64,000 nucleotides of DNA from Trypanosoma brucei (taxonomy: Eukaryota): contig CH464491.1 in the NCBI GenBank assembly GCA_000002445.1, positions 2,464,001 through 2,528,000 of the forward strand. Direction: 5' to 3'. The notes beneath the pieces are model-generated. The model had not been told where the DNA came from and made no database searches. It saw only the letters and a list, made by a program, of their open reading frames with translations. A program made the position numbers and the translations under genes. Shown here in pieces: positions 1 to 64,000 of this stretch (positions are counted from its first letter, which is position 1; every line of letters begins with the position of its first letter).

Positions 1-734
1 GGAAAAGAGTGAGAAAAAAAAAAGGCAAGCAAACAAACAGAAGGGAAGTGTCATGGTTTTGTGCAGGAGTGGTGGTGGTAGGGCGTTATTTGCTTTTCGT
101 TTTTTTTGTTTTGTTTGTGCATTGAGTGAAAGGAACTGTGTGTACGTATTTCTTTTTATGTATGTGATTGTCGGTTTCCTGCCTGTGCGTGGCCGTGTCT
201 TCTCGCGTAGCCTTCAAGTTGTCGCTTTGCCCCTTAGTTATCCACATTCTTTTTTCTTTTTGTCAAGGCTCATATCTTAAATGTTAAGGTGTGCTTTCCT
301 TCTTTTTTTTTTTTCTCCCCGTTTGTTGTCACCCCCTTCCATCAGTCACACACCCCCTTCCTCCGCCAGGGAGAAAAAAAAAGGAGGGGAATAATGTTTT
401 TTTTTCGCTCTTGTTGTTTGATATGTTTTTTTGATAAACTTTTTGCAGCACTTTTTCTCGATATTTCTCGCGGCTTGGAGAACCTGTTAGTAAGTTAAGT
501 GAGGAAAGGCGAAAAGAGCAACGAAAGGTGTATGAATTAGACGAAGATGAAAGGGCATACATCCGTAAAAAAAACCGAAAGTTTGAAGGTTCATGAAGTT
601 AACAACAAAAGCTGCGGTTTTAATACCCCCTGTGGTGCCGCTGGCCGGTAACAAACACTGCTTTTGTAAAAGGTGGCACCTGTTTCTTACTTCCACAGGT
701 CAAAGCTTTTTTTTTCTTCAAATCCCTTTTTTAA

Positions 735-746
735 ATAAATAAATAA

Positions 747-786
<40 letters not shown>
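735..786. repeat. Compound microsatellite (AAAT)5(TA)n
   Basis: aaataaataaataaataaatatatatatatatatatatatatatatatatat. The same compound motif recurs at 24040-24072, and related ones at 37190-37215 and 62941-62984. Confidence 0.9.
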
Positions 787-788
<2 letters not shown>

Positions 789-908
789 TTTAGTTGCAGG
801 ACGTATCGAGCCCCGTAGGGAAATTGAACCGTCGGGTGAGACACGGTTTAGGAAAAACAATAAATACAGAGGAGAGAGAGAGAGAGGGAGTAAGAGGGTG
901 GAGCAGTT

Positions 909-3900
909 ATGGGAAATCAGCTCGCAGCAGCCACCGTCGTAAATGTCTCCGATGTGACGTCATCACTAGAACTTATCGCTCCACTAAGTTGTATGCACCG
1001 CAACTACTTTCGTTCCTTCCGCTGCTCCAAGGAAGCGAGTGCAGCTGTACCCTCCGATACCCTTCGCTCACTTTACTCATTTTCTCGTGGTGACAATCGG
1101 GACCAATCCGCCCTGCACCATCGTCCGTCCAACCGCGGTGGGAGCACGGAAGTTGTTTTGAAGGTTTTCGTTCGCACACTTTATAATGAAGAGGAGCAGA
1201 AAGTTGTAGAATTTTGCTATAATCATTTGTTGAGTATTGAAAGACGAATGGCGGGAGCGAAGCCAGCTAACATGCAAAATACGGGGTCGTGTGAAACCGC
1301 AGCCAGTAACGGTTCTTCCCATGATAGCAGCAACTGCGGGGTTGCGACAACCCCGCCCCCGTGCAATGTGCTTTTCTATTCGTGTATGGAAATACAAAAT
1401 GATAGGTTTTGCATGCTTCAGCGGCCCTACGTTGCTTTTTCACTCGCTGAGCGCCTTGCCACACGACCATATTGGAGCACCGCAAACCGTCTCTTCGCCA
1501 CCTACCAGTTGTTGCAGGGTACAGTTCAGCTGCACGAAGTATGGGGAACCGTTCATGGAGACCTCAAGGTTGACAACATTCTGGTCAACACCTCTGGCTG
1601 GCTTTACATTACAGATATTTGTCCCTTTAACCCCGCACTGCTCCCAGCGAACAATCCAGCACTCTTCAACTATTTCTACGATACAAACGAGTCCCATATT
1701 TGCTCATTGGCACCAGAGAAATTCGTGGATCATCCAACCAACGTTAACACATCGAACCTCAACGCGACTGTTCACACACCTGGTATGGATATTTTCTCGT
1801 TGGCGTGTGTCGTGGTGTATATATTCACCGAGGAACCCCTCTTTCGCCTGTCAGAGGTACTCGAACTGCGCTCTCTGCAAACACAACGAGAACGTGAAGA
1901 AATGATAAACAGTATTCTGCAGGAGCGGGGTCTTGCACCTAACCTTTGCCGCATGCTTTCGGATATGTTGTGCACCAATCCAAATTCTCGCCCAACGTCA
2001 CGGCAGCTTCTTGAGAGGTACACCCCAACTGTGTTTCCTCCTTATTTTGAATACCTCTACCGTGACATACTACCGGCTCTGCTGCCGCGACCACCAGAAC
2101 ATCAGGTACAACTGCTGTGGTCTCGGCTGGATGACATTTTTGCTGAAGTGGAGTGCCGTGGCAGTTTCAATAGCGGTGGTGGTAGTGGCCACAACGGTGA
2201 AGCTGATGACGGTGAATTTCCTCCACTGGTGCCGTCAAGTGACGCCAAAAAGGTTACTGTGCTAGTGCTTATTCCAATAATTCTTAATGCAGGTCTACAC
2301 CTCATGGCGTCAGAAACATGTTGTCGTGTTGTCTCCATCGTTCAGCGGATACTGCCGCATTGTACGTTGGAAGTTCAAGCGGACGTAATTCTTCCATACA
2401 TGCTGCGTTTTTTGAGGACAGAAACGTTGCCTGTTGTGGCCCGCGTTCTCGCACTTCGTACGCTGTCTACGATCTGTCATAACATTCCCTTCTCCACAGG
2501 CGAGGCAACTGTCTTCGATGACCTTATCCTTCCGTGCGTGGAGGACCTCGTGGCGAAAGCAGACACTCAGAACGTTACACTTTTATTGGAAGTGGCTGCT
2601 CAACTGCCATCGTTATTTTTGATGGCACGGTCTTTTATGGAGCAGCAGCAGGCTCTTGTTACATCAAATGAACGACAAAGCACGTATGGGGAGCAACTGA
2701 ACAGGTTGCTTGAGCGCGGCTGGGATGCTCTGCGGACACTTTACAAGCACAATCATTCGGCTGTTGTCATTGCCGCACTTCAGCGTAGTGTGGACGTGGT
2801 AAAGTTTCTGGGTGAAGAGAGGACACAGCATGATTTTATTCCGTTCCTCACTACAGCTATTGCCTCCACCATTGATGTCCAAAGGGAATTATATCCACAG
2901 GCTATATTGTGTCATACAAACCTACAACGACCTCCACTAAAGACGCTGCGTTTTTTTGTGGAGGAAGCGTTGAGACGGACTGATGCGATTATTCTTCGGC
3001 GTGCTATCGAAAGTGTATCTGTCGTGGCTTCGAGCAAATTAGTTGATGTGAGTGATGTCATGTCACTTGCGGAATGCGTGCTTCCTCATATATTGGACAA
3101 AGATAAGTGGGTGAGCCTTGCTGCGCGTCAGCTAGTGGAGGTGGTCGCTCAAACTTACCGCATGAGTGACGTGTGCACGAGACTGCCAAGCACCCTGATA
3201 CCGTTATTACGATATAAGGTACCCTTTTCAACTCTTACATCTCTTCCAGAGGAACTGGTGAATGAAATATCACAACGACCATCTTTTTCCTTGAGGCATC
3301 GGGACGAGCGACCGACGGTTCGGGTTGTCGGCGGCGATTCGAAACTGTCTCGGCGTTTCATGAACGGTTCACGCAGTAGCGACAATAGCATCACTGAAAG
3401 GAATGTGATCAACGGTGGTGCGGGTGGTTTTGTCCAGTGTCAGTCAAATTATATCCTACAACATGGGACAACGAAACGTTTCCCGCCAAACTTTCCCTTA
3501 CGTGCGGCGTTTTTTGATGTAACGTTTGACCCTAGTGTGAGGGCCGGCACCCCTTCGGCACTGGACGCAGCCGCAGTTCACGACAGCAGTGACGCCACGG
3601 CAGCCTACGCGTGGGGGTTGACTTTCAAACCAACTCATCGTGAGAAAAAGCGGCTTTTACTTCGTCAGCAAACGTACACGAATCGTGTTGACAGTAACGG
3701 TGATATCGTTGGCGGCGCACTCTTTACTTCCACTACTGAGAGCACAACTGGAAGAAGACCGTGGTTACTAGGTCCTCCGACTGGATCCCTGAGTGTCCAA
3801 CCGTCCCCTGCTTTGTACCCCGGTGTGACTTGGGCTGATAAGGAACTAAAACCTATCGCTGCTCCGTACTTCACGCGACGGGCCCATAGTGGCGCCATCT

Positions 3901-5021
3901 ATAGTTCCGCCACAGTAGGGAGTGGAACACTGGTGACCGCGGGTGGAAAAGGTGAGGCGTTGCTCTGGTCTGTTACTGCTACGGGCGTAAACCTCTCCTC
4001 ACGCCTTAATGTTGGTGACGCCTCTAGCAAAAATACGTTTCTTTTCGTACACTTTGCTCGAGGCGGTGTTAGCCCGTTGTTGTGCATCGGAGGCACAGAC
4101 GGCACGTGGCAGCTCTGTGACATAGCGAGCAATAAAGTCGTGCAAGAGCGCAAACTTGACGGCAGCCCTTTGACAGCAGCATGCGCACTTAGCGAAGACG
4201 TGATGCTCGTATCAAGTGCACTGGGAGGACTGTTTGCTATGGACTATAGAGCGGGTCGAGAGGTGTGGAAGAGTGGCAGCATATTACCGGTGGAGTTCGG
4301 TACAATAAGCGGAGTGTACCCACTTTGCAGTGAGTGCCGAGCCTACGGCGCCGCGGTTACGACCATGGGGGGAGGTGTTGCCTTGTTCGACCTCCGCTTT
4401 GAGTTGCTTCTGCAAAAACACTGGTTACACGGTGCACCTATACAAGGTAGTCGTTCGATTGATAATCCCTATGCTATTTTGTGTGTCAGCCCCGATGCCG
4501 CCTGTAAGCCCGTACATCAATTAAATGAACACCCTGGGCTTTTGCTGGGAACTCGCTCAGGAATGGTCTATCACATGGATCTTATATCCGGTAGGTCGTG
4601 TGTGAGCCTCCGCCCTGCCACGCCCAACAATCCAACACGAGCTATGCTCCTTCAGCCGAGACACCGTCTCCTTTTCACTGCTGGAGATGATATGCAGATT
4701 CGAAGGTGGTGCCTTTCCAACTCCGCGCTGTCGTCGACTGTTGTCTTCCCCCCATACAACTCGTATGCGTATGCAAGAAGGACTAGCGGGTCTACAATGG
4801 AAGTTAGGCCATCATCGAAGTCTTCTAACGGACAGTTAGCTCCAACTGCTGCTGGCGCAACCACTGCGGTTAGCGCACCGCTGGTCCGACCTGTTGTACC
4901 CCAACATCATAGTGACGCTATTCTTACACTCTGTGGAGTCAGTGTGAGTGGTGGGGACGAGACCTACTTGGTGTCGGGATCCCGGGACGGGCAGTTGACA
5001 CTGTGGTTCAACGCTGAGTAA
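909..5021 (+). CDS. VPS15: VPS15-like protein kinase, the regulatory subunit of class III PI3K: N-terminal kinase domain, HEAT region, C-terminal WD40
   Basis: 1370-aa ORF. N-terminal MGNQLAA fits N-myristoylation as in Vps15. Kinase catalytic loop HGDLKVDNILV followed by ITDICPFNP, cf. Vps15 HGDIKTENILV...LTDFASFKP. Long helical middle and WD-like C-terminus (LVSGSRDGQLTLW). A pyrimidine tract plus AG lies upstream (about 660-730). Confidence 0.8.
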   Translation: MGNQLAAATVVNVSDVTSSLELIAPLSCMHRNYFRSFRCSKEASAAVPSDTLRSLYSFSRGDNRDQSALHHRPSNRGGSTEVVLKVFVRTLYNEEEQKVVEFCYNHLLSIERRMAGAKPANMQNTGSCETAASNGSSHDSSNCGVATTPPPCNVLFYSCMEIQNDRFCMLQRPYVAFSLAERLATRPYWSTANRLFATYQLLQGTVQLHEVWGTVHGDLKVDNILVNTSGWLYITDICPFNPALLPANNPALFNYFYDTNESHICSLAPEKFVDHPTNVNTSNLNATVHTPGMDIFSLACVVVYIFTEEPLFRLSEVLELRSLQTQREREEMINSILQERGLAPNLCRMLSDMLCTNPNSRPTSRQLLERYTPTVFPPYFEYLYRDILPALLPRPPEHQVQLLWSRLDDIFAEVECRGSFNSGGGSGHNGEADDGEFPPLVPSSDAKKVTVLVLIPIILNAGLHLMASETCCRVVSIVQRILPHCTLEVQADVILPYMLRFLRTETLPVVARVLALRTLSTICHNIPFSTGEATVFDDLILPCVEDLVAKADTQNVTLLLEVAAQLPSLFLMARSFMEQQQALVTSNERQSTYGEQLNRLLERGWDALRTLYKHNHSAVVIAALQRSVDVVKFLGEERTQHDFIPFLTTAIASTIDVQRELYPQAILCHTNLQRPPLKTLRFFVEEALRRTDAIILRRAIESVSVVASSKLVDVSDVMSLAECVLPHILDKDKWVSLAARQLVEVVAQTYRMSDVCTRLPSTLIPLLRYKVPFSTLTSLPEELVNEISQRPSFSLRHRDERPTVRVVGGDSKLSRRFMNGSRSSDNSITERNVINGGAGGFVQCQSNYILQHGTTKRFPPNFPLRAAFFDVTFDPSVRAGTPSALDAAAVHDSSDATAAYAWGLTFKPTHREKKRLLLRQQTYTNRVDSNGDIVGGALFTSTTESTTGRRPWLLGPPTGSLSVQPSPALYPGVTWADKELKPIAAPYFTRRAHSGAIYSSATVGSGTLVTAGGKGEALLWSVTATGVNLSSRLNVGDASSKNTFLFVHFARGGVSPLLCIGGTDGTWQLCDIASNKVVQERKLDGSPLTAACALSEDVMLVSSALGGLFAMDYRAGREVWKSGSILPVEFGTISGVYPLCSECRAYGAAVTTMGGGVALFDLRFELLLQKHWLHGAPIQGSRSIDNPYAILCVSPDAACKPVHQLNEHPGLLLGTRSGMVYHMDLISGRSCVSLRPATPNNPTRAMLLQPRHRLLFTAGDDMQIRRWCLSNSALSSTVVFPPYNSYAYARRTSGSTMEVRPSSKSSNGQLAPTAAGATTAVSAPLVRPVVPQHHSDAILTLCGVSVSGGDETYLVSGSRDGQLTLWFNAE

Positions 5022-5341
5022 CCTCATACTGGAATACGCCAAACAAAAAAAAAGTCAGATACGAGCCTAATGAGATACAATGGAGTTTCCTCTGCCTGGT
5101 TTCGCGACGAGAGAGTTGCGTCTCGTTACACAGCCATTCGGTGGGCGGACAGATAGTTGGTAAGGGGGGGAAAGGTGGAGGGCAAATGATTTTTGCTGGG
5201 CGATACACAAACCTGTGCACACATGTAAGCTTGCGTTTTGAAGGGACCAAATTTGTCTTTGAAAGCAAGCTTCTCAATTTTTTTCTCTTTACGTTGCTGT
5301 TTTTCTTTGTAATCCATTAGACCCCGCCTGCTGCTCGCATT

Positions 5342-7084
5342 ATGGTGAAGTTGAAGGATGTTTCCCGGAAGGGGGACACGCAGTCCCCAACAACCACTGT
5401 CATTGGTAAAAGTTTGGGTGGGCGGCATGAGGATGCACTCGTGCGCGCAGTGGAAAAATACGTCCCCGATGAAATAGCACGGCACCTCAGCAGCTTAACG
5501 GTGTACGCTCAGTTACGAGCCGGGCTCTGTCCTGGAGAATGCAACGGTGGTCACAATAACAATGCTAATGTTGGTGCTATATCCTGTAGCGGCAACTGCA
5601 AAAACGGTAATGCTGCTGTCTCGTGTGACATGCGTAGAAGAAACTGTGGAATAATGAGTGGTTGTAAAAGGGATGTTCATTTGGAGAGTTGTGTTTCCCG
5701 TGTACTTTCATGTCGAGTGTGTCATGTGTTGCGAGGCTACTGTGCGTTTTGGGTAGAATCAATGCTCACCATACGCACTGTTACTTCTGCATCGACAAAT
5801 TTTTCGAGACACAAACGCTTGCGTAGGAGTGATGACGTCGCCGTAGTTGCCGATTGTGTGGTGTCGAGCGGGCTTGATGGTGCGGGTGGAAACCGTCGGT
5901 ACAACGTCAAACTTCTCACACTTCATATTGTCGATAACGAAGCTTACAAGAATCCCGGAAATTATGTCTTTGTACTTCAGTCGGTTTGCCAGCCCGGTCG
6001 TGTGCTGCAACTGGAGTGCTACCCCAACCATATGATTCGATTTGGGCTGCTGATGCACTTCCTTTGGCAGTGTCCCTGTGAAGCTTTCGCTGCGTCACAA
6101 GCGAAAGGTGGCACCGGTAAGGAAAAGGATTTAAGGCGACTTCAAGTCAACTCAGCGTTTTCCTCAACTGATGTTGACATCCTCCCAGTCACTGATTTCA
6201 ATGAGTGCAACAGTTGTGGCATGTCGTTACATCTTTCCACATCACCAGCTGCAAAGGAAGTAGTTGTGGAGACTCAATCCGGAGCTGTGGGCCCCTCTGT
6301 GTTAGTGCTTGGGCTTGGTGCCAACGTAATTGGTAACTGGCTGGATGAGGCCCTCCCACCCAATGTTCGCATTGATGTCGTGGAAGTGGAGCCTACCGTC
6401 CTGCAGATTTGTCGGGATCACAAGCAGGTGCCGCCGTGCGACGAATTGGTGAACGAGGCGAACGAAGGCACAGGAGTGTGGTGCGTAACGCGTGGGCACA
6501 AGCGTTATCCAAATTATCGTTTCATTGTTGGAGATGCAAGGGAGGTCCTGAAGGAGAGTAACGACGATGGTCGATCCGAAGGGCGCAACAAGAAGTGCAT
6601 TAGCCTTTCCTATGATGTTGTGTTTCTCGATTGCTACGATCCCGCAAAGGAATGTATGATGCATGACGCCAATCTTGTCGATTTGTGCAGGGTGCGGCTG
6701 AGGCCAGGTGGTGCGCTCATCGTCAACGCTCATATTATCCCGGAAAAGGAAATGTTGCAGGAGCAATTTCTTGATCGCGGCTTCAGCTCTGTGCAGGTGC
6801 TGCGTGTGTCGTCCTGTAACCAGAGTATTGTGGTGTGTCTGGCCTCTCATAGCGGCTCTGCAGGCAAAACGGCTGAAGAGGTGGATGGTGAAAGACTGTC
6901 GGGTCGCTTTACCGTACTGTCCGCTGGTCGAGCAACAAGGTACATTCATAACATTATTGAAGCGGGCAATAGGGTGTATCTTCACAAACCGAACACTTGT
7001 TATTTTGGAGCAGGTTGGCTAAAATCATCAAAAGTGTTGGAGAATGATACGTGTTTTGTTAAATTATGGACTCATGTCGATTAA
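5342..7084 (+). CDS. Hypothetical protein with a Cys-rich N-terminal half and a C-terminal spermidine-synthase (PABS)-fold SAM-dependent transferase-like domain
   Basis: 580-aa ORF. C-terminal half carries the PABS-fold motif series VLVLGLGANVIGNWL (GxGxG), RIDVVEVEP (VEID-like), RFIVGDAREVL, YDVVFLDCYDP, LRPGGALIV. N-terminal half is cysteine-rich with no recognisable family. Confidence 0.55.
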   Translation: MVKLKDVSRKGDTQSPTTTVIGKSLGGRHEDALVRAVEKYVPDEIARHLSSLTVYAQLRAGLCPGECNGGHNNNANVGAISCSGNCKNGNAAVSCDMRRRNCGIMSGCKRDVHLESCVSRVLSCRVCHVLRGYCAFWVESMLTIRTVTSASTNFSRHKRLRRSDDVAVVADCVVSSGLDGAGGNRRYNVKLLTLHIVDNEAYKNPGNYVFVLQSVCQPGRVLQLECYPNHMIRFGLLMHFLWQCPCEAFAASQAKGGTGKEKDLRRLQVNSAFSSTDVDILPVTDFNECNSCGMSLHLSTSPAAKEVVVETQSGAVGPSVLVLGLGANVIGNWLDEALPPNVRIDVVEVEPTVLQICRDHKQVPPCDELVNEANEGTGVWCVTRGHKRYPNYRFIVGDAREVLKESNDDGRSEGRNKKCISLSYDVVFLDCYDPAKECMMHDANLVDLCRVRLRPGGALIVNAHIIPEKEMLQEQFLDRGFSSVQVLRVSSCNQSIVVCLASHSGSAGKTAEEVDGERLSGRFTVLSAGRATRYIHNIIEAGNRVYLHKPNTCYFGAGWLKSSKVLENDTCFVKLWTHVD

Positions 7085-7359
7085 ACTGTTTCCGCTAATA
7101 CAGTTGCCGGGAAGGCAGGGGAGCGGGCACCGATCGTCTCGCTAATCCTCCCGGTTGCAAATTTAAAGTTGGGCTCCTATGTGGCAGCCCACTCGTCCAC
7201 TTGCGCTCTCTCAGCTGAGGCATCCCCTCGTCCGTCTTAAACCCCGTAGCAAACTCCCCTTATTATTATTAAGTTGTTTTGAGTTGATTCTCTCTGTCCC
7301 ATTTATATTCCTACTAATTTGCTTCTTATCGGATCAATCTATCTCGTTACGGATGTGGA

Positions 7360-9114
7360 GTGCCTCAGTTATTGGCGGGGGGCAGTGATCAAGCAAGAAG
7401 GAAACAATTGGCGATGGATGTTTATCGACAAGCAAGTGAAATTGTGCGGGCTGTGCGTGAAGGAACCGGCACTGCCAAAGCGCTGTGTTTGCGTAAGGAA
7501 ATGCAGAAGAAGCGCCAAACGTACGCTGTTGTGTGCGAGACTCTGCGGCATTATGACCTTCTCCAGGATGTCCTCGAGCAAGCAGAATTCTTTCAATATT
7601 ACCCACGGGCCAATAGAGATTTTGCGATTTGCATGGCTTATGACGCTGTGCTTGGAAAGGGAGTCAACACCAACCGTGATACGACCGCGCAGGCTATTCA
7701 AAAGTCGGTGTCCTATCTTCAGGAGGCATACGAACGTGTGAAGAAGCACCATGTTATTCCCCCACGCGCCGGGGAGCTATTGACAGACGAGGAAGCTGGC
7801 CCCTGTGCACGCACCGGCGATCATAATAATGATGGGGGAAGGGTCAAACACAACGGTGTTGATGGCGGCTCGCTTGGGAAACATTTTGTTTCTGATGGTG
7901 AAGGTGCCGGTGACAACACCCAGGGACTGGGTTGTCTGATTCCGCGTTATGCGCGAGTGAACACGCTGAAGATTGATGTGGACAGCCTGGTGGAACGTCT
8001 TCGCCGTGCCTCCGCGAAACGCGAGCGTAACAATACGGAAAACTGTACAGGAAACGATCATAGTAGGCGCGATCATCGACATCGTGCAGCTGGAATTCGT
8101 GTACTGCCACCCTTTACCTTGGATCCTGTTGTACCGTCACTGCTAGTTTTCCCACCAGGTACCGATCTACACGCCCATCCGGCCGTTCGAAGTGGACAAC
8201 TTGTGCTACAGGACCGTGCATCGTGTCTTCCTGTTTGTGTGCTCCTTAATGCCGTGGAGGTTATCACGTCCTTCTCTGCTTCTGGAGAAGGTGAAGGTGA
8301 TAGCAAACCGGCTGAACCATTGGAATATGTTGTTGACGCCTGTGCGGCTCCTGGGAATAAGACAACTCAGCTGGCAGCCCTGGGTGCGCCTCATGTGAAG
8401 ATAATGGCGATTGAACGTGACGACAAGCGAGCTGAGTTGTTGAGGCATCGCGTGCAGAGCTTGGGGGCCGCTGATTACACAAACGTGGTTAATATGGACT
8501 TTCTGAAGATGGCACAAGACGATCGTGAGGTGACGGAAGGAATTTTGCTGGACCCAAGTTGCAGTGCCAGTGGCGTGCTGACAAGAGTGGATGTGGCCCT
8601 TTTGCGGAAGCAATGCGTTGCTGTGGATGGCAGCGGTATCTACACTAACGATGTTGTTCGTCAAGAAACTGCTGAGGAAGGGGTGAGCGAGACCGCTGTT
8701 GGTGGGGAAGTGGGCACCATAACTGCAGAGGCTCAAGGAGTCGGGTTTGCAAGCAACATGGAGCGCGTGATGGGCCTTGCCCGGCTTCAGCGCAAATTAC
8801 TTGCCCACTCACTTCTTTCCTTTGACAATTGTCGCACGGTTGTGTACTCCACATGCTCAGTGCATGAGGCAGAAAACGAGGAGGTAGTGCGGCAGGTTCT
8901 ACAGGACGAGCGGGTACAGGCTCGTGGGTGGGCACTTAGCAACATCATGCCGACGACGTGGCGGACGCGTGGGTGGAGGAACGACAGTGATACGTTTCCA
9001 CTTGAGTACACCATTCGGTGTGACCCCGAAGTGGACGCAACCAATGGTTTTTTTGTCGCTCGTTTCGACCGTGTTGTGGCGACGCCGCAGAAGAGGTCGA
9101 AGAAGAAGCGGTGA
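7360..9114 (+). CDS. NOL1/NOP2/Sun-family RNA (cytosine-5) methyltransferase, NSUN5/Rcm1-like
   Basis: SAM-binding motif DACAAPGNKTTQLA. Motif IV LLDPSCSASGV with the Cys. Motif VI VVYSTCSVHEAENE with the catalytic Cys. C-terminal GFFVARFDRV is typical of the Sun family. Confidence 0.85.
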   Translation: MPQLLAGGSDQARRKQLAMDVYRQASEIVRAVREGTGTAKALCLRKEMQKKRQTYAVVCETLRHYDLLQDVLEQAEFFQYYPRANRDFAICMAYDAVLGKGVNTNRDTTAQAIQKSVSYLQEAYERVKKHHVIPPRAGELLTDEEAGPCARTGDHNNDGGRVKHNGVDGGSLGKHFVSDGEGAGDNTQGLGCLIPRYARVNTLKIDVDSLVERLRRASAKRERNNTENCTGNDHSRRDHRHRAAGIRVLPPFTLDPVVPSLLVFPPGTDLHAHPAVRSGQLVLQDRASCLPVCVLLNAVEVITSFSASGEGEGDSKPAEPLEYVVDACAAPGNKTTQLAALGAPHVKIMAIERDDKRAELLRHRVQSLGAADYTNVVNMDFLKMAQDDREVTEGILLDPSCSASGVLTRVDVALLRKQCVAVDGSGIYTNDVVRQETAEEGVSETAVGGEVGTITAEAQGVGFASNMERVMGLARLQRKLLAHSLLSFDNCRTVVYSTCSVHEAENEEVVRQVLQDERVQARGWALSNIMPTTWRTRGWRNDSDTFPLEYTIRCDPEVDATNGFFVARFDRVVATPQKRSKKKR

Positions 9115-9660
9115 GGTCCATAAAAACGTTAACTAGCGATTAAACACACCGCTGAAAGGGCAAATGAACAGGTGTTTTATTTTATTTTTATTTTTTCCCC
9201 TCCCCTCACTCTACAGGCAGTACGTGCGTCCCCCTTGCCTGCATACTGCCGTGCTATCACCACTTCAAGTTAGGGTACCATGGACATACAAACGTTCTTT
9301 TTCATCTATGTGTCCTGTTCTCTTCATCGTTCTTTTGCAAATCTGCATCACGATTCAACCCGTGCACTTGCTTTTGGGGGGCGAACCGACGCATTTATTT
9401 TTTTTCAACGTTTTACCGCTATCGGAAGAAATTGATTGACACGAGAAGACGAGAGAAGACAGGTACGCAGGAGGGAAAGTTTCTCTGCCACAAGCGTAAC
9501 AACAACAAGGGGTATCGCTTTGCACGGAGATTAAGGCACCGAAGTTAAGAAAGAAGAGGGAAGGCACGTATTTATATTTACTGTGTTGCGGAGAAGGGAT
9601 ACCCTCAAAAAGTAATATAAATTGAAGAGATAATTTTTTGAAAAAAAAAAAAAGGACCCA

Positions 9661-12594
9661 ATGGCCGTCGGACTCTCATCGTCCAAAGGTGTTTTGGCAC
9701 TACTACGAGAATCAGACTCGGATGTGCTGCAGTTTGCGTTGAAGCGCCTGCGACCCTTGGTGGACACGTATTGGTGTGAGATAAGTGATGACCTTCCTTT
9801 AATTGAGAGTCTGAGTGAATCGAGTGATTTGGCAGAAGAAACGCGGGCCCTCGCTGCTCTTATTGCTTCGCATGTTTACTTTCACCTTGGTGCGTATAAT
9901 GACTCTGTGCATTGCGCCCTCGCTGCCGGGCCCGCGTTCAGCTATGTCGAGCGCTCACTCTTCACTGACACCATTCTCAGTTGCTGCATTGACAAATTTG
10001 TGGAGTACCAACAGAAGCCAGAAGGCGCGCGTGAAGAACTCGACCCTCGCCTTGAGTCGCTTTTCACAGCCCTCACCAGCAAATGGATTGGCCAAGAAGG
10101 CATGCCAGTGAAGGAACTTGTTGGATTTACCATTCGTGCACGACGCCTGGACTTTCTTGAAAAGGTTCTGCGTCAGCACATCAAATCTACCAAGTCTGCG
10201 GCGATCTTGAATTTCACATTCGAGGTGGCGAGTGTTCTTCTACGTGATATCGCTTTCCGACGGGAAATTTTAAAACTTCTTTCCGTTTTGTACGCACAAG
10301 GTGGTTTAACCACCGTCGACTACTTTTCTCAGGCACAGTGTCTTCTCTTCCTGGGAGACTCGACCGGAACTGCTGACCTTATTGAGGACCTAATCCGGTC
10401 GGGTGATAAGGCAACTGCATACCAACTCGCCTTCGATTTGCACGAGTACGGCAATCAAGAGTTTCTTTCCGCTGTTGCGGGTCTCATAGAAAAGAGGGCA
10501 ACTCTTTCTATACCCGCGCCGTCACAAGTGCAGCGGGTGGAAACGGCTACCGAAGACAAGTCCGGCAGTGGGGCCGATCATTCGACTTCGTCACAGGCAG
10601 CTGCAGGCCAGACAACGCAGGAGGGCGACAAAAAGGACATATCTGAAGTGCATCAGAAGCTTCTTTCCGCTCTTACTGGTGAGTTAACAGCGTCACTTTA
10701 CCTCCAGTTCTTGTCCGGTCAATGCAAAGCGGATAGCAATGTTCTCAACCGTATCAAGCAGACTACCGACCAGCGCAAGGCCGTGCCCCATAATGCTCTC
10801 ACAATAGCCCATGCACTGATGTACTGCGGAACTACGATTCACACATTTTTGCGCAACGATATGGAATGGTTTGGTGGTGCCACTTACTGGGGTAAGTTCA
10901 TCGCTACAGCCTCTATCGGGGCACTCCACTACGGACATGTTAATGAGGCACTCAAAATAATGGATTCATATCTCCCTAAGGACAACATCGGGGTGCTCCC
11001 ACACTCGGAGGCGGGTTCGCTTTATGCTCTTGGACTCATTCATGCCCCCGTTGGCGTGGGCCGCAATCAGGAAATAATTCTTTACTTGAAGGAAATGCTT
11101 CGCAAGTTCAGCGCAAGTGAGCACATTATTCACGGCGCATCGCTGGGCATCGGCCTTGCAGCCATGGGGTTGAAGGACGAGAAGTTGCACGATTCCCTCT
11201 TCACCTGTGTGGGCGGATGTGATGCCGTGGCCAGTGAAGGAGCGGCGCTTGGTATCGGTTTGCTCATGATGGGAAGCGGCAACTTGGGCGCCATTGGAAA
11301 CCTCAGGGCCCTCGCTTCTGAGGATAACCAAAAAGAAAAAACTATCCGTGGCATATCCATGGCTATGGCGCTGATGATGTTGGGTCGTGAGGATGAGTGC
11401 TGGTCTACGGCGAACGAGCTCCTCGAAGACTCCGATCCATGGGTACGGTTGGGTGGTTGTTTCATGCTCGGCTTAGGTTACGCAGGGGCTGAAAACACAA
11501 AAGTGTTGGAACGCCTTCTTAGTGTAACGGTGAAGGACACCTCCGATGACGTCCGCCGAAACGCTGCTACGATGATCGGATTTCTCACAATAAAGGATCC
11601 CGCATTGTGCGTGGAGCTGACCCGCGTGCTTGTGGACAGCTATAACCCACACATAAGATATGGTGTAGGAATGGCGCTTGCCGTCGCCGCTGCGGGAACT
11701 GGAATGCCAGAAGTTATTGATATACTGTGGGGACTGAAAGATGACATTGTAGATTTTGTTCGTCAGGGAGCGTACATTGCCCTTGCTCTGGTTATGGTCC
11801 AAGTAACGGAAGTGGAGAATCCAAAGGTGAAGGAGCTACGCGATATTTTTACTAAAATAATCGCGGGCCGCAAGGAAGATATGTGCTCCAAGTTCGGTTG
11901 CATTATAGCCACAGGTCTCTTAGACGCAGGGGGGCGCAACTGCACCTTTGCTCTTCATCGGCAGCGGCATCGTCTCGATAAGGCTGTTGTGGGCATGTTT
12001 GTATTCCTGCAGCACTGGTACTGGTTCCCGTATCTCCTGATGATCACACTAGCCATGCGTCCAACCTGTTTCATTGGCCTTAACAGCGACCTTGAGGTGC
12101 CAGAGTATGTCTTCAAATCCAATGCACCCGCAAGTCGCTTCGCCCTCCCTAAGAGTGTTTTGGCTGAGAAGAAAGAAGCAAAGGCCGCTGCTGTCAAGGC
12201 GGTGATCCTGTCTACAACAAAGAAAGAAGAGGAGTTTGTACGCTTAAAGCGCTCGGCGGTGGCTGGAAAGAATCAAGGAACGGGAGGGACTGGTGGTGCC
12301 GCTAATGCCGCAGCATCGCAATCCGGCGCCACCAAGGAGCAGGAAACGGAAAAGAAGAGGGAGCCGGAAGCTAATTTCGTGATACTATCGAACCCGGCCC
12401 GTATAACCGCACGCCAGTTTGCTGTCATTACTCACGACGTTGACAAGCGGTTCGTACCACTGAAGGAAAATCCTTCGTCTATATGCCTTCTGCGGGACAC
12501 AAACCCTGCGGAAGGAAAACCCAAGGTCATAACGGACTTGGGATGGAACAGCAGTGATGACGCGCCACCGCCAGAACCGTTTACATGGCCCTAG
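9661..12594 (+). CDS. RPN2: 26S proteasome regulatory subunit RPN2 (PSMD1)
   Basis: 977-aa ORF. Repeated PC (proteasome/cyclosome) repeats: GASLGIGLAAMG, GAALGIGLLMMGSG, GGCFMLGLGYAG, RYGVGMALAVAAAGTG. C-terminal K/E-rich tail. Length and architecture fit Rpn2. Confidence 0.9.
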   Translation: MAVGLSSSKGVLALLRESDSDVLQFALKRLRPLVDTYWCEISDDLPLIESLSESSDLAEETRALAALIASHVYFHLGAYNDSVHCALAAGPAFSYVERSLFTDTILSCCIDKFVEYQQKPEGAREELDPRLESLFTALTSKWIGQEGMPVKELVGFTIRARRLDFLEKVLRQHIKSTKSAAILNFTFEVASVLLRDIAFRREILKLLSVLYAQGGLTTVDYFSQAQCLLFLGDSTGTADLIEDLIRSGDKATAYQLAFDLHEYGNQEFLSAVAGLIEKRATLSIPAPSQVQRVETATEDKSGSGADHSTSSQAAAGQTTQEGDKKDISEVHQKLLSALTGELTASLYLQFLSGQCKADSNVLNRIKQTTDQRKAVPHNALTIAHALMYCGTTIHTFLRNDMEWFGGATYWGKFIATASIGALHYGHVNEALKIMDSYLPKDNIGVLPHSEAGSLYALGLIHAPVGVGRNQEIILYLKEMLRKFSASEHIIHGASLGIGLAAMGLKDEKLHDSLFTCVGGCDAVASEGAALGIGLLMMGSGNLGAIGNLRALASEDNQKEKTIRGISMAMALMMLGREDECWSTANELLEDSDPWVRLGGCFMLGLGYAGAENTKVLERLLSVTVKDTSDDVRRNAATMIGFLTIKDPALCVELTRVLVDSYNPHIRYGVGMALAVAAAGTGMPEVIDILWGLKDDIVDFVRQGAYIALALVMVQVTEVENPKVKELRDIFTKIIAGRKEDMCSKFGCIIATGLLDAGGRNCTFALHRQRHRLDKAVVGMFVFLQHWYWFPYLLMITLAMRPTCFIGLNSDLEVPEYVFKSNAPASRFALPKSVLAEKKEAKAAAVKAVILSTTKKEEEFVRLKRSAVAGKNQGTGGTGGAANAAASQSGATKEQETEKKREPEANFVILSNPARITARQFAVITHDVDKRFVPLKENPSSICLLRDTNPAEGKPKVITDLGWNSSDDAPPPEPFTWP

Positions 12595-13245
12595 CTTCAG
12601 TGGCATACCTTGTTAGGCTGAGGGATGGTAAGATTAAGGGGAAAGGGTGAAGAAGTATATATGTATGATTAGGCGCAGGGACGGTAAGGGTGTTATCGGC
12701 TCTCTCAGTCTTCCGTAGTTCTCTCCACTTTAATTATTGTTTTCAATGAAGTCAAAGACTCTTCTGTGCTTGTTTGTCTTTGTATTGGTGAGGGCGTGTA
12801 CGATTTGCGAGCAAACGAGTAGTTGACAAAGACCCTACCAGATTTGTGCGCTGCCCTCTGTCACGGAAGTTTTTTGAGCTACAGGTAGTGCGACAGAAGA
12901 GAGGAAAAAGAATAGAAGAAGGATGACATGAGAAACAAAGTGAACGAGGAAGGAACACGTTTGTTTGCTTCAAGAAGTTTCGCGAAATCAGCAGAAGTTT
13001 AGAGAACCTCCCATATTTTTTTGTTATTCGCCATCCGAGCCCGGTGACAGAGGGGCTACGTGAGGGGCAAAAGCGACGCCGTCTTGCCAAATCTGGTACT
13101 CTCTTTGTCAACCTGTCTGCACACTGCCCTCAGGTTGTTGATTCGTGGATATTGTCAAGCTTTCTCGTTACTGTTTTGCTCTATGTTTCTTTGTTGGTCG
13201 CCGAAGGAATTGTAGTGCAGTGAGGAAGACGAGCTGTTTTGTAGT

Positions 13246-14307
13246 ATGCTTCTGCAATTCAACTGGGACCGTCTTGACGTGACGGCCGCAGAGGCGATAT
13301 GCGCCCTTCTTAATGCAAAGCTTGAGGAGGAGCTTCTGCTGCGGCGCGCTGCGAACCAATCTGTCAATGCAAGCGGAGGTCAAGAGACTGCGAGTGCTGA
13401 CGCCGCTTGTGGCGTCGAATCACTACGAGTTACAAACATCGAGTGGGGAAATGTTCCTCCCTTCATTGAAGTAGTTGAGTTGGACGACGCTGTGGAGTTT
13501 GCCAGTAGCACCCCTCTATCTTTTGAGGCCCCACTAGGGCAACAGGACTTTGGGGGAACCATCTCAAGCGGTACATGCGGCGGTGGAGCCACGACACCTT
13601 TCTTTCTTCGTCCCTCACCTGCATCATCTGTCACTATGATGGATGGGATTAGCGAAACGGACTCAGGCATTGTGGGCAACCATGGTGGGATGCCGACTCC
13701 GTCAGTGCCGCCGGCGTCCGGGATACGCCCGGGAAACGGCCAGTCTCCGATCAATAGCTCAAGCGCACCGGTGAAGGACGCCTTCGCCGCGTATTTTGGT
13801 CCAAAGGGGTTGTACGTTTGTTTACATGTAACATACGGTGGACCCATGCGGGTTTCCGTGGCCTCCGTGCTGCGACACGATGTTCCACTGGGGCCCATCG
13901 CCATCCCCGTGCGGATGCCACTGCAGTTACACTTTTCGAAAATGGATATGGACTTCCACTTGTGCATTAACTTACATCGCAACACGTGCCGCGTATGGAT
14001 GGAACCGGGAAAGCTATTCACATCACCACTTAATAGAATGAATGTCATGGCGGTGTTCGGGGAGCGGCGACCGAGTTCTCAGCACATGGCAGAATTTCCC
14101 ACCAGCGGTCAGAACGCCGGTGACGACTTAGATACATCGGATGCATGGACGCATGTAGGGAGCAGCCGCATAGGCTCGGATGATGCAGAAGACATGGTGT
14201 TCATAGATGAGAGCATCATATCTCAGTTCGTTTTGAAGGAAGTACGGGCGATTCTGCAAGAGAAGATAATATACCCCCACTCTGTTGTGGTGCCACTGTC
14301 CCTTTAG
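13246..14307 (+). CDS. Hypothetical protein (353 aa), Ser/Gly/Pro-rich middle
   Basis: Uninterrupted ORF in the same orientation as its neighbours, with a pyrimidine tract upstream and coding-like composition. No recognisable domain. Confidence 0.5.
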   Translation: MLLQFNWDRLDVTAAEAICALLNAKLEEELLLRRAANQSVNASGGQETASADAACGVESLRVTNIEWGNVPPFIEVVELDDAVEFASSTPLSFEAPLGQQDFGGTISSGTCGGGATTPFFLRPSPASSVTMMDGISETDSGIVGNHGGMPTPSVPPASGIRPGNGQSPINSSSAPVKDAFAAYFGPKGLYVCLHVTYGGPMRVSVASVLRHDVPLGPIAIPVRMPLQLHFSKMDMDFHLCINLHRNTCRVWMEPGKLFTSPLNRMNVMAVFGERRPSSQHMAEFPTSGQNAGDDLDTSDAWTHVGSSRIGSDDAEDMVFIDESIISQFVLKEVRAILQEKIIYPHSVVVPLSL

Positions 14308-14654
14308 CTCCTTAACGCACTTAGCGTCTGCCTGCGAGTCAACTCCGTCGGTGGGTGTTGTAAAGTACGCATCGGCTAAAAAAAGAAAGCCGGCAACGGT
14401 TAAGTATAAAAAACAGAAGGTGGACCGGATTCACAGAGCGCTAACCCAAGAGTCATTATCGCTACAAAGCAGAGGAAGCGGGTGAATTGCGGTTAGGGAA
14501 GTAAAGAGGAACAGTACTATTTTTATTCTTTCTGCAAGGTGTGGGTAGAATATTATCTGAACTGTCCAGTTCAGTTCGTGTGTCTTCGAATTCGCTGTGG
14601 CTTTGGGCGGTGCGTTTGGCCGTCGTACTCTCCTCCTCCTCTTACATAGCGGGC

Positions 14655-14705
14655 ACCAGTAATTTTTTTTTTGCTTCTTCTTTGTTTTGCTACTTTATGC
14701 AATAG
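14655..14705 (+). promoter_or_regulatory. Polypyrimidine tract plus AG: probable spliced-leader acceptor and polyadenylation determinant for the downstream large gene
   Basis: gcaccagtaatttttttttttgcttcttctttgttttgctactttatgcaatag. Tracts of this kind are the established signals for trans-splicing and coupled polyadenylation in kinetoplastids. Confidence 0.5.
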
Positions 14706-17700
14706 TAGTAATAAGGAAGGGGGTGCTAAAGTTGAAAAGTTTCTTAATCGTGATTCAACAACCAAGCGGAAGCAGAAACACCGCTCAGAGTTGCGAACAA
14801 ACGTGTGCATTCCTAGTGACGAAAGAAAACAAAAGGTTTACATTGGAGAGGCAGCATTGCATATACTTAGAGCAAGAACTCATGCTAGAGTTTAGGCCCC
14901 AGCATACACCGGATTCAGCGGCTCACAAAATCAACCAGGTAGCATGTGCAACTCCAGACTCGGTGCCTACGAGCGTCTCCTGGCGCAAGGAAGAGGAGAC
15001 ATCCGGAGAGGTGACTAGGGCAACAATGATTTCATCAGATGCGCGAGAGGTGTCGCACATTGCGCGCATGGCGTCAGAACGGGGGCGAGTCGACATTTCT
15101 CAGGCACGCAATAGTTCACCTAGAGGAACAGCTACCGCGGTTAACGCCGTTGAGGTTGAACTTCAGCGGCGGCTTGATGTAGTGAAGGCGGCTGTTGAAA
15201 AGGCTGACAAGGTGGTCGACGTTGCACGCGGAAGATGTGCAGAGGTGATATCCCGAGAGGAACGTCGACGCGCCATGGTTAAGCTGGAAATTTCGAAGTT
15301 GATTCTTTTCGTTGGACGGAACTACAACATACTTGACGAGTTAGAGCTTACATTGGGTAGTGTGCTCGAAGTATCCGAACTTCCTGTTTACCACAGCGAC
15401 AAATATTCTGAAGTTCCCTTTTCCGCGCGGGAGATACCTCCATATTTGTCTCTGGAAGATCTGGAGCGGGCTAACAGAGAAATGATGGCCCGGTTGATGA
15501 AAGAGCGAACCAAGCGGGCAAACGATCCGCCTCATGCCTCGTTGCTGGGGAAACGGGTCAACTCTAATTTGGATGAAGTGATGTGGCTCATAGACTCCCT
15601 TGAGGAACCTCCCTGTTCTGAAGAGCAGTTCGGGGAAACTGTCGGGACAGGTGAAGAAGAAGAATGTGAGAAGTCACCTGTGGCTGTGTCACAGCGAAGG
15701 AGTCAGGCTATAACTTCTACCAGTGCTGCGAGAGAGACTAGGACGAGCGGAGTACGCGGGGCATCCTCGTCAGGGAACGCAACTCTTTGCTCGTCACGCG
15801 TGGAGATGGACAGCAGCATTGTTAACTTCTCCTTAAGTAGTGAGTCGTTTCCCATTGCCACGGGGGAAACCAGGGATCTGAAGCTGCTGAAATTCATGTA
15901 TGATGCTGCTAAGGCTACTGTGGAGGAAGCTGCGGCGGCGGAAGCGTTTGGTGCGTTCAGTGGCGCGCAACTCGGAACGACCTTTCGAAGCACGTCCAAT
16001 AGGTTGCAGCCCGCGAGAGACTCTTTCTGCACGCAACAATTATCCGGTGCGCTGTCGGGCACGATTGGTCTTAACTCACCCAGTAAGATTGACAGCGGGT
16101 GCAAAGAGCTGTCGTTTACTTCTAGTCGGCCGCCATCGGGGATGTTTGAAGACCGGGAATCATTTAGTTTGGAGCAGCATATTTCAGATAGGGCGCTACC
16201 GACGGCGGCAGCACCGTGGCGAGGTTCACATAATCCAAGTACAGTCGTTATAGATCATCTTGATCCCGAAGTGTTCACCGTTCTGGGGGAGCTGTACAAA
16301 GCCTATGACTACAGGCAATTTTTCCGCGATATCCAAAACAAGCACCTAATGAGGGGTAAGACGGATGACGAGTACGAGGCGGAAATAGAAAATCTGCTTA
16401 CACAGCACATGGATGACAAGCGCAAACGAGCTGCTAACAGTGTTAAGGACGAGTTGATCATCAAAAAATGGGGAGGGGTGGCCAGCGAAGCATCTCGGGC
16501 ACCGACACCAAGACAAGAGGTTGAGTTTGTTTTACCAGCTCGTCGGGAGGAAGAGGAGGAAACAGAGGAAGCAGAGAAAAAGTCCTGGTTGCAGTCAGTG
16601 GTAGAAAGTATGTCGCCACTTTCCTCCGCGCCGACCCCAGTGGAGGAAGTGCCGTCCCCATCTTTTCTCTCACAAATCCCTGTCGATGCGTTGGTGTTTG
16701 CGAGAGACATGAACAACGGTGTTGTTTTCTTCATTAGAGGTCGAAACGAGGAAGCTTCGAACGATGAAAAGACTCTGGAAGGTAAACGAAAGGGGAAGAA
16801 AGGTAAGGCGAAAAAGGATGGTGATCAAGAGGATCGCAATGCAGCAGGAGGTCCTCCAGTATATGACAGTTACACCCTGTATGTGACCAATCAGTCAGAT
16901 ACGAATCTGACGGTGGTGGTGGACATTGAGAAGACTAAGGCCCGCAAATTGAGAATGAGTGCACACGTGAATTATGCAATCCCGCAGGAGTGCATCGTTA
17001 TAGCTCCACCACCCGGGAGTCTCAAATCACTACTTACATTCTGTCCCAAAAAAAGGCAACAAATTGATTTTGGTGAAATACTTAGCTTTCGTGAGGGGAC
17101 GGCCAGGGGTGAGGTAGGCGGTACAGTAGGCGAGGAAGAAAAGCTTCAACTAAAAGCTTCATCTGGTGTATCCGCTCGAACTAAGGTTTCGGGTACTACC
17201 AAGGACTCCACAGTGAAAGAAGCTGGCGAGCCGGTAGCCGCCACCGAAGTTAGTAGCGAACGAGAGACCGCCGGCACCAGAGCTGAAGTCAGCGATGCGG
17301 CACCCACTACTCAGCCTTCAGTGACTGCCACCACAAAGGAGGAGGTGTCCCATAAGGAAGCGGACGCAGGTGAAGTGGTGAAGATCCTCGATGAGGAAGC
17401 TGACAGCTATGTAGCAGTTGGAGGTGGTAGGCGTACTAAAAAGAGGGCCGGTTGTGCGGCGATCTTATCAAAGTACCCTTCTACACGGGGTGCGGAGTGG
17501 GAGGCCAATGCACCTGAGAGCACCACCGCTGAGAGCGCTGGCTTTACTGAAGAAGGAGAGGCTTCGATACCCCCTGGTCCACCGCGTGGAGAAAGGGAAC
17601 CGAAGGGTGAAGAGGCCTCATCGCGTTCAAGAGCACGAGCGCGCGAAGCGAGTGGAGCAGCGAATAGGGCCTCTTTCCAGCAAGCAGTTGGTCGTACCCG

Positions 17701-20590
17701 TGAAACAGTTGAAAAGGTTTGGCCCACAGGCACTGCGCCTGTTGATCACTGGGGTGTGCCCCTCTCTAACGAAGAGGATGAGGCATTTGAAAAGAATTGC
17801 GTTGCGTTGACCATACTGCAGGGTGGCATGTGGTCAGAAGTGGACCCTTCGCATGGGATGGTTGGTGAAGAACCATTTGGTGGGTCGGGTGAAATTCCGA
17901 AGGAAGAAGCTGACAAACTCCTTGATACAAGTAATGCGGATGAAGAGGAACTGGTTAGCAAAATTCTTAACGCTCCCACCTCTGGTGACATGCACACACT
18001 GTCTGGTGGGCAACTGACTGAAATGGATAGCGCCGAGGGGATGGCAGCGGCCTTTCTCGGGCGCATCGCAGCCGAAGAGCATTTGGATGCGAGTAATTTT
18101 GAGCGCGGAGGAGTTTCGCCCCGTCGGTTGCCCTCTGACAGTTCGGGGGTGCCACAAACGACTTCGCACGCTGAGCAAGTCGGCGACGAGGCTGCTGTTT
18201 CTTTAGCTAGAAAAGGCAAACGTGTGAAGAATGCTACTTCCTCTGCTGATGGCGAACATACACCCAGATCGCCTACCAGGGCGCGAAGAGGAAGTGGAGA
18301 GAGAGAAGGTGTATCCCGTTCTAGCGCTGTAGGGTCACAAAGACTCAGTCCTGGTGCTAAAGGGGGAAAGGGTCGAAAGGAAGGGGTTGAAGGCAGCGCA
18401 GCTCAAGGTGGTGAAAGTTCTATTTCAACCAATGAGACCTCTGAAGCCAGGACGGGCGTTGGTTCCGGGAGAAGAGCTGATGGCAAGGTGGGAGCTGATG
18501 CCGGAAGAAGAGCTGATGGCAAGGCAAGGGCTGATGCCGGAAGAGGAGCTGATGGCAAGGCAAGGGCTGATGCCGGAAGAGGAGCTGATGGCAAGGCAAG
18601 AGCTGATGCCGGAGGAAGAGCTGATGCCAAGGCGGGTGCTGGTGCCGGAGGAAGAGCTGATGCCAAGGCGGGTGCTGGTGCCAGGGCGAGGACAAGTTCT
18701 GATGCTCGCGCAAGCGCTGATACCGGGGAAACCTCTGATACTGAGGCAAGCATTGGTGCCGGTACCTCTTCAAGAGAGGTTGAACACGGTGGAGTGAGGA
18801 AGAGCAAACTTCGGAGCTTGTCGAAGACGTCAGTCTACGGGAGTGCGAAAATGAAGAGGTACAGCCTAAGGACTCCACCCACCAGCGGCCGTTTCCAAGC
18901 AAGTTCAGGCACAGTGACAGATGGTGAACAACACGGTGATACCACTGCAACCGAAAGTTGTAGAGGAAGCGACAGCACTTCCCACACCCCACGCGGCCAA
19001 CCGTCCCATAGGGGGGTCCTCAGCGCCACGAGAAGCTCCTTTATTGCATCAGTCGATGATAAGTCATCGTGGAGGTCGTCAGTAACGCCTCGTGCCGATA
19101 GTAAGAGCGTTTCAGCATCAGCGCTGAAACATCTATTGGACCAGGTTAGGGTGAGTGAAAAGAAGGACGCAGAGGCACCAACGGGCTTCATTATGGAAAA
19201 GGGGGTTACAGAATATAGTTCACTGTTGCGCAAAGGTGTGCAGGGCGTACAACGCCACCTCTTTCCGGATCGTCAAAAAGTATGCACCAAGTCAAACACC
19301 CACGGCCGTGTGGCTGTGTACGTTCCCGACGACATGGTTGCAGGCACGCTAGTATCGACCGCTGCCAGGGACAATTACTATGGGAAGATGTCGAGACTGT
19401 CCGGCGCATTAACCTCCAATGGTCAAGCCGAAAACATTGTAGAATCACTTCGTGATGATCTTCACGACGTGGCGAAGACGTGCTTCGTCCGCAACAGGAG
19501 GGGGAACCAGAGAGCAGTATTCGGACAGCAAGGAGGTACTGGAGTCTCTGGAGGTAGCAAACGTGCCTCCAGTTATGCGGATAAGGCAGGTATCACATCC
19601 CTCCCCTTACTTTGTGCTCCTGATGTTGTGGAAGAGGTAAGAGACCTCAAAGTTGCGGGGGAAGAGGCACGGGACCTCTTCATTCGAGACCCCACTCGCT
19701 ACGACTGTGTCATCGACGACATCGTTCAACGTGCCATTCAGAGGGTGAACGGGGACGATACCAACTTCACGGCTCTAACAGGAGGCAGAAACGAATTCAG
19801 CATCAAAGGAACTGGGTTAGGGGGGGCACGTGAGACATTTGTATCCTCCAACTCCACCACTGGCGGTTCCCTCTCGGGTCACGGTGTCGGTGCAGTGCGA
19901 GGTTTCAGAGATAACAGAGGGAGGGATGTTGCGCACTCAAACGGCTTGGGTGCTTCTCCCCGTGGGGGCCCGAAACGTGGCGGCGGGTTGGAAGCTCAGT
20001 TGGCAGGAAGTTTCCAGCGGCTCCTCGACGAGCAAAACCGAGCGAAAAGGATTATCGCGTACGTGCTTATGGAAATGAGGCGCATGTGGAGGTTGAGGAG
20101 GCTGGAGGGTGACATCGCCCTCCGCGCGGCTGTGGATCGCTTTGTGTTCCGCTCACTTTCCTTCACCTGGCGCATCGAGCGCCGCCGAGTCCTCAACCTC
20201 AACAAACTAATCAATCTGCTGGACCGTCGCACAGGTCGCGTGAAGGGCTGGGTGCCGTTCTATACCAAAGACAATGTTTTAGTTGACCATTACCTTTGGG
20301 AACCCGTGCCACCGGAGCTCTCACACCAGATGAAGGTTGTCCATCATGCCATGTGTTTAGCACGGCGGCAGGAACTGCTTCCTCTGCGAACGGTGCGACA
20401 TCTTTCTACGTCGGATCAAAGCTCGCACCATCTGATGTTCGGTTACTCAAGGAGGTTGCTAGACCCCTTTAGAAACACAGCAGTGCAACTGAGGAATGAG
20501 AGGCGTGCACGTCATGCTGCATACTTCCAAAGGTCTTTGAGGCGCTTTTCTCCACAAACTGAATATCTGGTGGGGACGCCAAAGAACTAA
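14687..20590 (+). CDS. Large hypothetical protein (about 1900 aa) with an internal 12-aa tandem repeat array; first ATG of the ORF is probably not the true start
   Basis: A 5.9-kb ORF. Its first 60 codons overlap the upstream polypyrimidine tract (14660-14700), so the start is more likely the ATG at 14882 (MLEFRPQH) or later. Repeat array RADGKARADAGR at 18466-18715. The C-terminus is basic and helical. Confidence 0.6.
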   Translation: MLLYAIVVIRKGVLKLKSFLIVIQQPSGSRNTAQSCEQTCAFLVTKENKRFTLERQHCIYLEQELMLEFRPQHTPDSAAHKINQVACATPDSVPTSVSWRKEEETSGEVTRATMISSDAREVSHIARMASERGRVDISQARNSSPRGTATAVNAVEVELQRRLDVVKAAVEKADKVVDVARGRCAEVISREERRRAMVKLEISKLILFVGRNYNILDELELTLGSVLEVSELPVYHSDKYSEVPFSAREIPPYLSLEDLERANREMMARLMKERTKRANDPPHASLLGKRVNSNLDEVMWLIDSLEEPPCSEEQFGETVGTGEEEECEKSPVAVSQRRSQAITSTSAARETRTSGVRGASSSGNATLCSSRVEMDSSIVNFSLSSESFPIATGETRDLKLLKFMYDAAKATVEEAAAAEAFGAFSGAQLGTTFRSTSNRLQPARDSFCTQQLSGALSGTIGLNSPSKIDSGCKELSFTSSRPPSGMFEDRESFSLEQHISDRALPTAAAPWRGSHNPSTVVIDHLDPEVFTVLGELYKAYDYRQFFRDIQNKHLMRGKTDDEYEAEIENLLTQHMDDKRKRAANSVKDELIIKKWGGVASEASRAPTPRQEVEFVLPARREEEEETEEAEKKSWLQSVVESMSPLSSAPTPVEEVPSPSFLSQIPVDALVFARDMNNGVVFFIRGRNEEASNDEKTLEGKRKGKKGKAKKDGDQEDRNAAGGPPVYDSYTLYVTNQSDTNLTVVVDIEKTKARKLRMSAHVNYAIPQECIVIAPPPGSLKSLLTFCPKKRQQIDFGEILSFREGTARGEVGGTVGEEEKLQLKASSGVSARTKVSGTTKDSTVKEAGEPVAATEVSSERETAGTRAEVSDAAPTTQPSVTATTKEEVSHKEADAGEVVKILDEEADSYVAVGGGRRTKKRAGCAAILSKYPSTRGAEWEANAPESTTAESAGFTEEGEASIPPGPPRGEREPKGEEASSRSRARAREASGAANRASFQQAVGRTRETVEKVWPTGTAPVDHWGVPLSNEEDEAFEKNCVALTILQGGMWSEVDPSHGMVGEEPFGGSGEIPKEEADKLLDTSNADEEELVSKILNAPTSGDMHTLSGGQLTEMDSAEGMAAAFLGRIAAEEHLDASNFERGGVSPRRLPSDSSGVPQTTSHAEQVGDEAAVSLARKGKRVKNATSSADGEHTPRSPTRARRGSGEREGVSRSSAVGSQRLSPGAKGGKGRKEGVEGSAAQGGESSISTNETSEARTGVGSGRRADGKVGADAGRRADGKARADAGRGADGKARADAGRGADGKARADAGGRADAKAGAGAGGRADAKAGAGARARTSSDARASADTGETSDTEASIGAGTSSREVEHGGVRKSKLRSLSKTSVYGSAKMKRYSLRTPPTSGRFQASSGTVTDGEQHGDTTATESCRGSDSTSHTPRGQPSHRGVLSATRSSFIASVDDKSSWRSSVTPRADSKSVSASALKHLLDQVRVSEKKDAEAPTGFIMEKGVTEYSSLLRKGVQGVQRHLFPDRQKVCTKSNTHGRVAVYVPDDMVAGTLVSTAARDNYYGKMSRLSGALTSNGQAENIVESLRDDLHDVAKTCFVRNRRGNQRAVFGQQGGTGVSGGSKRASSYADKAGITSLPLLCAPDVVEEVRDLKVAGEEARDLFIRDPTRYDCVIDDIVQRAIQRVNGDDTNFTALTGGRNEFSIKGTGLGGARETFVSSNSTTGGSLSGHGVGAVRGFRDNRGRDVAHSNGLGASPRGGPKRGGGLEAQLAGSFQRLLDEQNRAKRIIAYVLMEMRRMWRLRRLEGDIALRAAVDRFVFRSLSFTWRIERRRVLNLNKLINLLDRRTGRVKGWVPFYTKDNVLVDHYLWEPVPPELSHQMKVVHHAMCLARRQELLPLRTVRHLSTSDQSSHHLMFGYSRRLLDPFRNTAVQLRNERRARHAAYFQRSLRRFSPQTEYLVGTPKN
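18466..18715 (+). repeat. Coding tandem repeat: about 5 copies of a 36-nt unit (RADGKARADAGR), then 2 copies of a 39-nt variant
   Basis: Unit agagctgatggcaaggcaagggctgatgccggaaga repeated head-to-tail, in frame, within the 14687-20590 ORF. Confidence 0.85.
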
Positions 20591-21165
20591 ATGTAAATAT
20601 GGGGGACGGATGAGGGGGCGCATGTCTGAAGCTTGTGATCTGCGAGTGATGCCCATGTGTATACAACTCAATGGAGGTGGGTTGTATTTATTTCTGTCAA
20701 GAGGAAAATTGTGTCTAGATTGTGCAGCTCACATGTAGTTATGTAAGTTTTTCAACGAAAAGAAAAAATCTTTTTCTTTTTTGCTTGTTTCCTTTTTTTA
20801 TCGTGCTTTTCACATCTGGTGACTCGCATTGTTTTGGTATGCGCCTGCGAAGTACTCACTGGAAAAGGAGTAACAAAAAGTAGTGTACTGGAATTTTTAA
20901 AAGCATGAACTTCTCTCTCCTCATCCTTTCCCTTAATATGAGTGATTGCAACTACGCAGGTAAACAGCCCCCTTGCCTATGTTTTGGTTTTCCTCCTTCT
21001 TTCTGTTGTCGTGAAAGTTTCACAACTGCTCCTATTACATTTAACGTGCGGCATACCACCTGACCGCAGCAACAGACGAAGTCAGTAACCGACCTTCTGT
21101 TCTCTGGTCGAATCACACGAAAGCAGAAGGTTAGAGAGGGGGAAAAAAAATACAAGTCTTCCCAT

Positions 21166-22590
21166 ATGCTGCCTCGCACAGCATGTTTCATGCTTCTGTT
21201 AGCCCTGGGCAGCGAAAAATTCCGTTTAGTGAGTGGTAGTGCTGACGATCATGAAGAACCGAATGGACTGCCTGAATATCACGATGAAGAACTGTTGGAT
21301 GATGTTGGTGAAGGACTGGACCCGGGGGACGACCCCTCACTGTCACCCGATGGCCTTCCACCGGATGGTTTGGACGATGATGACGATCTTCCACCGCCAT
21401 CGGACACAAACACGAGTACAGTTTTTCCCCCAACCTCATTGGGACGGGAGCTCGTTCCGGACGTATCGTACACGCAGGCGGAGAAGTGCGGATTTGAACA
21501 GGTGGGCACGTGCGCAGAAAACTTCTGTAAGTGTCTCTCAGGGAATTTAAGCAGTAAGGGAGTTGAACCCCTAAATGGTATGACGGGTGGCGCGTGTGGC
21601 AGTGGTCATGTATCAAACTGCTACCTGCTGCACCACTGCGCAAGGGAGAGGACGATGTGCATTTGGGCCGCATCGAGGAGTTATGAAGATGCTGCCAAAG
21701 ATGCGATGTGGGACATGTCACGGATGCCGGAGAAGTGGAGGACAAACAGTGGTACAAACAGCAGTTTTTGTCGCGGGCTGCTCAGTATTAGCAGAAATCT
21801 CACCAAGGCTTCCGCGGATGTTAACTTCTACGACACGCCCTTTTACACGGATTGTGCCGAGTATATGTCTTTCCTCTTCAAGAGAAGTGGTGGATACATG
21901 TGTCTCGCTGGCTCTGTGCCCATGTATGTCTGCGGCCCGCTTCTCTTTCCAACGCCCGCACCTCGGCAGATTGGTTATGCTCCCGTAACAAACGGATCGC
22001 GGCGGTTGCTGGTTACTGTAGCGGCCTATTTTGTTGGGAACTTCGCTGTGCTTTTCAATGACCGGACACGAGGTGAAAACTTGCAAATCGGTAGTGGTTT
22101 CAACAAAGAGTTTGGCAACGAGTTGCACAAGTGTTTCCGTGAGTATGTGGGAATTGATGGTGAGTTTACCATGGTTCATGGTGGCCCTAATCTTATTGTG
22201 AAGTATGTTATCGGCCTCGGTGAAGCAGATACATGGGTCGGTGATTTAATTAAGGCAAATGCACTTAATCTTATGGTTCGACCCCCAGGATGGATGGCAA
22301 CAGCTCAGGACATCCTTAGGACTATCGACAGTAACGCTGAGCTTGTGGCTCCTATTGTGAAGTACACAGTCAACTTTGACCCAGGCAAAGGCCCCGTCTT
22401 CACGGAGCTGTGTGATGTCGGTTGTGCAGCGGCCCTTTCTGTTTCTGGCGCGCTTAGCGCCGCCGTTTATTTATTAGCGGGAATTTTTTGCTGTCAGCGA
22501 AATAAACGGACGCTCGCCAGCGTTGATTCCAGCAGCGACGTGGATAATGAAACAATGGAAACTGCTAATGGAGCTCTATCAAAACCGTAG
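21166..22590 (+). CDS. Putative type I surface or secretory-pathway membrane glycoprotein
   Basis: N-terminal signal peptide MLPRTACFMLLLALGSEKFRLVSG. Acidic Pro/Asp-rich stretch. Cys-rich ectodomain with several NxS/T sites. C-terminal hydrophobic segment AVYLLAGIFCC, then a short tail (QRNKRTLASVD...). Confidence 0.6.
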   Translation: MLPRTACFMLLLALGSEKFRLVSGSADDHEEPNGLPEYHDEELLDDVGEGLDPGDDPSLSPDGLPPDGLDDDDDLPPPSDTNTSTVFPPTSLGRELVPDVSYTQAEKCGFEQVGTCAENFCKCLSGNLSSKGVEPLNGMTGGACGSGHVSNCYLLHHCARERTMCIWAASRSYEDAAKDAMWDMSRMPEKWRTNSGTNSSFCRGLLSISRNLTKASADVNFYDTPFYTDCAEYMSFLFKRSGGYMCLAGSVPMYVCGPLLFPTPAPRQIGYAPVTNGSRRLLVTVAAYFVGNFAVLFNDRTRGENLQIGSGFNKEFGNELHKCFREYVGIDGEFTMVHGGPNLIVKYVIGLGEADTWVGDLIKANALNLMVRPPGWMATAQDILRTIDSNAELVAPIVKYTVNFDPGKGPVFTELCDVGCAAALSVSGALSAAVYLLAGIFCCQRNKRTLASVDSSSDVDNETMETANGALSKP

Positions 22591-24443
22591 TGGCGGCTTG
22601 CTAATTTTCCTTCAGCAAACTTCCACTTTTTCCCCTTCTACGCGGTGCTTACGGCCTGGGTAGAAAATTAACAAATCTGTGCAATCGTTAATTTATGCAT
22701 TAACGCATCATTTATGGAATAGTTACTACGTGGGGAAAACGGTGAATATGCTTTTTGGGTTGTTACTATTAGCTTTTTTGGGGGGGGGGGTGATCGCTTT
22801 AACGTAGGTAGAGTCGAGGCGAATGAATGGGTTGGTTTGGAAGAGGAGGAGAAGGAGAAGGAGAAAAGAAAAGAAAAAAAGAAATGCAAAGGGAAGTAGA
22901 AAAGGGAACCCCTTTGAGTTTGTTACTGAAGGGAAAATACATAAGAAAAAAAAAGAACAAGGAATGAAACGGTGCGATCGAGGAGGTAGAGAAGGAGTGA
23001 AGAGGAAAAGGAAAGAGGCTCTGAATGGATTTGTGCGGCTTTCGCGTAATTTCACGCGTGGTGCATAGAATAGAGTAGGATAGCGTTGCCGGTTGATCAC
23101 GTTATTTTTGTTTTTGGTCACAGGAAGTAACATACGCATGCGTGTATATGTGTAGGTGAGACGGTACAAGGTTAAAGTGGCGTTAGAAAGGTAACTCAAC
23201 GCCAAGTTTTATACATAATAATATAATCATGATGAGTGACGGAAAAAAAAAAGACGAGACGAAAACATGTTACACACCATTGCAATTGAGGAGGAGAGTT
23301 ACGTGTGGGAGGCGACATATAATGATGTGCAAAGCGCAGGCGAACATCCGTTTTTTCTTTTGTTCCAACGTCCCTTGACCCTTCCTTTCTTTTTTGAACT
23401 TCTCTCCCTACTACCATTACTATTATTTAAGTTTGTTCGCTAAGTCACGCTCTCACACGATTACCTGCCTCCCCCTGCCGCCGCAACAGCCTTTGGGTGG
23501 CAAGGCACATATATTTATTTTTAGAATTATTGTTGTAACGATTGTTATCACTATTTATTTTTTCTCCTAGCACTTTTTTAGCTTACTTTTTTTTCGTGTG
23601 TGTGTGTGTTTCTGAAGGTTTTCCTTGCTTTTTTCTTTTATTATCCTTCTTTTGTGCCCTTCTTTGGTTCATTTGTTTTTGTGTGTCTAAGTAACCCTTC
23701 ACAGGGGTTGGACAAAACGCTGCCAAACCCAGAGCAGAACTAAGAGAAATGAAATGTAAGTCAGAACGTTAATTATTAGGAAACCAATAAGCAACGCGTC
23801 GGTTACGGACGTACAATCATGTAGATATTTTTATGGCAAACTTCCTGTGAAACTTTGTGCGCTGATGTGTCATTTCCTTTATGCTTTCTTTTTTCCTATA
23901 GCATTGCCATGTTGCTCACTTCCATTCATCCAACCCCATTCGTCTTTTTTTTTAAAAAAAAGTGGTTTTTGTGAAAGCGCTGGTGTGCCTCCCCTTTGCT
24001 CGTATGTTTGTCTTTTACTTCTTTCGCCATCGAAAGGTTAAATAAATAAATAAATATATATATATATATATAACACATCAGATTGTTAATACTACTTGTG
24101 CACGTGCAATTACTTGGCAGAGCGCAAGCCGACGATGATAAATAAATCAACTACCTTTCATTTAGTCGGTTTCTAACGGCTGCGGTTACACTGCTAACTC
24201 TTGTGTATTGCAGTTTCCTTTGTTTTTGGTGCCGTGAACCTTTCTCTACTGCTTTCTTTTTCCCCCCTTCATTCCCCATGTTATCATGTCTTTATTGTGT
24301 ATTTGTTGCATACATTTGTGGTTTCTCTCAAACACCCACAAACCCTCACCTTGTTCCACCTTTTACTCCAGCTGCATACCCGTGCGCTCCCGCACTTCCA
24401 TCGGCACGTGCATCTCATCGATTATCCACAGGTGATGCGTTTG

Positions 24444-24867
24444 ATGCACTAACAGACCTTAGCGCAATCGAGGTATTGGTGTAAAGTCGGTCAATTGTAG
24501 GCGAGTATGCATCAGTGCAAGGGCTGACAAATATTTCCCTGCAGCTGCCATGTTCGGCTGCCCTTTTGATCATCCAAACGGGTCAGTTAAACCATAGAGC
24601 GTGAGACATGCGAATAAACGTAAAGCTTTGGAGGTATATCTCCGTTACACGCTGCCCATGTGATAGGATGGCGCCTGAATGGATAAGGAAAGCGAGCTGA
24701 TGGCAGGAAGAAATGTGAATCCCATTATTTGTTGTGTGGAAATTATATGTGGATGTGAGAGTGAGAGTGAGGTTGGTAAGTTGATAACTGTACGTGTGGC
24801 GGTGATACGACACCCCACTGAATAAGATGCTTCATCAGTATCTCCTTCCTCTTCATGCCAATTCAAA
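24444..24867 (-). repeat. Copy A of a 0.42-kb dispersed element, SIRE-like by size, inverted relative to copy B
   Basis: Reverse-complement of 52818-53235 with one mismatch seen (24656 g vs t), aligned by hand. Intergenic, ends 64 bp upstream of the ATG at 24931. Confidence 0.85.
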
Positions 24868-24930
24868 CCAGCTGCATATATACGCCCGTCTGCGGAGTAG
24901 GAAACGCAAGAAAGAGAGACAAGAGACAAG

Positions 24931-26175
24931 ATGGGATGTCAACAAAGTGGAGTGCGAATGTCTCCTCAGGACCTTAGTGATCGCACTCCCAGTGGTCAAC
25001 ACGGGTTTACAGGGGATGCCAGCAACACGGCACTTCCCACTGTTCCAACAGACTCATGGTATGGTAAAAACTTTAGTGAAACATCACGTATGGCATTTAC
25101 CGAGTTTCACTTAAAGCAGCGGGGAAACATCGTTTTCGCCGGGACCCCCGTTCCTGTTGGCGCCTCGGAATTGGGTGAGTTCCCTGGCAACTCCCCACCG
25201 CTGCTCACAAGGGCAGTTATTGGCAAGGACAATGTGTACGGCATGGCGTACCTCTATAGCACTCCACTTTCCATTGAGCATCAGTGGAGACTGCGTGTAT
25301 GCCACTACCAAATAGCGTGTTCACCCTCTGGACAAACGCTAGGGGAAGTGCCGGGGGCGCTTTCTACACTTCCTGAGACCCCAACGACAGATGAGCAGAA
25401 AATCAGACTGTGGAACTTCGCTAAACAAGTCTACGACCGGCCGCTTTGCGACACTTTTGTTGGGATCAAAGTGTATGTTGACGGAGAGCTTGTGCCCGAC
25501 CGTTATCCGAGAGCCAAAAGTCTCCCAAACTGCACAGCTACACTCGAATCTAGTGAAGTGTTTAATAACTGGACCTGTGTTCCTTTTGTACTTGTTGGTT
25601 ACGTGAACAGTCCGATGATAAGTACTGTTACGATGTACAGGCACCTGTCCCTTAGCTTCGTTGAGTACTTGTTGGGCAAAACCATCACGGGTGGAGAAAC
25701 CGACAGAACAAAAGATGAAGAGGTGGCGGAATGTAAAGACGAGAATACCGTTGGGGATGGACGTAGTGTGGACGCGCCCGATAAGCCGAAGGAGGAGGTC
25801 ACCCAGTCTTTCAATGTTTCTGTAGAGGTTGTGTACGGTTGTGAGGCGGAGATGAATTTCTGCACAGCCCACATTGCGAAGGGGAACATAGAACTTGTTA
25901 TGGGAGAGCACTCAGACGCAGCTTTACGAAAATATAAGGCTTCACTTGAGGAGTTTCTTAGGAAAAGCGGCAACGAGCGTCATCAGGTAGTTGCGGTGGA
26001 TCCTTTGACACTCAAAGGGCGGAACTCGGCATTATGGACTTGTTTGTTTTGCGGGTCTCCCCTGCAGTTCACGTGTACGATTTGCGGCGCCGAGCTGTGT
26101 GGAATGTCTTCGTGTGTGTGGAAGCCCTTCACGGGGTATCCGCTTGGCTGCTCGTCTCATAAGGCGCAGGCGTGA
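24931..26175 (+). CDS. Hypothetical protein (414 aa) with an N-terminal dual-acylation motif and a C-terminal Cys cluster
   Basis: Starts MGCQQSG (Gly2 for myristoylation, Cys3 for palmitoylation). C-terminus CLFCGSPLQFTCTICGAELCGMSSC resembles a zinc finger. Lies immediately downstream of repeat copy A. Confidence 0.55.
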   Translation: MGCQQSGVRMSPQDLSDRTPSGQHGFTGDASNTALPTVPTDSWYGKNFSETSRMAFTEFHLKQRGNIVFAGTPVPVGASELGEFPGNSPPLLTRAVIGKDNVYGMAYLYSTPLSIEHQWRLRVCHYQIACSPSGQTLGEVPGALSTLPETPTTDEQKIRLWNFAKQVYDRPLCDTFVGIKVYVDGELVPDRYPRAKSLPNCTATLESSEVFNNWTCVPFVLVGYVNSPMISTVTMYRHLSLSFVEYLLGKTITGGETDRTKDEEVAECKDENTVGDGRSVDAPDKPKEEVTQSFNVSVEVVYGCEAEMNFCTAHIAKGNIELVMGEHSDAALRKYKASLEEFLRKSGNERHQVVAVDPLTLKGRNSALWTCLFCGSPLQFTCTICGAELCGMSSCVWKPFTGYPLGCSSHKAQA

Positions 26176-27000
26176 GGGTGACTCCCCAAGTTTTTGAGAT
26201 TCAGTTTCTGTATACGTTTCGTTTCGGTGTTATCATTCACCATTACTACTGTTTTCTCAACATCAACCCACTGAGCACGGATGTGCATGTGGGGTATTGT
26301 ATGTCTCTGGGCACTGGCAACGACGCAGGGGGAACAAATGTCCGAACTGGCCGGCTGCATATTTGGCAGATTCGGCTCTACTAAAAATGACGCGAAATGC
26401 AAAAAGGGATATACGTTATCTCCGTACTAATCTTTGCGCCTCCTTACGTGGTGTCAGTTATGAAGCTAATCTGCCTACCGCCCCCCCCCTCTTCCATTGA
26501 AACCCCGGTGTATACTTTTCGTTTTCTTTGTACTTTTCCTTTACTTCTTTTGTTTGTATATTTTATAATAAGGAAGTGGCTAACCTGTTGCTTATGGAAG
26601 TCAGTCGCGTTTTGTGCATGCAACATTGTGCTTAAACTTCAAAAACATTAAAGATAAAATAACGCATTGCACATCCTTCTTTTGCTTTTAATATGGTGTT
26701 GCATCTTGCCGACTGTCCGCCAACCTCGTTTTGCGCCACCAGCCTGTTTTCATTCTTCTTTTCTTTTATGTGTGTGTTATACTTCTCATGCGTTGTTAAC
26801 ACCACTGTAGTTTTCCACCTGTAGGAAACGCCAGGTGCGCCACGGCATCCAAAGGGTTACTCAGCAGAAACCTTACAAGGAAGCCAATTGTCTAACACGC
26901 TGCTGTGGAGGTTTCTATCTGCACCATTTTCCATTCATACATATACGTATACCGATTTCTTTACCCGAATATTTATTTTAAAAAAAACCGTACTCGGGCG

Positions 27001-29586
27001 GTTCTTGAAATGCTATCCAAGTTATTCCGGTATGACACGAAACTTCAGGGGAAGCAGGAACTCAGTACCGCTGATCACAGGTCGTTACTTGAGCTTAGTA
27101 TGACAGACAACATTACATCCGTAGAGATTCCGCAGTACAGGGTGCGGGGGACGTTTGTTGAGTATGTGATTGAGTGCACAAAACGAAACATGACGTGGCA
27201 GGTGTTTCGGCGTTACCAGCAATTTAAGGCACTTGACCAGAGTCTGAAACAACTATGCTCACGCGGATCCTCAAGGCACTGTGACTACGGGGTCATTCCT
27301 GTCCTCTGCGGTAGCCACTGGACGGAAGTAACTAACCAGTCAATCGACCTCGTAGAAAAACGGCGGAGGCACTTGGAAATTTACCTCCGCCAGTTGCTCG
27401 TCCCGGGGAATGTATTTTATGTTGCTAAAACCGTGATTTACGATTTTCTTCACGATGGCGCGGTTCCTGCGCAGCACCAAAGGAGGGCCATACGACCGCT
27501 AATTGGCTTTGCAACGCCAGACTCGTTGGCAGACCTCCACTTGGAAAACAGGAACGGCGAAGGGAGTGCGAGCCGGTTAGGGGCGGCCTCAACTCTCAAC
27601 GATAAATCGATTTCTATGCTTGGGCCATCTGCTGTTGGTGAAAGTGATCGAGTGGATGATGGTGTCGGGGACGAAGAAGAGGAGCCCTGCAAATCACCTC
27701 CAGGAGAGACCGTAGAGAGCGGTGAGGAATGTGAAGATTTACCATCAGCTGACAACAGTGAAGCTGAGGACGTGCGTGTGCCGCCACCAGGCTCCTTGTG
27801 CAGGCAATGTAACGCTGAGTTTTCTTCTGTGCTGTATCCGCATCGTTGTTTCTTCTGTAGGCAACAGTTTTGTCGCGACTGTTTGCACCCAGTCGAACTT
27901 GAAGAAGGAGAGGTCGCTAGATCATGTGTTCAATGTTATGAAAACTTTGCTCGAAAGACCTGTAAACCCCAATATCCCCCAACTCCCATGGCTTCAACAC
28001 CAATACTTCAGTGCGCACCTGCTGGTGGTGCGTTGGACCCGTTGAACTTACTCGGTAGTACGTCCCACGTGCGAACAGATGTAACACTTTCTGACTTTAA
28101 GTTAGTTACAACTGTGGGACGTGGCACGTTTGGCAAAGTGATGAAAGTTATCTTTCGTGAAGATGGCAAGGTTTATGCTATGAAAGTGCTCAACAAGTGT
28201 GTTATTCACAAGCGGCGAATGATCGAGTACATCAGGGAGGAGAAGAATATCATGTCCTCTTTACCCTCGCATCCGTACATTGTAACATGTCACTTCGCAT
28301 TTCAGACTGACTACCATCTTTTCTTCGTACTGGACTACCTCCCTGGTGGAGACATGCACTCGCGTGTTTACCCTAAACTCAAACTAACTGAATCGGATGT
28401 CCGTTTGTATATTGCTGAACTTGTACTCGCACTCCAACATCTGCACCGTCACGACATTGCCCATCGTGACGTCAAGCTCGAAAACATTGTCTTGGGAGAA
28501 GACGGACATCTTAAACTGACAGATTTTGGGCTGGCACGCATGAATTTCTCACGGCAACGCCGTCGCAGTTTTGTGGGGAGTCCGGAGTACCTTCCGCCAG
28601 AAACGATTCAGGGGAAGTACCAAACGAAGGCTGTGGATTGGTGGAGTGCGGGGGTCATGCTGTACGAAATGCTGAGTGGGAAGACGCCGTTTTACTCGGC
28701 GTACAATTGTGAAATCTACAACAATGTGTTGAAGGCGGAGTTGGACCTCACAGCCCCGTGTTTCACGCCAGAGGCCGCCTCACTCATTGAACAACTGCTT
28801 CAAAGCCATCCAAAAGCAAGGTTGCAAGACGCAGGGGCAATAAAGGCTCATCCTTACTTTGCATCAATCGATTGGGCTGCTCTCGAAGGTAAAAAAATAT
28901 CTGCCCCCATACAGCTTGATCTTATGGGAAATGATATGAAATACATCAAATGGAAGTTCACGGCGGAGTGGGCTGTTATATACAAACCTCCTGGAGTGAC
29001 ACGTGCTACAATTGACCTTTTGATTAATCGCTTTAGTAACTTTGCTCATGTGAGCGAGGGGACGCCGCCCACGCCGCATCTGCCGATAGGGCAGCAGCAG
29101 GAAGAGGTATCTGACGGAGTGACAAACCCACCGGATATAACCGGCGTTTGGAATGTTGTCAAGGTAGAGATGCAAACGGAGGATGGAAAGATCACGCATC
29201 CTTGGGGAAGTGCAGTGTGTGGAGTGCTAGCGTACTTCCCAGAGGGTCAGTTCAGCATGCAGCTTACATCATATATGCGTCCACATTTGCGGCAACAGTT
29301 CGTGGATCGTGCCGTGAGAGAGGATCTGGTAGAAATGTGCAACTCGTACGCGGGCAGTTTCGGAAAGTATCAGATCAAGCCAGGGAGCAATATCATTACT
29401 CACAGGCTTCACGGCTGCCTCTGTCCGAATCTTACAGGAAGTACACAAAAGTATTTTTTTGAGGTTCGTGAGAGGAAAGAAAATGGGGCTAAAGTGTTGA
29501 AACTTTTTACCGCGTGTAACGCGCTCCCAGGTGAAGACATCTCCGCACAAACCGTCCTCACATGGGAACGGACGGGTTCCTGCTAA
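27001..29586 (+). CDS. PX-domain / FYVE-like zinc finger / AGC-type Ser/Thr kinase / C-terminal lipocalin-like domain protein
   Basis: PX-like region YRVRGTFVEYVIECTK...RRYQQFKALDQSL...RRRHLEIYLRQLL. Cys-rich finger CRQCNAEF...CFFCRQQFCRDC...CVQC. Kinase motifs GRGTFGKV, AMK, HRDVKLENIVL, DFGLA, SPEYLPPE. C-terminal ITGVWNVVKVEMQTEDGKITHPWG...GVLAYFPEG resembles the bacterial lipocalin-like fold. The ORF opens at 26905, but those codons overlap the pyrimidine tract, so ATG 27001 (MLSKLF) is preferred. Confidence 0.8.
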   Translation, partial: VLEMLSKLFRYDTKLQGKQELSTADHRSLLELSMTDNITSVEIPQYRVRGTFVEYVIECTKRNMTWQVFRRYQQFKALDQSLKQLCSRGSSRHCDYGVIPVLCGSHWTEVTNQSIDLVEKRRRHLEIYLRQLLVPGNVFYVAKTVIYDFLHDGAVPAQHQRRAIRPLIGFATPDSLADLHLENRNGEGSASRLGAASTLNDKSISMLGPSAVGESDRVDDGVGDEEEEPCKSPPGETVESGEECEDLPSADNSEAEDVRVPPPGSLCRQCNAEFSSVLYPHRCFFCRQQFCRDCLHPVELEEGEVARSCVQCYENFARKTCKPQYPPTPMASTPILQCAPAGGALDPLNLLGSTSHVRTDVTLSDFKLVTTVGRGTFGKVMKVIFREDGKVYAMKVLNKCVIHKRRMIEYIREEKNIMSSLPSHPYIVTCHFAFQTDYHLFFVLDYLPGGDMHSRVYPKLKLTESDVRLYIAELVLALQHLHRHDIAHRDVKLENIVLGEDGHLKLTDFGLARMNFSRQRRRSFVGSPEYLPPETIQGKYQTKAVDWWSAGVMLYEMLSGKTPFYSAYNCEIYNNVLKAELDLTAPCFTPEAASLIEQLLQSHPKARLQDAGAIKAHPYFASIDWAALEGKKISAPIQLDLMGNDMKYIKWKFTAEWAVIYKPPGVTRATIDLLINRFSNFAHVSEGTPPTPHLPIGQQQEEVSDGVTNPPDITGVWNVVKVEMQTEDGKITHPWGSAVCGVLAYFPEGQFSMQLTSYMRPHLRQQFVDRAVREDLVEMCNSYAGSFGKYQIKPGSNIITHRLHGCLCPNLTGSTQKYFFEVRERKENGAKVLKLFTACNALPGEDISAQTVLTWERTGSC

Positions 29587-30015
29587 TCTCTTGCCTATAC
29601 GCTTCCCTGCCCCGTTAAATAATGGGCTGTTGCTGGGCCTCTCCCGTTGCTACTCTTCCCTGTTGCCTCCAATGTACCCAAACACGCTCATCTCACTGTT
29701 GGAGCCGTACAATGTGCTTCCATCTGCTGCTAGTGACTGATAAGGTGGGACAGTCTGGCGGCACCTTTTTTCTATCTCTCTGCCGTGGCACGGCTGCTGT
29801 ACAGTTCGGGGTATCGATTTCTCATAGCGCATCTTTTTCTTTTTTTCAGAAACACCCCTCTGTTATTGCCATTTGTCGAACGAACTCTTACCTTCATATG
29901 CTATTAATCATTCTCTGGTCACAAGTTGACGAATTTCTAGGACAAGAGAACGACAGAAGTAGAGGTAAAAAGAAAAAGGTGACCGCGGCACTCTTCTCTT
30001 TGTGCATCGTGTAGC

Positions 30016-32022
30016 ATGCTCTCCAGTGCGCTGAGGTTTGTAAAACCCGTCAAGCGGATGACGGCAACTGCTGGAAGGATCGTTTTTTCTAGCATCACAA
30101 ACACCCAGAAACGCGTAAGCACATCATCACAAGCCACAACCAAGTCGACTTTGGTTCTCTCTGATGAGGACCGCAAGCTAATGCCTCAGGGGATCGCACA
30201 ACCTACCATAGCGGAGCCCGGTGGAGTTAATGCACAGCAAGAACCAAGGAACGCTTCAGATACCATGGATGCAAGTACCGCTGTAGGGATCGGGAACCTT
30301 CGCAGAGGAAATAGCGGTGCATCCACACATGCTGGTGGTTATGCACCGTGGGAAATCCGCGCGCTCCTTGTTCCACTGTTGCCTGTAGGCAACACCTTTG
30401 TTCACATAAGTAGCGTCATCCACCTTCTTCCTTCGGCAGCACGGAAGGAAATGGAGCGTGAGGGGACACCCCTTCAGTACATAGAGAAATATCTATCGGA
30501 CAGTGTTATTGTCAGGGGGAGCCTGCTCTCGCGCATCACAACAGGTGCAAGCAGTTGTGACAAGGGGAATGGATGTAACAAAGCTTCTGTTGCGCCGCCA
30601 CCGCCTCCCATTTCCGTTGGTCGTGCAAGCGGTCCAGCTTCACAGCAGCAGCAGCAGCAGCAGGGCTTGCCTCCGCGAGGTGGTGCGGGTGCGAAAACAA
30701 CTCTTGAAGTGTTGGATATGTTAATTGAATTCATTCCAACCTTCTTTGTACAACACCAGATGGTAGCCGACCAGTTGCCGTCTGAAATTACAAAGCAGTT
30801 TGCTGACAGTAGTTTTCTTTATTATCTCAAGCGGTTCCGTCACTACATTGACATACGTGCCAGCCACGGGAACACTGAAATCCGGCTCCGCCCCGATTTT
30901 TCACACCCTAAGCGGGGTGCAGCTGATTCTCTCTACACCACTGGACTGAGCAGCAATGACATATTGAGCCAACTCGCCCGCGGTCGAAGGCCACCACGAC
31001 ACTCAGAGGCCAACTTAATTCAATTCATAGTGCCACGAATGCCCATCGAATACACTCCAATAGCTACCGTCCTGCAGGATGTGTCAGATATCGTCTCCCG
31101 CCATCCCTCCTTTGATCCTCGTCTCGGGGTAACGGGTCTCTTCGAGAAATACCCAGAATATTTTCAGATCACTGACTCCAAACTGCGAGTTCGGCCGTTT
31201 CGCAGTGCGCCAAATTCATTGGATGATTTGAACGCTACTACCTCACCCCTACCTGCTATATACGAGAAGGTTAAGCAACTGGTGGATGCACAGGCCGAGG
31301 GAAAGGACTACAGTAAAGAGTCAGAGAAGGCAGCTGCCATTGTGCCGACTGGTAAACTATACGCGCTACTTACTAACGTAGAAAAAACGGAGGTAAAAGC
31401 AAAATGTCGCTCCTTCCCGCGTTTCTTGCGGCTGCACGGCGAGGAGATTGTGGTATCTGTGGACAGCATGAAGGTGTACAAGTTCCGGCCAACGTATGAA
31501 CCCTGCGCAGAAACTCTTATGGATCAGCGGCTTATGATGAGTTCACTCTCCCCTAGTGACCCCGTACTAAAGATACCAGCCACAATGGAGGAAAGCAGTT
31601 CTGCTGACTGGGCCGTACGGGAGCTGTACGACGCGTTGCCGCTTATGCAGTGTGCTGAACTTAGTGAAGTGATGTCGCTCGTTCCGCCCTCCATAAGGGA
31701 TGCACTGCCAAAGGAGCTGGAGAAGCTTGTGGAACATTTGGCATTGTATCCCGACTACTTCGCCACCTGGCCCTACCCCGACGATCCCACTGTGATGGTG
31801 GTTCAGCGAGCAAAGCTGGAGCCGTTGCACTTAAAGAACGAAGACATTGTGAGGATGGTTCTTTCGTTTATTCCCCAGGGCGGTATTGAAGCGCACAAGC
31901 TGATGCGTCGCGTCCCGCTTCCTCTTCAAAGACACTTCTACCGCCACGGGTTGAAGAGGGTGCTTGGCGAACTTAAGGACTACTTTTTGATTGTTGGTGA
32001 TAAGGTTATGCGCGTAGGTTGA
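30016..32022 (+). CDS. Hypothetical protein (668 aa) with a possible mitochondrial presequence and a polyQ tract
   Basis: N-terminus MLSSALRFVKPVKRMTATAGR is basic and amphipathic, like a presequence. (CAG)n-encoded Q8 at 30642-30665. Long uninterrupted ORF in the same orientation as its neighbours. Confidence 0.55.
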   Translation: MLSSALRFVKPVKRMTATAGRIVFSSITNTQKRVSTSSQATTKSTLVLSDEDRKLMPQGIAQPTIAEPGGVNAQQEPRNASDTMDASTAVGIGNLRRGNSGASTHAGGYAPWEIRALLVPLLPVGNTFVHISSVIHLLPSAARKEMEREGTPLQYIEKYLSDSVIVRGSLLSRITTGASSCDKGNGCNKASVAPPPPPISVGRASGPASQQQQQQQGLPPRGGAGAKTTLEVLDMLIEFIPTFFVQHQMVADQLPSEITKQFADSSFLYYLKRFRHYIDIRASHGNTEIRLRPDFSHPKRGAADSLYTTGLSSNDILSQLARGRRPPRHSEANLIQFIVPRMPIEYTPIATVLQDVSDIVSRHPSFDPRLGVTGLFEKYPEYFQITDSKLRVRPFRSAPNSLDDLNATTSPLPAIYEKVKQLVDAQAEGKDYSKESEKAAAIVPTGKLYALLTNVEKTEVKAKCRSFPRFLRLHGEEIVVSVDSMKVYKFRPTYEPCAETLMDQRLMMSSLSPSDPVLKIPATMEESSSADWAVRELYDALPLMQCAELSEVMSLVPPSIRDALPKELEKLVEHLALYPDYFATWPYPDDPTVMVVQRAKLEPLHLKNEDIVRMVLSFIPQGGIEAHKLMRRVPLPLQRHFYRHGLKRVLGELKDYFLIVGDKVMRVG

Positions 32023-32729
32023 AGAACTCTAACATTACGTGAATCCACTGTTGTGATCACGCGAATAAAAACATTGATGATGGTGACACTTGAGCTACCG
32101 GTTAGCATACCGAGCGTGGAATTTCTTGGGTTGTGACTTCCGCATGCACGGAAGGATGGGCGCAGCATCATTGAGTCCAGAACGCGTGGGTTTGCGGCGA
32201 GTGGTTGACGCTAACAGAAATCATCACCGAGGTAACTTTTGAGAAGGATACAGAAGTTTGTTTGTGTGTGTGAAGCGTGGTGTCGCCACTGAGGATGTTT
32301 CTGGTGATACTTTCTGGCCACGAAAGGCTGATCCTTTTTATCGCCTAGTATTTCCATATTATTGATGACCGTTACTCTTCCCTTCACACAGGGTCACACA
32401 CGGCATATTCAATTCTTGAGTATAACAACTCTCACGCTTGCCTTCGTTTTCGTTATCATTCTTGATTATCCTGTGCATAGTACTAGGTAAGTAGAAGTCA
32501 GAATCAATTTCAGTGACTAGAATTGTTCCGTTTCCCACCTGTGGGAAAAGTTACCTATCCGTTAGGTTATATTCGCTTCGTTGTACATATACACAAGCAC
32601 TCGAACATTTTTATTTCGTTTTTGTTTTCAGGATAGTGTCGGTGTTTTGTTTTTACCTTTTCGAAGTTTAGTGGTATACTCTGTTGCTCACACTTTTGCT
32701 CGTGCGCACCTTTGAGTTCGCTTGGCTAA

Positions 32730-35021
32730 ATGCTACAAAAGGAGGTATTGGGCTCAAATGCGAATTCCTCCACGGTTCTTGTAAAGGACACAGAGGCTGG
32801 AGGGGAACTCCGCGTTGTTAAGCGAATCAACGTCACCTCGTGGGCGGAATCCGATGTGGACAAAACACTCGAGACGTACAACGCTATTGCTTCGGCAAAT
32901 ATACCGAATATGGTTAAGTTGTACGTGGCCATGCGGCAGAGCTCCTCCATAAGTGTCGTGAGCTCCTACTGCCTTGGCGAGGAACTGCAGGAGTACCTTG
33001 ACGAGAAAATCTCCTGTCCTTTAGATGAGGTTACTGCCTTGAGGTGGATGCGAAATATAGCGCGGGTCGTGCAACAGGTCCACAACCTTCCCCTCAACAA
33101 CAGGGTGGCATGTTTTCATGGACCTTTAATTGATCGTATTTTTGTTGTGGACGACGGTAAAGAGGTATGCGTAGGTTTGCCACTACCACGCGTCTTGTAC
33201 TTCAAATGGCTTGAGGAGCGTGAGACGTATGGTGTTAAATTGCACCACGAATACCCACCAGAAGTTCTGCGCGGCCGGTATTATTACACCCAAGCAAGCG
33301 ATATTTGGCAGTTAGGACTCGTAGGAATGAAGTTGTTAGCAGCTAACGCCTCATTTGATCGTCGATCAGCCGCCATTCGGACACTTATTGCGTCCATGAT
33401 GAACCCCATAATGAGGAAGCGACCTAACATTGAAGAGGTTAACAGAAAATTGGGGGAAATCACACGGGAACGCAGTATCTCATGCTTGTCGTCTGCGGAT
33501 GTGAATACTCCGACATCGTATGAACGATTTCTCACTCCGCGCTCCGCAGTTATGGAGGAGCCGATCGGAATGACATCGTTGGATGAGTATGACACCTTCA
33601 CCACCGACCTTAGTAAGACGAACTTCGATGAGGTGACCCAAAGCACGCATAAACATGCCTGGCGTAACAGGCTTCAACCAAGTTGGTACAACCAAGCGAT
33701 GAAGCAATTTGAGGAGCTGCAACGGATGAACTCAACCCCGTTAACGTCAAGGTCACGCCCGGCATCACCCACGCCAGCAACTGGTGGAGCTGTATCACCG
33801 CGAGCGAGGAGAGATGCAAAGGCAACAAACGCACGGGACAGGTCGGGTGGAGCTCGGCCATCTCCCCGTCGGCGCGCGTCCTCTTCAACGCTTACCGGAC
33901 CACAAAAAAATCGAACTCTTGAGCGCGTGCCGAGCTCGGCGCGCAGGGACCTTGCGATGCCCAGAATGTTGAATAACATTCCGTCTCAGCGGTCGCGTAA
34001 TGCCCATAGGTTGGAATTGGAAGAAAAAAAGCGAAGGCAACAGGCTCTGGAGCGAGAGGCCCATGCCATGCACCGAGTTCATGAAAATAGGATGCGGGAA
34101 ATCCGTAAGAACCAAGATGAGTCCATGAAACACGATATTCGGAAGTACATCAAGCAGTGGAGAGAGCAGAGCACCGCCGCAAAAGACGATAGCACTTCGT
34201 ATAGCGAACACAATGGTGTGGCAATATTTGTTCCAAAAAATCCACCACCACCGGGGCGGTCACCAAATGTAGACACGAAAGCAAAGCAACAACCACTTAA
34301 TAGTGAAGGGGATACACACAGGAGGGTTTTCTCGGATGAACTCACGCATGCAGCGGCAGGGCCGGTGGTGCATGGAAGCACACCAAGACCCTACAGTGCG
34401 ACACGACACCCGCGGACACCACCATCAGCTACACCGAAGCGCTCAGCATCTATATACCGCATCCGTGGCATTAGCCCCAAGGTGCCGCACTCACGTGCCA
34501 ATCCCTCCGACAGATACAAGGTCACAGAAAGTGCACCCACCACCACTGTGTCGTGTGCAAATCCTTCCAGTAGCAAAAATAGTGGCACGACGGCCTACCA
34601 AACTAGTGAAACCTCGTCCGGTACATATCCGTCAGGAACGAACAGGGCGGGGCAATCAAATTCACGGACAATCTCCGTTCTGGGAGAAGACGCGACTAAA
34701 CCAAGCTGCACAGCTGGTGTGCCAGGCACTAATCGTCTCGCTGCGGAAAGTCTCAGGTGTTCTGCGGGTAGATTGCGGGAAGCACTGGAGAAACTATTAC
34801 CAACCCGCGAGTTGTTCGTTGAGACAATGGAAGTTGTAGATGCCTTCGTGGTGCGCTCAGAGATTGAGCGGTGTAACCCTCGTTTCAACACAGTGTTCAT
34901 GCACACACTTAGGAAGTTAATGAATGATGATGAACTTCTTCTTTCCGCCGTTCCGATGTGTGCGCAGTTAGTTTCGTTGTTGAGTCTGTTGCAAGGAGGC
35001 GAACAGCCTGAGGGGACGTAA
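32730..35021 (+). CDS. Protein-kinase-like protein, predicted pseudokinase
   Basis: Kinase-fold N-terminus with LRVVKRINV (a VAIK-like Lys). The catalytic loop reads CFHGPLIDRIFVVDD instead of HRDLKxxN, and there is no DFG. The C-terminal half is low-complexity, Ser/Pro/Arg-rich. Confidence 0.65.
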   Translation: MLQKEVLGSNANSSTVLVKDTEAGGELRVVKRINVTSWAESDVDKTLETYNAIASANIPNMVKLYVAMRQSSSISVVSSYCLGEELQEYLDEKISCPLDEVTALRWMRNIARVVQQVHNLPLNNRVACFHGPLIDRIFVVDDGKEVCVGLPLPRVLYFKWLEERETYGVKLHHEYPPEVLRGRYYYTQASDIWQLGLVGMKLLAANASFDRRSAAIRTLIASMMNPIMRKRPNIEEVNRKLGEITRERSISCLSSADVNTPTSYERFLTPRSAVMEEPIGMTSLDEYDTFTTDLSKTNFDEVTQSTHKHAWRNRLQPSWYNQAMKQFEELQRMNSTPLTSRSRPASPTPATGGAVSPRARRDAKATNARDRSGGARPSPRRRASSSTLTGPQKNRTLERVPSSARRDLAMPRMLNNIPSQRSRNAHRLELEEKKRRQQALEREAHAMHRVHENRMREIRKNQDESMKHDIRKYIKQWREQSTAAKDDSTSYSEHNGVAIFVPKNPPPPGRSPNVDTKAKQQPLNSEGDTHRRVFSDELTHAAAGPVVHGSTPRPYSATRHPRTPPSATPKRSASIYRIRGISPKVPHSRANPSDRYKVTESAPTTTVSCANPSSSKNSGTTAYQTSETSSGTYPSGTNRAGQSNSRTISVLGEDATKPSCTAGVPGTNRLAAESLRCSAGRLREALEKLLPTRELFVETMEVVDAFVVRSEIERCNPRFNTVFMHTLRKLMNDDELLLSAVPMCAQLVSLLSLLQGGEQPEGT

Positions 35022-37453
35022 AATTTGAGGAAAGAAGGTGGGGAATAAAGAATGGAGGAAGGAAAGGGGGAGATAGGGACGATGTACGCAAGGTGGAGGT
35101 CGCTGCAGTAGTCACTGCGCTCGCTGTTACGAAGACAGCACGGGCAAGTGATTAACGGTCCAACTAACCGCACCCTTGAAGAGGGAAAACGATGGTAAGG
35201 GTTCCAACTTGTTTTGCTGCACTGCATGTACATATATACAAACTTAGAATTGTGCATGTATCTTGCATTCTTCGTATCTTTTTTGTGTACGTGCGCCTTC
35301 ACGTATCCCTCTCTTTTCCGTCTTCTTCTATCGCTCTGCATGTCCTCTCCTTTATTTTCGACGTGCCACGGGCGCTGTCAACCATTGGAAATGAATTCCA
35401 GCATATTATACGCAAACGCAAACATCCATTTCAGTTTGAATGGGCGGATTTTGGAGGGACGTGATCAGTCTTTTTATGTGTCTCGCAGTTCCGTACCCTT
35501 TCTCTCACACATTGCCGTGTTTTTTTTTGTGATTGCCTAACGTCTTTCAAAAAGGTGGAATTACGACACACGCAAAGGTGTGTCAAGGGTGGATATGAAG
35601 TTGAAGCAAGGGAAAGGAATGAGAATAAATGTAAAAGAGGTAACTGAAGCAGGTGGAGGTGTCTGTAGAAAGGGGGCGCACAACAAGTTGAACATGTGGA
35701 GTATCGTGAAGAATCCCAAAAGAAAACAAGAAAAAAAGAGGAAAACATTTCGCCCTTCTCTTCTTTTTATTTCCCCTCTCCTCCCTTGTTTCTCCTTCAT
35801 TTCAATAGGCTATCATAAAGAATCACTCCAGTTTATTTTTCCAGTGTTTCTGCTTCTTTTTCTGGCCCTTCTCTTCTCTTCTCTTCTCTTTTTTGCTTTT
35901 TTTCTTTTTTGTGTGAGCGATTGTTGTTATTATTGTTTTCATTACTTTCACTATCATCATCATTATTGACTCGTCCTTATTGGCGGTAAAGGACACCGTG
36001 AGAGAAGAGGGTGAATATTGTTAAAGTTGACGTAATTATGAGCCCTTCAGGAAGGATATTTCCCACCTTGTAGAATTTCATGGGAGTGTACTGTGCATAT
36101 ATATATATATATATGGATATGAATAAACATATTTATTACCTACGCAGTCCTGTTAGGCAATGTTTTGATTTGCTGCTGCTGTTGGCATTCCCCCTTCCAA
36201 CTCGATCGTGTGCCCGATTTCATCCCTCTAATTCACTTTCCCTTAAGGCTCATCTCACCTGTGACAGAGTGGGCGGCGCATGAAAATATTTTCCATTAAT
36301 TTTATATGGATGAGTTAAATTCTTTTGTTTCTGCATTTTGATTCTAGTTCGGGTGGGTTGGTGCGGTGCCACTTGTTGAAAGTGGGGTGAAGTATTTTTT
36401 TTTTAGGTTCGTAAACTGCGGCAACGACAGCAGTGACTTCATCATGAAAAGAATCCACTAGTGCGATTGTGACTGCGCGGCCCTTGTGACTTCGGGGCTG
36501 GCGGCACATAATTATCTCTACAGTTGTTTCATCGCATTGGTTTCCTTTTTTTTTCCTGGTTGCCATGGTGTTGGTGGTTCCCCGCACACACTTACCTTTT
36601 CGTTCGTTTTCACTTACTTCCTGCCATCGTGATATCGGTACTACATGAAAGAGGAGAGAGGAAATTTGGGGGGAAACTATGCGATTCTATTTTTGTGAAG
36701 AGCTGGCATTCTTCTTTTATATCGTCCCCTGTTCTGCATGCAGCTTTTCGCATATGCATAAGAGTTGAATGGTGCGGCGATGAGTCGAGAAAAGAAGGTT
36801 GGGGAAACAAAATAATCACGTGAAGGTTGGAAGGAAAAGGGAAAGGGCGGTGGAAGAAGAAACCTTAGAAGGAGAGAAGGCGATGGTAAGTGGCTTTCGA
36901 GAAGCGGAAAGCGACCTACCACGGGGGTAGGGAAATATTTTGTCCACTCTCACAGTTTTTTGTCTGCCTTGTGGTTTTTTTTAACTAGTTATTTTTTAAA
37001 AAGTAAATCACTTTTCAAAGTTGATTGCTTTTGCTCCTTCATTTGCATAATTTAGAACGTAAAGCCCCCACGACTGCTTAGAGAGAGTTCCTGTTGGAGC
37101 CACGAGACGGATGGGAAGGACAAGAAGGGTCGAAACCGTTCAGTGAATCGTACATCACACTTTCCATGATTGCATAGCCACGCACTCGTAAATATAAATA
37201 AATATATATATATTTGCGCTTGCATATGCATATGCATAACCCCACTGAAAACACCTACTTGTGTAATTCACACCTCCAATACTTCCTACACCGCTTATAT
37301 TATTTTTTCCAATACTGCACACTTTGTGGCTTCTGTATTTATCACCTACCATTTGACTGTAGTAGTAAAGTACAGCACAGGGAAATAGTAAGGAGCGATA
37401 AGAGGAAAAACAGACGAGAGCACCGGTTTGTTGCAAGGTATAGCATCGATAGT

Positions 37454-37744
37454 ATGGGAGATTCTGAAGCCACTGCGGCTGCTGCTTTAGAGCAATCCAT
37501 GCGAAGTGGCCGGACCGTGGTTTATTATACTCACCCGCAGAAGCTTCCATCCACATCAAGGGGCCTAACCAATATCGTTTCTGGTGATCAGCAGGGCAGT
37601 GGGGCAGACAGTCGTCATTACAAACATGAAGAGGTTGTCGCGGCGGGTGATTTCTCTTTCCTCCCGTTCCCATCGTATTGTGGAAGGACAACCGCCAACA
37701 CGGTTCTCTACAAGCATTTTCTGTCTTTTGACGTCCACACATGA
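37454..37744 (+). CDS. Candidate small ORF (97 aa) inside an otherwise gene-free 3-kb interval
   Basis: ATG at 37454 (MGDSEATAAAALEQ...) is preceded by a pyrimidine-rich tract plus AG (37290-37440). Composition looks coding. No homology recognised. An antisense ORF overlaps it (37155-37742). Confidence 0.25.
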   Translation: MGDSEATAAAALEQSMRSGRTVVYYTHPQKLPSTSRGLTNIVSGDQQGSGADSRHYKHEEVVAAGDFSFLPFPSYCGRTTANTVLYKHFLSFDVHT

Positions 37745-38086
37745 AGTGAATCTCTCAGATGCACGTTAAATCCTTCGCACGCACTTCCGCCGTTTCCACC
37801 TCACCAAATGACATCCCCCTTTGAGTTTGTCTTTCTGCTGTGTGCGCCCTTTTTTTTTTGTTGTCGCGGCAGCGGACACCTCCGAATGGTGGAAGATCCT
37901 CGGTTCCCGTGATGGTTACTAAACACCTTTCTTGCTCTCACCCTCCATTATTTGTCTTTAACTCTTTAGTATTTAGTGAAACTGCTGCAATTATTGTAAA
38001 TTACTGTCCCCCCCCCTTCGCTCACAACTGTTTGCTCGCTGAAATCGCTGCTGTCACTGCTACCCGGTTCGCACCGATAAAAGGGA

Positions 38087-39769
38087 ATGGGAAACAGGTT
38101 TGAAGGGAGTTCTACAATGGATGATGGCTGCGAGTCGCCCCGTGGTACGTGTGAGCGGCTGGTAGAGGTGAGCGTTTATGACAAGCAGTCGAACGAAATG
38201 CGTGTGTTCAGATGTGATTTGCATTTGCTCGAGTCGTCCATGACGTACTTCACACCTATCATCAAATGTTACCTCGACGAAGAAGAGCGCCAAAAGTCGC
38301 GGGAAGAAAAGTCGTTGGATAGGGCGTCATCGACCGGTGCACGCTCCGTGAAAAACAGCAAGACAAAGGCTCACGAGGCCACCAAGCCGTTGAAGCGAAA
38401 GGGTAAAGAAGAGAAGCCCCCCATACCACTCCATGTCAACTGTGACATGAGCACCTTTTCTTGGCTTATGGCCTACGTGGAGGGGAAGCAACGTTCATTT
38501 ACTCCAAAGAATGCCGTGTCGCTAGCGTTGTCGTCAAACTTTTTGCACATGACACAGTTAGTTGAAATGACCCTCCTTTACATCAAGGATCACCTAGTGG
38601 AGGTTATTCTCTCGGGAGTGAACATGGACTGCTTTACTGGGGAACTATTGGCGAGGCTTGCAAGCATGATGTCGGAGGGCGATGTCGCCAGGGCCTTTCT
38701 AAAACTATTTGACTGGCATGCGGAGGACTCACCAAACCGCCGCTTCCTGACAGCCTTAATCCGACACATGTTGTGCGACCGCTTCGGGGAGGGTCGTCCC
38801 AGTAGTCTTCGGTGGTGTGGTCTCTGTGGTGCTCTTTTTGATCAACAGGAACTACAACACATAGAGCGGCGGTATAAAAATGTTAGGCTCCCTGTGTGCC
38901 CCCGCGTGACTAAGAATTCAGTTGGTCACCGGGGTGAGCTTCTCAAAACCCATGTAGCGTCCAAGCAAGAGGCAAATATCAAGTTTCCCCCACTTTCGTG
39001 GCATGAAAAGGAAGTGGAAGCGTGGGCGTGGCGCGTCGTGGGATCGTTGTACTTGTTTGTCTGCCGCCGTTGCAATTGTTGCGTCTCGCTGACGAACACT
39101 ACCTGCCACTCTTGCCCCGGAGGCACCGCCAACTTTAGCCGCGCTGAAGGAGTGAGTAGTGAAGACGCTGACGCACTTCTTGCGTGGTTCGATTTAGCAA
39201 AGAACTTGTACCCAGGAGGACTACGGCCTATGTACTGCCCAAAAGAGGAGGCAGTGCGTGAACCTTTTCTACTTTTAACCCCCAAGGGTGGGTGGTTATA
39301 CGATGATGAGGGCGACTCAAGCGTGCCAGGTGTGTGGAGCACACATCCAGCTGCAGTGGAAGAGTCCGTTGATGCGAAGGGTTATGTGAATATAGGCGTG
39401 ATGAATGGGTTTGAGCGCTGGTTGATGGAAGAGCTCCAACAAATGATGGAGGACTTTGACCAGTCAGGACTCCACGCAAAGCCGTCCGCAAATCAACACG
39501 GCTCATCTCCTGCACAAGCAGGGCCATACTCACCTAACACTACGATGTCATCTCTTTCCCCAGGGCCGCGTAACATAGTCGGAGGAATCCACGGCGAAGG
39601 CGCCCCCGGCCGACCCGGGCTCCGCGGGGCTAAAGGCGTCGGTGATACGCGAATGAGACCTCTCAGTAATGGGACTGACCTGTCAAGGAAGGTGAAAGAG
39701 GGAGCACCACCAAGTGGGAGGCTGCAGAAGCGTGACAAGTTGGACAGCGGTGCGAGACTGCTTTCTTAG
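38087..39769 (+). CDS. Hypothetical protein (560 aa), N-myristoylation motif, possible BTB-like N-terminal region
   Basis: Starts MGNRFEGSS. RVFRCDLHLLESSMTYFTPIIKCY resembles a BTB/POZ-like start. Contains a CxxC...CxxC cluster (CRRCNCC...CHSCPGG). Gly/Pro-rich C-terminus. Confidence 0.55.
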   Translation: MGNRFEGSSTMDDGCESPRGTCERLVEVSVYDKQSNEMRVFRCDLHLLESSMTYFTPIIKCYLDEEERQKSREEKSLDRASSTGARSVKNSKTKAHEATKPLKRKGKEEKPPIPLHVNCDMSTFSWLMAYVEGKQRSFTPKNAVSLALSSNFLHMTQLVEMTLLYIKDHLVEVILSGVNMDCFTGELLARLASMMSEGDVARAFLKLFDWHAEDSPNRRFLTALIRHMLCDRFGEGRPSSLRWCGLCGALFDQQELQHIERRYKNVRLPVCPRVTKNSVGHRGELLKTHVASKQEANIKFPPLSWHEKEVEAWAWRVVGSLYLFVCRRCNCCVSLTNTTCHSCPGGTANFSRAEGVSSEDADALLAWFDLAKNLYPGGLRPMYCPKEEAVREPFLLLTPKGGWLYDDEGDSSVPGVWSTHPAAVEESVDAKGYVNIGVMNGFERWLMEELQQMMEDFDQSGLHAKPSANQHGSSPAQAGPYSPNTTMSSLSPGPRNIVGGIHGEGAPGRPGLRGAKGVGDTRMRPLSNGTDLSRKVKEGAPPSGRLQKRDKLDSGARLLS

Positions 39770-40252
39770 AGCGATCAGTGCGTAAAAACTTTGAGTATGA
39801 TGGTTGCACCAGGTATATCCTCTCAGTAACCTCCATAACCAACTTTGACCTCCGTGATCGCTGACCTGGTGAAGCTGACATCGCGCGATTTCGGTGGCCA
39901 GGAAAGAAGGAAGTGGGTAGATATATAACGGATAAGGGTGCGGCTTCAAGAGAAGAAAAGTATACCTGGTTGCACCCGGTGGGACTTTGTGCCTTCTTAG
40001 CTCCGGTGCGCTGACGGTTGTACGTTGGCTCTATACGTAGCGCATATGCTGCCGTACTCGGCGAGATTTCGAGCATGTAGTTTGATCATTTGTCTAGTAC
40101 GTTCACAGGTCTCCGGCAATGTTTTTGTTTTTCTTTTTACTTGCAAGTGGGTTGTGCTTGTGCTCAATACCCAGCGGGCAATAGTCTTCTGGGCTCACTC
40201 GGCTTACGCCACTGTGTTGGGTCGGCATGCACCTATGTCCCGATGTTGGTTG

Positions 40253-40311
40253 CATTTTTCTCTTATTCCCTTCCCCCACTGTCTTATTTTACACGTGTAT
40301 TTGTTGCAAAG
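40253..40311 (+). promoter_or_regulatory. Polypyrimidine tract plus AG immediately upstream of the preferred PUS7 start codon
   Basis: tttttctcttattcccttcccccactgtcttattttacacgtgtatttgttgcaaag|ATG. Confidence 0.5.
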
Positions 40312-43014
40312 ATGAGGGTGGGGTGGACAACTCGCTCCCCAGTGAAGTCAAAATGGATATGGGAACTTGAGCCGAGCAGGCTCCGCGCTATCGACTTTTT
40401 TACCTACCGTCTCGGGCTTTTCAGCGATCCCTCCACGAAGTGTACCAGGAAGGTCGCAGTCGACGGTAGCAACGGCAAAATAAGCAATAAAAAACGAAAT
40501 GCGAATCGATTAAACAAACTGTCTGAACCTTTGAGCCCTATTCCGTCACCCTATGGCGGGGAGCTTACGAAGGCGCACAATACCGCAGGCGATGGATGCA
40601 GTAGGATTTTCTCATTCTCTCCCTTGAAGCTGATGCAACGGATGATGCGCGAGTGGGAAGAAGAGCAGCGAGAGCTTTTGTCGCGAGATGAAGAAATCCT
40701 GGCAAGGGAAGAAGCGCAAATGGCTTCTATTATGAAGCATCCATCCGCATTGTTCGGGGATGAAGCAGCGGTCCTGTACAAATTTGGCATGGGTGCCTTC
40801 GTTTCACCGAACGCACCGGGCTTCTCGGGAATTTTTCGGCAGCATTGGAAGGACTTTTTGGTCACGGAAATGGTCTACGATAGTGAGGGAGAAGATGGCA
40901 AACCACTTTCCCGCGAGCTCGATTGGACTATTCCACCACTTCCTGATTGTTTTCGTTCAGTTGATGAATCAGATACCAAATATGTGCATGGTGGCAGCAC
41001 GGCTAGCGGTGAAAACCGCATCAACAGTTTCTTTACCGTCGATATAGGAGGGCAGTTAAAACAAATAATGAAGGAAGATAGCGGCGAGGGAGATAGCAAA
41101 AGAACGGGGGTGGAACCCCTAACGGGTAATCTGTCTGGCGCAGCCTCACGAAATAAATCTCGACTAGAGGGAAACGGCCAGGATGAGGATTCGAGCGAAT
41201 TTAGGACGGGGAAGTTTTACCTTCAGTGCTACCTCCGTAAGCAGCATATTGCACACAGCGTCGCGCTCTCCAACATCGCTCAAACTCTTCGAATGCACCC
41301 CTCCTGTATATCCGTAGCCGGTATTAAGGACTACATTGGGGACACGCTGCAAAGGGTCCGGTTGCAAAATGTCACTCCAGCATCAGCGCTAGAAGCAAAT
41401 CGTGTCTTCCGCAAGAAGAAGTGGGCAATGACCCTTTCCGACTTCTCATATCATACGGAACCACTATTTCCTGGGCGGCTGTTCGGTAATCACTTTAAAA
41501 TTGTCCTTCGAGATGTGACGGTGCCAAAGACATGCATTCAACAGGCGGTGTACGAGCTCCAGACGCATGGGTTCCCGAACTATTACGGATGCCAGCGGTT
41601 CTCGTGGTTTGGTGGGACTAATGATGCTGCTTTCGCTATACTAAATCAAAACTGGTTAGCTTTCGCGTTCCGCTTTCTCGGGTATACCAGTCGTGAGCTG
41701 ACACTCCGAGAACTGCTACAGCGTGAAAAAAAATATCCGAACCCAGTACAAGACGAGTATCGTCGCAATATCGTACGGCGTCTTCGATCCATCGCAATAG
41801 AACCCAGTGAATTGGATACGGCTCCATTTCTTGCATGTCCCTCCCTTGGTGCCCCGTTGACCGCTACCGATGGTGGGCCCGTGAGCAAGAAGCAAGAGTT
41901 GATACTTCTGCAGTTACAAGGTGCGTATCTTGATTTGAGCGTGATGAGTCGGCGTCTCACAGCACAGCGTCTCTGTAGCTACTTGTGGAACCAAGTGCTA
42001 ACACTTCGGCTTCACCACTTCGGTGGTAAAGAGGTTTTGGAAGGTGATATGGTTCTACCCGAGGTGCTGCGGCGTGTGCAAACCTCACCAGAAGAACGGA
42101 CTGACTGGTACCGACAGGGTATTCATCTCGTTGAAACTGAGGAAGAAAGAGAGAGAACGTCCATTATGAATGTTATTCATCCTGGTTTCTCCTTCAATTC
42201 CATGCGGTTGCCGCAGAACGCGGTAGGGGAGTATTTTCTTCAGGTGTGTCAAAAGTACCACCTGGAATGGCACAGCCGCCACTCGAGGTTGGGGATTCAC
42301 GACTTCTTTGAGCCACCGCGCCCTATTATTCGTAAACCAATGAACCTGCGGTATGACTACGACACTGAGTCATGCAAGTTGACGCTTGAATTTTCTCTTG
42401 AGCGTGGCAGCTACGCTAATGTTGTTCTTACAGAGCTCATGAAACAAGCTCGTTGTGTTGGTTCCTCTGATATTCTTACCCTTCCCGCTCCCGATGCAAT
42501 GTGGGAGTTTGGAAACCGCGATCCTGGATACGTCACATCCCTGCAAGACATATACGAAGGATTTCAAGACGGTGTTGGGTTTGTGAATGAGGAGCACGTC
42601 CTACCTTTTGTTGGGGATGTCAAGCCGTGGGACTATAATACCGGGCCGCTCTTTCTACCGGAGAGTGCAGATCCTGTGCGCAAAGCACATCGTTGGGGAT
42701 CACGGCACCTGATTCGGAATATGGCCCGCCGGGAACAAGATGAGGAGGAAATGAGGTTGCGACTATTTGAGAAACCACTCGCCAAAACACTTAAAGATGG
42801 CGAAGTGAGCTGTTACGCCGGGCACACAGTTCCCCTTCCACCCAATGCTAAGGCGAAGAAAATATTCTTTAAAGTCCTCCGCCGGCAGCGTCGCTACCCC
42901 GGGGCACCCAAAACCACGCCACGTATCAAACGCGGTGCAGAGGTTCAAAGGAGGGAAACGGCTCGTGTGCCGTTTAAAACCATTAACAAGAATACGTGGA
43001 ACGTGACGTGGTGA
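40312..43014 (+). CDS. PUS7: tRNA pseudouridine synthase, TruD/Pus7 family
   Basis: TruD signature GFPNYYGCQRFSWFGG, cf. the NYFGxQRFG motif, following FKIVLRDV. The ORF opens at 40090, but those codons cross two polypyrimidine tracts (40120-40145 and 40253-40310), so ATG 40312 (MRVGWTT) is preferred. Confidence 0.75.
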   Translation: MRVGWTTRSPVKSKWIWELEPSRLRAIDFFTYRLGLFSDPSTKCTRKVAVDGSNGKISNKKRNANRLNKLSEPLSPIPSPYGGELTKAHNTAGDGCSRIFSFSPLKLMQRMMREWEEEQRELLSRDEEILAREEAQMASIMKHPSALFGDEAAVLYKFGMGAFVSPNAPGFSGIFRQHWKDFLVTEMVYDSEGEDGKPLSRELDWTIPPLPDCFRSVDESDTKYVHGGSTASGENRINSFFTVDIGGQLKQIMKEDSGEGDSKRTGVEPLTGNLSGAASRNKSRLEGNGQDEDSSEFRTGKFYLQCYLRKQHIAHSVALSNIAQTLRMHPSCISVAGIKDYIGDTLQRVRLQNVTPASALEANRVFRKKKWAMTLSDFSYHTEPLFPGRLFGNHFKIVLRDVTVPKTCIQQAVYELQTHGFPNYYGCQRFSWFGGTNDAAFAILNQNWLAFAFRFLGYTSRELTLRELLQREKKYPNPVQDEYRRNIVRRLRSIAIEPSELDTAPFLACPSLGAPLTATDGGPVSKKQELILLQLQGAYLDLSVMSRRLTAQRLCSYLWNQVLTLRLHHFGGKEVLEGDMVLPEVLRRVQTSPEERTDWYRQGIHLVETEEERERTSIMNVIHPGFSFNSMRLPQNAVGEYFLQVCQKYHLEWHSRHSRLGIHDFFEPPRPIIRKPMNLRYDYDTESCKLTLEFSLERGSYANVVLTELMKQARCVGSSDILTLPAPDAMWEFGNRDPGYVTSLQDIYEGFQDGVGFVNEEHVLPFVGDVKPWDYNTGPLFLPESADPVRKAHRWGSRHLIRNMARREQDEEEMRLRLFEKPLAKTLKDGEVSCYAGHTVPLPPNAKAKKIFFKVLRRQRRYPGAPKTTPRIKRGAEVQRRETARVPFKTINKNTWNVTW

Positions 43015-43227
43015 TGTGACTTGTTTTAAGAGTTCTGAACAGAACAAATGATCAGTAAAATGGACTTTCTTCCCTGCATTTCCCTTGTATGTGCTCGTGG
43101 GAAAGCAGGCGTGTATATTGCACACTCTGGTCGGTTCCCTTTGCTGTTCAACCTCTCTTTTTTTGTATCAATAATGCCCGTCGTTTGGTTTTGTACTTTT
43201 TTGGGAAGGGGTCAGGCCTTATAAAGG

Positions 43228-44013
43228 TTGGCGGCTCATTTTTCTCGCCCGTGTGCATCTAGTAATAGGCAAGCAGCAGGTTTAAATAGCTGCCCAGTAG
43301 GGTTTGAGTTGGTTCTCCCCTTTCCTCACTCGTATATAAGTTTAATTTCGTCTCTACGCATTAGTGTTTACGCACGCATGTATCGCTCAGTGGGAGAAGC
43401 AGTCGGACGGACCCCTAAGCAGGACGCACCGCCATACGACCCCTCTCTTTGGGAAGGAAAGGATTGTGCATTCATCACAGTTCTGAAAGAGGCTCATGAA
43501 AGGCAACAACGGCAGGAGCGCCACCGCGACGCACAGCACGGCGGAGTCGACGAGGCTGGCTTGGCGGCTCCCCACACCTCCCATATTCAGCTGACATACA
43601 CACCAACAAGTTGGTGGGAAAGGCTTATGTTGAAATTGTTCCCTCGGTATTATGCCTTACGGGTCATGGCAAATAGTGATATTTCCCGACTGAGCAATGA
43701 AGAACTTGTAATGCGGATGCATCTCGCCCTTCAGGCGGGAGACGGTGATTTCTCTGCCCTCATAGCGCAGGAGTTGGCTCGGAGACGTGTGTATCTGTAC
43801 CGAGAGGAGGTTACCACTGTGAATACAACCCCTGGGGGTGCGGCAGTTAGGCGAAACAACTATAGAGGGATGGGAAGTTCTGACGAAGGGGTTGGTATTA
43901 TGCGTGCGAGGTATTCGGACAGTGCAGTAAAGCAAGGTGCCGTCAGCCATGTTGCAGATTCGTCATTTACGGTGCCAGAGTTTCTGCTGAGGCGTCCCTC
44001 ATACGGTGGATGA
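43228..44013 (+). CDS. Hypothetical protein (about 210-260 aa)
   Basis: ORF in the same orientation as its neighbours. An alternative start is ATG 43378 (MYRSVGEAV). No recognised domain. Confidence 0.45.
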   Translation: MAAHFSRPCASSNRQAAGLNSCPVGFELVLPFPHSYISLISSLRISVYARMYRSVGEAVGRTPKQDAPPYDPSLWEGKDCAFITVLKEAHERQQRQERHRDAQHGGVDEAGLAAPHTSHIQLTYTPTSWWERLMLKLFPRYYALRVMANSDISRLSNEELVMRMHLALQAGDGDFSALIAQELARRRVYLYREEVTTVNTTPGGAAVRRNNYRGMGSSDEGVGIMRARYSDSAVKQGAVSHVADSSFTVPEFLLRRPSYGG

Positions 44014-44424
44014 GGTTTCCGCTGCTTTCGGCTGCCCGTACACGTGGACACAACCGCAGCATGGCAGGCAAAGGGCTGGGAAAGGAGAAGCTGGGACACT
44101 GAAGTAAGTAAATGCTGGAAAAGAGGTAAATCGCGGTGGTGTTACATTACTACAAAACTCAGGTTGCACTGGCAGCTGAATTTTTTCACTCCTCTGTGCA
44201 TGGTGTCTTGTTTGAGGGAGATGATGTAGCTTCAAACTCGTTAATTCCTGTTGTTTTGATTCCTTGGAAAGGATTTGGTGAGCACGCTCACATGGTTCTC
44301 TTTTGTGTTTGTTTGTTTTCCCTTCGCACACGCCTACAACGTAAGACACACCAATTCACCACGAGGCGGCACGCCCTCAGCTCCGCACGGTCCTCCCGTG
44401 TTGGTGTGCACGCAGGCCTGACGA

Positions 44425-47321
44425 TGACAGAGGACGAGGAACCATATGTTATGGCCTTCGAGCCCTACACAGTGCAGAGGGAAATGATGCGAACTGTTCA
44501 TTTGGCTCTTAATTCCTGGCCTCGGCACACCCCCATTGCGGCGATTGAGGTTCCCACCGGGTGTGGAAAGACGCTGGCATTGCTTTCAAGCGTGTTGCGC
44601 TACCAGGCAGGGTTGGAGAAACACACACCACAGGAGCTGGAGCAGCACTTTCGCCTGCGGAGGTGTAGGGGTCCCCCAGTGTTGCCCTCATTGTCAAGAA
44701 CGGAAATGTCGTCACGTAAATGGTGCCACTGCAAGGAAGACAGTAAACACAGTGAAGAGTCGAATGGTTTGAAAGCAAATACAGCGGACGGTGAAGAAGC
44801 TTGGCGTGTGTCGTCGTTATTTCTGAGGCAGTTCAGGCCACCGAACGGCAAACGTCTGCGTGTTGAGCTAGTAACTGAAGGATCGTTGGAACTCCGCAAG
44901 CAGCATCAATCGCCGCCATGTACGATTTTTTACGTGACGCGTACGCACGCGCAGCTTCGACAGTGTGTGGGGGAACTGCGTAAACTCAAAGGTCTGGAGA
45001 GACTGAAAATGAATATCCTGGGAAGCCGCAAGCAATACTGCATAAACCAACATGTGCTGAAGGCGTGTGCAAACAAGACGCTTCCTATAGAGGGAAACAA
45101 CCTTGGTGAAGTCTGTGACAAGCTTGTGTCTCTCGGTCAGTGCGAAGCCGTTCATGGCTACGGTGTCCTTGGTAGTAAGGCTATAACTCACCCCCTGAGC
45201 CAAGGACGGAGTGACAAAGTGTGGGATATTGAAGATTTGGTAACCGAAGGTGTAGGAATGGAGTGTTGTCCGTATTATGCCGCGAGAGACCTTGTCTTCT
45301 TCGCCCACATCAACTTTGCCACGTATCAGTATCTTCTGGACCCGCTCATTCGTCATGAGTGCAAGATGGAGGCTGCCCTAAAAAATCACTCCATCATTAT
45401 CTTTGATGAGGCACACAACGTCCCGCAAGTGTGTCAAGATGCATTATCCGTAGAGACGTCAGTGGACACGCTCCGTCTCATCCTAAATGAGATCGAGCCT
45501 CTAATACAACCCACTGTGGCGGTGGCGACGCTCAGCTACCCGCGCGAGTTCAAACTAACCAAATGGACACTTGTGGAGCTACTTTCCCTACTGTATGACG
45601 TATTCAAAGCCGTCACAGAGTTCGTGTCACCTGCGCAACCGTCGGTAAAAACGCAGCGTGGGGTACACTCCCGGCCGGTGGGGGGACAAGATGTCGAGGA
45701 AAGTGAAAGTAACCATGACGTTGAGAACAACGCAATCTTTCCAGGCGAAACCCTCGCAGAAGTGTTACGCCGCTGCATTACGGATTACATACCGATCGCT
45801 TCTAGCTGCAGCCGTCGAGGGTATGGGACCGCAGAGAGTTCAGCATCGAAAGACGGTGTAGCGATGTTTCGGCAAGTTTACGGGATTATAATGTCTCTGG
45901 GGGTCACCTTTAATCCATTCCAGTTCTCCATTTTTTGTCTTTCACTTATGAAGCGTTGGATCCTCATCATGCGCTTTATCATCCAGAAACCGAGCGCCTT
46001 TGTCCTCAGCATCAGTGACCCATTGCCAGAAAAAAACCGTAACGGTCAAGACAGCGTCCCAAGCAGTGAGGCTGGCGGCAACACCGAGGGGGTTGAGTCA
46101 GCTGTGCCATCACGAAGAATTGTTGGTATCCGATGTTTGGATGGTAGTTTGGCATTTCAGCACATCTTGAGTACCGCTCACCGTGTTGTGTTGGCCTCCG
46201 GGACACTTGCGCCGTTTCATCAGTTGGGACGAGACTTGGGAATACCACCTTCCAGTATGGCAACTTATGAAGGATTGCATGTGGCACAGAAGCATCAGTA
46301 TCGATTGGGGGTTCTCACACATACTGTGGATGCCACTCCGTTGCACTGTACCTACGGGAGTTTGAAGGATCCTTCTTTCATTAGTCAGCTTGTGGAGACA
46401 CTCGCTATGCTTGTTGAAAAAGTGGAACTTGGAGGTGTTCTCGTCTTCATGCCCAACTACACCGTAATGAAAACCATCGGGTTGCAGCTCATTTCTCGTT
46501 ACCGTGACGCAGCCCGTCAGATGGAAGGAACACCAAAGTCTTCTAGGTTCCCGCAGGTTTTCCTCGAGAGTCAGTCAGCAGCTGATTTCCCTTCAGTGCT
46601 AGATAGCTTCCGAAAGGCTACAGTTCGTGGCCCAGCCGTTTTCGCCTCTGTTTTTCGAGCGAAAGTGAGTGAAGGGATTGACTTCGCGGATTGCATGGCC
46701 CGTCTTGTCGTGTGTGTGGGAGTCCCTTTACAGCCGTTGAAATCGTGGACGGTGCAAGCACAGAGGAGATACAGTGGGGAGGAGTGGTACGTAAATGATG
46801 CGGTCCGCGCTGTTAATCAAGCCCTTGGACGCTGCATACGTCACTCACGAGATTTCGGTGCGATGGTCCTGTTGGACGACCGTTTTGAACAAATGAACCT
46901 TCAGCAATCCCTGTCAAGATGGTGCCGCGAGGAGTTGAGGGTCCACCACTCACACGCGTCGTTAGCGGATGATCTTCATGAGTTCTTTCGCACTTGCAGG
47001 GGGGGAAATGCAATAGCGAAGGATTCTCATCTCAGAGAAAACGTAAGCGGTGGAAATACCAGCCAAGGAGAAGAACTGTATTGCCGGTCACTGGAAAAAG
47101 AAAACGTCCCTCCCCCCATTAAGGAAGAACGAGTGACCAGCATCTTGGATGCACCCTTTCTCATGGGGCCTGTACTGAAGCCGAAGGTTCCAACTTACAC
47201 ACGACAGTTGAGTTGCACCGCATTAAAACTCATGTACGAAGCCCATGATGATGTCTCCCAAGTTACAGCCGAAGAGCTTCGTGAGGCACTGCGACTCTTG
47301 GAGGACGGGTTTCCGCAGTGA
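44425..47321 (+). CDS. RAD3/XPD-family (DEAH) iron-sulfur DNA helicase, ChlR1/DDX11-, FANCJ- or RTEL1-like
   Basis: Motif I EVPTGCGKTLALL. N-terminal AFEPYTVQ, cf. the FPF.PY.IQ start of ChlR1/FANCJ. IFYVTRTHAQL, cf. the family's YCSRTHSQL. Four-Cys Fe-S insertion (CINQ...VCDK...GQCEA...ECCPYY). DEAH-box IIFDEAHN. VLASGTLAP. SEGIDFAD. The ORF opens at 44136 across a pyrimidine tract (44300-44335), so ATG 44425 (MTEDEEP) is preferred. Confidence 0.8.
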
Positions 47322-48155
47322 CACAGTAGGCAGTTGTTATTTTGATATTAAGCTTTTTTCCTTGGTGGGCATCCCGCACACCGTCTACACCTTGTGTTTC
47401 CTTGGTAAGTGAACCATCGCTTAATAATTCGTGGGTTCGCTAGAACCTCAAGTTCGATGGCGGAGGTCAATGCCTGCCCCTGAGCACCCTGATGCGGAAA
47501 ATAGACCCGCTAACAATGTTGCGTGTTGATTCCGGTTCTACAGAAAGTTGAAAAGGCACCCATCTGGGGGATGCAGCGAGGGGCGAGTAAACTCATGCAA
47601 AATGGGTCGAAGAACATCGCAAAACGAAGGTAGACACCGGCTTTTCTGCCGGTTCACTGCCGACCTCCATATCACTACTCTTATCTGGAGGCATAGAATA
47701 CAGGAAAACTGGTGAGACTGCGCGGTTACGGTAAGATTATTAAACTCTGATGCGTGGTTTCTGGTGCCAGGATTTGTTTCAGATGGCAGTTTAGGCGTCA
47801 ACATTTGTCTCATAGAAAGGCTTTGCGCGCATGAGTCACCACTTTTCCCGAAACACCAACAAGAGAGTATTCCCTTGGTGTTTCCAGTTGACCCCTATGT
47901 GTACCTTGTTGTTGTACATTTACTTTTGACACGGTCAACACCTTCCCACCGAGTTGTATGGTGGGTGGGCTAAAAAGTTGCGTGGATTTTTGTATTCCAC
48001 GTTTTGTTGTTGCTATTCGCGGGTGCGAAGCTCTTTGATATGCGTTGCTCTCCTCCCCTCTTCCTCGGCCCACGCTATGTTTTACTTCTTTGCAAACCCT
48101 CTTTACGCGTTGACTACGCTGGCAACAAGGCTGAGAGATCGCCGGAATCCTTAAA

Positions 48156-49202
48156 ATGGAGTGGGTTCCGTGCACCGAGCAGACGGGGTCGGTGGGCTGC
48201 CGCGAGGGGCACTGCGCAACCTCTCTTCAAGAAAAAAGTACTGGAGAAGAATGGGTTTTGGTTGTTGGGGGATATTGCGAAGGGGAGCGCGACGGCGCGG
48301 TTATGGCAGCGCGAGCAGATGGACTGCCGATGCTACGATGGGTTCGGCTGGATAAGCCCAACATGACGTGGTTCGAATGTGATGGGGCTTCGCTAACGCA
48401 CGTAACTGGCGACACCGCCTACTTCTTTGGTGGATTAAACGAGCACATGAATCACAGTAATCAGTTACTCTGTCTTTCCCTGCATCAGGGGCAACAGGGT
48501 GATCTTTCCCTCGATGTGGTGAAGGTAGAGACAACAGGAGACGTCCCTCTTCCGCGCGCGAGGCATTCAGCTGGTAGTGCCGGGCGGTATTTCGTTGTGT
48601 TCGGTGGTGAAACGGAAGATGCTGAACAAAATAATGACGGATACATCCTGGACACCGACACAATGGTATGGACACGAATTCCAACAGGGCACCAGGTGCC
48701 CAATCCACGACTTCTCGCCGGCCCTCTTGTGTTCTACTCACCCCACGGGTGCATACTTTACGGTGGGGCACACTTTGTGAACGGCGATATAAGGAGTATG
48801 TCTGACGTGTGGAACCTGCACATCCCGCTGGGAGGCACATGGTTTAACGTTTCCTATGGGGACGGCGCCCCCGCCTGTCGCTTCCCGAGGTCGAATGGTC
48901 ACGCCGGTGGCGTTCTGGGGCGGGTTGGGGGAGAAACTGTAGTGTTGTTTGTTGGAGGAAAGGATGCCGCTGAGGGGTGTGACAGAGTAAAACAGGTGCA
49001 GCCTCCGAAATCTGCTGAAGACAAATTCCATCTTCGTCTGGTAGACCCCGTGTTGGCTGGTGGTGAGGGCCCGCACTGGCGGTACACACCAGCAGCGGTA
49101 GATACACGACGTGGCGTATTGCTTTTGGGTGGTCAGTGCCGTCATCCACAGGAGGTTGCTGCCTTCCTACTAAAGCAGACGGGTGTTACTTTGCAACGGT
49201 AA
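48156..49202 (+). CDS. Kelch-repeat (galactose-oxidase-like beta-propeller) protein
   Basis: Repeated kelch-like units: GHCATS...WVLVVGGY, AYFFGGLNE, YFVVFGGE...W, ILYGGAHF, VVLFVGGKD, VLLLGGQ. Confidence 0.65.
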   Translation: MEWVPCTEQTGSVGCREGHCATSLQEKSTGEEWVLVVGGYCEGERDGAVMAARADGLPMLRWVRLDKPNMTWFECDGASLTHVTGDTAYFFGGLNEHMNHSNQLLCLSLHQGQQGDLSLDVVKVETTGDVPLPRARHSAGSAGRYFVVFGGETEDAEQNNDGYILDTDTMVWTRIPTGHQVPNPRLLAGPLVFYSPHGCILYGGAHFVNGDIRSMSDVWNLHIPLGGTWFNVSYGDGAPACRFPRSNGHAGGVLGRVGGETVVLFVGGKDAAEGCDRVKQVQPPKSAEDKFHLRLVDPVLAGGEGPHWRYTPAAVDTRRGVLLLGGQCRHPQEVAAFLLKQTGVTLQR

Positions 49203-49537
49203 CAAATAATCAACAAGGTGGAATCAGTGGAGACAATTTGGAGAGATAGTGCAGTACTGCGCCCTACTGAATTCGGGGTTGTTTCGTTATTATCGTTTAC
49301 GTTTCGTACGCATTTCTTGTTTGTCTTCGCTTTTTTTGGATATGCGTGATGTGGCGCGTCGTTTTCACACAGCCTTTTTCCCTAATGTTAGCCCTCCAAA
49401 CCCTCACCCCCTCAATCTGAAGAAAAAGAGAGGGGCTTTCGTATCCTCAGGACTCGACCGCAAGTATGTCTTTAATTTTTTTTTGTATCATCCCTCATCC
49501 GTTCACCCGCACAAAGTGTTCCAAGGTGTCGATCATC

Positions 49538-50731
49538 ATGCAGATGTTGGCCCCTGGTGCTTTCTTCAACGCATTAAAGGTCCGGGGGGTTACACACTTT
49601 TTTGGAGTTCCTGACCCCATTCTAAAATATTTCTGTGCCTTCGTGGCAAGTCACACGACACCGAAGGAACACATCATCACAGCAAACGAAGGGAATGCAG
49701 TGGCCATGGCTGCAGGTTACCATCTTGCAACTGGGGGACTCCCTTTGGTGTACATGAAAAACAGTGGCTTAGGCGATGCACTCAATCCCCTGATCTCTCT
49801 CACACACGCTGAGGCGTGCAGCATTCCCATGTTTATAGTCGTTGGTTGGCGAGGAGCTCCTGATGCTGGAAATGAGCTACCGTGTGCCGCAGAAGGGCGC
49901 TTGACCGAAGGAATCCTACGTGCTGCTGAGGTCCCGTATATCATTTTATCTTCTGCTTGTGGAAACGGGGAGCAGTCGATGGAAACAGCTCTGGATATGG
50001 CACTGAAGCACGTGCATAATTCAAGGACGCCCTATGCCTTTTTGGTACCACCAAACTTTTTTGAGGAATGCGCTTACGAAGGGGTTGGAGAAGGTATTGC
50101 TGAGCTTCCCATGACTCGCAGGGAGGCGGTTGAACAAGCACTGCGCCAAATAGACCGGGGAGATATAGTTGTGGGCGCCGCAAGCTTCCTTGCTCGTGAA
50201 ATCTTTGAAGTTCAGGAGTGTGCCGGGATGCGACACGGCCCACAATTCTTCCCAGTCGGCAGCATGGGTCATTGTTCTTCCGTAGCAGCGGGTATAGCAT
50301 TGGCCAAACCAGAAAGGCAAGTGTTTTGCTTTGATGGAGATGGCGCATTCCTTATGCACATGGGTTCATCAGCAACCATCGGCGGTGTAGCCGCCATACA
50401 TTTAATAGGTACGGGCGAAACTTCCCTCATGCGCAACTACAAACATGTCGTTTTCAACAACGGATCCCACGATTCGGCAGGTGGTCAACCCACTGTGTCT
50501 TTTGATGTATCCCTCACGCAAGTGGCGAGTGCGTGTGGTTTTAGGACTGTCCGCGAAGAACCCGTAATGGACCTTGGCGAAACTGTGCGGGCCCTTCAGG
50601 AATTAAAGAAGGCGGAAGGGCCCGCGTTCTTGGAAGTATTTGTGCGAAGGGGCGGCCATTCAAACCCACAATGTGAACTTCCCTCTTTAGATGAGAGCAA
50701 ACAAGCTCTCACTAACTGCTTGAGGGGCTAG
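49538..50731 (+). CDS. ppd: Phosphonopyruvate decarboxylase-like thiamine-diphosphate enzyme (Ppd/AepY family; sulfopyruvate decarboxylase is the alternative)
   Basis: FFGVPDPILKYFCAF...HIITANEGNAVAMAAGYHLATGGLPLVYMKNSGLGDALNPLISL...VVGWRG matches the bacterial Ppd N-terminal block FTGVPDSLLKDFCAY..HIITANEGAAIALAAGYHLATGKIPLVYMQNSGLGNTVNPLLSL..IGWRG. A C-terminal TPP-binding region is present (GSMGHCSSVAAGIAL...FDGDGAFLMH). The ORF opens at 49466 across a pyrimidine tract, so ATG 49538 or 49544 is the likely start. Confidence 0.8.
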   Translation: MQMLAPGAFFNALKVRGVTHFFGVPDPILKYFCAFVASHTTPKEHIITANEGNAVAMAAGYHLATGGLPLVYMKNSGLGDALNPLISLTHAEACSIPMFIVVGWRGAPDAGNELPCAAEGRLTEGILRAAEVPYIILSSACGNGEQSMETALDMALKHVHNSRTPYAFLVPPNFFEECAYEGVGEGIAELPMTRREAVEQALRQIDRGDIVVGAASFLAREIFEVQECAGMRHGPQFFPVGSMGHCSSVAAGIALAKPERQVFCFDGDGAFLMHMGSSATIGGVAAIHLIGTGETSLMRNYKHVVFNNGSHDSAGGQPTVSFDVSLTQVASACGFRTVREEPVMDLGETVRALQELKKAEGPAFLEVFVRRGGHSNPQCELPSLDESKQALTNCLRG

Positions 50732-51000
50732 TAATATCAGAGTACGCGGAGGGTGAGAAACGGCATATATGTGGATCAACACCTCGTTTGAGCGCTATTA
50801 AACGGGTATCGGGGGGGGGGGACCTGTGGGGAAACAAAAGAGGAAGTCGCTTTATTTTCTCACAATCAAACCCAAACAATTTGGTAGTACCAATGGAAAG
50901 GGAGGAGGAGCGAGTGAACGCAAGTAGTGAAGTAGAAGGGATGAACCCAACCAACAAGTCAAATGTTATCTTCCACTGTTACCCCTCATCTCTCTAGTAA

Positions 51001-52605
51001 GTGACGCTCCGACGTGGCTGGGGTGAAGACAGAAGTTCTGCTCCGTACCGGCTGAAGTGCGTAGGAAAGGCAAAACTAACAAGCATTTCTCAAGCGGCCC
51101 GCAATAGAAACATCGCTGAAAAGAAAGGGGGAATGTTAAGGCGTACAATTTTCCTGGGAAGGGTAACCCGCTCTTGGACCAAAGGATCTATAGTTAAGGC
51201 ATCGGCCCATTTCCCAGATTCTGTGAGGGCTGATCCCGCAGAAAGACGTAATGAAGACTCGTCTCCGAAGGAAAGCCGCACATGGTCTCTTCATGACGGC
51301 CCGTGCAGCGAACCTCTTCACGTTCCCAAACATATTCAATGGGCAACACAGAAGGTGAGAGTTTGGGGGCAACTAATGCGAGTGGATAAGGCTGCTGCAA
51401 TAAACCTCCTGCTTCAACCTTGTTACTGGGGAGCCAGTCTAGCAGTAACTCGGGCCATCGTCTGGGAGGGGGCGGATCCTGTCGTTTTGTTCGCTCCTTT
51501 CATTCCCGTACATTTGATCGTCCTGTTCGGCGCTGGTGCCTTTTTGGCTCGGGGTGCGGGTTGTATTATTAACGACATGTGTGACAGAAAGTTCGACCGA
51601 ATGGTAGAACGCACCAAAACACGGCCGCTTGCTAGCGGTGTTGTCAGCATGAAGGAGGCATCAGGCCTTCTCATAACAGTAGCTGGTTTTGCGCTTGTTA
51701 TTGCACTAAACCTGTCGCCCATGGCACTTGCTTCGGCGGTAGCGTTAGCTCCCATCGCGGCAGTTTATCCGCTCATGAAGCGTATAACCTACATGCCTCA
51801 GCTCGTTCTGGGACTTTGCTTCAACGGCGGCATTTTTGTTGGGTATGCTGCCGTGCTAAACCGCATTGATTTGGCCGTTACGCTTCCTATCTACTGCTCA
51901 GCCGTCGTGTGGACAGTTTTGTATGATACCATCTATGCGTACCAAGACAGGGCGGACGACCTGAAATGCGGTGTGAAGAGCTCGGCTATTCTTATTGGTG
52001 ACAGGAAGCATATTCTCACTTTCATGATACTCCCCATCGGCATGGGTATTCTTATTTCGGGATTGATGGTCTCACAGTCGCTTCCGTTTTACATCGGTGT
52101 CCTCTGTTGCGTTTGGTACCTTCAGGGTGTCGTTGATAACGTCAACATATACGATGCGTGGTCATGTGGTATGGGATTCCGCAGGAACGTACGATTTGCC
52201 ATCCTGGTTACTTTTTCTCTCTGCCTTGGAAACGTGTTGTGGGCACTCGCATCTGAGCACCAACCGGAAAAGGACGCCGCGAGCAACGCCATATCGGAAA
52301 AGTCGGCCTTGATGAAATTCCTTCTTTTGAATAAGGAAGCGGAACCCATGTCGTACAGCGTGCAAGATATTCGTTGGGTAGACCGTTTTGCGCATCCGGC
52401 ATTCGTGGCAGCGCAGAAGGCTCAACACGAGGGAGAGGAAAAAACGGTGGTGGTGCCGGCGTGGATGCGGCGTGAGTACCTGGGTGAGAATGTAGGGACT
52501 ATCATGCGCTTTTTTGGCGTTGACGAGGAAGCAATCCAAACTTGGCAAAAGTGGTGGTACGCGCAACTTGACCACTACAACATGTTCTCCAGCATCGCCG
52601 TTTAG
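51001..52605 (+). CDS. COQ2: 4-hydroxybenzoate polyprenyltransferase (UbiA/COQ2 family) with N- and C-terminal extensions
   Basis: UbiA motifs NDMCDRKFDRMVERTKTRPLASG (Asp-rich motif 1) and YAYQDRADD (motif 2), with multiple TM helices. Basic N-terminal region (alternative start at 51133, MLRRTIFLGR) fits mitochondrial import. About 130 aa of non-UbiA C-terminal tail. Confidence 0.8.
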   Translation: MTLRRGWGEDRSSAPYRLKCVGKAKLTSISQAARNRNIAEKKGGMLRRTIFLGRVTRSWTKGSIVKASAHFPDSVRADPAERRNEDSSPKESRTWSLHDGPCSEPLHVPKHIQWATQKVRVWGQLMRVDKAAAINLLLQPCYWGASLAVTRAIVWEGADPVVLFAPFIPVHLIVLFGAGAFLARGAGCIINDMCDRKFDRMVERTKTRPLASGVVSMKEASGLLITVAGFALVIALNLSPMALASAVALAPIAAVYPLMKRITYMPQLVLGLCFNGGIFVGYAAVLNRIDLAVTLPIYCSAVVWTVLYDTIYAYQDRADDLKCGVKSSAILIGDRKHILTFMILPIGMGILISGLMVSQSLPFYIGVLCCVWYLQGVVDNVNIYDAWSCGMGFRRNVRFAILVTFSLCLGNVLWALASEHQPEKDAASNAISEKSALMKFLLLNKEAEPMSYSVQDIRWVDRFAHPAFVAAQKAQHEGEEKTVVVPAWMRREYLGENVGTIMRFFGVDEEAIQTWQKWWYAQLDHYNMFSSIAV

Positions 52606-52817
52606 TGTCAAGACATGCTGCTAGCAGAGGGGAACATGGAAAAGCAACTGCGACTTGTGGGATTTGTCTTCATTGGACGGTCTGGGATTTGTTACTGAAA
52701 GAAGGTAAGAGATGGTTCAACAGCAGTCAAATAAACAAAATATATATATGTACATCGTTACCCCCCGCTCCCTCTCTACCCCCATTTTTCAGCACGGTCA
52801 GAAATACATGTGTCTGT

Positions 52818-53235
52818 TTTGAATTGGCATGAAGAGGAAGGAGATACTGATGAAGCATCTTATTCAGTGGGGTGTCGTATCACCGCCACACGTACAGTTA
52901 TCAACTTACCAACCTCACTCTCACTCTCACATCCACATATAATTTCCACACAACAAATAATGGGATTCACATTTCTTCCTGCCATCAGCTCGCTTTCCTT
53001 ATCCATTCAGGCGCCATCCTATCACATGGGCAGCGTGTAACGGAGATATACCTCCAAAGCTTTACGTTTATTCGCATGTCTCACGCTCTATGGTTTAACT
53101 GACCCGTTTGGATGATCAAAAGGGCAGCAGAACATGGCAGCTGCAGGGAAATATTTGTCAGCCCTTGCACTGATGCATACTCGCCTACAATTGACCGACT
53201 TTACACCAATACCTCGATTGCGCTAAGGTCTGTAT
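52818..53235 (+). repeat. Copy B of the same 0.42-kb element
   Basis: See copy A. Lies in the intergenic region between COQ2 (ends 52605) and the LRR gene (starts 53432). Confidence 0.85.
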
Positions 53236-53431
53236 GTGCTTGCAAGAATACTTTTTTTAGTAAACTACTCCGCTTCTCTTTTCATCTTTTTTTTTTGTGT
53301 CTCATTTTACCAGGTTACGGAGTAGGAGACTGATTGGGCCCACCATTGCGGAGATTATACATATCCTCGCTTCGCTGTGAGTCTGAAAGGGGACTCGGGT
53401 AACTTGTGAACACACAAGCCTCCTTTTTGAC

Positions 53432-55294
53432 ATGGAGAATGTGGTTATGGAAGCGGGGGAGGGAGGTTCTAAGTCGAATGCCCCGCAGAATGATGATGCA
53501 AGTGTCATGAATGCCTTGTACGAGCCGCCCCCTCCATTAGCTTCTGACGGTGTGGATGATGCCTTCATTGGCATGGCGTTAGAGGAATGTAGTTTACGGG
53601 ATGTTTATTCGTACAGCTGCCACAGATTTGGGGTCCGACCCAACGAAAACATCCTGCGGCAACTCCCTCCTGTTGCTGGTGATGAATGGGTTAGAAAAAT
53701 AAAGGTACTCGACTTTTCCGCGGTGTACCTTGGTGGTAAAGGGTGCCTTTCGCTCGTACCAATAATTGAACGTTGCACGGAGGCAACACATTTGATGATG
53801 CCCAACGTTGGCTTAACACACGAAGCGGCCGCGCCTCTTTTTGAAGTCATGCGGTACCACCCCAGTGTGTCGTGGATGGACGTATCGAAAAATCGCCTGA
53901 ACGATGATGTGGGTCGCTGGATTCTCAACGCCGTGATCGAAAACCCGAGGATAAGGTTCGTTCTTCTCCGAGATGCGGGTATTAGTCCACCGCTTCTGCA
54001 AAAAATCGAAAACCGTTTGCACGAACGAATGTATGGAACGGTGGAGGCTATAACTCCATCCATTCGCGTAACTTACGCCGAAGGATTTTCTCAACTGTTT
54101 GAATCCTCCCTTGGAACTGGTGCGAATGACACCGCAAGGGTTCCGGTGCATTACGTTCCCCCATCCGTGGCTGCAGGTCTTGTGGAATTACGACACCAAC
54201 TGTATCGCAATGCCGAATCCATGCGGTGCGTTTACAACTGTTTTACCCACAACCTCACACCGGAGTCGGGAGGGTGCGCAAGCGACGCAGGGACAGACGC
54301 AGAAGAATTACCGGAAACAAACAGTGAGGCCGGATTCGGCGCCCCTCACCCTGATCGCTGCTCGTGGCGGTCGTTTTTCTGTGGGCTACGCCTGCTTGGT
54401 GTCCGCGCCGTCTGCAAGTCCCTTGAAGATAGCGTGGCCTTCGCCAACTTATGCGGCATATGTAATGTTGAGACCGTACTTTTTGGAAAACTTATCCAGC
54501 TTTTGAGGCCGCATGTGGCGATTAAAGATGAGATGACGCCGGAATCACCGCCTGTGCGCGGGAACACTATTCCAAATCAGTTTGCCGACGTCTCGCCTCC
54601 GTTGGATGTGCAGCAGGGGGCATCGATGGATGCAGAAGAGATTCCATCAAGGGATCTAAGCGGCAACATGCGCGCAGCTACGCCTGAAATGGGGAAACCA
54701 CAAGCAGATACACCGTCTGTTCCTACCCAAGAGGCTGCCCGTATGGCCTCCGAAGCGAGATGCTCGCCACTCACCCTGAGGCCGCTGCATTGCACACTTC
54801 ACGAAAAAAGGTCGTCTTTAGGCCCATCCCTTTTGGACACATTCGTGACGACCCCGAGCATTGCTGGAGTGCATGCCAGTGGGCCCTTGGAGGCGCGGCT
54901 TCGGCTGGATCGTACGTTTGATTCACGGAACAAGCAGACTGTTGTGGACCAACTGTATGATGAACGTGTCACTCTTAGCGAAGTCTTCAAAAAAACAGGT
55001 GGCGAAGACCCTGATGCAAGTGCCCCATCTTACCTAGTGGATATAGATGAGGTGATTAAGCACGCCGTCTCTCGCGTAGGTGAGTCGAATCGGGAAATTG
55101 TGAAATCTTTGGTGGAGCCATGGGCTGTTGGCGTTGAGGATCGAGTGCTCGTGAATACTGAAGGTTGGTTAAGCTCCATGTACGTTCCCCAATTAGAGGC
55201 GTCAACGCTAATGCCGTTCTCGTTTTCTGAAGAAAAGCTTATCTGGGCCGGTGTCACGGTGGAGGAATTACGAGAGTCAGTTGACTTATGGTGA
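53432..55294 (+). CDS. Hypothetical protein (620 aa) with ribonuclease-inhibitor-type leucine-rich repeats
   Basis: LDFSAVYLGGKGCLSLVPIIERC...LMMPNVGLTHEAAAPLFEVM...MDVSKNRLNDDVGRWILNAV...FVLLRDAGISP is RNI-like LRR periodicity. Last gene of the + strand unit. Confidence 0.55.
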   Translation: MENVVMEAGEGGSKSNAPQNDDASVMNALYEPPPPLASDGVDDAFIGMALEECSLRDVYSYSCHRFGVRPNENILRQLPPVAGDEWVRKIKVLDFSAVYLGGKGCLSLVPIIERCTEATHLMMPNVGLTHEAAAPLFEVMRYHPSVSWMDVSKNRLNDDVGRWILNAVIENPRIRFVLLRDAGISPPLLQKIENRLHERMYGTVEAITPSIRVTYAEGFSQLFESSLGTGANDTARVPVHYVPPSVAAGLVELRHQLYRNAESMRCVYNCFTHNLTPESGGCASDAGTDAEELPETNSEAGFGAPHPDRCSWRSFFCGLRLLGVRAVCKSLEDSVAFANLCGICNVETVLFGKLIQLLRPHVAIKDEMTPESPPVRGNTIPNQFADVSPPLDVQQGASMDAEEIPSRDLSGNMRAATPEMGKPQADTPSVPTQEAARMASEARCSPLTLRPLHCTLHEKRSSLGPSLLDTFVTTPSIAGVHASGPLEARLRLDRTFDSRNKQTVVDQLYDERVTLSEVFKKTGGEDPDASAPSYLVDIDEVIKHAVSRVGESNREIVKSLVEPWAVGVEDRVLVNTEGWLSSMYVPQLEASTLMPFSFSEEKLIWAGVTVEELRESVDLW

Positions 55295-58008
55295 GGTTTA
55301 CTCTCTTTTGTTATTCACTAGAAGGATATGTGTAGTATATATTTCCCTATGTGAGTCGCTTATTTGCATACCGGTGAAGCGGTTCCTTATGGTGTCAGCG
55401 CCGATGCAGCAACACACGCCAAGACGACACCGCTCTGGTCGCTGGTGCTTTTTTTTTTTTTACTTCTATTTTTCTTTGCCCTCTGCGGCTACCAAAGGAG
55501 CCATCACAATTAGCAAAGGTAGAACTTAGTTGGCCGTACGGCGGGAAAGGTTGTGTGGTAGAATTGGTGTTGAATGTCCGGTGTTTTTCCAATATGTACG
55601 ATGCCGCGCAGAGGCGCAGTGAACCAGCAAAACTGTGGGGGACAAAAAGGAATATACTGATCTGCAAAAGGTCTCGGCTGACGTTTTACCACTTTTTGTG
55701 TACGGATGCGCCGAGACCGAGGTTGCAGTAAAACGTGGCACATAGGGAAAACGACAAAGAGCAATGCGAGCAGCCCCAATTGCAGGTCGCAGGCGCTCTA
55801 AGAAATAAAAGGAAGAGAATAGTGAGCAAGGCAATTCGGAAGCGTGGACCGGCGGGAAGTGCTCCGCGAGGAAAAAAAAATAAAGGCACGACTCAACAAA
55901 TCCACCTAAAAGTGCGGAGGAGAGCAGGATGGAATACATCAACTGCAACATTTATGGAACACAACACCAAGTCCAATTGCTTCCTGAAACAATTTTTTGG
56001 CGCTTGTGTAGAAAAGTGGAGCTGGAGCGGTGGAAACTCGCATGTGACTACATACTGCGATAAGTCATTAGTGAAAGGGAATTTGGGGTGGAGAGTGCAT
56101 ATGGGCAAAAATAGGTTTCCACAACAATTAAACACAAGATTGTTGATTGTTAGCAGTCGTCGCACTACCCGCTTGTGTGCAACAACTTGGCTGTGATATG
56201 GAAATGCTGTGAGCCGACGAGGTCGGGGGAGCGGATGCCAGTTTGGGGGGGCGAATCCCTTTCTTGATTTCCTCTGCCTGGCGCAAGAATGCACCCCCCC
56301 CCCAAAAAAAAAAGAAAACAGCTGGGGAAGCCGAGAAACACCACTGCCCAGGAGAGTATCAACGAGAAAGACAATCTCGCAAGGTTTAAATCCGACTAAT
56401 AACATTGTTGACAGCAACCCCTTTCTGATGTTCAGCAATTGTAATGTGTCTCTCGGCCCGGGGGGGGGGGGGGGAATCCTCTCCGGCACAATTGCACCAT
56501 GCCTTTTCCAACTCGAGCTCACGCTTCATCGGTAATATGGGAATGGGAAGAGGGTAGTTTGTCAGTAACCTTTCGTGCGACTTTGCTAGCATGTACTCCA
56601 CTTTCCCCTCCACACGTGTGGATATTTTCCCCCAGTTTGAGAACCCTTTCAACGGGCTTTTCCCCTAAGTCCCGGGCGTTACACCCCCACTCCCATGATG
56701 AGCCGTTTTGAGACTTCGCCACGAGACCGCCGGTATAACTCTGCGGTGAGGAGTTCATTATTTTCTTTTGTCCTGCGTCGCCGACGCAACCTCCACGATA
56801 AGAAGAAACCCCCGCTTTCCGCGAATGGGCCACTCACGTCAGTTGTCCACCCTCGCGCGAGGAACCACTTACCAGACGAAGTGAACTTAACAACCACCCT
56901 CGTACGATCTTGTTTTTGTATAAATATTGCCCCTCTTCCCGCACGCAGCTGCGCCAGCTACAGTCCGCGGTGCTCGGAACAAACCGTTTCTCGCTTTTTC
57001 CCGCATCCCTTTACTTTCCGCGCAAGCGCGATCCGAGGACACAATGCACGACTCCAGCTCCGACGATGCACCCACCATTTCCTAGAAACCCCTCCGACAA
57101 TGAATTCCTCACGAAACGCGTCATCTTAGTTCACGAGTCCAAAAACGAGAGATAAGGACAAAAATAATCTTGCAAAAGAGTGAGATGTTACTCAGGTTTG
57201 CACCAACATAAATTGCAGCCACACAGATGGGAAGGGAAGATAAGGGCGTGCGCACGCACGCATTAGTTGGATTCGAACAAACGAACATCCCGTTGATCAA
57301 GCACAATGCACTGACGAAATGGGCTGGCGAGACCGGGCTACTCATCCGCCCACTGCGAGCCGAAGGCAGTTGTCGATAATAGCAGGCACCATTTCGCACG
57401 TAAATTCATTACACAAACACGCAAGCAGTTCCTTCATTTGTTTTGGGTTCCAAGACAGCGCAACCCCGCCGCATTTTGCCCAATTCCCATACCCGCACGC
57501 ACGCACGTGCCACTCCCCGGGAAAAAGTTGGGTCAAGATAACTTTTGCCGAGCGCCTGACGTGTGAACTCGAATCTCCAACATGGTACCTGGAACACTGC
57601 AGTGAGCCGCTAGCGCCACAGTTATTTTCGTTGGGTACATCCCAACTGCTGTGGGAAACACTGCAACCCCGTCCTGTCCCGCGAACTGTCGCCCTAAACA
57701 TGTAGAACCCGTGGCATTTCCACTCCAATGCCGCACCCAATCGGTGATATCTTTCCCGCATTCCATGCGGATGTCAAGTTCATTCGCAAGAGATGCGCCT
57801 TCAAGCCAGCACGCCAACCCCTAGCCCACCATACGACCAAAGACACGGCATTCGCGTGGCTGCATTCAGTGGCGCGTACTCGCAAAACTGCAATGTGTTC
57901 GTAGATTTGTCAACAAAGTGAAAAAAAAATAATAATAATACACTCAATCCCATCATTTGAGTGAACGTGTGCAGTCACTAATTGCCGGTGCGACATACAA
58001 AACAAACC
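55295..58008. other. Convergent strand-switch region where the + and - transcription units meet; candidate Pol II termination zone
   Basis: All convincing genes upstream are on + and all downstream are on -. No long ORF on either strand. Contains a C11A10 tract (56295-56315) and a G15 tract (56461-56475). Confidence 0.7.
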
Positions 58009-58806
58009 TTATTCAAGTTCGCAAAGGATGCTTCGCTCCCAGCTTCCATCGATCGACAAGTCAACAAGCTCCGTGTTAACAACACTCTCCTGCTGCTGCA
58101 TACTCAAAAGAAAATGATGGAGCAAGCGAGGTGCGATAACGTGGGGAGTCGGCTCTGCCCCGCTCAATCCTCGTAGCCGGAGTTCCTCCACTAAAGACGT
58201 CGCTGCTTCGTTCGGCATCTCGCACATAACGATATCGTTGAAGTAAAGCAGATTATTACTCACATTCAGTCCCGCACCATGCATAGAGACCCAATTCCCC
58301 AGTTGAAGCCCGACGAACCCCATCTTTCGTGGTGCCACATCTCCCCAACTGTCGGACCAAACCCCAACCCTCCCTCGATGGGCGGGGATGTTGTATTCGC
58401 CCGCTACGTTAATCATAGCCTGTTCCAACACGGAACTAAACCACTCAATTGGGGAACGTGGTTTGTCAGAAGCCGTGCATTGCTTCCACAGAACCTGCAC
58501 GTTAACAATGGGGTACATAGTTACCTGCCCTGGTCCATGGAATGTGACGCCCCCTCCCCTCCTCGTCTTGACCACCTCGGCGGCACAACCCGCTTTGATG
58601 CCATTGGAAGTGTCTCGCCTGCCAATCGTGTAAACAGGAGACGAATGTTCCACAAGCAAAACAACGTTGGGGATGAGGCGAGCAGATTTGTCTCCACGAA
58701 TGTAGCGCATCTGCCTATCGATTTTCTTTCGAAAAATTGCCTCTTGCAGCCGCAGAACATCGTGGTAACGACGGCTTCCAAGGTTATACGCCCGCATTCC
58801 ATTCAT
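58009..58806 (-). CDS. lipB: Lipoyl(octanoyl) transferase LipB
   Basis: VLLVEHSSPVYTIGRRD...NGIKAGCAAEVVKTRRGGGVTFHGPGQVTMYPIVNVQ carries LipB/BPL family motifs: RGG.TYHGPGQ and the conserved Lys in MGFVGLQLGNW. First gene of the - strand unit. Confidence 0.85.
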   Translation of the reverse strand: MNGMRAYNLGSRRYHDVLRLQEAIFRKKIDRQMRYIRGDKSARLIPNVVLLVEHSSPVYTIGRRDTSNGIKAGCAAEVVKTRRGGGVTFHGPGQVTMYPIVNVQVLWKQCTASDKPRSPIEWFSSVLEQAMINVAGEYNIPAHRGRVGVWSDSWGDVAPRKMGFVGLQLGNWVSMHGAGLNVSNNLLYFNDIVMCEMPNEAATSLVEELRLRGLSGAEPTPHVIAPRLLHHFLLSMQQQESVVNTELVDLSIDGSWERSILCELE

Positions 58807-59142
58807 AAGAGGGGGGGACTACATTATTCAAAAAATAAAACATGAAAGTGCGAATGAAAGAGAGAAATGAAGCGCAAGAATCAAAGGTTGGTAATGCAGC
58901 ACACCCCTCAACCCCGGAATGTAAGGAGAATTTTAGCGGTTGTTGGTGTCTTCTTCAATTTACATCGTAATATATGCACATCTATCCTCGTTTTTAGAGA
59001 ACCAAAGGCCACGCCATAATCACCCTCCTTATGTGTTTCTATCATCTTCCTCCTTCATAATTCTCTCTAGAACATAGACAAGTTCCGACATCCAAGGCTG
59101 ACGCGACGACACTCAACATCTAATTGATCATTACCACTTGCC

Positions 59143-61824
59143 TCAATCCCTGCTTCCTTCACTGCCTCGCCCACTGATATCCTCAGTTCCTGACCTTTTC
59201 ATCGCTTCACTGGCTTGGTCACTGCCAATCTCCTCAGCATCTACTTTTGCTGCTTCACTGGTTTGCTTACTCTCCGTGTCCTCGGTGTCTGGATCTTTTG
59301 CTGCTTCGCTTGTTCTCTCACTCGCACCTTCTGTACCAGACCTTTTCATCGCTTCACTGGCTTGGTCACTGCCAATCTCCTCAGCATCTACTTTTGCTGC
59401 TTCACTGGTTTGTTTACTCTCCGTGTCATCGTTGTCTGGATCTTTTGCTGCTTCGCTCGTTTTCTCATTCGCATCCTCTGTATCAGATGGCTTCCGCGCT
59501 TCACTTGTCCATTCACTGTCAATCTCCTCAGTGTCCGCCTCTTTTGCTGTTTCGCTTATCTGTTTACTGCCAATCTCCTCAGTCTCCGCCTCTTTTGCCG
59601 CACCACTCGCCTCGTTGCCTTCAATATCCCCGGTATCTGGATCTTTTGCTGCTTCACTGGCTTGTTTACTGCCAATCTCCTCAGCATCTTCTTCTTTTGC
59701 TGCTTCGCTCGTTTTCTCATTCGCATCCTCCGTATCAGATGGTTTCCCCGCCTCACATGACTGCTCGTCCCCAAACTGTTCATCGGCATATTCTTCATTG
59801 GCAACCTCCTGTGCGGCGCCTTCCTCATCCGCATTGGCACCTCCATCGGCAACAGCGTCCTCAGCAGCGACAGTGTCTTGCGCAATAGGAGGTTCTGTGA
59901 CTTGCCCCTCCTCAACCTCAACGTCACCTTCTCCACCAGCCCCATTCTCAACTGCAGAACGGGAGTGTTGGCTTGTGGAACCCTCGTGCAAACGCGAGGC
60001 GCTACCACCGGGGGCGCCCTCAGCGTGTTCACCCTTTGGAGCCTCAACACCACTGGTACTTCTCATACGCCCAACTGAAGAGGCGGAAGGAGGTGCCCCT
60101 GAGCCACCAAAGTTGTTTTGAGTTGCAACGGATGGCAGGGACAGCTCATGTCCCAGTCCGAGGGAACGTTCGTAGAGGGCAATTATGTCGGCTGAGGCGG
60201 ACAGTTTATCTTCATCTTCGCAGATTCGTTTAGCGTATGGTTCGAGTACTTGCCTGAATTGTTCATCCCCAACATTCTCAACAAACTCCAGCACAAGATG
60301 ATTATCTGACGCCTCTTTCACGTTGAATTTCGTGAACCACGGGGTTAAAACAGTGAACACTCCATTTTCGCCCGTTTCTTCAAGTTGGATCACGTTGGGA
60401 ATCCCACAAATCTCCACCTTAAAGGCAGCCTCCGTTTCTCCACTCGAAGAGAGTCGGCTGAGAGGCGGTAAAACAACTTGGCCTCCTTCCTTGGCGTTCT
60501 CGATCTGGTTCACTTGGCCGGCCTCATCACAACAATAATAAAACGGTTTAGCGTCAGTCACTTCTGACGTGCAGTGGCAGATGACTGTATATGCGAGTGT
60601 GGGGTAGTTTTTGAGTAGCGTACCCCCTGCCAACTCATCCGCCAATTCCTGCCGCACTCCAGTAAGTTCCTCAAGTTTGTCACCGTTGCATGATATCAGG
60701 AGTTGAGCCAGTTTAGCGTAAGCAATGCTTCCAGACGGATATTTCTCTGCCGCAGCGTGACACATAATGTGAATATTTTCCGCAGCGACGTTGCAACCGC
60801 TCAGATAAGCTTCCACAGTGGGTAAATCGGCGACAAGAGCCAGAGCGTCCTCCGCATCCTTCTCCGCCTCCTCACATGACATGAGAACGAACCGGCTGTT
60901 ACCCGAGCCATCCGGCTGTATTGCCAAGACTCGATGCCATATCTCCGGTTTCCATTCTGTACGGGCATCGCAGTGGGAACTGAGCACATTGACGAAGCTC
61001 CCAGTTAGTGCGGTGTCGTCTGCGGGCTGGTCCCCAGACGCCTTGCGTTTGCCGCTATCAGCGGGTGTTTCTTCGCTCTTGCTCAAGAAAGGGAAGACGT
61101 TGATAAAAGCCGTCTCTATCGCCTGACCGGCAGTCCACTTGTCGAGTGCACTGACGCTTACTTTATCACCATCAACACCGATAACCTCCGCAAGAGTACT
61201 CTCCTCTTTAGCAGAGAGAGGCCTGGCCGTCCCGACGTGCTCAAGTATGGCACGCATAAAGGACTCCCAGAAGACTTCAGACTCCCCTTCACCAAAGTAA
61301 CGCCCCCAAAAGTCAAGCAATGGCTTGCTTTCCGTGCACTCCTTGGCGGGTTTTTGGGAGCGGCACAGCTCAATAACGTAATTGATTATCTTGGGTGTGT
61401 TAATGCCCTCTATAGAGGTACGTTTCCTGCCTTCTTTAAAAAATACAAAGTAAGACTTCGATTTTCCGCGCCGGCTCTCAAGGATATCCTTCCAGAACGG
61501 TGCCAAGGATTCTCGAAACTTTACCTTGTCATCTGTTTTCATGTGCTGATGGTGCTCCTCTGTCTGGTCAATGCTCTCGAGAATGGAGTTGCACTCCACG
61601 GAGAGAAAACGAAGATACGCCTGATCAGAAGCGTCCATTTGCAAGCGCCTAAAGGTCTCAGACAGCGCCTTGCTAAGTCCCCACTCGGAACTGTACACAT
61701 CTAGTACCGCCACCCCATGTTGCTCATGTATAAGCCGAAGCTCCTGCTCCAGTTTCACGGCATTTGTGATGTCCTGTACAATTTCTGTGCGGTTTTGCTG
61801 TTGCATTACCACGCAGTAAAACAA
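59143..61824 (-). CDS. Thioredoxin-like-fold protein with a long acidic C-terminal tandem-repeat tail
   Basis: N-terminus HGVAVLDVYSSEWGLSKA...KSYFVFFKEGRK resembles a thioredoxin fold with no CxxC. The C-terminal third (low coordinates) is made of 49-aa repeats, SEAAKDPDTEDTESKQTSEAAKVDAEEIGSDQASEAMKRSGTE, encoded by 147-bp DNA repeats at 59194-59487. Confidence 0.65.
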   Translation of the reverse strand: MFYCVVMQQQNRTEIVQDITNAVKLEQELRLIHEQHGVAVLDVYSSEWGLSKALSETFRRLQMDASDQAYLRFLSVECNSILESIDQTEEHHQHMKTDDKVKFRESLAPFWKDILESRRGKSKSYFVFFKEGRKRTSIEGINTPKIINYVIELCRSQKPAKECTESKPLLDFWGRYFGEGESEVFWESFMRAILEHVGTARPLSAKEESTLAEVIGVDGDKVSVSALDKWTAGQAIETAFINVFPFLSKSEETPADSGKRKASGDQPADDTALTGSFVNVLSSHCDARTEWKPEIWHRVLAIQPDGSGNSRFVLMSCEEAEKDAEDALALVADLPTVEAYLSGCNVAAENIHIMCHAAAEKYPSGSIAYAKLAQLLISCNGDKLEELTGVRQELADELAGGTLLKNYPTLAYTVICHCTSEVTDAKPFYYCCDEAGQVNQIENAKEGGQVVLPPLSRLSSSGETEAAFKVEICGIPNVIQLEETGENGVFTVLTPWFTKFNVKEASDNHLVLEFVENVGDEQFRQVLEPYAKRICEDEDKLSASADIIALYERSLGLGHELSLPSVATQNNFGGSGAPPSASSVGRMRSTSGVEAPKGEHAEGAPGGSASRLHEGSTSQHSRSAVENGAGGEGDVEVEEGQVTEPPIAQDTVAAEDAVADGGANADEEGAAQEVANEEYADEQFGDEQSCEAGKPSDTEDANEKTSEAAKEEDAEEIGSKQASEAAKDPDTGDIEGNEASGAAKEAETEEIGSKQISETAKEADTEEIDSEWTSEARKPSDTEDANEKTSEAAKDPDNDDTESKQTSEAAKVDAEEIGSDQASEAMKRSGTEGASERTSEAAKDPDTEDTESKQTSEAAKVDAEEIGSDQASEAMKRSGTEDISGRGSEGSRD
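59194..59487 (-). repeat. Two near-identical 147-bp coding tandem repeats, with degenerate copies out to about 59760
   Basis: 59194-59340 and 59341-59487 differ at only a few positions. Shorter related units follow, recurring as ctgccaatctcctcag....cttttgctgcttc. Confidence 0.85.
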
Positions 61825-62298
61825 GACACTTATAAGTCAACTGCAGTAAACCTTCTAAGCACTGCACCGTGGAGGGATGTGCGTCGAAGAATTGCGGGGG
61901 AAACGGTAGGAAAGAGATAGTCGAAAGGGGTTGCGGAACATGATAAGCACAGAAAGAATACTGAAATCGGCATTTTTTTGTCAGAGGGGAAAGGAAAAAG
62001 AAAAAGAAAATTTCCCTCCCAGACACATGGAAGATAACTAAATAATACTGATAACAACGAGACACACAACGCACAGTAATCACCAGCGTTTTTCTTCCTT
62101 CCCTTGGCATGGTTCGGTTCCACCCCACATAGATTTCGCATTCAATAAAAGAAAAAAAGAAAACATCATCAATCTTTCCCCCTCGGGGGGGGGGAGAGGG
62201 AATGATTGTTTCAAATTCCCCCGCTCCATCCTCACTACAGGGCTACATGCAAGCAAGGTCAACAGTTCACAAACAAACAGACAAAGGAAGGGATCTTT

Positions 62299-62835
62299 TC
62301 AGATGCGGGTCCCACAATTCCAACAGAACTGCGCCGTTGGCCGTCTCTGCTCTACTCCACAGTTTGAACATGCCTTCAGCAGTTCCTGCGCATGGGAGGC
62401 GTCCAGTGGGGGGAGCCGCGACGGCACGCAATTTCTAACGCCCCCGTCACGGCCGTGAGGACACGCGCCGACGGACGCGTTCGCAGGACTGTGAGGAGGC
62501 GAAACACTAACAATCCCTCCTAGCACAGCCCCTTCAGATGCAACGGGGTTTGTGCAACGTAACTTCCCCTTATTATTCGCATGCAGAAGGCGCAAGGATG
62601 GATGTTTACTTTGGGGAGAGGGGAGCTGCAAAGGTTCTTGCGTATTCGCTCCCTGCCGCTGAGCCGCTCCACTCGTGCTGCGCACCCGCGGGGGAGAAGC
62701 GACTGCGTCGCTGGAGTTGCGGCGCTTCGAGGAATGTGTCGCGGGACAAGTAGCTTGAACGTCTTCCCAAATCACTTGCAGCTCCTCCAGTTTCAGTTCC
62801 AACTGGGACAGCTCTACCTTCTCCTCCCCTTCCAT
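62299..62835 (-). CDS. Hypothetical protein (178 aa) with a C-terminal zinc-ribbon motif
   Basis: Coiled N-terminus (LSQLELKLEELQVIWEDV). C-terminal CSNCGVEQRRPTAQFCWNCGTRI (CxxC...CxxC). Same strand as its neighbours. Confidence 0.5.
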   Translation of the reverse strand: MEGEEKVELSQLELKLEELQVIWEDVQATCPATHSSKRRNSSDAVASPPRVRSTSGAAQRQGANTQEPLQLPSPQSKHPSLRLLHANNKGKLRCTNPVASEGAVLGGIVSVSPPHSPANASVGACPHGRDGGVRNCVPSRLPPLDASHAQELLKACSNCGVEQRRPTAQFCWNCGTRI

Positions 62836-63501
62836 ACTGAAATTTTTCGATTAGTCAGTATACGCGCATATTCGTGTGACGAACGGCAAGGTGTTGAGAG
62901 AATGAAATAGGGGAGAGAGTACGTAGATGTATGCATTTACAAATAAATAAATACATATATATGTATATATATATATATGTGTGTATCAGTGTAAAGGTGA
63001 AAATGAACAAACAAAAAGTGTGGACACGAAAATCGGAGATGAACGACGCCCTCCATCCCGCCCTCGGGGTGCCTGTCCATCACTTGGTAACACGGCAAAA
63101 AGGGAAGAAGCAAATTTCTTTTATCTCCCATATCACATCCCCCACACCGTCAGTGTATGTGTTTCTCCTTCAAGCATTTCCGTTCCTTCCTATACGCATG
63201 TGTGCACACCCGCGCACGTGTGCCGTGACACATCTGGCCAACTTGTCTTATGCCCCTTGCGGTAAAATACGGAAGAAGGAGCTTCGCCCCCTCTTCGCCT
63301 CTTCACCTCCGCCCAGCCGTCAATGTTATACCCTCTGGAGGCAGCGACGCCGACACGGCACCACGGCCGCCACAGCATTACAGAACAACAGCAACAAAAC
63401 ATACAAACAGAAAGAAGAATGAGGGGGAAGAAAAAGAGAGAGAACAGTAATGTCCATTTAGAAAAAATGGCGTCGTTTTTTCTTGCTCTTTTTCATTTCC
63501 T

Positions 63502-64000
63502 TCAGATAGATGACTCTGGATTGAAGAGGTAGTATCGTATCGTGGGAAGCTGATCATTGACGCAGTTCCTCATTCTGCTGGACAGCGTCCAGTTGCACAC
63601 GATGTGGCCGTCGTGGGACTTAACGACGACGCCGCCCAGTGCCTCCTCTGCGTTAAGATATTCTTTACCCATACGGATGCTCACTCGTGTTCCCACTGTT
63701 TTGAGGTACCACTGCTCGAGTTCACTGAGCATGCCGGTAACAATTGGCTCATCATTCTTGCAAGTGTAAACGATGGCGTCCGTGCGCACGGCAGAGAGAG
63801 CTTCATGCAGGATGGAGACTAGGAGCTTTTTGTAGCTGTCAGTGTTCTTCACAAAAGCCATCAGCTTCGTCTTGATATTCTCCTTTAGTTGTTCCACAAT
63901 ATTAGACTGGGCCTCCATGATGCGCAGCCGTTGTGCCTTGGAGAAGTTCGCCCGCGCCACGCGCCGACCGACATCCACCTGTTTTAACTTTTGCTCATTA
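63502..64000 (-). CDS. V-type H+-ATPase subunit E, partial: N-terminus lies beyond the window end
   Basis: ...KAQRLRIMEAQSNIVEQLKENIKTKL...GGVVVKSHDGHIVCNWTLSSRMRNCVNDQLPTIRYYLF matches the subunit E consensus (QRLKIMEY...GGVVL.S.DGKI.C.NTL..RL). The reading frame continues without a stop to position 64000. Confidence 0.8.
   Translation of the reverse strand, partial: NEQKLKQVDVGRRVARANFSKAQRLRIMEAQSNIVEQLKENIKTKLMAFVKNTDSYKKLLVSILHEALSAVRTDAIVYTCKNDEPIVTGMLSELEQWYLKTVGTRVSIRMGKEYLNAEEALGGVVVKSHDGHIVCNWTLSSRMRNCVNDQLPTIRYYLFNPESSI

What the first reader, a model, noticed from the sequence alone, without database searches (positions are those of the whole stretch)
24444..53235. Near-identical inverted repeat pair of about 420 bp bracketing a 28-kb, ten-gene block
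24444-24867 is the reverse complement of 52818-53235, with one mismatch found by hand over about 420 bp. Both copies are intergenic within the same + strand transcription unit. Near-identity implies recent transposition, duplication or gene conversion. The size matches the 428-bp T. cruzi SIRE short interspersed element, which is known to sit in intergenic regions and donate processing signals. Copy A ends 64 bp before the ATG of the dual-acylated protein gene, so it may supply that gene's spliced-leader acceptor or UTR. Inverted copies this similar are also substrates for inversion of the intervening block (PX-kinase through COQ2) by homologous recombination.
Basis: seen in the sequence. Interest (0 to 1): 0.7.

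Follow-up and report, generated by a model that had tools for sequence, protein, structure and literature searches.

The report
Inverted 426-bp repeat in T. brucei
Two almost identical 426-bp non-coding segments in opposite orientation flank an 11-gene stretch of Trypanosoma brucei chromosome 11; they are an old local duplication kept alike by gene conversion, not the T. cruzi SIRE element, and one copy lies next to a published small-RNA-producing site.

Summary
The repeat is real. Arms 24446-24871 and 52814-53239 are reverse complements (4 mismatches in 426; 1 in the 416-bp core), 27.9 kb apart, and form the only long inverted repeat in the window.

The organism is Trypanosoma brucei brucei TREU927 chromosome 11, not T. 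cruzi, so the SIRE reading fails. The element has no poly(A) tail, target-site duplication, terminal inverted repeats, ORF, Rfam match or RIME primer sites.

Both arms sit at the same positions in T. b. gambiense and T. b. equiperdum. Gene order is the same in all three, so no inversion was seen. No core site separates all A arms from all B arms, and variants are shared across arms. This indicates an old duplication homogenised by gene conversion.

Arm A ends with a polypyrimidine tract plus AG 59 nt before the MGC... gene. Arm B lies antisense between UbiA/COQ2 and Tb11.01.1140. Published probe primers identify Tb11.01.1140 as a gene of siRNA locus CTU48.

Both arms are transcribed in the same direction, so their RNAs are complementary. 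That makes them a plausible, untested dsRNA/siRNA source. Genome-wide copy number could not be measured. Interest is modest.

The parts
24446..24871 (+). Arm A of the inverted repeat (426 bp). It lies between Tb11.01.1010 (474 aa, stop at 22590) and Tb11.01.1020 (414 aa, ATG at 24931).
   Evidence: Present at the orthologous site in T. b. gambiense (L001 9516-9941) and T. b. equiperdum IVM-t1 (L004 13265-13689). The assignment of 1010/1020 is by numbering from Tb11.01.1030, an AGC kinase, and Tb11.01.1140.
52814..53239 (-). Arm B of the inverted repeat (426 bp, reverse complement of arm A). It lies between the UbiA/COQ2-type gene (stop at 52605) and Tb11.01.1140 (ATG at 53432).
   Evidence: Orthologous copies are at L002 9383-9808 (T. 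b. gambiense), L007 12833-13258 (IVM-t1) and L003 1-397 (T. equiperdum OVI, cut by a contig end).
24452..24867 (+). Homogenised 416-bp core (pairs with 53233-52818). It has 1 mismatch in TREU927 (24556 G/T). The edge positions 24450-24451 and 24868 are fixed A-versus-B differences in every lineage.
24841..24871 (+). Polypyrimidine tract TCTCCTTCCTCTTC (24841-24854), then the first downstream AG (24870-24871), which are the last two bases of arm A. This is a candidate trans-splice acceptor for the 414-aa gene and would give a 59-nt 5'UTR.
   Evidence: The general rule for T. brucei (polypyrimidine tract upstream of the AG; poly(A) site about 100 nt upstream of the tract) is from PMC9639853. Use of this site is inferred, not shown.
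24252..24371 (+). Alternative acceptor: a 19-nt polypyrimidine tract (24252-24270) with the first AG at 24370-24371, 75 nt before arm A. If this site is used, the whole arm lies in a 559-nt 5'UTR. With the arm removed, the 5'UTR would be about 134 nt.
   Evidence: inference.
53273..53313 (+). Polypyrimidine tracts (53273-53283 and 53285-53296) and an AG (53312-53313), probably serving Tb11.01.1140. They place the expected poly(A) site of the UbiA/COQ2 mRNA inside arm B, so most of arm B (antisense) would lie in that 3'UTR.
   Evidence: together with the rule in PMC9639853; inference.
24872..52813 (+). The 27,942-bp block between the arms, with 11 + strand genes: the 414-aa MGC... protein, PX/kinase/lipocalin (Tb11.01.1030), a 668-aa protein, a 763-aa kinase-like protein, BTB_SANBR, TruD, a ~211-aa protein, an XPD-type helicase, a Kelch protein, a TPP enzyme ('phosphonopyruvate decarboxylase-like') and UbiA/COQ2.
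53432..61824 (.). Published siRNA locus CTU48. It comprises Tb11.01.1140 (53432-55294, +, the last gene of the + array), the convergent strand switch (~55.3-58.0 kb) and minus-strand genes up to Tb11.01.1170 (59143-61824).
   Evidence: The probe primers in Additional file 4 of PMC3447711 match the window exactly at 53435-53457, 54015-54039, 61199-61223 and 61779-61803.

Best explanation
The feature is a non-coding inverted duplication of about 426 bp on chromosome 11 of Trypanosoma brucei (subgenus Trypanozoon). Only these two copies were seen in the DNA available here.

Shown: both arms were already in place before T. b. brucei, T. b. gambiense and T. b. equiperdum separated. Since then they have been kept alike by occasional gene conversion between the arms (non-crossover recombination).

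Inferred: crossovers, which would invert the 28-kb block and turn 11 genes antisense to RNA polymerase II transcription, are not seen and would probably be lethal.

Inferred: both arms lie in untranslated or intergenic RNA of one polycistronic unit. Arm A carries a polypyrimidine tract and AG that can serve as the spliced-leader acceptor of the next gene. Arm B lies antisense in the probable 3'UTR of the UbiA/COQ2 mRNA.

Both arms are transcribed in the same direction, so their RNAs are perfectly complementary over about 416 nt. By the processing rules, about 225 nt of this would be retained in the two neighbouring 3'UTRs. The likely consequence is formation of double-stranded RNA in trans and processing into siRNAs. 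This is what happens at the seven published long inverted repeats of T. brucei and at the convergent site CTU48, which starts just after arm B. The siRNA step is inferred, not shown.
For: Organism and locus.

The repeat is real and unique in the window.

Both arms are orthologous in DAL972 and IVM-t1, with spacers of 27,942, 27,984 and 27,960 bp.

Gene conversion: no site in the 416-bp core separates all A arms from all B arms. Position 24476 is T/T in TREU927 and C/C in gambiense. Variant 24688A is found in gambiense A, gambiense B and IVM-t1 B. Variant 24790C is found in gambiense B and IVM-t1 A. The within-genome arm differences (1, 5 and 4) do not exceed the between-lineage differences (0-7). 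Fixed A/B differences occur only at the edges (24450-51 and 24868).

Not a mobile element or RNA gene.

Splice signal at the end of arm A and probable 3'UTR position of arm B: with the rule in PMC9639853.

siRNA context: all seven known T. brucei long inverted repeats give AGO1-bound small RNAs (PMC3447711). CTU48 gave 7,394 reads, falling to 0.6% of wild type in dcl2-/- cells, and is anchored to this window by exact primer matches. Most of the 182 predicted natural antisense transcript pairs, of which 171 are trans pairs, yield small RNAs (PMC3683921).
Against: Genome-wide copy number could not be measured, because no T. brucei genome is searchable with these tools. 'Two copies' therefore holds only for this ~64-kb window and its orthologous loci in the other lineages.

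The repeat is not among the seven inverted repeats listed by Tschudi et al. Their repeats span only 3.6-12 kb end to end, against about 28.8 kb here. With co-transcriptional processing, an intramolecular hairpin across that distance is unlikely.

No small-RNA, splice-site or poly(A) mapping data for the arms could be accessed.

Divergence of the arms between TREU927 and gambiense (0.9-1.4%) is like that of neighbouring intergenic DNA (1.1-3.2%), so there is no sign of purifying selection.

In gambiense, 5 of 416 core positions break the complementarity.

mRNA of Tb11.01.1140 did not change in dcl2-/- cells, so siRNAs here may have no effect on gene expression.
Confidence: 0.6

Rival explanations
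1. The two arms are copies of an undescribed dispersed, mobile or once-mobile short element of T. brucei. One possibility is a solo remnant of TbVIPER terminal repeats, analogous to SIRE in T. cruzi. Further copies would exist elsewhere in the genome.
For: The element has sharp boundaries with no flank homology. Its length is close to the 428-bp SIRE. VIPER remnants are reported in T. brucei (PMC6681497). The shortest published T. brucei inverted repeat (IR1 on chromosome 2) has 422-bp arms, a length coincidence I could not test. The T. equiperdum OVI contigs break inside the arms.
Against: There is no target-site duplication, terminal inverted repeat, poly(A) tail or ORF. There is no third copy in the window. 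Both arms are fixed at identical sites in three lineages. A peptide search from the element found only one spurious gambiense ORF, which overlaps arm B. Contig breaks are expected for any two-copy inverted repeat in short-read assemblies.
Confidence: 0.15
2. It is the T. cruzi SIRE element.
For: Only the length (426 vs 428 bp) and the intergenic position next to a splice acceptor.
Against: The DNA is from T. brucei, not T. cruzi. SIRE is defined as the ends of T. cruzi VIPER.
Confidence: 0.01
3. It is a RIME/ingi retroposon fragment, the abundant ~500-bp repeat of Trypanozoon.
For: RIME is the only known short, high-copy repeat in T. brucei (about 500 copies; PMC3149022).
Against: None of the eight RIME LAMP primer target sites (PMC6324077) occurs in the element within 6 substitutions, and none occurs in the window within 3. 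There is no A-tail, no flanking direct repeat and no long ORF.
Confidence: 0.02
4. Each arm is a gene for a structured non-coding RNA (a snoRNA or other small RNA), duplicated for dosage.
For: It is non-coding, lies in an intergenic position and is conserved within Trypanozoon.
Against: There is no Rfam hit at gathering score, and only chance-level hits at E up to 10. There are no tRNAs. Folding energies are no better than shuffled sequence (z = -0.67 and -0.17). The opposite orientation in a one-directional transcription unit means that only one arm could give the sense RNA.
Confidence: 0.03
5. It is a neutral relic with no consequence for RNA: a duplicated piece of spacer that recombination happens to homogenise, and whose transcripts are discarded or never meet.
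For: There is no excess conservation relative to neighbouring spacers. Complementarity has decayed at 5 sites in gambiense. The arms are 28 kb apart. Tb11.01.1140 mRNA is unchanged without DCL2.
Against: T. brucei has an active RNAi pathway, and every long inverted repeat examined gave siRNAs. Arm B adjoins a strong DCL2-dependent siRNA cluster. The processing rules place parts of both arms in mature 3'UTRs.
Confidence: 0.3

Closest known systems
Long inverted repeats of T. brucei (IR1-IR7; Tschudi et al. 2012, PMC3447711)
   Same: Same organism. Arms of 422 bp or more that are 99-100% identical within a genome. The authors likewise remark on the unexplained high identity. The arms lie in chromosome cores transcribed by RNA polymerase II.
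   Different: This pair is not in their list; the chromosome 11 entry IR7 lies at 4.22 Mb and has 1,814-bp arms. Their repeats span only 3.6-12 kb in total, whereas here 27.9 kb and 11 genes separate the arms. siRNA production is shown for theirs and is not shown here.
Convergent-transcription siRNA locus CTU48 (same paper)
   Same: It is physically adjacent. The first CTU48 probe gene, Tb11.01.1140, starts 193 bp after arm B. The locus is DCL2-dependent.
   Different: CTU siRNAs are attributed to overlapping convergent transcription, not to repeats. Whether the reads reach arm B is unknown.
Trans natural antisense transcript pairs of T. brucei (Zheng et al. 2013, PMC3683921)
   Same: These are two transcripts from different loci with long perfect complementarity. 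Most such pairs yield small RNAs.
   Different: Membership requires both arms to be present in real transcripts, which is only predicted here. Their table of pairs was not available.
SIRE / VIPER of T. cruzi
   Same: Similar length, an intergenic location, and a possible donor of trans-splicing signals.
   Different: Different species. No element hallmarks are present, and sequence relatedness could not be tested.
RIME / ingi retroposons of T. brucei
   Same: A short repeat in the same genome.
   Different: No poly(A) tail, no target-site duplication, no ORF, and no RIME primer sites.
Arm-to-arm gene conversion in large palindromes (for example human Y-chromosome palindromes and plastid inverted repeats); comparison from general knowledge
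   Same: Inverted arms are kept nearly identical by intrachromosomal gene conversion while the flanks diverge.
   Different: Those arms are kilobases to megabases long and carry genes. These arms are 426 bp and non-coding.

Membership tests
SIRE (T. cruzi short interspersed repetitive element) | Occurs in the T. cruzi genome | tested here: not met
   The window is T. b. brucei TREU927 chromosome 11.
SIRE (T. cruzi short interspersed repetitive element) | Sequence consists of the 5' ~185 bp and 3' ~220 bp of VIPER (PMC6681497) | not testable with these tools
   No SIRE or VIPER reference sequence could be obtained.
SIRE (T. cruzi short interspersed repetitive element) | Length about 428 bp | tested here: met
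   The arms are 426 bp. This is a resemblance in length only.
SIRE (T. cruzi short interspersed repetitive element) | Highly repeated and dispersed in the genome | not testable with these tools
   There are only two copies in the 64 kb. No eukaryotic genome search was available.
RIME / ingi non-LTR retroposons | 3' poly(A) tail and flanking target-site duplication | tested here: not met
   Neither arm has an A-run at either end, and the flanks share no direct repeat.
RIME / ingi non-LTR retroposons | Sequence similarity to RIME (GenBank K01801) | tested here: not met
   Eight RIME LAMP primer target sites (PMC6324077) are absent from the element at up to 6 substitutions. This is an indirect test that covers only part of RIME.
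T. brucei long inverted repeats (Tschudi 2012) | Arms of about 400 bp or more that are at least 99% identical on one chromosome | tested here: met
   426 bp at 99.1% identity; the 416-bp core is 99.8% identical.
T. brucei long inverted repeats (Tschudi 2012) | Arms close together (whole structure 3.6-12 kb), allowing fold-back of one transcript | tested here: not met
   The arms are 27,942 bp apart, with 11 genes between them.
T. brucei long inverted repeats (Tschudi 2012) | Source of AGO1-bound 22-25-nt siRNAs | not testable with these tools
Arm B adjoins CTU48. Placing both CTU48 probes inside the published 10-kb interval forces its start between window 51803 and 53435. Arm B is included for about 62% of those placements.
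Trans natural antisense transcript pair | Two transcripts from different loci able to form a long duplex (BLAST E below 1e-9) | tested here: inconclusive
   Complementarity is met at the DNA level. Presence of the arms in mature transcripts is only predicted from polypyrimidine-tract positions.
Known structured RNA families (Rfam 15) | Match at gathering score | tested here: not met
Gene-conversion-homogenised duplicate | Paralogues share lineage-specific variants, with no fixed paralogue-specific differences, although the duplication predates the split | tested here: met
   Seven arm sequences from four assemblies were compared. There are 0 fixed A/B sites in the core. Position 24476 changes in both arms together (T/T in TREU927, C/C in gambiense). 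Variants 24688A and 24790C are shared across arms. The numbers are small (11 variable sites).

The most novel reading that the evidence does not exclude
The repeat links a convergent-transcription siRNA cluster to distant genes. In this reading, DCL2-dependent siRNAs made at or next to arm B (CTU48) are perfectly complementary to arm-A-containing RNA 28 kb upstream. That RNA would be the 3'UTR of Tb11.01.1010 or the 5' region of the MGC... gene Tb11.01.1020. Alternatively, the two arm-containing UTRs pair directly. Either way, the inverted repeat would act as a built-in RNAi connection that couples expression of genes at the two ends of the block, and gene conversion would preserve the complementarity it needs.
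Probability: 0.15. Interest if true: 0.55.

Novelty: new member of a known kind. Interest (0 to 1): 0.3.

Why it matters
If the arms do feed the RNAi pathway, this would be an endogenous T. brucei repeat whose two halves lie in different mRNAs of one polycistronic unit. That would give a simple, deletable test case for whether endogenous siRNAs regulate ordinary genes in trypanosomes, a question the 2012 survey left open.

It also shows that the published list of seven long inverted repeats is incomplete for widely spaced arms.

If the arms do nothing, the locus remains a clean small example of concerted evolution of inverted duplicates in a largely clonal parasite. It is also a practical warning for assembly: the block assembled as a separate 28,028-bp contig in T. 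equiperdum OVI.

Tried and rejected
- **Rfam and tRNA.** Rfam at gathering score over the whole window, Rfam at E up to 10 over the arm, and tRNA/tmRNA scans found nothing meaningful.
- **RNA folding.** Folding of both strands gave no better energy than shuffled sequence.
- **ORFs and Pfam.** There are no ORFs or Pfam matches in any frame. The longest stop-free stretch is 82 codons.
- **Exact ORF look-ups.** Look-ups of six ORFs from the element in the 15-billion-protein collection found none.
- **Homology search.** A search with the 74-aa stretch found only a T. b. gambiense 'hypothetical protein, unlikely' that overlaps arm B. This says little about copy number.
- **Wasted search.** My third homology search used a chimeric 474+620-aa query to fetch outgroup loci for both arms at once. 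Low-complexity words swamped the candidate list and only one hit came back.
- **Outgroup.** The T. congolense spacer between the UbiA and Tb11.01.1140 orthologues (L006 499-1201) shows no similarity to the element. Spacers in general do not align between the two species, so this is uninformative. The arm A side in T. congolense could not be fetched.
- **Extended homology and target-site duplications.** There is no homology beyond the arms and no target-site duplication by eye.
- **Strand composition.** A test for which arm has the native orientation was not discriminating.
- **Contamination controls.** Searches against E. coli genomes, plasmids and JGI metagenomes found no match.
- **Literature.** I found no coordinates for the 'miscellaneous' chromosome 11 siRNA loci. 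The trans-NAT table of PMC3683921 is not held. No paper was found for the flanking gene IDs beyond a kinase phosphosite and a splice-variant note.
- **The 10-mer CGGAGTAGGA.** It occurs near both arms but is probably chance. It was noticed post hoc and is not conserved in gambiense arm A's flank.

Full report
**Observation**

The repeat finder on the whole window returns a single inverted pair, 24446-24881 and 52804-53239, with 27,922 nt between the arms.

A local alignment trims this to 24446-24871 against the reverse complement of 52814-53239. That is 426 bp with 4 mismatches, three of them at the edges (24450, 24451, 24868). Inside the 416-bp core 24452-24867 the only difference is 24556 (G in arm A, T in arm B).

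A sensitive BLAST of the element against the window finds only these two copies. The 400 bp on either side of the arms align no better than shuffled sequence. The block between the arms holds 11 large + strand ORFs rather than ten, because the 414-aa gene lies inside it.

**Organism and locus**

The 414-aa protein after arm A is 99% identical to a T. b. gambiense DAL972 protein and only 42% identical to its T. cruzi orthologue. Several window proteins are exact matches to T. b. brucei TREU927 entries EAN79877-EAN79889, on a 5.26-Mb record. The window is therefore T. brucei chromosome 11, not T. cruzi.

PCR primers published for probes to Tb11.01.1140 and Tb11.01.1170 match the window exactly at 53435-53457, 54015-54039, 61199-61223 and 61779-61803. 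The 620-aa gene that starts 193 bp after arm B is therefore Tb11.01.1140.

Tb11.01.1030 is an AGC kinase. That fits the PX/kinase gene at about 27.0-29.6 kb. By numbering, arm A lies between Tb11.01.1010 and 1020, and arm B between 1130 (UbiA/COQ2 type) and 1140.

**What the element is not**

- It has no tRNA and no Rfam family at gathering score, and only chance-level hits at E up to 10.
- Both strands fold no better than shuffled sequence (z = -0.67 and -0.17).
- The longest stop-free stretch is 82 codons, and none of eight translated stretches matches Pfam.
- It has no poly(A) run, no terminal inverted repeat and no flanking direct repeat.
- None of the eight target sites of the RIME LAMP primer set (PMC6324077) occurs in the element within six substitutions, or anywhere in the window within three. 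It is therefore not RIME.
- It matches nothing in E. coli genomes, plasmids or JGI metagenomes, so a cloning artefact is excluded.
- SIRE is a truncated form of T. cruzi VIPER (PMC6681497). Given the organism, only the length resembles it. That paper notes that VIPER remnants exist in T. brucei, and I could not test similarity to those.

**Evolution of the two arms**

Both arms are present at the same positions in two other assemblies:
- T. b. gambiense DAL972: L001 9516-9941 and L002 9383-9808.
- T. b. equiperdum IVM-t1: L004 13265-13689 and L007 12833-13258.

The spacers are 27,984 and 27,960 bp, against 27,942 bp here. Gene order and orientation are the same in all three, so no inversion is seen.

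In the T. equiperdum OVI assembly the contigs break inside the arms. The block forms its own 28,028-bp contig ending at window position 52849. This is what any two-copy inverted repeat does to a short-read assembly, and it leaves the orientation unresolved there.

An alignment of seven arm sequences gives eleven variable sites in the core:
- No site separates all A arms from all B arms.
- Position 24476 is T in both TREU927 arms and C in both gambiense arms.
- 24688A occurs in gambiense A, gambiense B and IVM-t1 B.
- 24790C occurs in gambiense B and IVM-t1 A.

The arm-to-arm differences within a genome are 1 (TREU927), 5 (gambiense) and 4 (IVM-t1). The differences between lineages range from 0 to 7. 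The three edge positions are fixed A/B differences in every lineage.

This pattern is what occasional gene conversion between old paralogues produces. It is not what a recent transposition produces. The numbers are small, and the IVM-t1 assembly may carry a few errors; it has one single-base gap.

Divergence of the arms between TREU927 and gambiense (0.9-1.4%) is within the range of neighbouring spacers (1.1-3.2%). There is therefore no sign of extra constraint.

**Position relative to RNA processing signals**

In T. brucei a polypyrimidine tract of 9-40 nt precedes the AG acceptor, and the upstream mRNA is polyadenylated about 100 nt before that tract (PMC9639853).

The last tract before the ATG at 24931 is TCTCCTTCCTCTTC at 24841-24854, inside arm A. 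The first AG after it is 24870-24871, the last two bases of the arm. If this site is used, three things follow:
- The 5'UTR of the 414-aa gene is 59 nt.
- The upstream Tb11.01.1010 mRNA would end near 24740.
- About 295 nt of arm A would lie in that mRNA's 3'UTR.

An alternative tract at 24252-24270, with an AG at 24370-71, would instead place the whole arm in a 559-nt 5'UTR.

At arm B the tracts at 53273-53296 and the AG at 53312-13 serve Tb11.01.1140. They put the expected poly(A) site of the UbiA/COQ2 mRNA near 53170. About 357 nt of arm B would then lie, in antisense, in that 3'UTR.

Under these rules the two 3'UTRs would share about 225 nt of perfect complementarity. All of this is inference from sequence rules. 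No mapping data were available.

**Link to published small-RNA data**

Tschudi et al. (PMC3447711) surveyed T. brucei for long inverted repeats and listed seven. Their arms are 422 bp to 10 kb, their identity is 99-100%, the structures span 3.6-12 kb in total, and all yield AGO1-bound small RNAs. This pair is not among them. Their chromosome 11 entry lies at 4.22 Mb and has 1,814-bp arms.

They also found siRNAs at all 49 convergent transcription sites. CTU48 (Tb927_11_01_v4 2,515,000-2,525,000) gave 7,394 reads. The level was 131% of wild type without DCL1 and 0.6% without DCL2.

The primer matches show that CTU48 is the convergent region in this window. For the 10-kb interval to hold both probes, it must begin between window positions 51803 and 53435. 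Arm B therefore lies inside it for roughly 62% of the possible placements. The distribution of reads itself is not available.

Northern blots showed no change in Tb11.01.1140 or Tb11.01.1170 mRNA in dcl2-/- cells.

Their list of siRNA sites 'with no clear features' includes six on chromosome 11, given without coordinates. Multi-mapping reads were assigned at random between repeat copies, which the paper states for IR3. Under the same scheme, arm A could appear as such a site. I could not test this.

Zheng et al. (PMC3683921) report that most of 182 predicted natural antisense transcript pairs, of which 171 are trans pairs, give small RNAs. Their table is not held.

**Explanation and alternatives**

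The best-supported account is an old inverted duplication of spacer DNA, seen here in two copies and homogenised by gene conversion. Crossovers would be removed by selection, because an inversion would put 11 genes, including an XPD-type helicase, TruD and COQ2, antisense in a polycistronic unit. The selection argument is inference.

The likely molecular consequence is that the two arm transcripts can pair and enter the RNAi pathway. I rate the structural and evolutionary part as well supported and the siRNA part as plausible but untested.

The main alternatives are as follows:
- The element belongs to an undescribed dispersed family. This cannot be excluded without a genome-wide search.
- The repeat has no RNA-level consequence at all.
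- SIRE, RIME, a structured RNA gene or an artefact. These are each rejected by a direct test or by the organism.

**Verdict**

The feature is a new example of a known kind, the near-identical long inverted repeats of T. brucei. It differs in its wide spacing, in having its arms in different intergenic regions of one transcription unit, and in lying next to a documented siRNA locus. It is of modest interest unless small-RNA mapping shows that the arms are an siRNA source with targets in trans.

Noticed in passing
window 53432-61824: The convergent strand switch in this window is the published siRNA locus CTU48 of Tschudi et al. 2012. Their probe primers for Tb11.01.1140 and Tb11.01.1170 match exactly. 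This gives old-style gene IDs for the whole window.
   Followed up: yes
window 24893-24902 and 53318-53327 (+ strand): The 10-mer CGGAGTAGGA occurs exactly twice in 64 kb (0.02 expected). Each copy lies a few bases downstream of the predicted splice-acceptor AG next to an arm, and both are in the same orientation although the arms are inverted. It was noticed post hoc, and the second base differs in T. b. gambiense next to arm A, so it is probably chance.
   Followed up: partly
L003 and L005 (T. equiperdum OVI contigs CZPT02001192.1 and CZPT02000897.1): The short-read OVI assembly breaks inside both arms. The 28-kb block forms a separate 28,028-bp contig, so its orientation is unresolved in that assembly.
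   Followed up: yes
L002 9277-9609 (T. b. gambiense), equivalent to window about 52708-53040: DAL972 annotates a 110-aa 'hypothetical protein, unlikely' (P0030) that overlaps arm B. It is the only database protein matching any reading frame of the element and is almost certainly a spurious ORF.
   Followed up: yes
window 57616-61579 versus L002 13153-21863: T. b. gambiense carries a tandem duplication of the unit made of the LplA-like 265-aa gene and the repeat-containing minus-strand gene (Tb11.01.1170 type). TREU927 and T. equiperdum OVI have one copy.
   Followed up: partly
window 59157-59782: Internal 147-nt and 51-nt direct repeats lie inside the 893-aa minus-strand ORF (Tb11.01.1170). 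The protein length differs between lineages (893, 887, and 777/987 aa).
   Followed up: no
window 18405-18728: An 18/36-nt tandem repeat array lies inside the 1,967-aa + strand ORF. The protein annotated at the orthologous position is 1,878 aa in gambiense and 1,899 aa in IVM-t1.
   Followed up: no
window 22591-24445 and 35022-38086: Two unusually long gene-free spacers (1.9 kb before arm A, and 3.1 kb in mid-block). The first holds a dozen polypyrimidine tracts between 22626 and 24270 (eleven of them from 23351 on), which suggests long or alternative UTRs or an unannotated transcript. The numbering gap at Tb11.01.1060 may correspond to the second.
   Followed up: no
L006 (T. congolense IL3000 contig CAEQ01001257.1): In T. 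congolense the orthologue of Tb11.01.1140 is followed by + strand VSG-like and ISG-like genes (VSG_B and Trypan_glycop domains; faint ISG65-75 match), not by the convergent lipoate-ligase-like genes seen in T. brucei. This points to a synteny break, or a misassembly, at the end of the transcription unit.
   Followed up: no
window 53432-55294: Residues about 50-200 of the 620-aa Tb11.01.1140 protein attract hundreds of weak matches in the representative search: 324 hits at E up to 0.001, most of those listed falling on that stretch and some hitting it many times in long proteins. This suggests a repeat-type domain that Pfam did not report.
   Followed up: no

What the first reader, a model, noticed from the sequence alone, without database searches (positions are those of the whole stretch)
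27001..29586. Four-module lipid-signalling kinase: PX + FYVE-like finger + AGC kinase + lipocalin-like beta-barrel
A single ORF combines a PX-like phosphoinositide-binding domain, an 8-Cys FYVE/RING-like finger, a complete AGC-type catalytic domain, and a C-terminal segment of about 170 aa. That segment's start (GVWNVVKVEMQTEDGKITHPWG...GVLAYFPEG) resembles the bacterial lipocalin-like family. A ligand-binding barrel fused to a kinase is unusual and suggests small-molecule or lipid regulation. VPS15, another PI3P-pathway kinase, sits 22 kb upstream in the same transcription unit.
Basis: partly seen in the sequence, partly recalled or inferred. Interest (0 to 1): 0.55.

Follow-up and report, generated by a model that had tools for sequence, protein, structure and literature searches.

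The report
Trypanosome ZFK kinase, already described
The gene is the known Trypanosoma brucei zinc finger kinase ZFK, a membrane-lipid-targeted kinase that restrains parasite differentiation; its unusual C-terminal lipocalin-like barrel is real, already recorded in databases and in a 2023 paper, and still has no known function.

Summary

It is not new. The protein is 100% identical over its full length to T. brucei 'zinc finger protein kinase' Q965D1, that is ZFK (Tb927.11.9270). [quoted passage not shown] What I add is small:
- The fusion also occurs in diplonemids, where the FYVE finger is canonical. In trypanosomatids its PI3P-binding motif has decayed.
- The hydrophobic motif is FxNF with no phospho-acceptor.
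- The barrel keeps most of the signature of stand-alone Lipocalin_5 proteins.

The upstream gene is indeed a VPS15 orthologue, but sharing a trypanosome polycistron says nothing about function. Ligand regulation of the kinase by the barrel remains an untested inference.

The parts
27010..29586 (+). Complete coding sequence of TbZFK (Tb927.11.9270), 858 aa plus stop
   Evidence: ORF. 100% identity and 100% coverage to UniRef Q965D1_TRYBB 'Zinc finger protein kinase'. Gene id taken from PMC3957582.
27181..27453 (+). PX domain (residues 58-148), with R67-R68-Y69 and the R118 helix motif
   Evidence: Pfam PX 34.7 bits, above the 21.6 cut-off. RRY is present in all aligned orthologues and RRRxLE(I/V)YL is conserved. 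Nearest solved sequences are PX domains of nischarin, KIF16B and p40phox. pLDDT is 80-93 in the full-length model.
27526..27789 (+). Acidic, Ser/Gly-rich linker predicted to be disordered (residues 173-260)
   Evidence: pLDDT below 50 across 173-260 in the full-length model. No conservation in alignment A1.
27796..27948 (+). FYVE-related zinc finger (residues 263-313) with 8 Cys
   Evidence: Pfam FYVE 20.1 bits, below the 27.8 cut-off. Cys positions and FYVE-type spacing. pLDDT 85-93. The basic motif has decayed to YPHRCF, whereas diplonemid orthologues have RKHHCRRCG. The Namystynia orthologue scores 69.8 bits for FYVE.
28099..28860 (+). AGC-type protein kinase catalytic domain (residues 364-617)
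   Evidence: Pkinase 213 bits. K392, E411, D487, N492 and D505-F506-G507 are invariant. The activation loop reads RRRS520FVGSPEYLPPE. Best PDB relatives are RSK2, SGK1 and AKT2, E about 1e-64.
28861..29052 (+). AGC C-terminal tail (residues 618-681), with the NDxKY(F/I)..FTAEWA tether and the hydrophobic motif F675-S-N-F678
   Evidence: Alignments to AKT, PKN and RSK extend into this tail. F675 and F678 are invariant. The residue after the motif is not Ser/Thr in 28 of 29 orthologues.
29053..29142 (+). Flexible linker between the hydrophobic motif and the barrel (residues 682-711)
   Evidence: pLDDT below 50 at 687-704. Linker length varies from 33 to 129 residues among orthologues.
29143..29571 (+). 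Lipocalin_5 (PF13924) calycin-type beta-barrel (residues 712-854): 8 strands with one helix between strands C and D

Best explanation

Shown here:
- It has four folded modules joined by disordered linkers.
- The PX domain keeps the canonical PI3P-contacting residues R-R-Y and the helix-2 Arg.
- The two-zinc FYVE-type finger has lost its PI3P-binding basic motif in trypanosomatids. The motif is intact in diplonemid orthologues.
- The AGC kinase has all catalytic residues, a PDK1-type activation-loop Ser (S520), and an FxNF hydrophobic motif with no phospho-acceptor.
- The C-terminal 8-stranded Lipocalin_5 barrel is flexibly tethered and keeps the conserved residues of stand-alone family members.

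Inferred mechanism:
- The PX domain takes the kinase to PI3P-rich endosomal membranes, as it does in human SGK3.
- The hydrophobic motif docks constitutively in the PIF pocket, so activity depends mainly on activation-loop phosphorylation and on location.
- The barrel binds a small hydrophobic or amphipathic ligand. This either tunes kinase activity or adds a second membrane or ligand input. I put this last step at about 0.35; the rest is well supported.
For: Identity: 100% identity and coverage to Q965D1 'Zinc finger protein kinase', T. brucei. ZFK is Tb927.11.9270.

Phenotype from the literature: deletion reduces growth and raises the slender-to-stumpy rate in vitro in pleomorphs. The gene is non-essential in the kinome RNAi screen. 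The title of the original paper names PX and FYVE-related domains.

Domains. PX motifs, finger motifs, activation loop and hydrophobic motif across 29 orthologues. AGC class.

Barrel. It shares the family signature G712, W714, E720, P731, G733, G738, Y742, Q751, R757, Y780, G785, H798 and P806 with 115 stand-alone proteins. On each strand the conserved positions follow an i, i+2 pattern. That fits a conserved barrel interior (my inference).

Architecture: already published as PX-Pkinase-Lipocalin_5 'subfamily D'. It is conserved from Trypanosoma to Bodo, Papus and diplonemids.
Against: No ligand, lipid binding or localisation was tested here, nor reported in the papers I could read. The 2001 paper itself is not in the library.

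The barrel differs from stand-alone relatives at some strongly conserved positions. Family Tyr (97%) is Ser at 783. Family Arg (91%) is Tyr at 815 in Trypanosoma. W732 is specific to ZFK. Its ligand, if there is one, may therefore differ, or binding may be lost.

T. brucei and T. vivax carry HRDVKLEN in place of HRDLKPEN, and Ile in place of the tail Phe. The effect of these changes on activity is unknown.
Confidence: 0.85

Rival explanations
1. The barrel is a second membrane or lipid-anchoring module rather than an allosteric sensor. It would insert into or bind a membrane lipid, so that PX and barrel together give coincidence detection. This would replace the PI3P-binding role the FYVE finger lost in trypanosomatids.
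For: The FYVE basic motif is intact in diplonemids and decayed in kinetoplastids, while the barrel is kept everywhere. The long flexible tether of 33-129 residues would let the barrel reach a membrane independently of the kinase. Structural neighbours include lipid-binding barrels such as LBP-8, YceI polyisoprenoid binders, ApoD and a putative lipid-binding protein from Bacteroides thetaiotaomicron.
Against: Diplonemid proteins have a canonical FYVE and the barrel together, so the barrel did not arise as a replacement. No amphipathic or basic surface could be checked without coordinates.
Confidence: 0.2
2. The barrel binds no ligand. It is a protein-protein docking or autoinhibitory domain for a substrate, a partner or the kinase's own lobe, and the calycin fold serves only as a scaffold.
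Against: The barrel keeps nearly all conserved residues of stand-alone Lipocalin_5 proteins, including the polar set E720, Y742, Q751, R757, Y780 and H798. That argues the ancestral activity, binding or catalysis, is retained. pLDDT below 50 in the linker gives no sign of a fixed docked arrangement.
Confidence: 0.2
3. The barrel is an enzyme: Lipocalin_5 proteins catalyse a reaction on a small substrate. ZFK would then be a bifunctional protein and not a ligand-regulated kinase.
For: The whole family conserves a polar set (Glu, Tyr, Gln, Arg, Tyr, His) at positions with inward-facing periodicity. Some calycin barrels among the hits are enzymes, for example the OlmO spirocyclase, hydroxynitrile lyase, the nitrobindin peroxynitrite isomerase and prostaglandin D synthase.
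Against: No Lipocalin_5 member with a known activity was found by sequence in the PDB or in the papers searched. Trypanosoma ZFKs replace the family Arg at 815 and the family Tyr at 783, which would be odd for a conserved active site.
Confidence: 0.1

Closest known systems
TbZFK, zinc finger kinase of Trypanosoma brucei (Tb927.11.9270; UniProt Q965D1; Vassella et al. 2001, Mol Microbiol 41:33)
   Same: The sequence is identical over all 858 residues. The PX, FYVE-related and kinase domains match those named in the paper's title.
   Different: Nothing differs in sequence. The reviews and the paper title I could read mention only PX, the FYVE-related finger and the kinase, and not the C-terminal barrel. 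The 2001 paper itself could not be read.
PX-Pkinase-Lipocalin_5 'subfamily D' of Kinetoplastea PX proteins (PMC10380299, Int J Mol Sci 2023)
   Same: Same protein family and the same three Pfam domains. The paper reports it in almost all kinetoplastids and says it is absent from other eukaryotes.
   Different: That paper does not mention ZFK, the FYVE-type finger or diplonemids. Here the architecture is also found in Diplonema papillatum and Namystynia karyoxenos, with a canonical FYVE, and in the prokinetoplastid Papus.
Human SGK3 / CISK (PX domain plus AGC kinase)
   Same: An N-terminal PX domain is followed by an AGC kinase. SGK1, the paralogue with a solved kinase domain, is among the closest solved kinase relatives (E 2e-64). 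A designed CISK-PX construct gives a weak match to the PX region (E 0.027); the native SGK3 PX is only marginal (E 0.64). SGK3 is a working model for PI3P-dependent endosomal recruitment of an AGC kinase (established knowledge).
   Different: SGK3 has no zinc finger and no C-terminal barrel. Its hydrophobic motif carries a phosphorylatable Ser, whereas ZFK has FxNF followed by a residue that cannot be phosphorylated.
Stand-alone Lipocalin_5 (PF13924) proteins of about 140-150 aa
   Same: They are 25-40% identical to the ZFK barrel and share the signature GxW...E...PxG...G...Y...Q...R...Y..G...H...P. One relative lies in a Bacteroidetes MAG.
   Different: They are single-domain proteins of unknown function. 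ZFK barrels have W732 and S783. Trypanosoma barrels have Y or F at 815. Leishmaniinae and Phytomonas barrels carry a large internal insertion.
Classical lipocalins and other calycins (retinol-binding protein, Bla g 4, nitrophorin, nitrobindin/THAP4, FABP)
   Different: There is no sequence-level match, and no Pfam hit to Lipocalin or THAP4_heme-bd even at E of 10 or less. The single helix sits between strands C and D, not after the last strand.

Membership tests
TbZFK orthologue group | Full-length sequence identity to the published protein | tested here: met
   100% identity and 100% coverage at 858 aa to Q965D1_TRYBB.
PX domain (PF00787) | Profile score above Pfam's gathering threshold | tested here: met
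   34.7 bits against 21.6; 37.5 bits when the region is scanned alone.
PX domain (PF00787) | PI3P-contacting residues: the R(R/K)(Y/F) motif after strand 3 and the Arg of the RxxLxxYL helix | tested here: met
   R67-R68-Y69 is present in every aligned orthologue. R118, L122 and Y125 are invariant. The Lys of the PxxPxK loop was not identified.
PX domain (PF00787) | Binds PI3P or another phosphoinositide | not testable with these tools
   Requires a liposome or lipid-overlay assay.
FYVE finger (PF01363) | Profile score above the gathering threshold | tested here: not met
   20.1 bits, or 23.2 when scanned alone, against 27.8. Orthologues do pass: Papus 31.1 bits and Namystynia 69.8 bits.
FYVE finger (PF01363) | Eight zinc-binding Cys with FYVE spacing | tested here: met
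   C264, 267, 280, 283, 288, 291, 306 and 309, spaced CxxC-x12-CxxC-x4-CxxC-x14-CxxC. By my reading of the EEA1 sequence from memory, this matches the first three gaps of that finger.
FYVE finger (PF01363) | PI3P-binding motifs WxxD, R(R/K)HHCR and RVC | tested here: not met
   T. brucei has no upstream Trp-Asp motif, YPHRCF in place of RRHHCR, and RSC in place of RVC. Diplonemid orthologues have RKHHCRRCG and RVC.
AGC protein kinases | Complete catalytic residues: the beta-3 Lys, the helix-C Glu, HRD, the catalytic-loop Asn and DFG | tested here: met
   K392, E411, H485-R486-D487, N492 and D505-F506-G507 are invariant in 29 sequences.
AGC protein kinases | Closest relatives are AGC kinases, and the activation loop has the S/T-F-x-G-(T/S)-x-E-Y-x-(A/P)-P-E pattern | tested here: met
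   All top PDB hits are AGC kinases: RSK2, SGK1, AKT1/2, PKC iota/theta, PKN and S6K1. The loop reads S520-F-V-G-S-P-E-Y-L-P-P-E.
AGC protein kinases | C-terminal tail with a hydrophobic motif F-x-x-F-(S/T)-(Y/F) | tested here: inconclusive
   The tail aligns to AKT, PKN and RSK tails. F675-x-N-F678 is invariant, but the phospho-acceptor position is A/V/H/K/R/P/Y in 28 of 29 orthologues. Pfam Pkinase_C was not reported at E of 1 or less.
Lipocalin_5 (PF13924, calycin clan) | Profile score above the gathering threshold over the whole model | tested here: met
   156.3 bits against 25, covering profile positions 2-141 of 142.
Lipocalin_5 (PF13924, calycin clan) | Eight-stranded antiparallel up-and-down barrel with GxW on strand A | tested here: met
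Lipocalin_5 (PF13924, calycin clan) | Binds a small ligand in the barrel | not testable with these tools
   No coordinates were accessible for cavity analysis. No characterised family member was found.
Classical lipocalins (PF00061) and THAP4/nitrobindin (PF08768) | Profile match to those families | tested here: not met

The most novel reading that the evidence does not exclude
The Lipocalin_5 barrel is an intracellular small-molecule or lipid sensor that gates ZFK. It would couple a metabolite or lipid signal to the 'slender retainer' arm of the trypanosome quorum-sensing and quiescence decision. A ligand for the barrel would then be a direct chemical handle on stumpy formation, and on differentiation in Leishmania, where the orthologue is annotated 'differentiation inhibitory kinase'.
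Probability: 0.2. Interest if true: 0.6.

Novelty: already known. Interest (0 to 1): 0.2.

Why it matters
ZFK is one of the few kinases known to hold bloodstream T. brucei in the proliferative slender form. Its Leishmania orthologue is annotated as a differentiation inhibitory kinase, and a 2026 preprint cites it as implicated in in vivo fitness. The papers that I could read and that discuss ZFK's role in differentiation never mention the C-terminal barrel. The one paper that lists the barrel does not connect it to ZFK. Joining the two descriptions points to a concrete experiment: find what the barrel binds, and test whether pocket mutants still rescue the knockout. That is a modest, practical lead, not a discovery.

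Tried and rejected
- The search for homologous proteins with the barrel alone and with a 21-sequence barrel alignment returned nothing. The full protein is in that database, and an exhaustive HMMER scan found 675 relatives. I treat this as a limit of the word index and not as evidence of absence.
- The barrel sequence and its profile found no solved relative in the PDB. The single hit, PggH at E = 1, is noise.
- The afdb50 library was unavailable.
- Model coordinates and PAE are not exposed, so I could not examine the cavity or any barrel-kinase contact in the full-length model.
- The 2001 ZFK paper is not held.
- A search on 'DIK' was swamped by unrelated words.
The single-protein scan found one bacterial relative.
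- I rejected any functional weight for the VPS15 neighbour.
- I considered a conserved Cys/His pattern inside the PX insert (C83, H90, C91, C100, H103) as a possible metal site. I dropped it because C100 and H103 are not conserved.
Full report
**Observation.** The + strand carries one long ORF ending at 29586. The first ATG is at 27010, which gives 858 aa. Pfam finds four modules:

| Module | Residues | Score | Pfam cut-off |
|---|---|---|---|
| PX | 58-148 | 34.7 bits | 21.6 |
| FYVE | 263-313 | 20.1 bits | 27.8 (not reached) |
| Pkinase | 364-617 | 213 bits | 31.7 |
| Lipocalin_5 (PF13924) | 712-854 | 156 bits, E 6e-46 | 25 |

Scanning the regions separately gives the same calls. The C-terminal 178 aa hit no other calycin family. 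The description is therefore correct at the stated coordinates.

**Identity.** The protein is 100% identical over its full length to UniRef Q965D1, 'Zinc finger protein kinase' of Trypanosoma brucei brucei. This is ZFK, Tb927.11.9270. It was first described by Vassella et al. [quoted passage not shown] Reviews summarise the phenotype. [quoted passage not shown] ZFK showed no loss of fitness in the kinome-wide RNAi screen. [quoted passage not shown]

**The barrel is also already on record.** The precomputed Pfam annotation of every orthologue lists PF13924, and one orthologue is even named 'Lipocalin-like domain'. A 2023 paper (PMC10380299) classifies kinetoplastid PX proteins. It defines 'subfamily D' as PX-Pkinase-Lipocalin_5, present in almost all Kinetoplastea and, by the authors' searches, in no other eukaryote. 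That paper does not mention ZFK, the finger or diplonemids.

**PX domain.** R67-R68-Y69 is present in all aligned orthologues. The helix motif RRRxLE(I/V)YL, with invariant R118, L122 and Y125, is conserved. These are the canonical PI3P-contacting positions of PX domains (established knowledge). The nearest solved sequences are PX domains of nischarin, KIF16B, p40phox and SNX16, plus a designed CISK-PX construct. PI3P binding itself is inferred, not shown.

**Finger.** Eight Cys lie at 264, 267, 280, 283, 288, 291, 306 and 309, spaced CxxC-x12-CxxC-x4-CxxC-x14-CxxC. This is the FYVE layout, and the region models confidently (pLDDT 85-93). In T. brucei the PI3P-binding motif R(R/K)HHCR reads YPHRCF, and RVC reads RSC. 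Diplonemid orthologues keep RKHHCRRCG and RVC, and bodonid sequences are intermediate, for example RRYKCH. Pfam scores follow the same trend: 69.8 bits in Namystynia, 31.1 in Papus and 20.1 in T. brucei. One metagenomic clade lacks the finger altogether. 'FYVE-related' is the right term for the T. brucei finger. It probably no longer binds PI3P.

**Kinase.** All catalytic residues are invariant. The closest solved relatives are all AGC kinases: RSK2, SGK1, AKT1/2, PKC iota/theta, PKN and S6K1 (E about 1e-64 to 1e-57). The alignments run into the AGC tail. The activation loop reads RRRS520FVGSPEYLPPE, with S520 invariant, at the position phosphorylated by PDK1 in other AGC kinases (established knowledge). 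The tail keeps the NDTKYF..EFT.EW segment and an invariant F675-x-N-F678 hydrophobic motif. The residue that would be the phospho-acceptor is not Ser/Thr in 28 of 29 orthologues. I infer that the motif docks constitutively, so regulation would not go through hydrophobic-motif phosphorylation. T. brucei and T. vivax share two unusual substitutions, HRDVKLEN for HRDLKPEN and Ile for the tail Phe.

**Barrel.**
- *Model.* With a 21-sequence alignment, AlphaFold2 gives pLDDT 84.4 and pTM 0.77. The fold has eight strands and one helix between strands C and D.
- *Relatives.* An exhaustive HMMER scan of 1.84 billion representatives finds 675 relatives at E of 1e-3 or less. Most of the 150 listed are stand-alone proteins of about 140-150 aa. 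Five listed hits over 850 aa that were new to this search were scanned in Pfam, and all five are ZFK-type PX-(FYVE)-kinase-Lipocalin_5 proteins. A sixth (P0232) is an unrelated fn3 repeat protein, and P0250 (1786 aa) was not checked.
- *Taxa.* The new ZFK-type hits include the prokinetoplastid Papus and the diplonemid Namystynia. Diplonema papillatum also has the fusion. The architecture therefore predates the kinetoplastid-diplonemid split, slightly wider than the published 'Kinetoplastea only'. A stand-alone relative lies in a Bacteroidetes MAG.
- *Conserved residues.* Compared with 115 stand-alone proteins, the ZFK barrel keeps the family signature G712, W714, L716, E720, G726, P731, G733, G738, Y742, G746, Q751, R757, Y780, G785, H798, L804 and P806. 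It differs at W732, at S783 (family Tyr, 97%) and, in Trypanosoma, at Y815 (family Arg, 91%). On each strand the conserved residues follow an i, i+2 pattern, as expected for a conserved interior. This is my inference.
- *Tether.* The tether from the hydrophobic motif to the barrel is 33-129 residues and is predicted to be disordered. Leishmaniinae and Phytomonas barrels carry a large internal insertion.

**Mechanism.**
- *Shown:* the identity, the domain content, the motif states, the fold class and the phylogenetic spread.
- *From the literature:* the role as a negative regulator of stumpy formation.
- *Inferred:* PX-driven recruitment to PI3P membranes, with SGK3 as the working analogue; a constitutive hydrophobic motif; and a barrel that binds a small hydrophobic or amphipathic molecule and thereby tunes activity or localisation.
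- *Rivals for the barrel:* a second membrane anchor, a protein-docking or autoinhibitory module, or an enzyme. None can be excluded without coordinates or experiments.

**VPS15.** ORF 909..5021 (1370 aa) has a kinase domain and a C-terminal WD40 signal. All large ORFs from 909 to 55294 lie on the + strand, which fits one polycistron. Trypanosome polycistrons are not functional operons (established knowledge), so this proximity is not evidence of a shared pathway.

**Verdict.** This is a real and correctly read feature, but it is a known gene with a known, database-annotated architecture. Novelty: already known. Interest is low (0.2). The residual value is that the function of the barrel in a differentiation-controlling kinase is still untested.

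Noticed in passing
window 909..5021 (+): A 1370-aa ORF with a kinase domain and a C-terminal WD40 signal. Its best solved relatives are PIK3R4 and yeast VPS15 (E 2.7e-38), so it is the T. brucei VPS15 orthologue.
   Followed up: yes
window 32730..35021 (+): A second protein-kinase ORF (763 aa) lies 3 kb downstream of ZFK. Pfam matches Pkinase at residues 4-119 (best stretch) and PK_Tyr_Ser-Thr at 29-203. The rest of the protein was not characterised.
   Followed up: no
window 14687..20590 (+); repeat at 18465..18669: A 1967-aa ORF with no Pfam match. It lies in a region of strong positive GC and AT skew (14-20 kb) and contains a 36-bp tandem repeat of 5.7 copies at 91% identity, which would encode a 12-residue peptide repeat.
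   Followed up: no
window about 56000..62000; repeat at 59181..59531: GC skew changes sign near 56 kb, and the first large minus-strand ORFs appear at 58009..58806 and 59143..61824. This looks like the end of the + strand polycistron. A 147-bp tandem repeat (about 2.2 copies, 88-91% identity) sits where ORFs on the two strands overlap.
   Followed up: no
window 28459..28482 and 28930..28950 (ZFK residues 484-491 and 641-647): T. brucei and T. vivax alone have HRDVKLEN where all other orthologues have HRD(L/I/V)KPEN. They also have NDMKYI in place of NDTKYF in the AGC tail. These two substitutions at normally conserved kinase positions are specific to salivarian trypanosomes.
   Followed up: partly
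orthologues P0008, P0012, P0037, P0038, P0040 and P0043 (no counterpart in the window): Bodonid, diplonemid and some metagenomic ZFK orthologues carry an extra CxxC-x(12-20)-W-x5-CxxC zinc-ribbon-like element between PX and the FYVE finger. Trypanosoma has lost it (consensus).
   Followed up: no
window 7360..9114 and 9661..12594 (+): Ordinary housekeeping genes in the same polycistron: an NSUN5-type rRNA cytosine methyltransferase and the proteasome subunit RPN2. They illustrate that neighbours here are functionally unrelated.
   Followed up: yes
whole window: No tRNA genes and no Rfam family at gathering threshold anywhere in the 64 kb.
   Followed up: yes

What the first reader, a model, noticed from the sequence alone, without database searches (positions are those of the whole stretch)
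49538..50731. Bacterial-type phosphonopyruvate decarboxylase embedded in a eukaryotic polycistron
The N-terminal block is nearly collinear with bacterial Ppd/AepY (HIITANEGNAVAMAAGYHLATGGLPLVYMKNSGLGDALNPL...VVGWRG). Ppd commits phosphonopyruvate to 2-aminoethylphosphonate, and among trypanosomatids phosphonolipids and AEP-glycoconjugates are a T. cruzi trait. The gene therefore points to the host species and to a likely horizontally acquired C-P pathway step. Its partners, PEP mutase and the AEP transaminase, are not in this window, so the pathway genes are dispersed, unlike bacterial operons.
Basis: partly seen in the sequence, partly recalled or inferred. Interest (0 to 1): 0.6.

Follow-up and report, generated by a model that had tools for sequence, protein, structure and literature searches.

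The report
Orphaned phosphonopyruvate decarboxylase-like gene, T. brucei
The gene is real and belongs to the phosphonopyruvate decarboxylase family, but it is the already annotated, unusually divergent Trypanosoma brucei copy of an old kinetoplastid gene, in a parasite reported to lack the rest of the phosphonate pathway, so it probably no longer does that job.

Summary
Window 49538-50731 (+) encodes a 397-aa two-domain thiamine-diphosphate enzyme. It passes NCBI's phosphonopyruvate decarboxylase (Ppd) model only narrowly, 329 bits against a cutoff of 312.5.

- **Species.** The protein is 100% identical to T. brucei TREU927 XP_828999.1, "phosphonopyruvate decarboxylase-like protein, putative". 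The host is T. brucei, not T. cruzi.
- **Pathway.** Published work reports that T. brucei has no PEP mutase, no 2-aminoethylphosphonate and no phosphonolipids.
- **Origin.** The gene sits in a gene order (TruD, helicase, Kelch, Ppd, UbiA) shared with T. cruzi and T. grayi. Part of that order is also kept in Leishmania and in free-living kinetoplastid-like contigs. In a tree it falls in a eukaryote-only clade with diplonemids. It is old and vertically inherited, not a recent bacterial import.
- **Divergence.** T. vivax has deleted the gene. The T. brucei copy evolved fast: 57% identity to congeners that are 77-88% identical to each other. It replaced 15 of 77 family-conserved residues, including S27, Q115, H116 and T215/G216, but kept every cofactor-binding motif.

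Best reading: an orphaned Ppd ortholog with a remodelled active site. It is either kept for another 2-oxo-acid role or is slowly decaying. The gene is already known; interest is modest.

The parts
49538..50731 (+). Coding sequence of the Ppd-like protein (397 aa plus stop). Identical to residues 25-421 of T. brucei TREU927 XP_828999.1.
49466..49537 (+). The 24-codon N-terminal extension in the TREU927 annotation. It is probably 5' UTR: pyrimidine-rich and followed by AG dinucleotides.
   Evidence: sequence; in T. b. gambiense the ATG is GTG and the poly-T run is 1 nt shorter; orthologs are about 398 aa.
49559..49870 (+). Pyrimidine-binding (PYR) domain, Pfam TPP_enzyme_N, residues 8-111.
   Evidence: The AF2 model matches RhiE (9iz4_A) with TMt 0.86 and rmsd 2.3 A.
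49688..49690 (+). Glu51, the cofactor-activating glutamate of TPP enzymes. Retained.
   Evidence: column 100% E in 252 homologs, E in T. brucei; aligns with yeast PDC E51.
49616..49618 (+). Pro27, where 98% of the family has Ser. The position aligns with catalytic Ser26 of benzoylformate decarboxylase and Asp28 of pyruvate decarboxylase.
49877..49885 (+). Leu114-Pro115-Cys116 in place of the family motif Pro-Gln-His. Gln and His are 100% conserved in 252 homologs, and His is kept in the solved Ppd RhiE. The loop is roughly equivalent to the His114/His115 loop of pyruvate decarboxylase.
   Evidence: the loop equivalence comes from a low-confidence alignment
50180..50185 (+). Ala215-Ser216 in place of Thr-Gly of the 'STTG' motif at the start of the PP domain. 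The Gly is 100% conserved.
   Evidence: aligns with the PDC 'AETGT' segment. RhiF has 'STCG'.
50243..50638 (+). Diphosphate-binding (PP) domain, Pfam TPP_enzyme_C, residues 236-367.
50336..50344 (+). Gly267-Asp268-Gly269, the start of the TPP/Mg2+ binding motif. Retained.
50456..50461 (+). Asn307-Asn308, the end of the TPP/Mg2+ binding motif. Retained. The following HDS.GGQPT block is also retained apart from V314A.
50666..50674 (+). Pro377-Gln378-Cys379, where the family has the C-terminal 'DLGRP' motif. The Arg (98%) and Pro (99%) are lost.
48156..49202 (+). Upstream Kelch-repeat gene, the conserved partner of the Ppd gene across kinetoplastids.
44136..47321 (+). DEAD_2/Helicase_C_2 helicase gene, part of the conserved gene order TruD, x, helicase, Kelch, Ppd.
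51133..52605 (+). Downstream UbiA prenyltransferase gene. In T. vivax it directly follows Kelch, because the Ppd gene has been deleted there.

Best explanation
This is the T. brucei ortholog of an old kinetoplastid phosphonopyruvate decarboxylase gene. It was inherited vertically at a fixed chromosomal position next to a Kelch-repeat gene. In T. cruzi and its relatives the ortholog looks like a working Ppd and would act after PEP mutase to make 2-aminoethylphosphonate. T. brucei is reported to have no PEP mutase and no phosphonates, so the enzyme has no substrate.

The T. brucei copy still has the fold and every residue needed to hold thiamine diphosphate and Mg2+. It has replaced a set of otherwise near-invariant residues at or near the substrate and catalytic site: S27P, Q74K, N80D, P114L, Q115P, H116C, T215A, G216S and loss of the C-terminal Arg-Pro.

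The most likely present state is a TPP-binding protein that no longer serves phosphonate synthesis. It is kept open by some selection, probably as an enzyme acting on a different 2-oxo acid or in a weak or non-canonical role.

Shown: identity, orthology, synteny, deletion in T. vivax, accelerated evolution, and the pattern of residues lost and kept. Taken from the literature: absence of PEP mutase and AEP. Inferred: loss of Ppd activity, continued selection, and a new substrate.
For: **Identity and family**
- 100% match to T. brucei TREU927 XP_828999.1.
- TIGR03297 scores 329 bits in T. brucei, against 445-465 in T. cruzi, T. grayi, T. theileri and P0007, and 243-268 (below the cutoff) in Leishmania, Novymonas and Strigomonas.

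**Vertical descent**
- The same order TruD, x, helicase, Kelch, Ppd, UbiA occurs in T. grayi and T. cruzi.
- Kelch-Ppd adjacency occurs in L. braziliensis.
- Two metagenomic kinetoplastid-like contigs, whose Ppd is only 46% identical, show TruD, x, helicase, Kelch, Ppd (full order in L002; helicase, Kelch, Ppd in L001).
- In the NJ tree the trypanosomatid clade has 99% bootstrap. It sits inside a 28-sequence clade (75%) with diplonemids, Colponema and a ciliate-labelled transcript, and no named bacterium.
- GC and GC3 match the neighbouring genes.

**Orphan status**
- PEP mutase, AEP and phosphonolipids are reported absent from T. brucei (PMC5648825; PMC2784872).
- T. vivax has only 525 bp between Kelch and UbiA, with no Ppd remnant.
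- No T. congolense ortholog appears among 5.8 billion protein clusters.

**Remodelling**
- T. brucei departs at 15 of 77 columns that are at least 90% conserved in 252 homologs. The other five Trypanosoma depart at 1 each, and the median is 2.
- At columns at least 95% conserved, 9 of 56 are changed in T. brucei, against 0 of 57 in T. cruzi and T. grayi.
- T. brucei is 57% identical to congeners that share 77-88% with each other. The Kelch neighbour shows no such T. brucei-specific acceleration.
- E51, GSMGH, GDG, NN and HDS.GGQPT are all kept.
- S27 aligns with BFDC Ser26 and PDC Asp28. The solved Ppd RhiEF keeps S27, Q74, H116, T214 and G216.
- The same positions were lost independently in Strigomonas, the Leishmaniinae, P0012 and P0008.

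**Continued selection**
- The replacement rate falls from 46% to 16% from the least to the most conserved column class (chi-square p = 0.019).
- In a neutral simulation, 20-25% amino-acid divergence leaves the ORF free of stop codons in only 1-5% of runs.
- The ORF is intact in T. b. brucei, T. b. gambiense and T. equiperdum.
- The equally orphaned Leishmaniinae proteins are 79% identical between genera.
- The AF2 model is confident, with pLDDT 87.5.
Against: - I could not confirm the absence of PEP mutase from the genome. A search with mussel PEP mutase returned only sequences at least 78% identical, from animals, a ciliate and unnamed assemblies, so no trypanosomatid could show up.
- The protein still passes the curated Ppd model. 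B. fragilis Ppd also accepts pyruvate and sulfopyruvate (review PMC11350588), so residual Ppd activity is not excluded.
- Loss in T. vivax, no detectable T. congolense ortholog, and a recent pN/pS of 0.78 (5 nonsynonymous to 2 synonymous changes) fit plain decay equally well. That ratio is not significantly different from the neighbours' 0.40 (Fisher p = 0.69).
- The conservation gradient could come from the part of the branch that predates pathway loss.
- The mapping of lost residues to the active site rests on sequence alignments to BFDC and PDC. The N-domain hhalign had a probability of only 24%. No ligand-bound coordinates were available.
- No expression or phenotype data were found.
Confidence: 0.5

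Rival explanations
1. Decaying relic. After the phosphonate pathway was lost in the salivarian trypanosomes, the gene became dispensable. T. vivax, and apparently T. congolense, have already lost it. The T. brucei copy is an as-yet uninterrupted ORF drifting toward pseudogene status, with no function.
For: - Complete deletion in T. vivax.
- No T. congolense ortholog among the hits.
- Loss of residues that are 100% conserved elsewhere, including positions homologous to catalytic residues of related decarboxylases.
- The HMM score is about 116-123 bits lower than in the other Trypanosoma (up to 136 lower than P0007) and barely above the cutoff.
- pN/pS between T. b. brucei and T. b. gambiense is 0.78, against 0.40 for the neighbours.
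Against: - The ORF is intact despite roughly 23% excess amino-acid divergence. The neutral simulation gives only a 1-5% chance of that, and it ignores indels.
- All cofactor-binding motifs are untouched, and there is a significant conservation gradient.
- Parallel orphan copies in the Leishmaniinae are well conserved, at 79%.
- The pN/pS difference is not significant (p = 0.69).
Confidence: 0.3
2. One reading: a working phosphonopyruvate decarboxylase that commits phosphonopyruvate to 2-aminoethylphosphonate, with PEP mutase and the transaminase encoded elsewhere in the genome.
For: - It passes the TIGR03297 equivalog cutoff.
- It has the full two-domain architecture with the catalytic Glu and the TPP motif.
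- It is orthologous and syntenic with the T. cruzi gene, and T. cruzi has a characterised PEP mutase and AEP lipids (PMC5648825).
Against: - The literature reports no PEP mutase, AEP or phosphonolipid in T. brucei. T. brucei made AEP-ceramide only when fed AEP, and its ECT does not accept AEP.
- 15 of 77 conserved family positions are replaced, including the invariant Q115, H116 and G216.
- The gene is deleted in T. vivax.
Confidence: 0.08
3. Recent horizontal acquisition from bacteria, specific to a trypanosome lineage.
For: - Ppd is mostly a bacterial enzyme, and bacterial homologs are 40-43% identical to the T. brucei protein.
- Berriman et al. 2005 listed it as a candidate transfer (as cited in PMC7954300).
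Against: - The Kelch-Ppd pair and wider synteny are conserved from T. brucei to Leishmania and to distant kinetoplastid-like environmental contigs.
- Diplonemids have homologs, and all named eukaryotes except the mollusc Nucella (which falls just outside with weak support) group with the kinetoplastids in one clade, without named bacteria (75% bootstrap).
- Composition is the same as in flanking genes.
- An ancient transfer into an early eukaryote or euglenozoan cannot be excluded.
Confidence: 0.05

Closest known systems
Phosphonopyruvate decarboxylase (Ppd/AepY), e.g. Bacteroides fragilis; NCBIfam TIGR03297
   Same: - Two-domain PYR+PP TPP enzyme of about 375-400 aa with no middle domain.
- Passes the curated model (329 against 312.5 bits).
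- Has the catalytic Glu and the GDG...NN motif.
   Different: - Lacks family-invariant S27, Q74, N80, P114-Q115-H116, T215-G216 and the C-terminal LGRP.
- No PEP mutase partner is reported in the organism.
Orthologs in T. cruzi, T. rangeli, T. grayi and T. theileri (annotated 'phosphonopyruvate decarboxylase, putative')
   Same: Same chromosomal position between the Kelch and UbiA genes, same length, clear orthology.
   Different: - Those proteins keep 76 of 77 conserved positions and score 445-452 bits. T. cruzi and T. rangeli make AEP lipids.
- The T. brucei protein is only 57% identical to them, while they share 77-88% with each other.
[quoted passage not shown]
   Same: - Orphan Ppd-like genes next to the Kelch ('galactose oxidase') gene, in organisms reported to lack PEP mutase.
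- The same conserved positions are lost.
   Different: - They are more derived: 28 of 77 positions are lost and scores fall below the cutoff.
- The Leishmaniinae even replaced the cofactor-activating Glu (NEG to NCG), which T. brucei keeps.
RhiEF, the split phosphonopyruvate decarboxylase of Bacillus subtilis (PDB 9IZ3/9IZ4)
   Same: - Best PDB sequence hits.
- The N-domain of the model superposes on RhiE with TMt 0.86 and rmsd 2.3 A.
   Different: - RhiEF is two polypeptides.
- It retains S27, Q74, H116, T214 and G216, which T. brucei lacks.
Sulfopyruvate decarboxylase ComDE
   Same: Sister family of small TPP decarboxylases with no middle domain.
   Different: The models score 82 and 65 bits, against cutoffs of 221.5 and 148.
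Pyruvate, indolepyruvate and benzoylformate decarboxylases
   Same: Same PYR and PP folds. The catalytic Glu and TPP motif are equivalent.
   Different: - Those enzymes have a third, middle domain and are about 550 aa.
- Sequence identity is 11-16%.

Membership tests
Phosphonopyruvate decarboxylase (TIGR03297 / EC 4.1.1.82) | Score above the curated equivalog cutoff of the family model | tested here: met
   329 bits against 312.5. The pass is marginal: congeners score 445-452 and Leishmaniinae 243-250.
Phosphonopyruvate decarboxylase (TIGR03297 / EC 4.1.1.82) | Two-domain architecture (TPP_enzyme_N plus TPP_enzyme_C, no central domain, about 375-400 aa) | tested here: met
   Pfam domains at 8-111 and 236-367 of 397 aa. 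AF2 model pLDDT 87.5, TPP-enzyme fold, RhiE TMt 0.86.
Phosphonopyruvate decarboxylase (TIGR03297 / EC 4.1.1.82) | Cofactor machinery: activating Glu, GSMGH, GDG-(X)n-NN | tested here: met
   E51, G241/M243/G244/H245, G267-D268-G269 and N307-N308 are all present.
Phosphonopyruvate decarboxylase (TIGR03297 / EC 4.1.1.82) | Family-invariant residues outside the cofactor site (S27, Q74, N80, P114-Q115-H116, T215-G216, C-terminal LGRP) | tested here: not met
   All are replaced in T. brucei. Q115, H116 and G216 are 100% conserved in 252 homologs. RhiEF keeps S27, Q74, H116 and G216.
Phosphonopyruvate decarboxylase (TIGR03297 / EC 4.1.1.82) | Co-occurrence with PEP mutase, the source of the substrate, in the same genome | not testable with these tools
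   No T. brucei genome or proteome could be searched. The attempt with mussel PEP mutase was swamped by sequences at least 78% identical, mostly metazoan. The window has none. The literature says it is absent.
Phosphonopyruvate decarboxylase (TIGR03297 / EC 4.1.1.82) | Decarboxylation of phosphonopyruvate to phosphonoacetaldehyde | not testable with these tools
   This needs an enzyme assay.
Sulfopyruvate decarboxylase ComDE | Score above the cutoffs of TIGR03845/TIGR03846 | tested here: not met
   64.8 against 147.95, and 82 against 221.5 bits.
Acetolactate synthase-like TPP enzymes | Three-domain architecture, about 550-600 aa, and a score above the family cutoffs | tested here: not met
   397 aa, no middle domain, and about 50 bits against cutoffs of 538-1084.
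Recently horizontally transferred bacterial gene | Nested within a bacterial clade, patchy presence in the host lineage without synteny, deviant composition | tested here: not met
   It falls in a eukaryote-only clade with diplonemids at 75% bootstrap. Synteny is conserved across kinetoplastids. GC is 0.517 and GC3 0.485, against 0.50-0.56 and 0.51-0.55 for the neighbours. The NJ tree is simple, so an ancient transfer is not excluded.

The most novel reading that the evidence does not exclude
Kinetoplastids that lost PEP mutase (T. brucei, and independently the Leishmaniinae/Strigomonas lineage) did not simply discard the partner enzyme. They rebuilt its substrate pocket while keeping the thiamine-diphosphate site, which created a new TPP-dependent activity on a non-phosphonate 2-oxo acid. 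In T. brucei one candidate is the unassigned decarboxylation of indolepyruvate or other aromatic keto acids. That step lies behind the tryptophol and indoleacetate reported as tryptophan catabolites (review PMC6027508).
Probability: 0.1. Interest if true: 0.7.

Novelty: already known. Interest (0 to 1): 0.33.

Why it matters
The gene and its 'bacterial-like' nature have been on record since the 2005 genome paper, so the finding as stated adds nothing new, and its species inference is wrong.

What may be useful is the comparative picture. Canonical Ppd is kept where AEP is made: T. cruzi and T. rangeli by lipid analysis, with canonical sequences also in T. grayi, T. theileri and T. melophagium. 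The gene is deleted in T. vivax. It is rebuilt at the same active-site positions in T. brucei and in the Leishmania group, which lack the pathway.

That picture warns against reading 'phosphonopyruvate decarboxylase' annotations in T. brucei and Leishmania as evidence of phosphonate metabolism or as a drug target. It also defines a small, testable case of an orphan enzyme that is either decaying or being repurposed.

Tried and rejected
1. **Direct test for PEP mutase in trypanosomatids.** I rebuilt mussel PEP mutase residues 21-277 from a PDB alignment and searched the protein collection. All 120 listed hits were at least 78% identical (named ones metazoan or ciliate, the rest unnamed assemblies), so T. 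cruzi and T. brucei could not be seen. This is inconclusive and used the last such search.
2. **T. congolense locus.** The Kelch ortholog P0283 is not on record in the contig index. T. congolense status therefore rests only on the absence of an ortholog among the protein hits.
3. **Papers.** Sarkar et al. 2003 (PEP mutase of T. cruzi) is not held. The supplements of PMC8942020, which lists Ppm-positive protists, are not held. No paper contains 'phosphonopyruvate decarboxylase-like'. No open text gives active-site residues of RhiEF or B. fragilis Ppd.
4. **Full-length hhalign against yeast PDC.** Only the PP domain aligned. An N-domain-only alignment had 24% probability, so the Q115/H116 to His114/His115 equivalence is approximate, within two residues.
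5. **pN/pS between T. b. brucei and T. b. gambiense.** There are only 7 differences in the gene, and the ratio is not distinguishable from the neighbours.
6. **Foldseek against the PDB.** It confirmed only the general TPP fold and RhiE similarity, with no residue-level information.
7. **Rejected readings.** ComDE or ALS-like identity. T. cruzi origin. Compositional evidence of transfer.
Full report
**Observation**

The + strand carries an ORF at 49466..50731 (421 aa). The finding's start, 49538, is Met25 of that ORF and gives 397 aa. [quoted passage not shown]

NCBIfam's equivalog model for phosphonopyruvate decarboxylase, TIGR03297, scores 329 bits (E 3e-98) against a curated cutoff of 312.5. 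The sulfopyruvate decarboxylase and acetolactate synthase models fall far below their cutoffs. The best solved-structure relatives are the two subunits of RhiEF, the split Ppd of Bacillus subtilis.

The shorter start is the better one. In T. b. gambiense the upstream ATG is GTG and the poly-T run behind it is one base shorter. All orthologs are about 398 aa.

**Whose gene it is**

The protein is 100% identical to T. brucei brucei TREU927 XP_828999.1 / Q383Z4, "phosphonopyruvate decarboxylase-like protein, putative", on a 5.26-Mb chromosome. Near-identical copies occur in T. b. gambiense and T. equiperdum. The window is therefore T. brucei, not T. cruzi, and the gene is already annotated.

A Leishmania paper notes that Berriman et al. 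(2005) listed this enzyme as a candidate bacterial acquisition in the three TriTryp genomes. It also notes that its role in Leishmania is unknown (PMC7954300).

**Context and descent**

The window is one long + strand polycistron up to about 55 kb. The local order is:
- TruD (40090-43014)
- a small ORF
- DEAD_2 helicase (44136-47321)
- Kelch (48156-49202)
- Ppd-like
- UbiA (51133-52605)

How this order holds elsewhere:
- T. grayi has exactly the same order. The T. cruzi contig shows Kelch, Ppd, UbiA and the next ORF in the same order; no helicase or TruD gene is called in the stretch retrieved.
- L. braziliensis keeps Kelch followed by a Ppd-like gene.
- Two metagenomic contigs carry a Ppd only 46% identical to this one. 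One (L002) shows TruD, x, helicase, Kelch, Ppd on one strand without introns, and the other (L001) helicase, Kelch, Ppd. That is the signature of a distant kinetoplastid.
- Several other environmental Ppd hits appear to share a contig with a Kelch ortholog, judged by matching contig lengths.

In a neighbour-joining tree of 103 sequences with 200 bootstraps, the trypanosomatid sequences form a clade with 99% support. That clade sits inside a 28-sequence clade (75%) containing the diplonemids Diplonema and Flectonema, Colponema, a transcript labelled as the ciliate Platyophrya, and the Kelch-linked environmental sequences. No named bacterium falls in it. GC and GC3 match the neighbouring genes.

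The gene has therefore been in this chromosomal position since before trypanosomatids diverged from free-living kinetoplastids. Any bacterial origin is ancient. The "horizontally acquired" reading is not supported in any recent sense.

**The missing pathway**

No PEP mutase or AEP transaminase is in the window (tblastn). More importantly, the literature reports that T. brucei and Leishmania lack PEP mutase and AEP. [quoted passage not shown] T. brucei made traces of it only when fed AEP (PMC5648825). Phosphonolipids were not detected in T. brucei, and its ethanolamine-phosphate cytidylyltransferase does not accept AEP (PMC2784872).

I could not verify it independently. A search seeded with mussel PEP mutase returned only sequences at least 78% identical, from animals, a ciliate and unnamed assemblies.

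**What happened to the gene in lineages without the pathway**

- T. vivax has Kelch followed by UbiA after 525 bp, with no trace of a Ppd by tblastn.
- No T. congolense ortholog appears among the hits, although its Kelch ortholog does. The locus could not be fetched.

The T. brucei protein is 57% identical to each of five other Trypanosoma orthologs, which are 77-88% identical to one another. The neighbouring Kelch protein shows no such T. brucei-specific acceleration: 54-58% against 60-62%.

TIGR03297 scores:

| Organism | Score (bits) |
|---|---|
| T. cruzi, T. grayi, T. theileri, P0007 | 445-465 |
| T. brucei | 329 |
| Cutoff | 312.5 |
| L. braziliensis, Novymonas, Strigomonas | 243-268 |

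Across 252 family members, 77 columns are at least 90% conserved. T. brucei departs at 15 of them, each other Trypanosoma at 1, the median sequence at 2, and Strigomonas and Novymonas at 28.

The T. brucei losses are S27P, Q74K, N80D, Y94C, P114L, Q115P, H116C, T215A, G216S, I249V, V314A, F335 in place of the family Tyr (a change shared by all the Trypanosoma orthologs), and the Leu, Arg and Pro of the C-terminal DLGRP motif. Q115, H116 and G216 are invariant in all 252.

All cofactor-site residues are intact: Glu51, GSMGH 241-245, GDG 267-269, NN 307-308 and HDS.GGQPT.

Evidence that the lost residues lie near the active site:
- S27 aligns with catalytic Ser26 of benzoylformate decarboxylase and Asp28 of yeast pyruvate decarboxylase.
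- The PQH loop lies within two residues of the His114/His115 loop of pyruvate decarboxylase, in a low-confidence alignment.
- The TTG motif aligns with the PDC segment 'AETGT' at the start of the PP domain.
- The biochemically verified RhiEF keeps S27, Q74, H116, T214 and G216.
- The same positions were hit independently in Strigomonas, the Leishmaniinae and two unnamed kinetoplastid sequences. The Leishmaniinae also replaced the activating Glu (NEG to NCG).

Several of the lost side chains are polar or cationic (Ser, Gln, His, Thr, Arg), the kind expected to hold a phosphonate. That last point is my inference.

**Relic or repurposed?**

For decay:
- The gene is lost in sister lineages.
- Positions homologous to catalytic residues are gone.
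- Recent pN/pS is 0.78 (5 nonsynonymous to 2 synonymous) between T. b. brucei and T. b. gambiense. This is not distinguishable from the neighbours' pooled 0.40 (48 to 37; Fisher p = 0.69).

For continued selection:
- Replacements in T. brucei fall from 46% in the least conserved column class to 16% in the most conserved (chi-square p = 0.019).
- The excess divergence of the T. brucei branch is roughly 23% of residues. A neutral substitution simulation leaves the ORF stop-free in only 1-5% of runs at 20-25% divergence, and it ignores indels.
- The ORF is intact in three T. brucei-group genomes.
- The AF2 model is confident (pLDDT 87.5). Confidence dips at the remodelled 101-120 and 371-380 loops and at the interdomain linker around residues 181-190. 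The fold is that of TPP enzymes, closest in fit to RhiE.
- The equally orphaned Leishmaniinae proteins are 79% identical between L. braziliensis and Novymonas, more than the Kelch neighbour (L. braziliensis against Leptomonas Kelch is 57%).

I therefore favour a retained TPP-binding protein with a remodelled substrate site (0.5) over a pure relic (0.3). A working Ppd (about 0.08) and a recent transfer (about 0.05) are unlikely.

**Comparison with the known**

The protein works like, and by the curated model is still a marginal member of, the Ppd/AepY family. It fails the family's invariant-residue test and, per the literature, the pathway-context test. The existing label "phosphonopyruvate decarboxylase-like" is apt.

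Nothing here is a new kind of system. The gene, its annotation and the transfer idea are published. Two things I did not find in the literature searched are the explicit link between pathway loss and the parallel remodelling or deletion of the gene, and the conserved Kelch-Ppd pairing.

A speculative extension is that the remodelled enzyme supplies the unassigned aromatic 2-oxo-acid decarboxylation behind the tryptophol and indoleacetate reported from T. brucei (PMC6027508). Nothing here tests that.

**Verdict**

The family assignment is right. The species, the pathway role and the recent-transfer reading are wrong or unsupported. The gene is already known and interest is modest (0.33).

Noticed in passing
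window 49466-49537: The TREU927 gene model starts 24 codons upstream of the conserved Met. In T. b. gambiense that ATG is GTG and the poly-T run (49477-49485) is 1 nt shorter. The extension is therefore probably untranslated leader, with a pyrimidine tract and AG splice-acceptor candidates.
   Followed up: partly
L004 9114-9638 (T. vivax, GCA_021307395.1 SOPI01000131.1): T. vivax keeps TruD, helicase, Kelch and UbiA in order but has only 525 bp between Kelch and UbiA. No remnant of the Ppd-like gene is detectable, so the deletion is clean.
   Followed up: yes
L005 10362-11609 (L. braziliensis) and P0138 (Novymonas): The Leishmaniinae Ppd-like proteins replaced the universal TPP-activating glutamate (NEG to NCG) and score below the family cutoff. 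They are still 79% identical between genera, which suggests a conserved non-canonical role.
   Followed up: partly
L001 932-6629 and L002 709-11233 (ENA metagenome scaffolds): Environmental contigs with kinetoplastid-style one-strand, intron-free gene arrays reproduce the T. brucei order (L002: TruD, x, helicase, Kelch, Ppd; L001: helicase, Kelch, Ppd). They probably come from a free-living bodonid-like organism. The Platyophrya (ciliate) transcript P0009 is 70% identical to their Ppd and could be a contaminant from such an organism.
   Followed up: partly
window about 55300-58000: A convergent strand-switch region. GC skew changes sign at about 56 kb. Beyond it the genes lie on the minus strand: 58009-58806 (LplA/B lipoyl/octanoyl transferase domain) and 59143-61824 (no Pfam match).
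   Followed up: no
window 26905-29586 (+): An 893-aa ORF that combines a PX domain, a protein kinase domain and a C-terminal lipocalin-like domain (PF13924). This is an unusual architecture.
   Followed up: no
window 14687-20590 (+): A 1967-aa ORF with no Pfam match. It lies in a stretch with strong purine skew on the coding strand (GC skew 0.13-0.16, AT skew about 0.15), which suggests a repetitive or low-complexity protein.
   Followed up: no
proteins P0313-P0432: Eukaryotic PEP mutase is remarkably conserved. It is at least 78% identical from mussel to cnidarians, rotifers, insects (Schistocerca, Zootermopsis, Timema) and the ciliate Stentor.
   Followed up: no
proteins P0140, P0159, P0161, P0232, P0245, P0246: Fused phosphonate-pathway proteins turned up among the Ppd homologs: PEP mutase-Ppd, Ppd-Fe-alcohol dehydrogenase, and a triple PEP mutase-Ppd-aminotransferase (1058 aa).
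   Followed up: no
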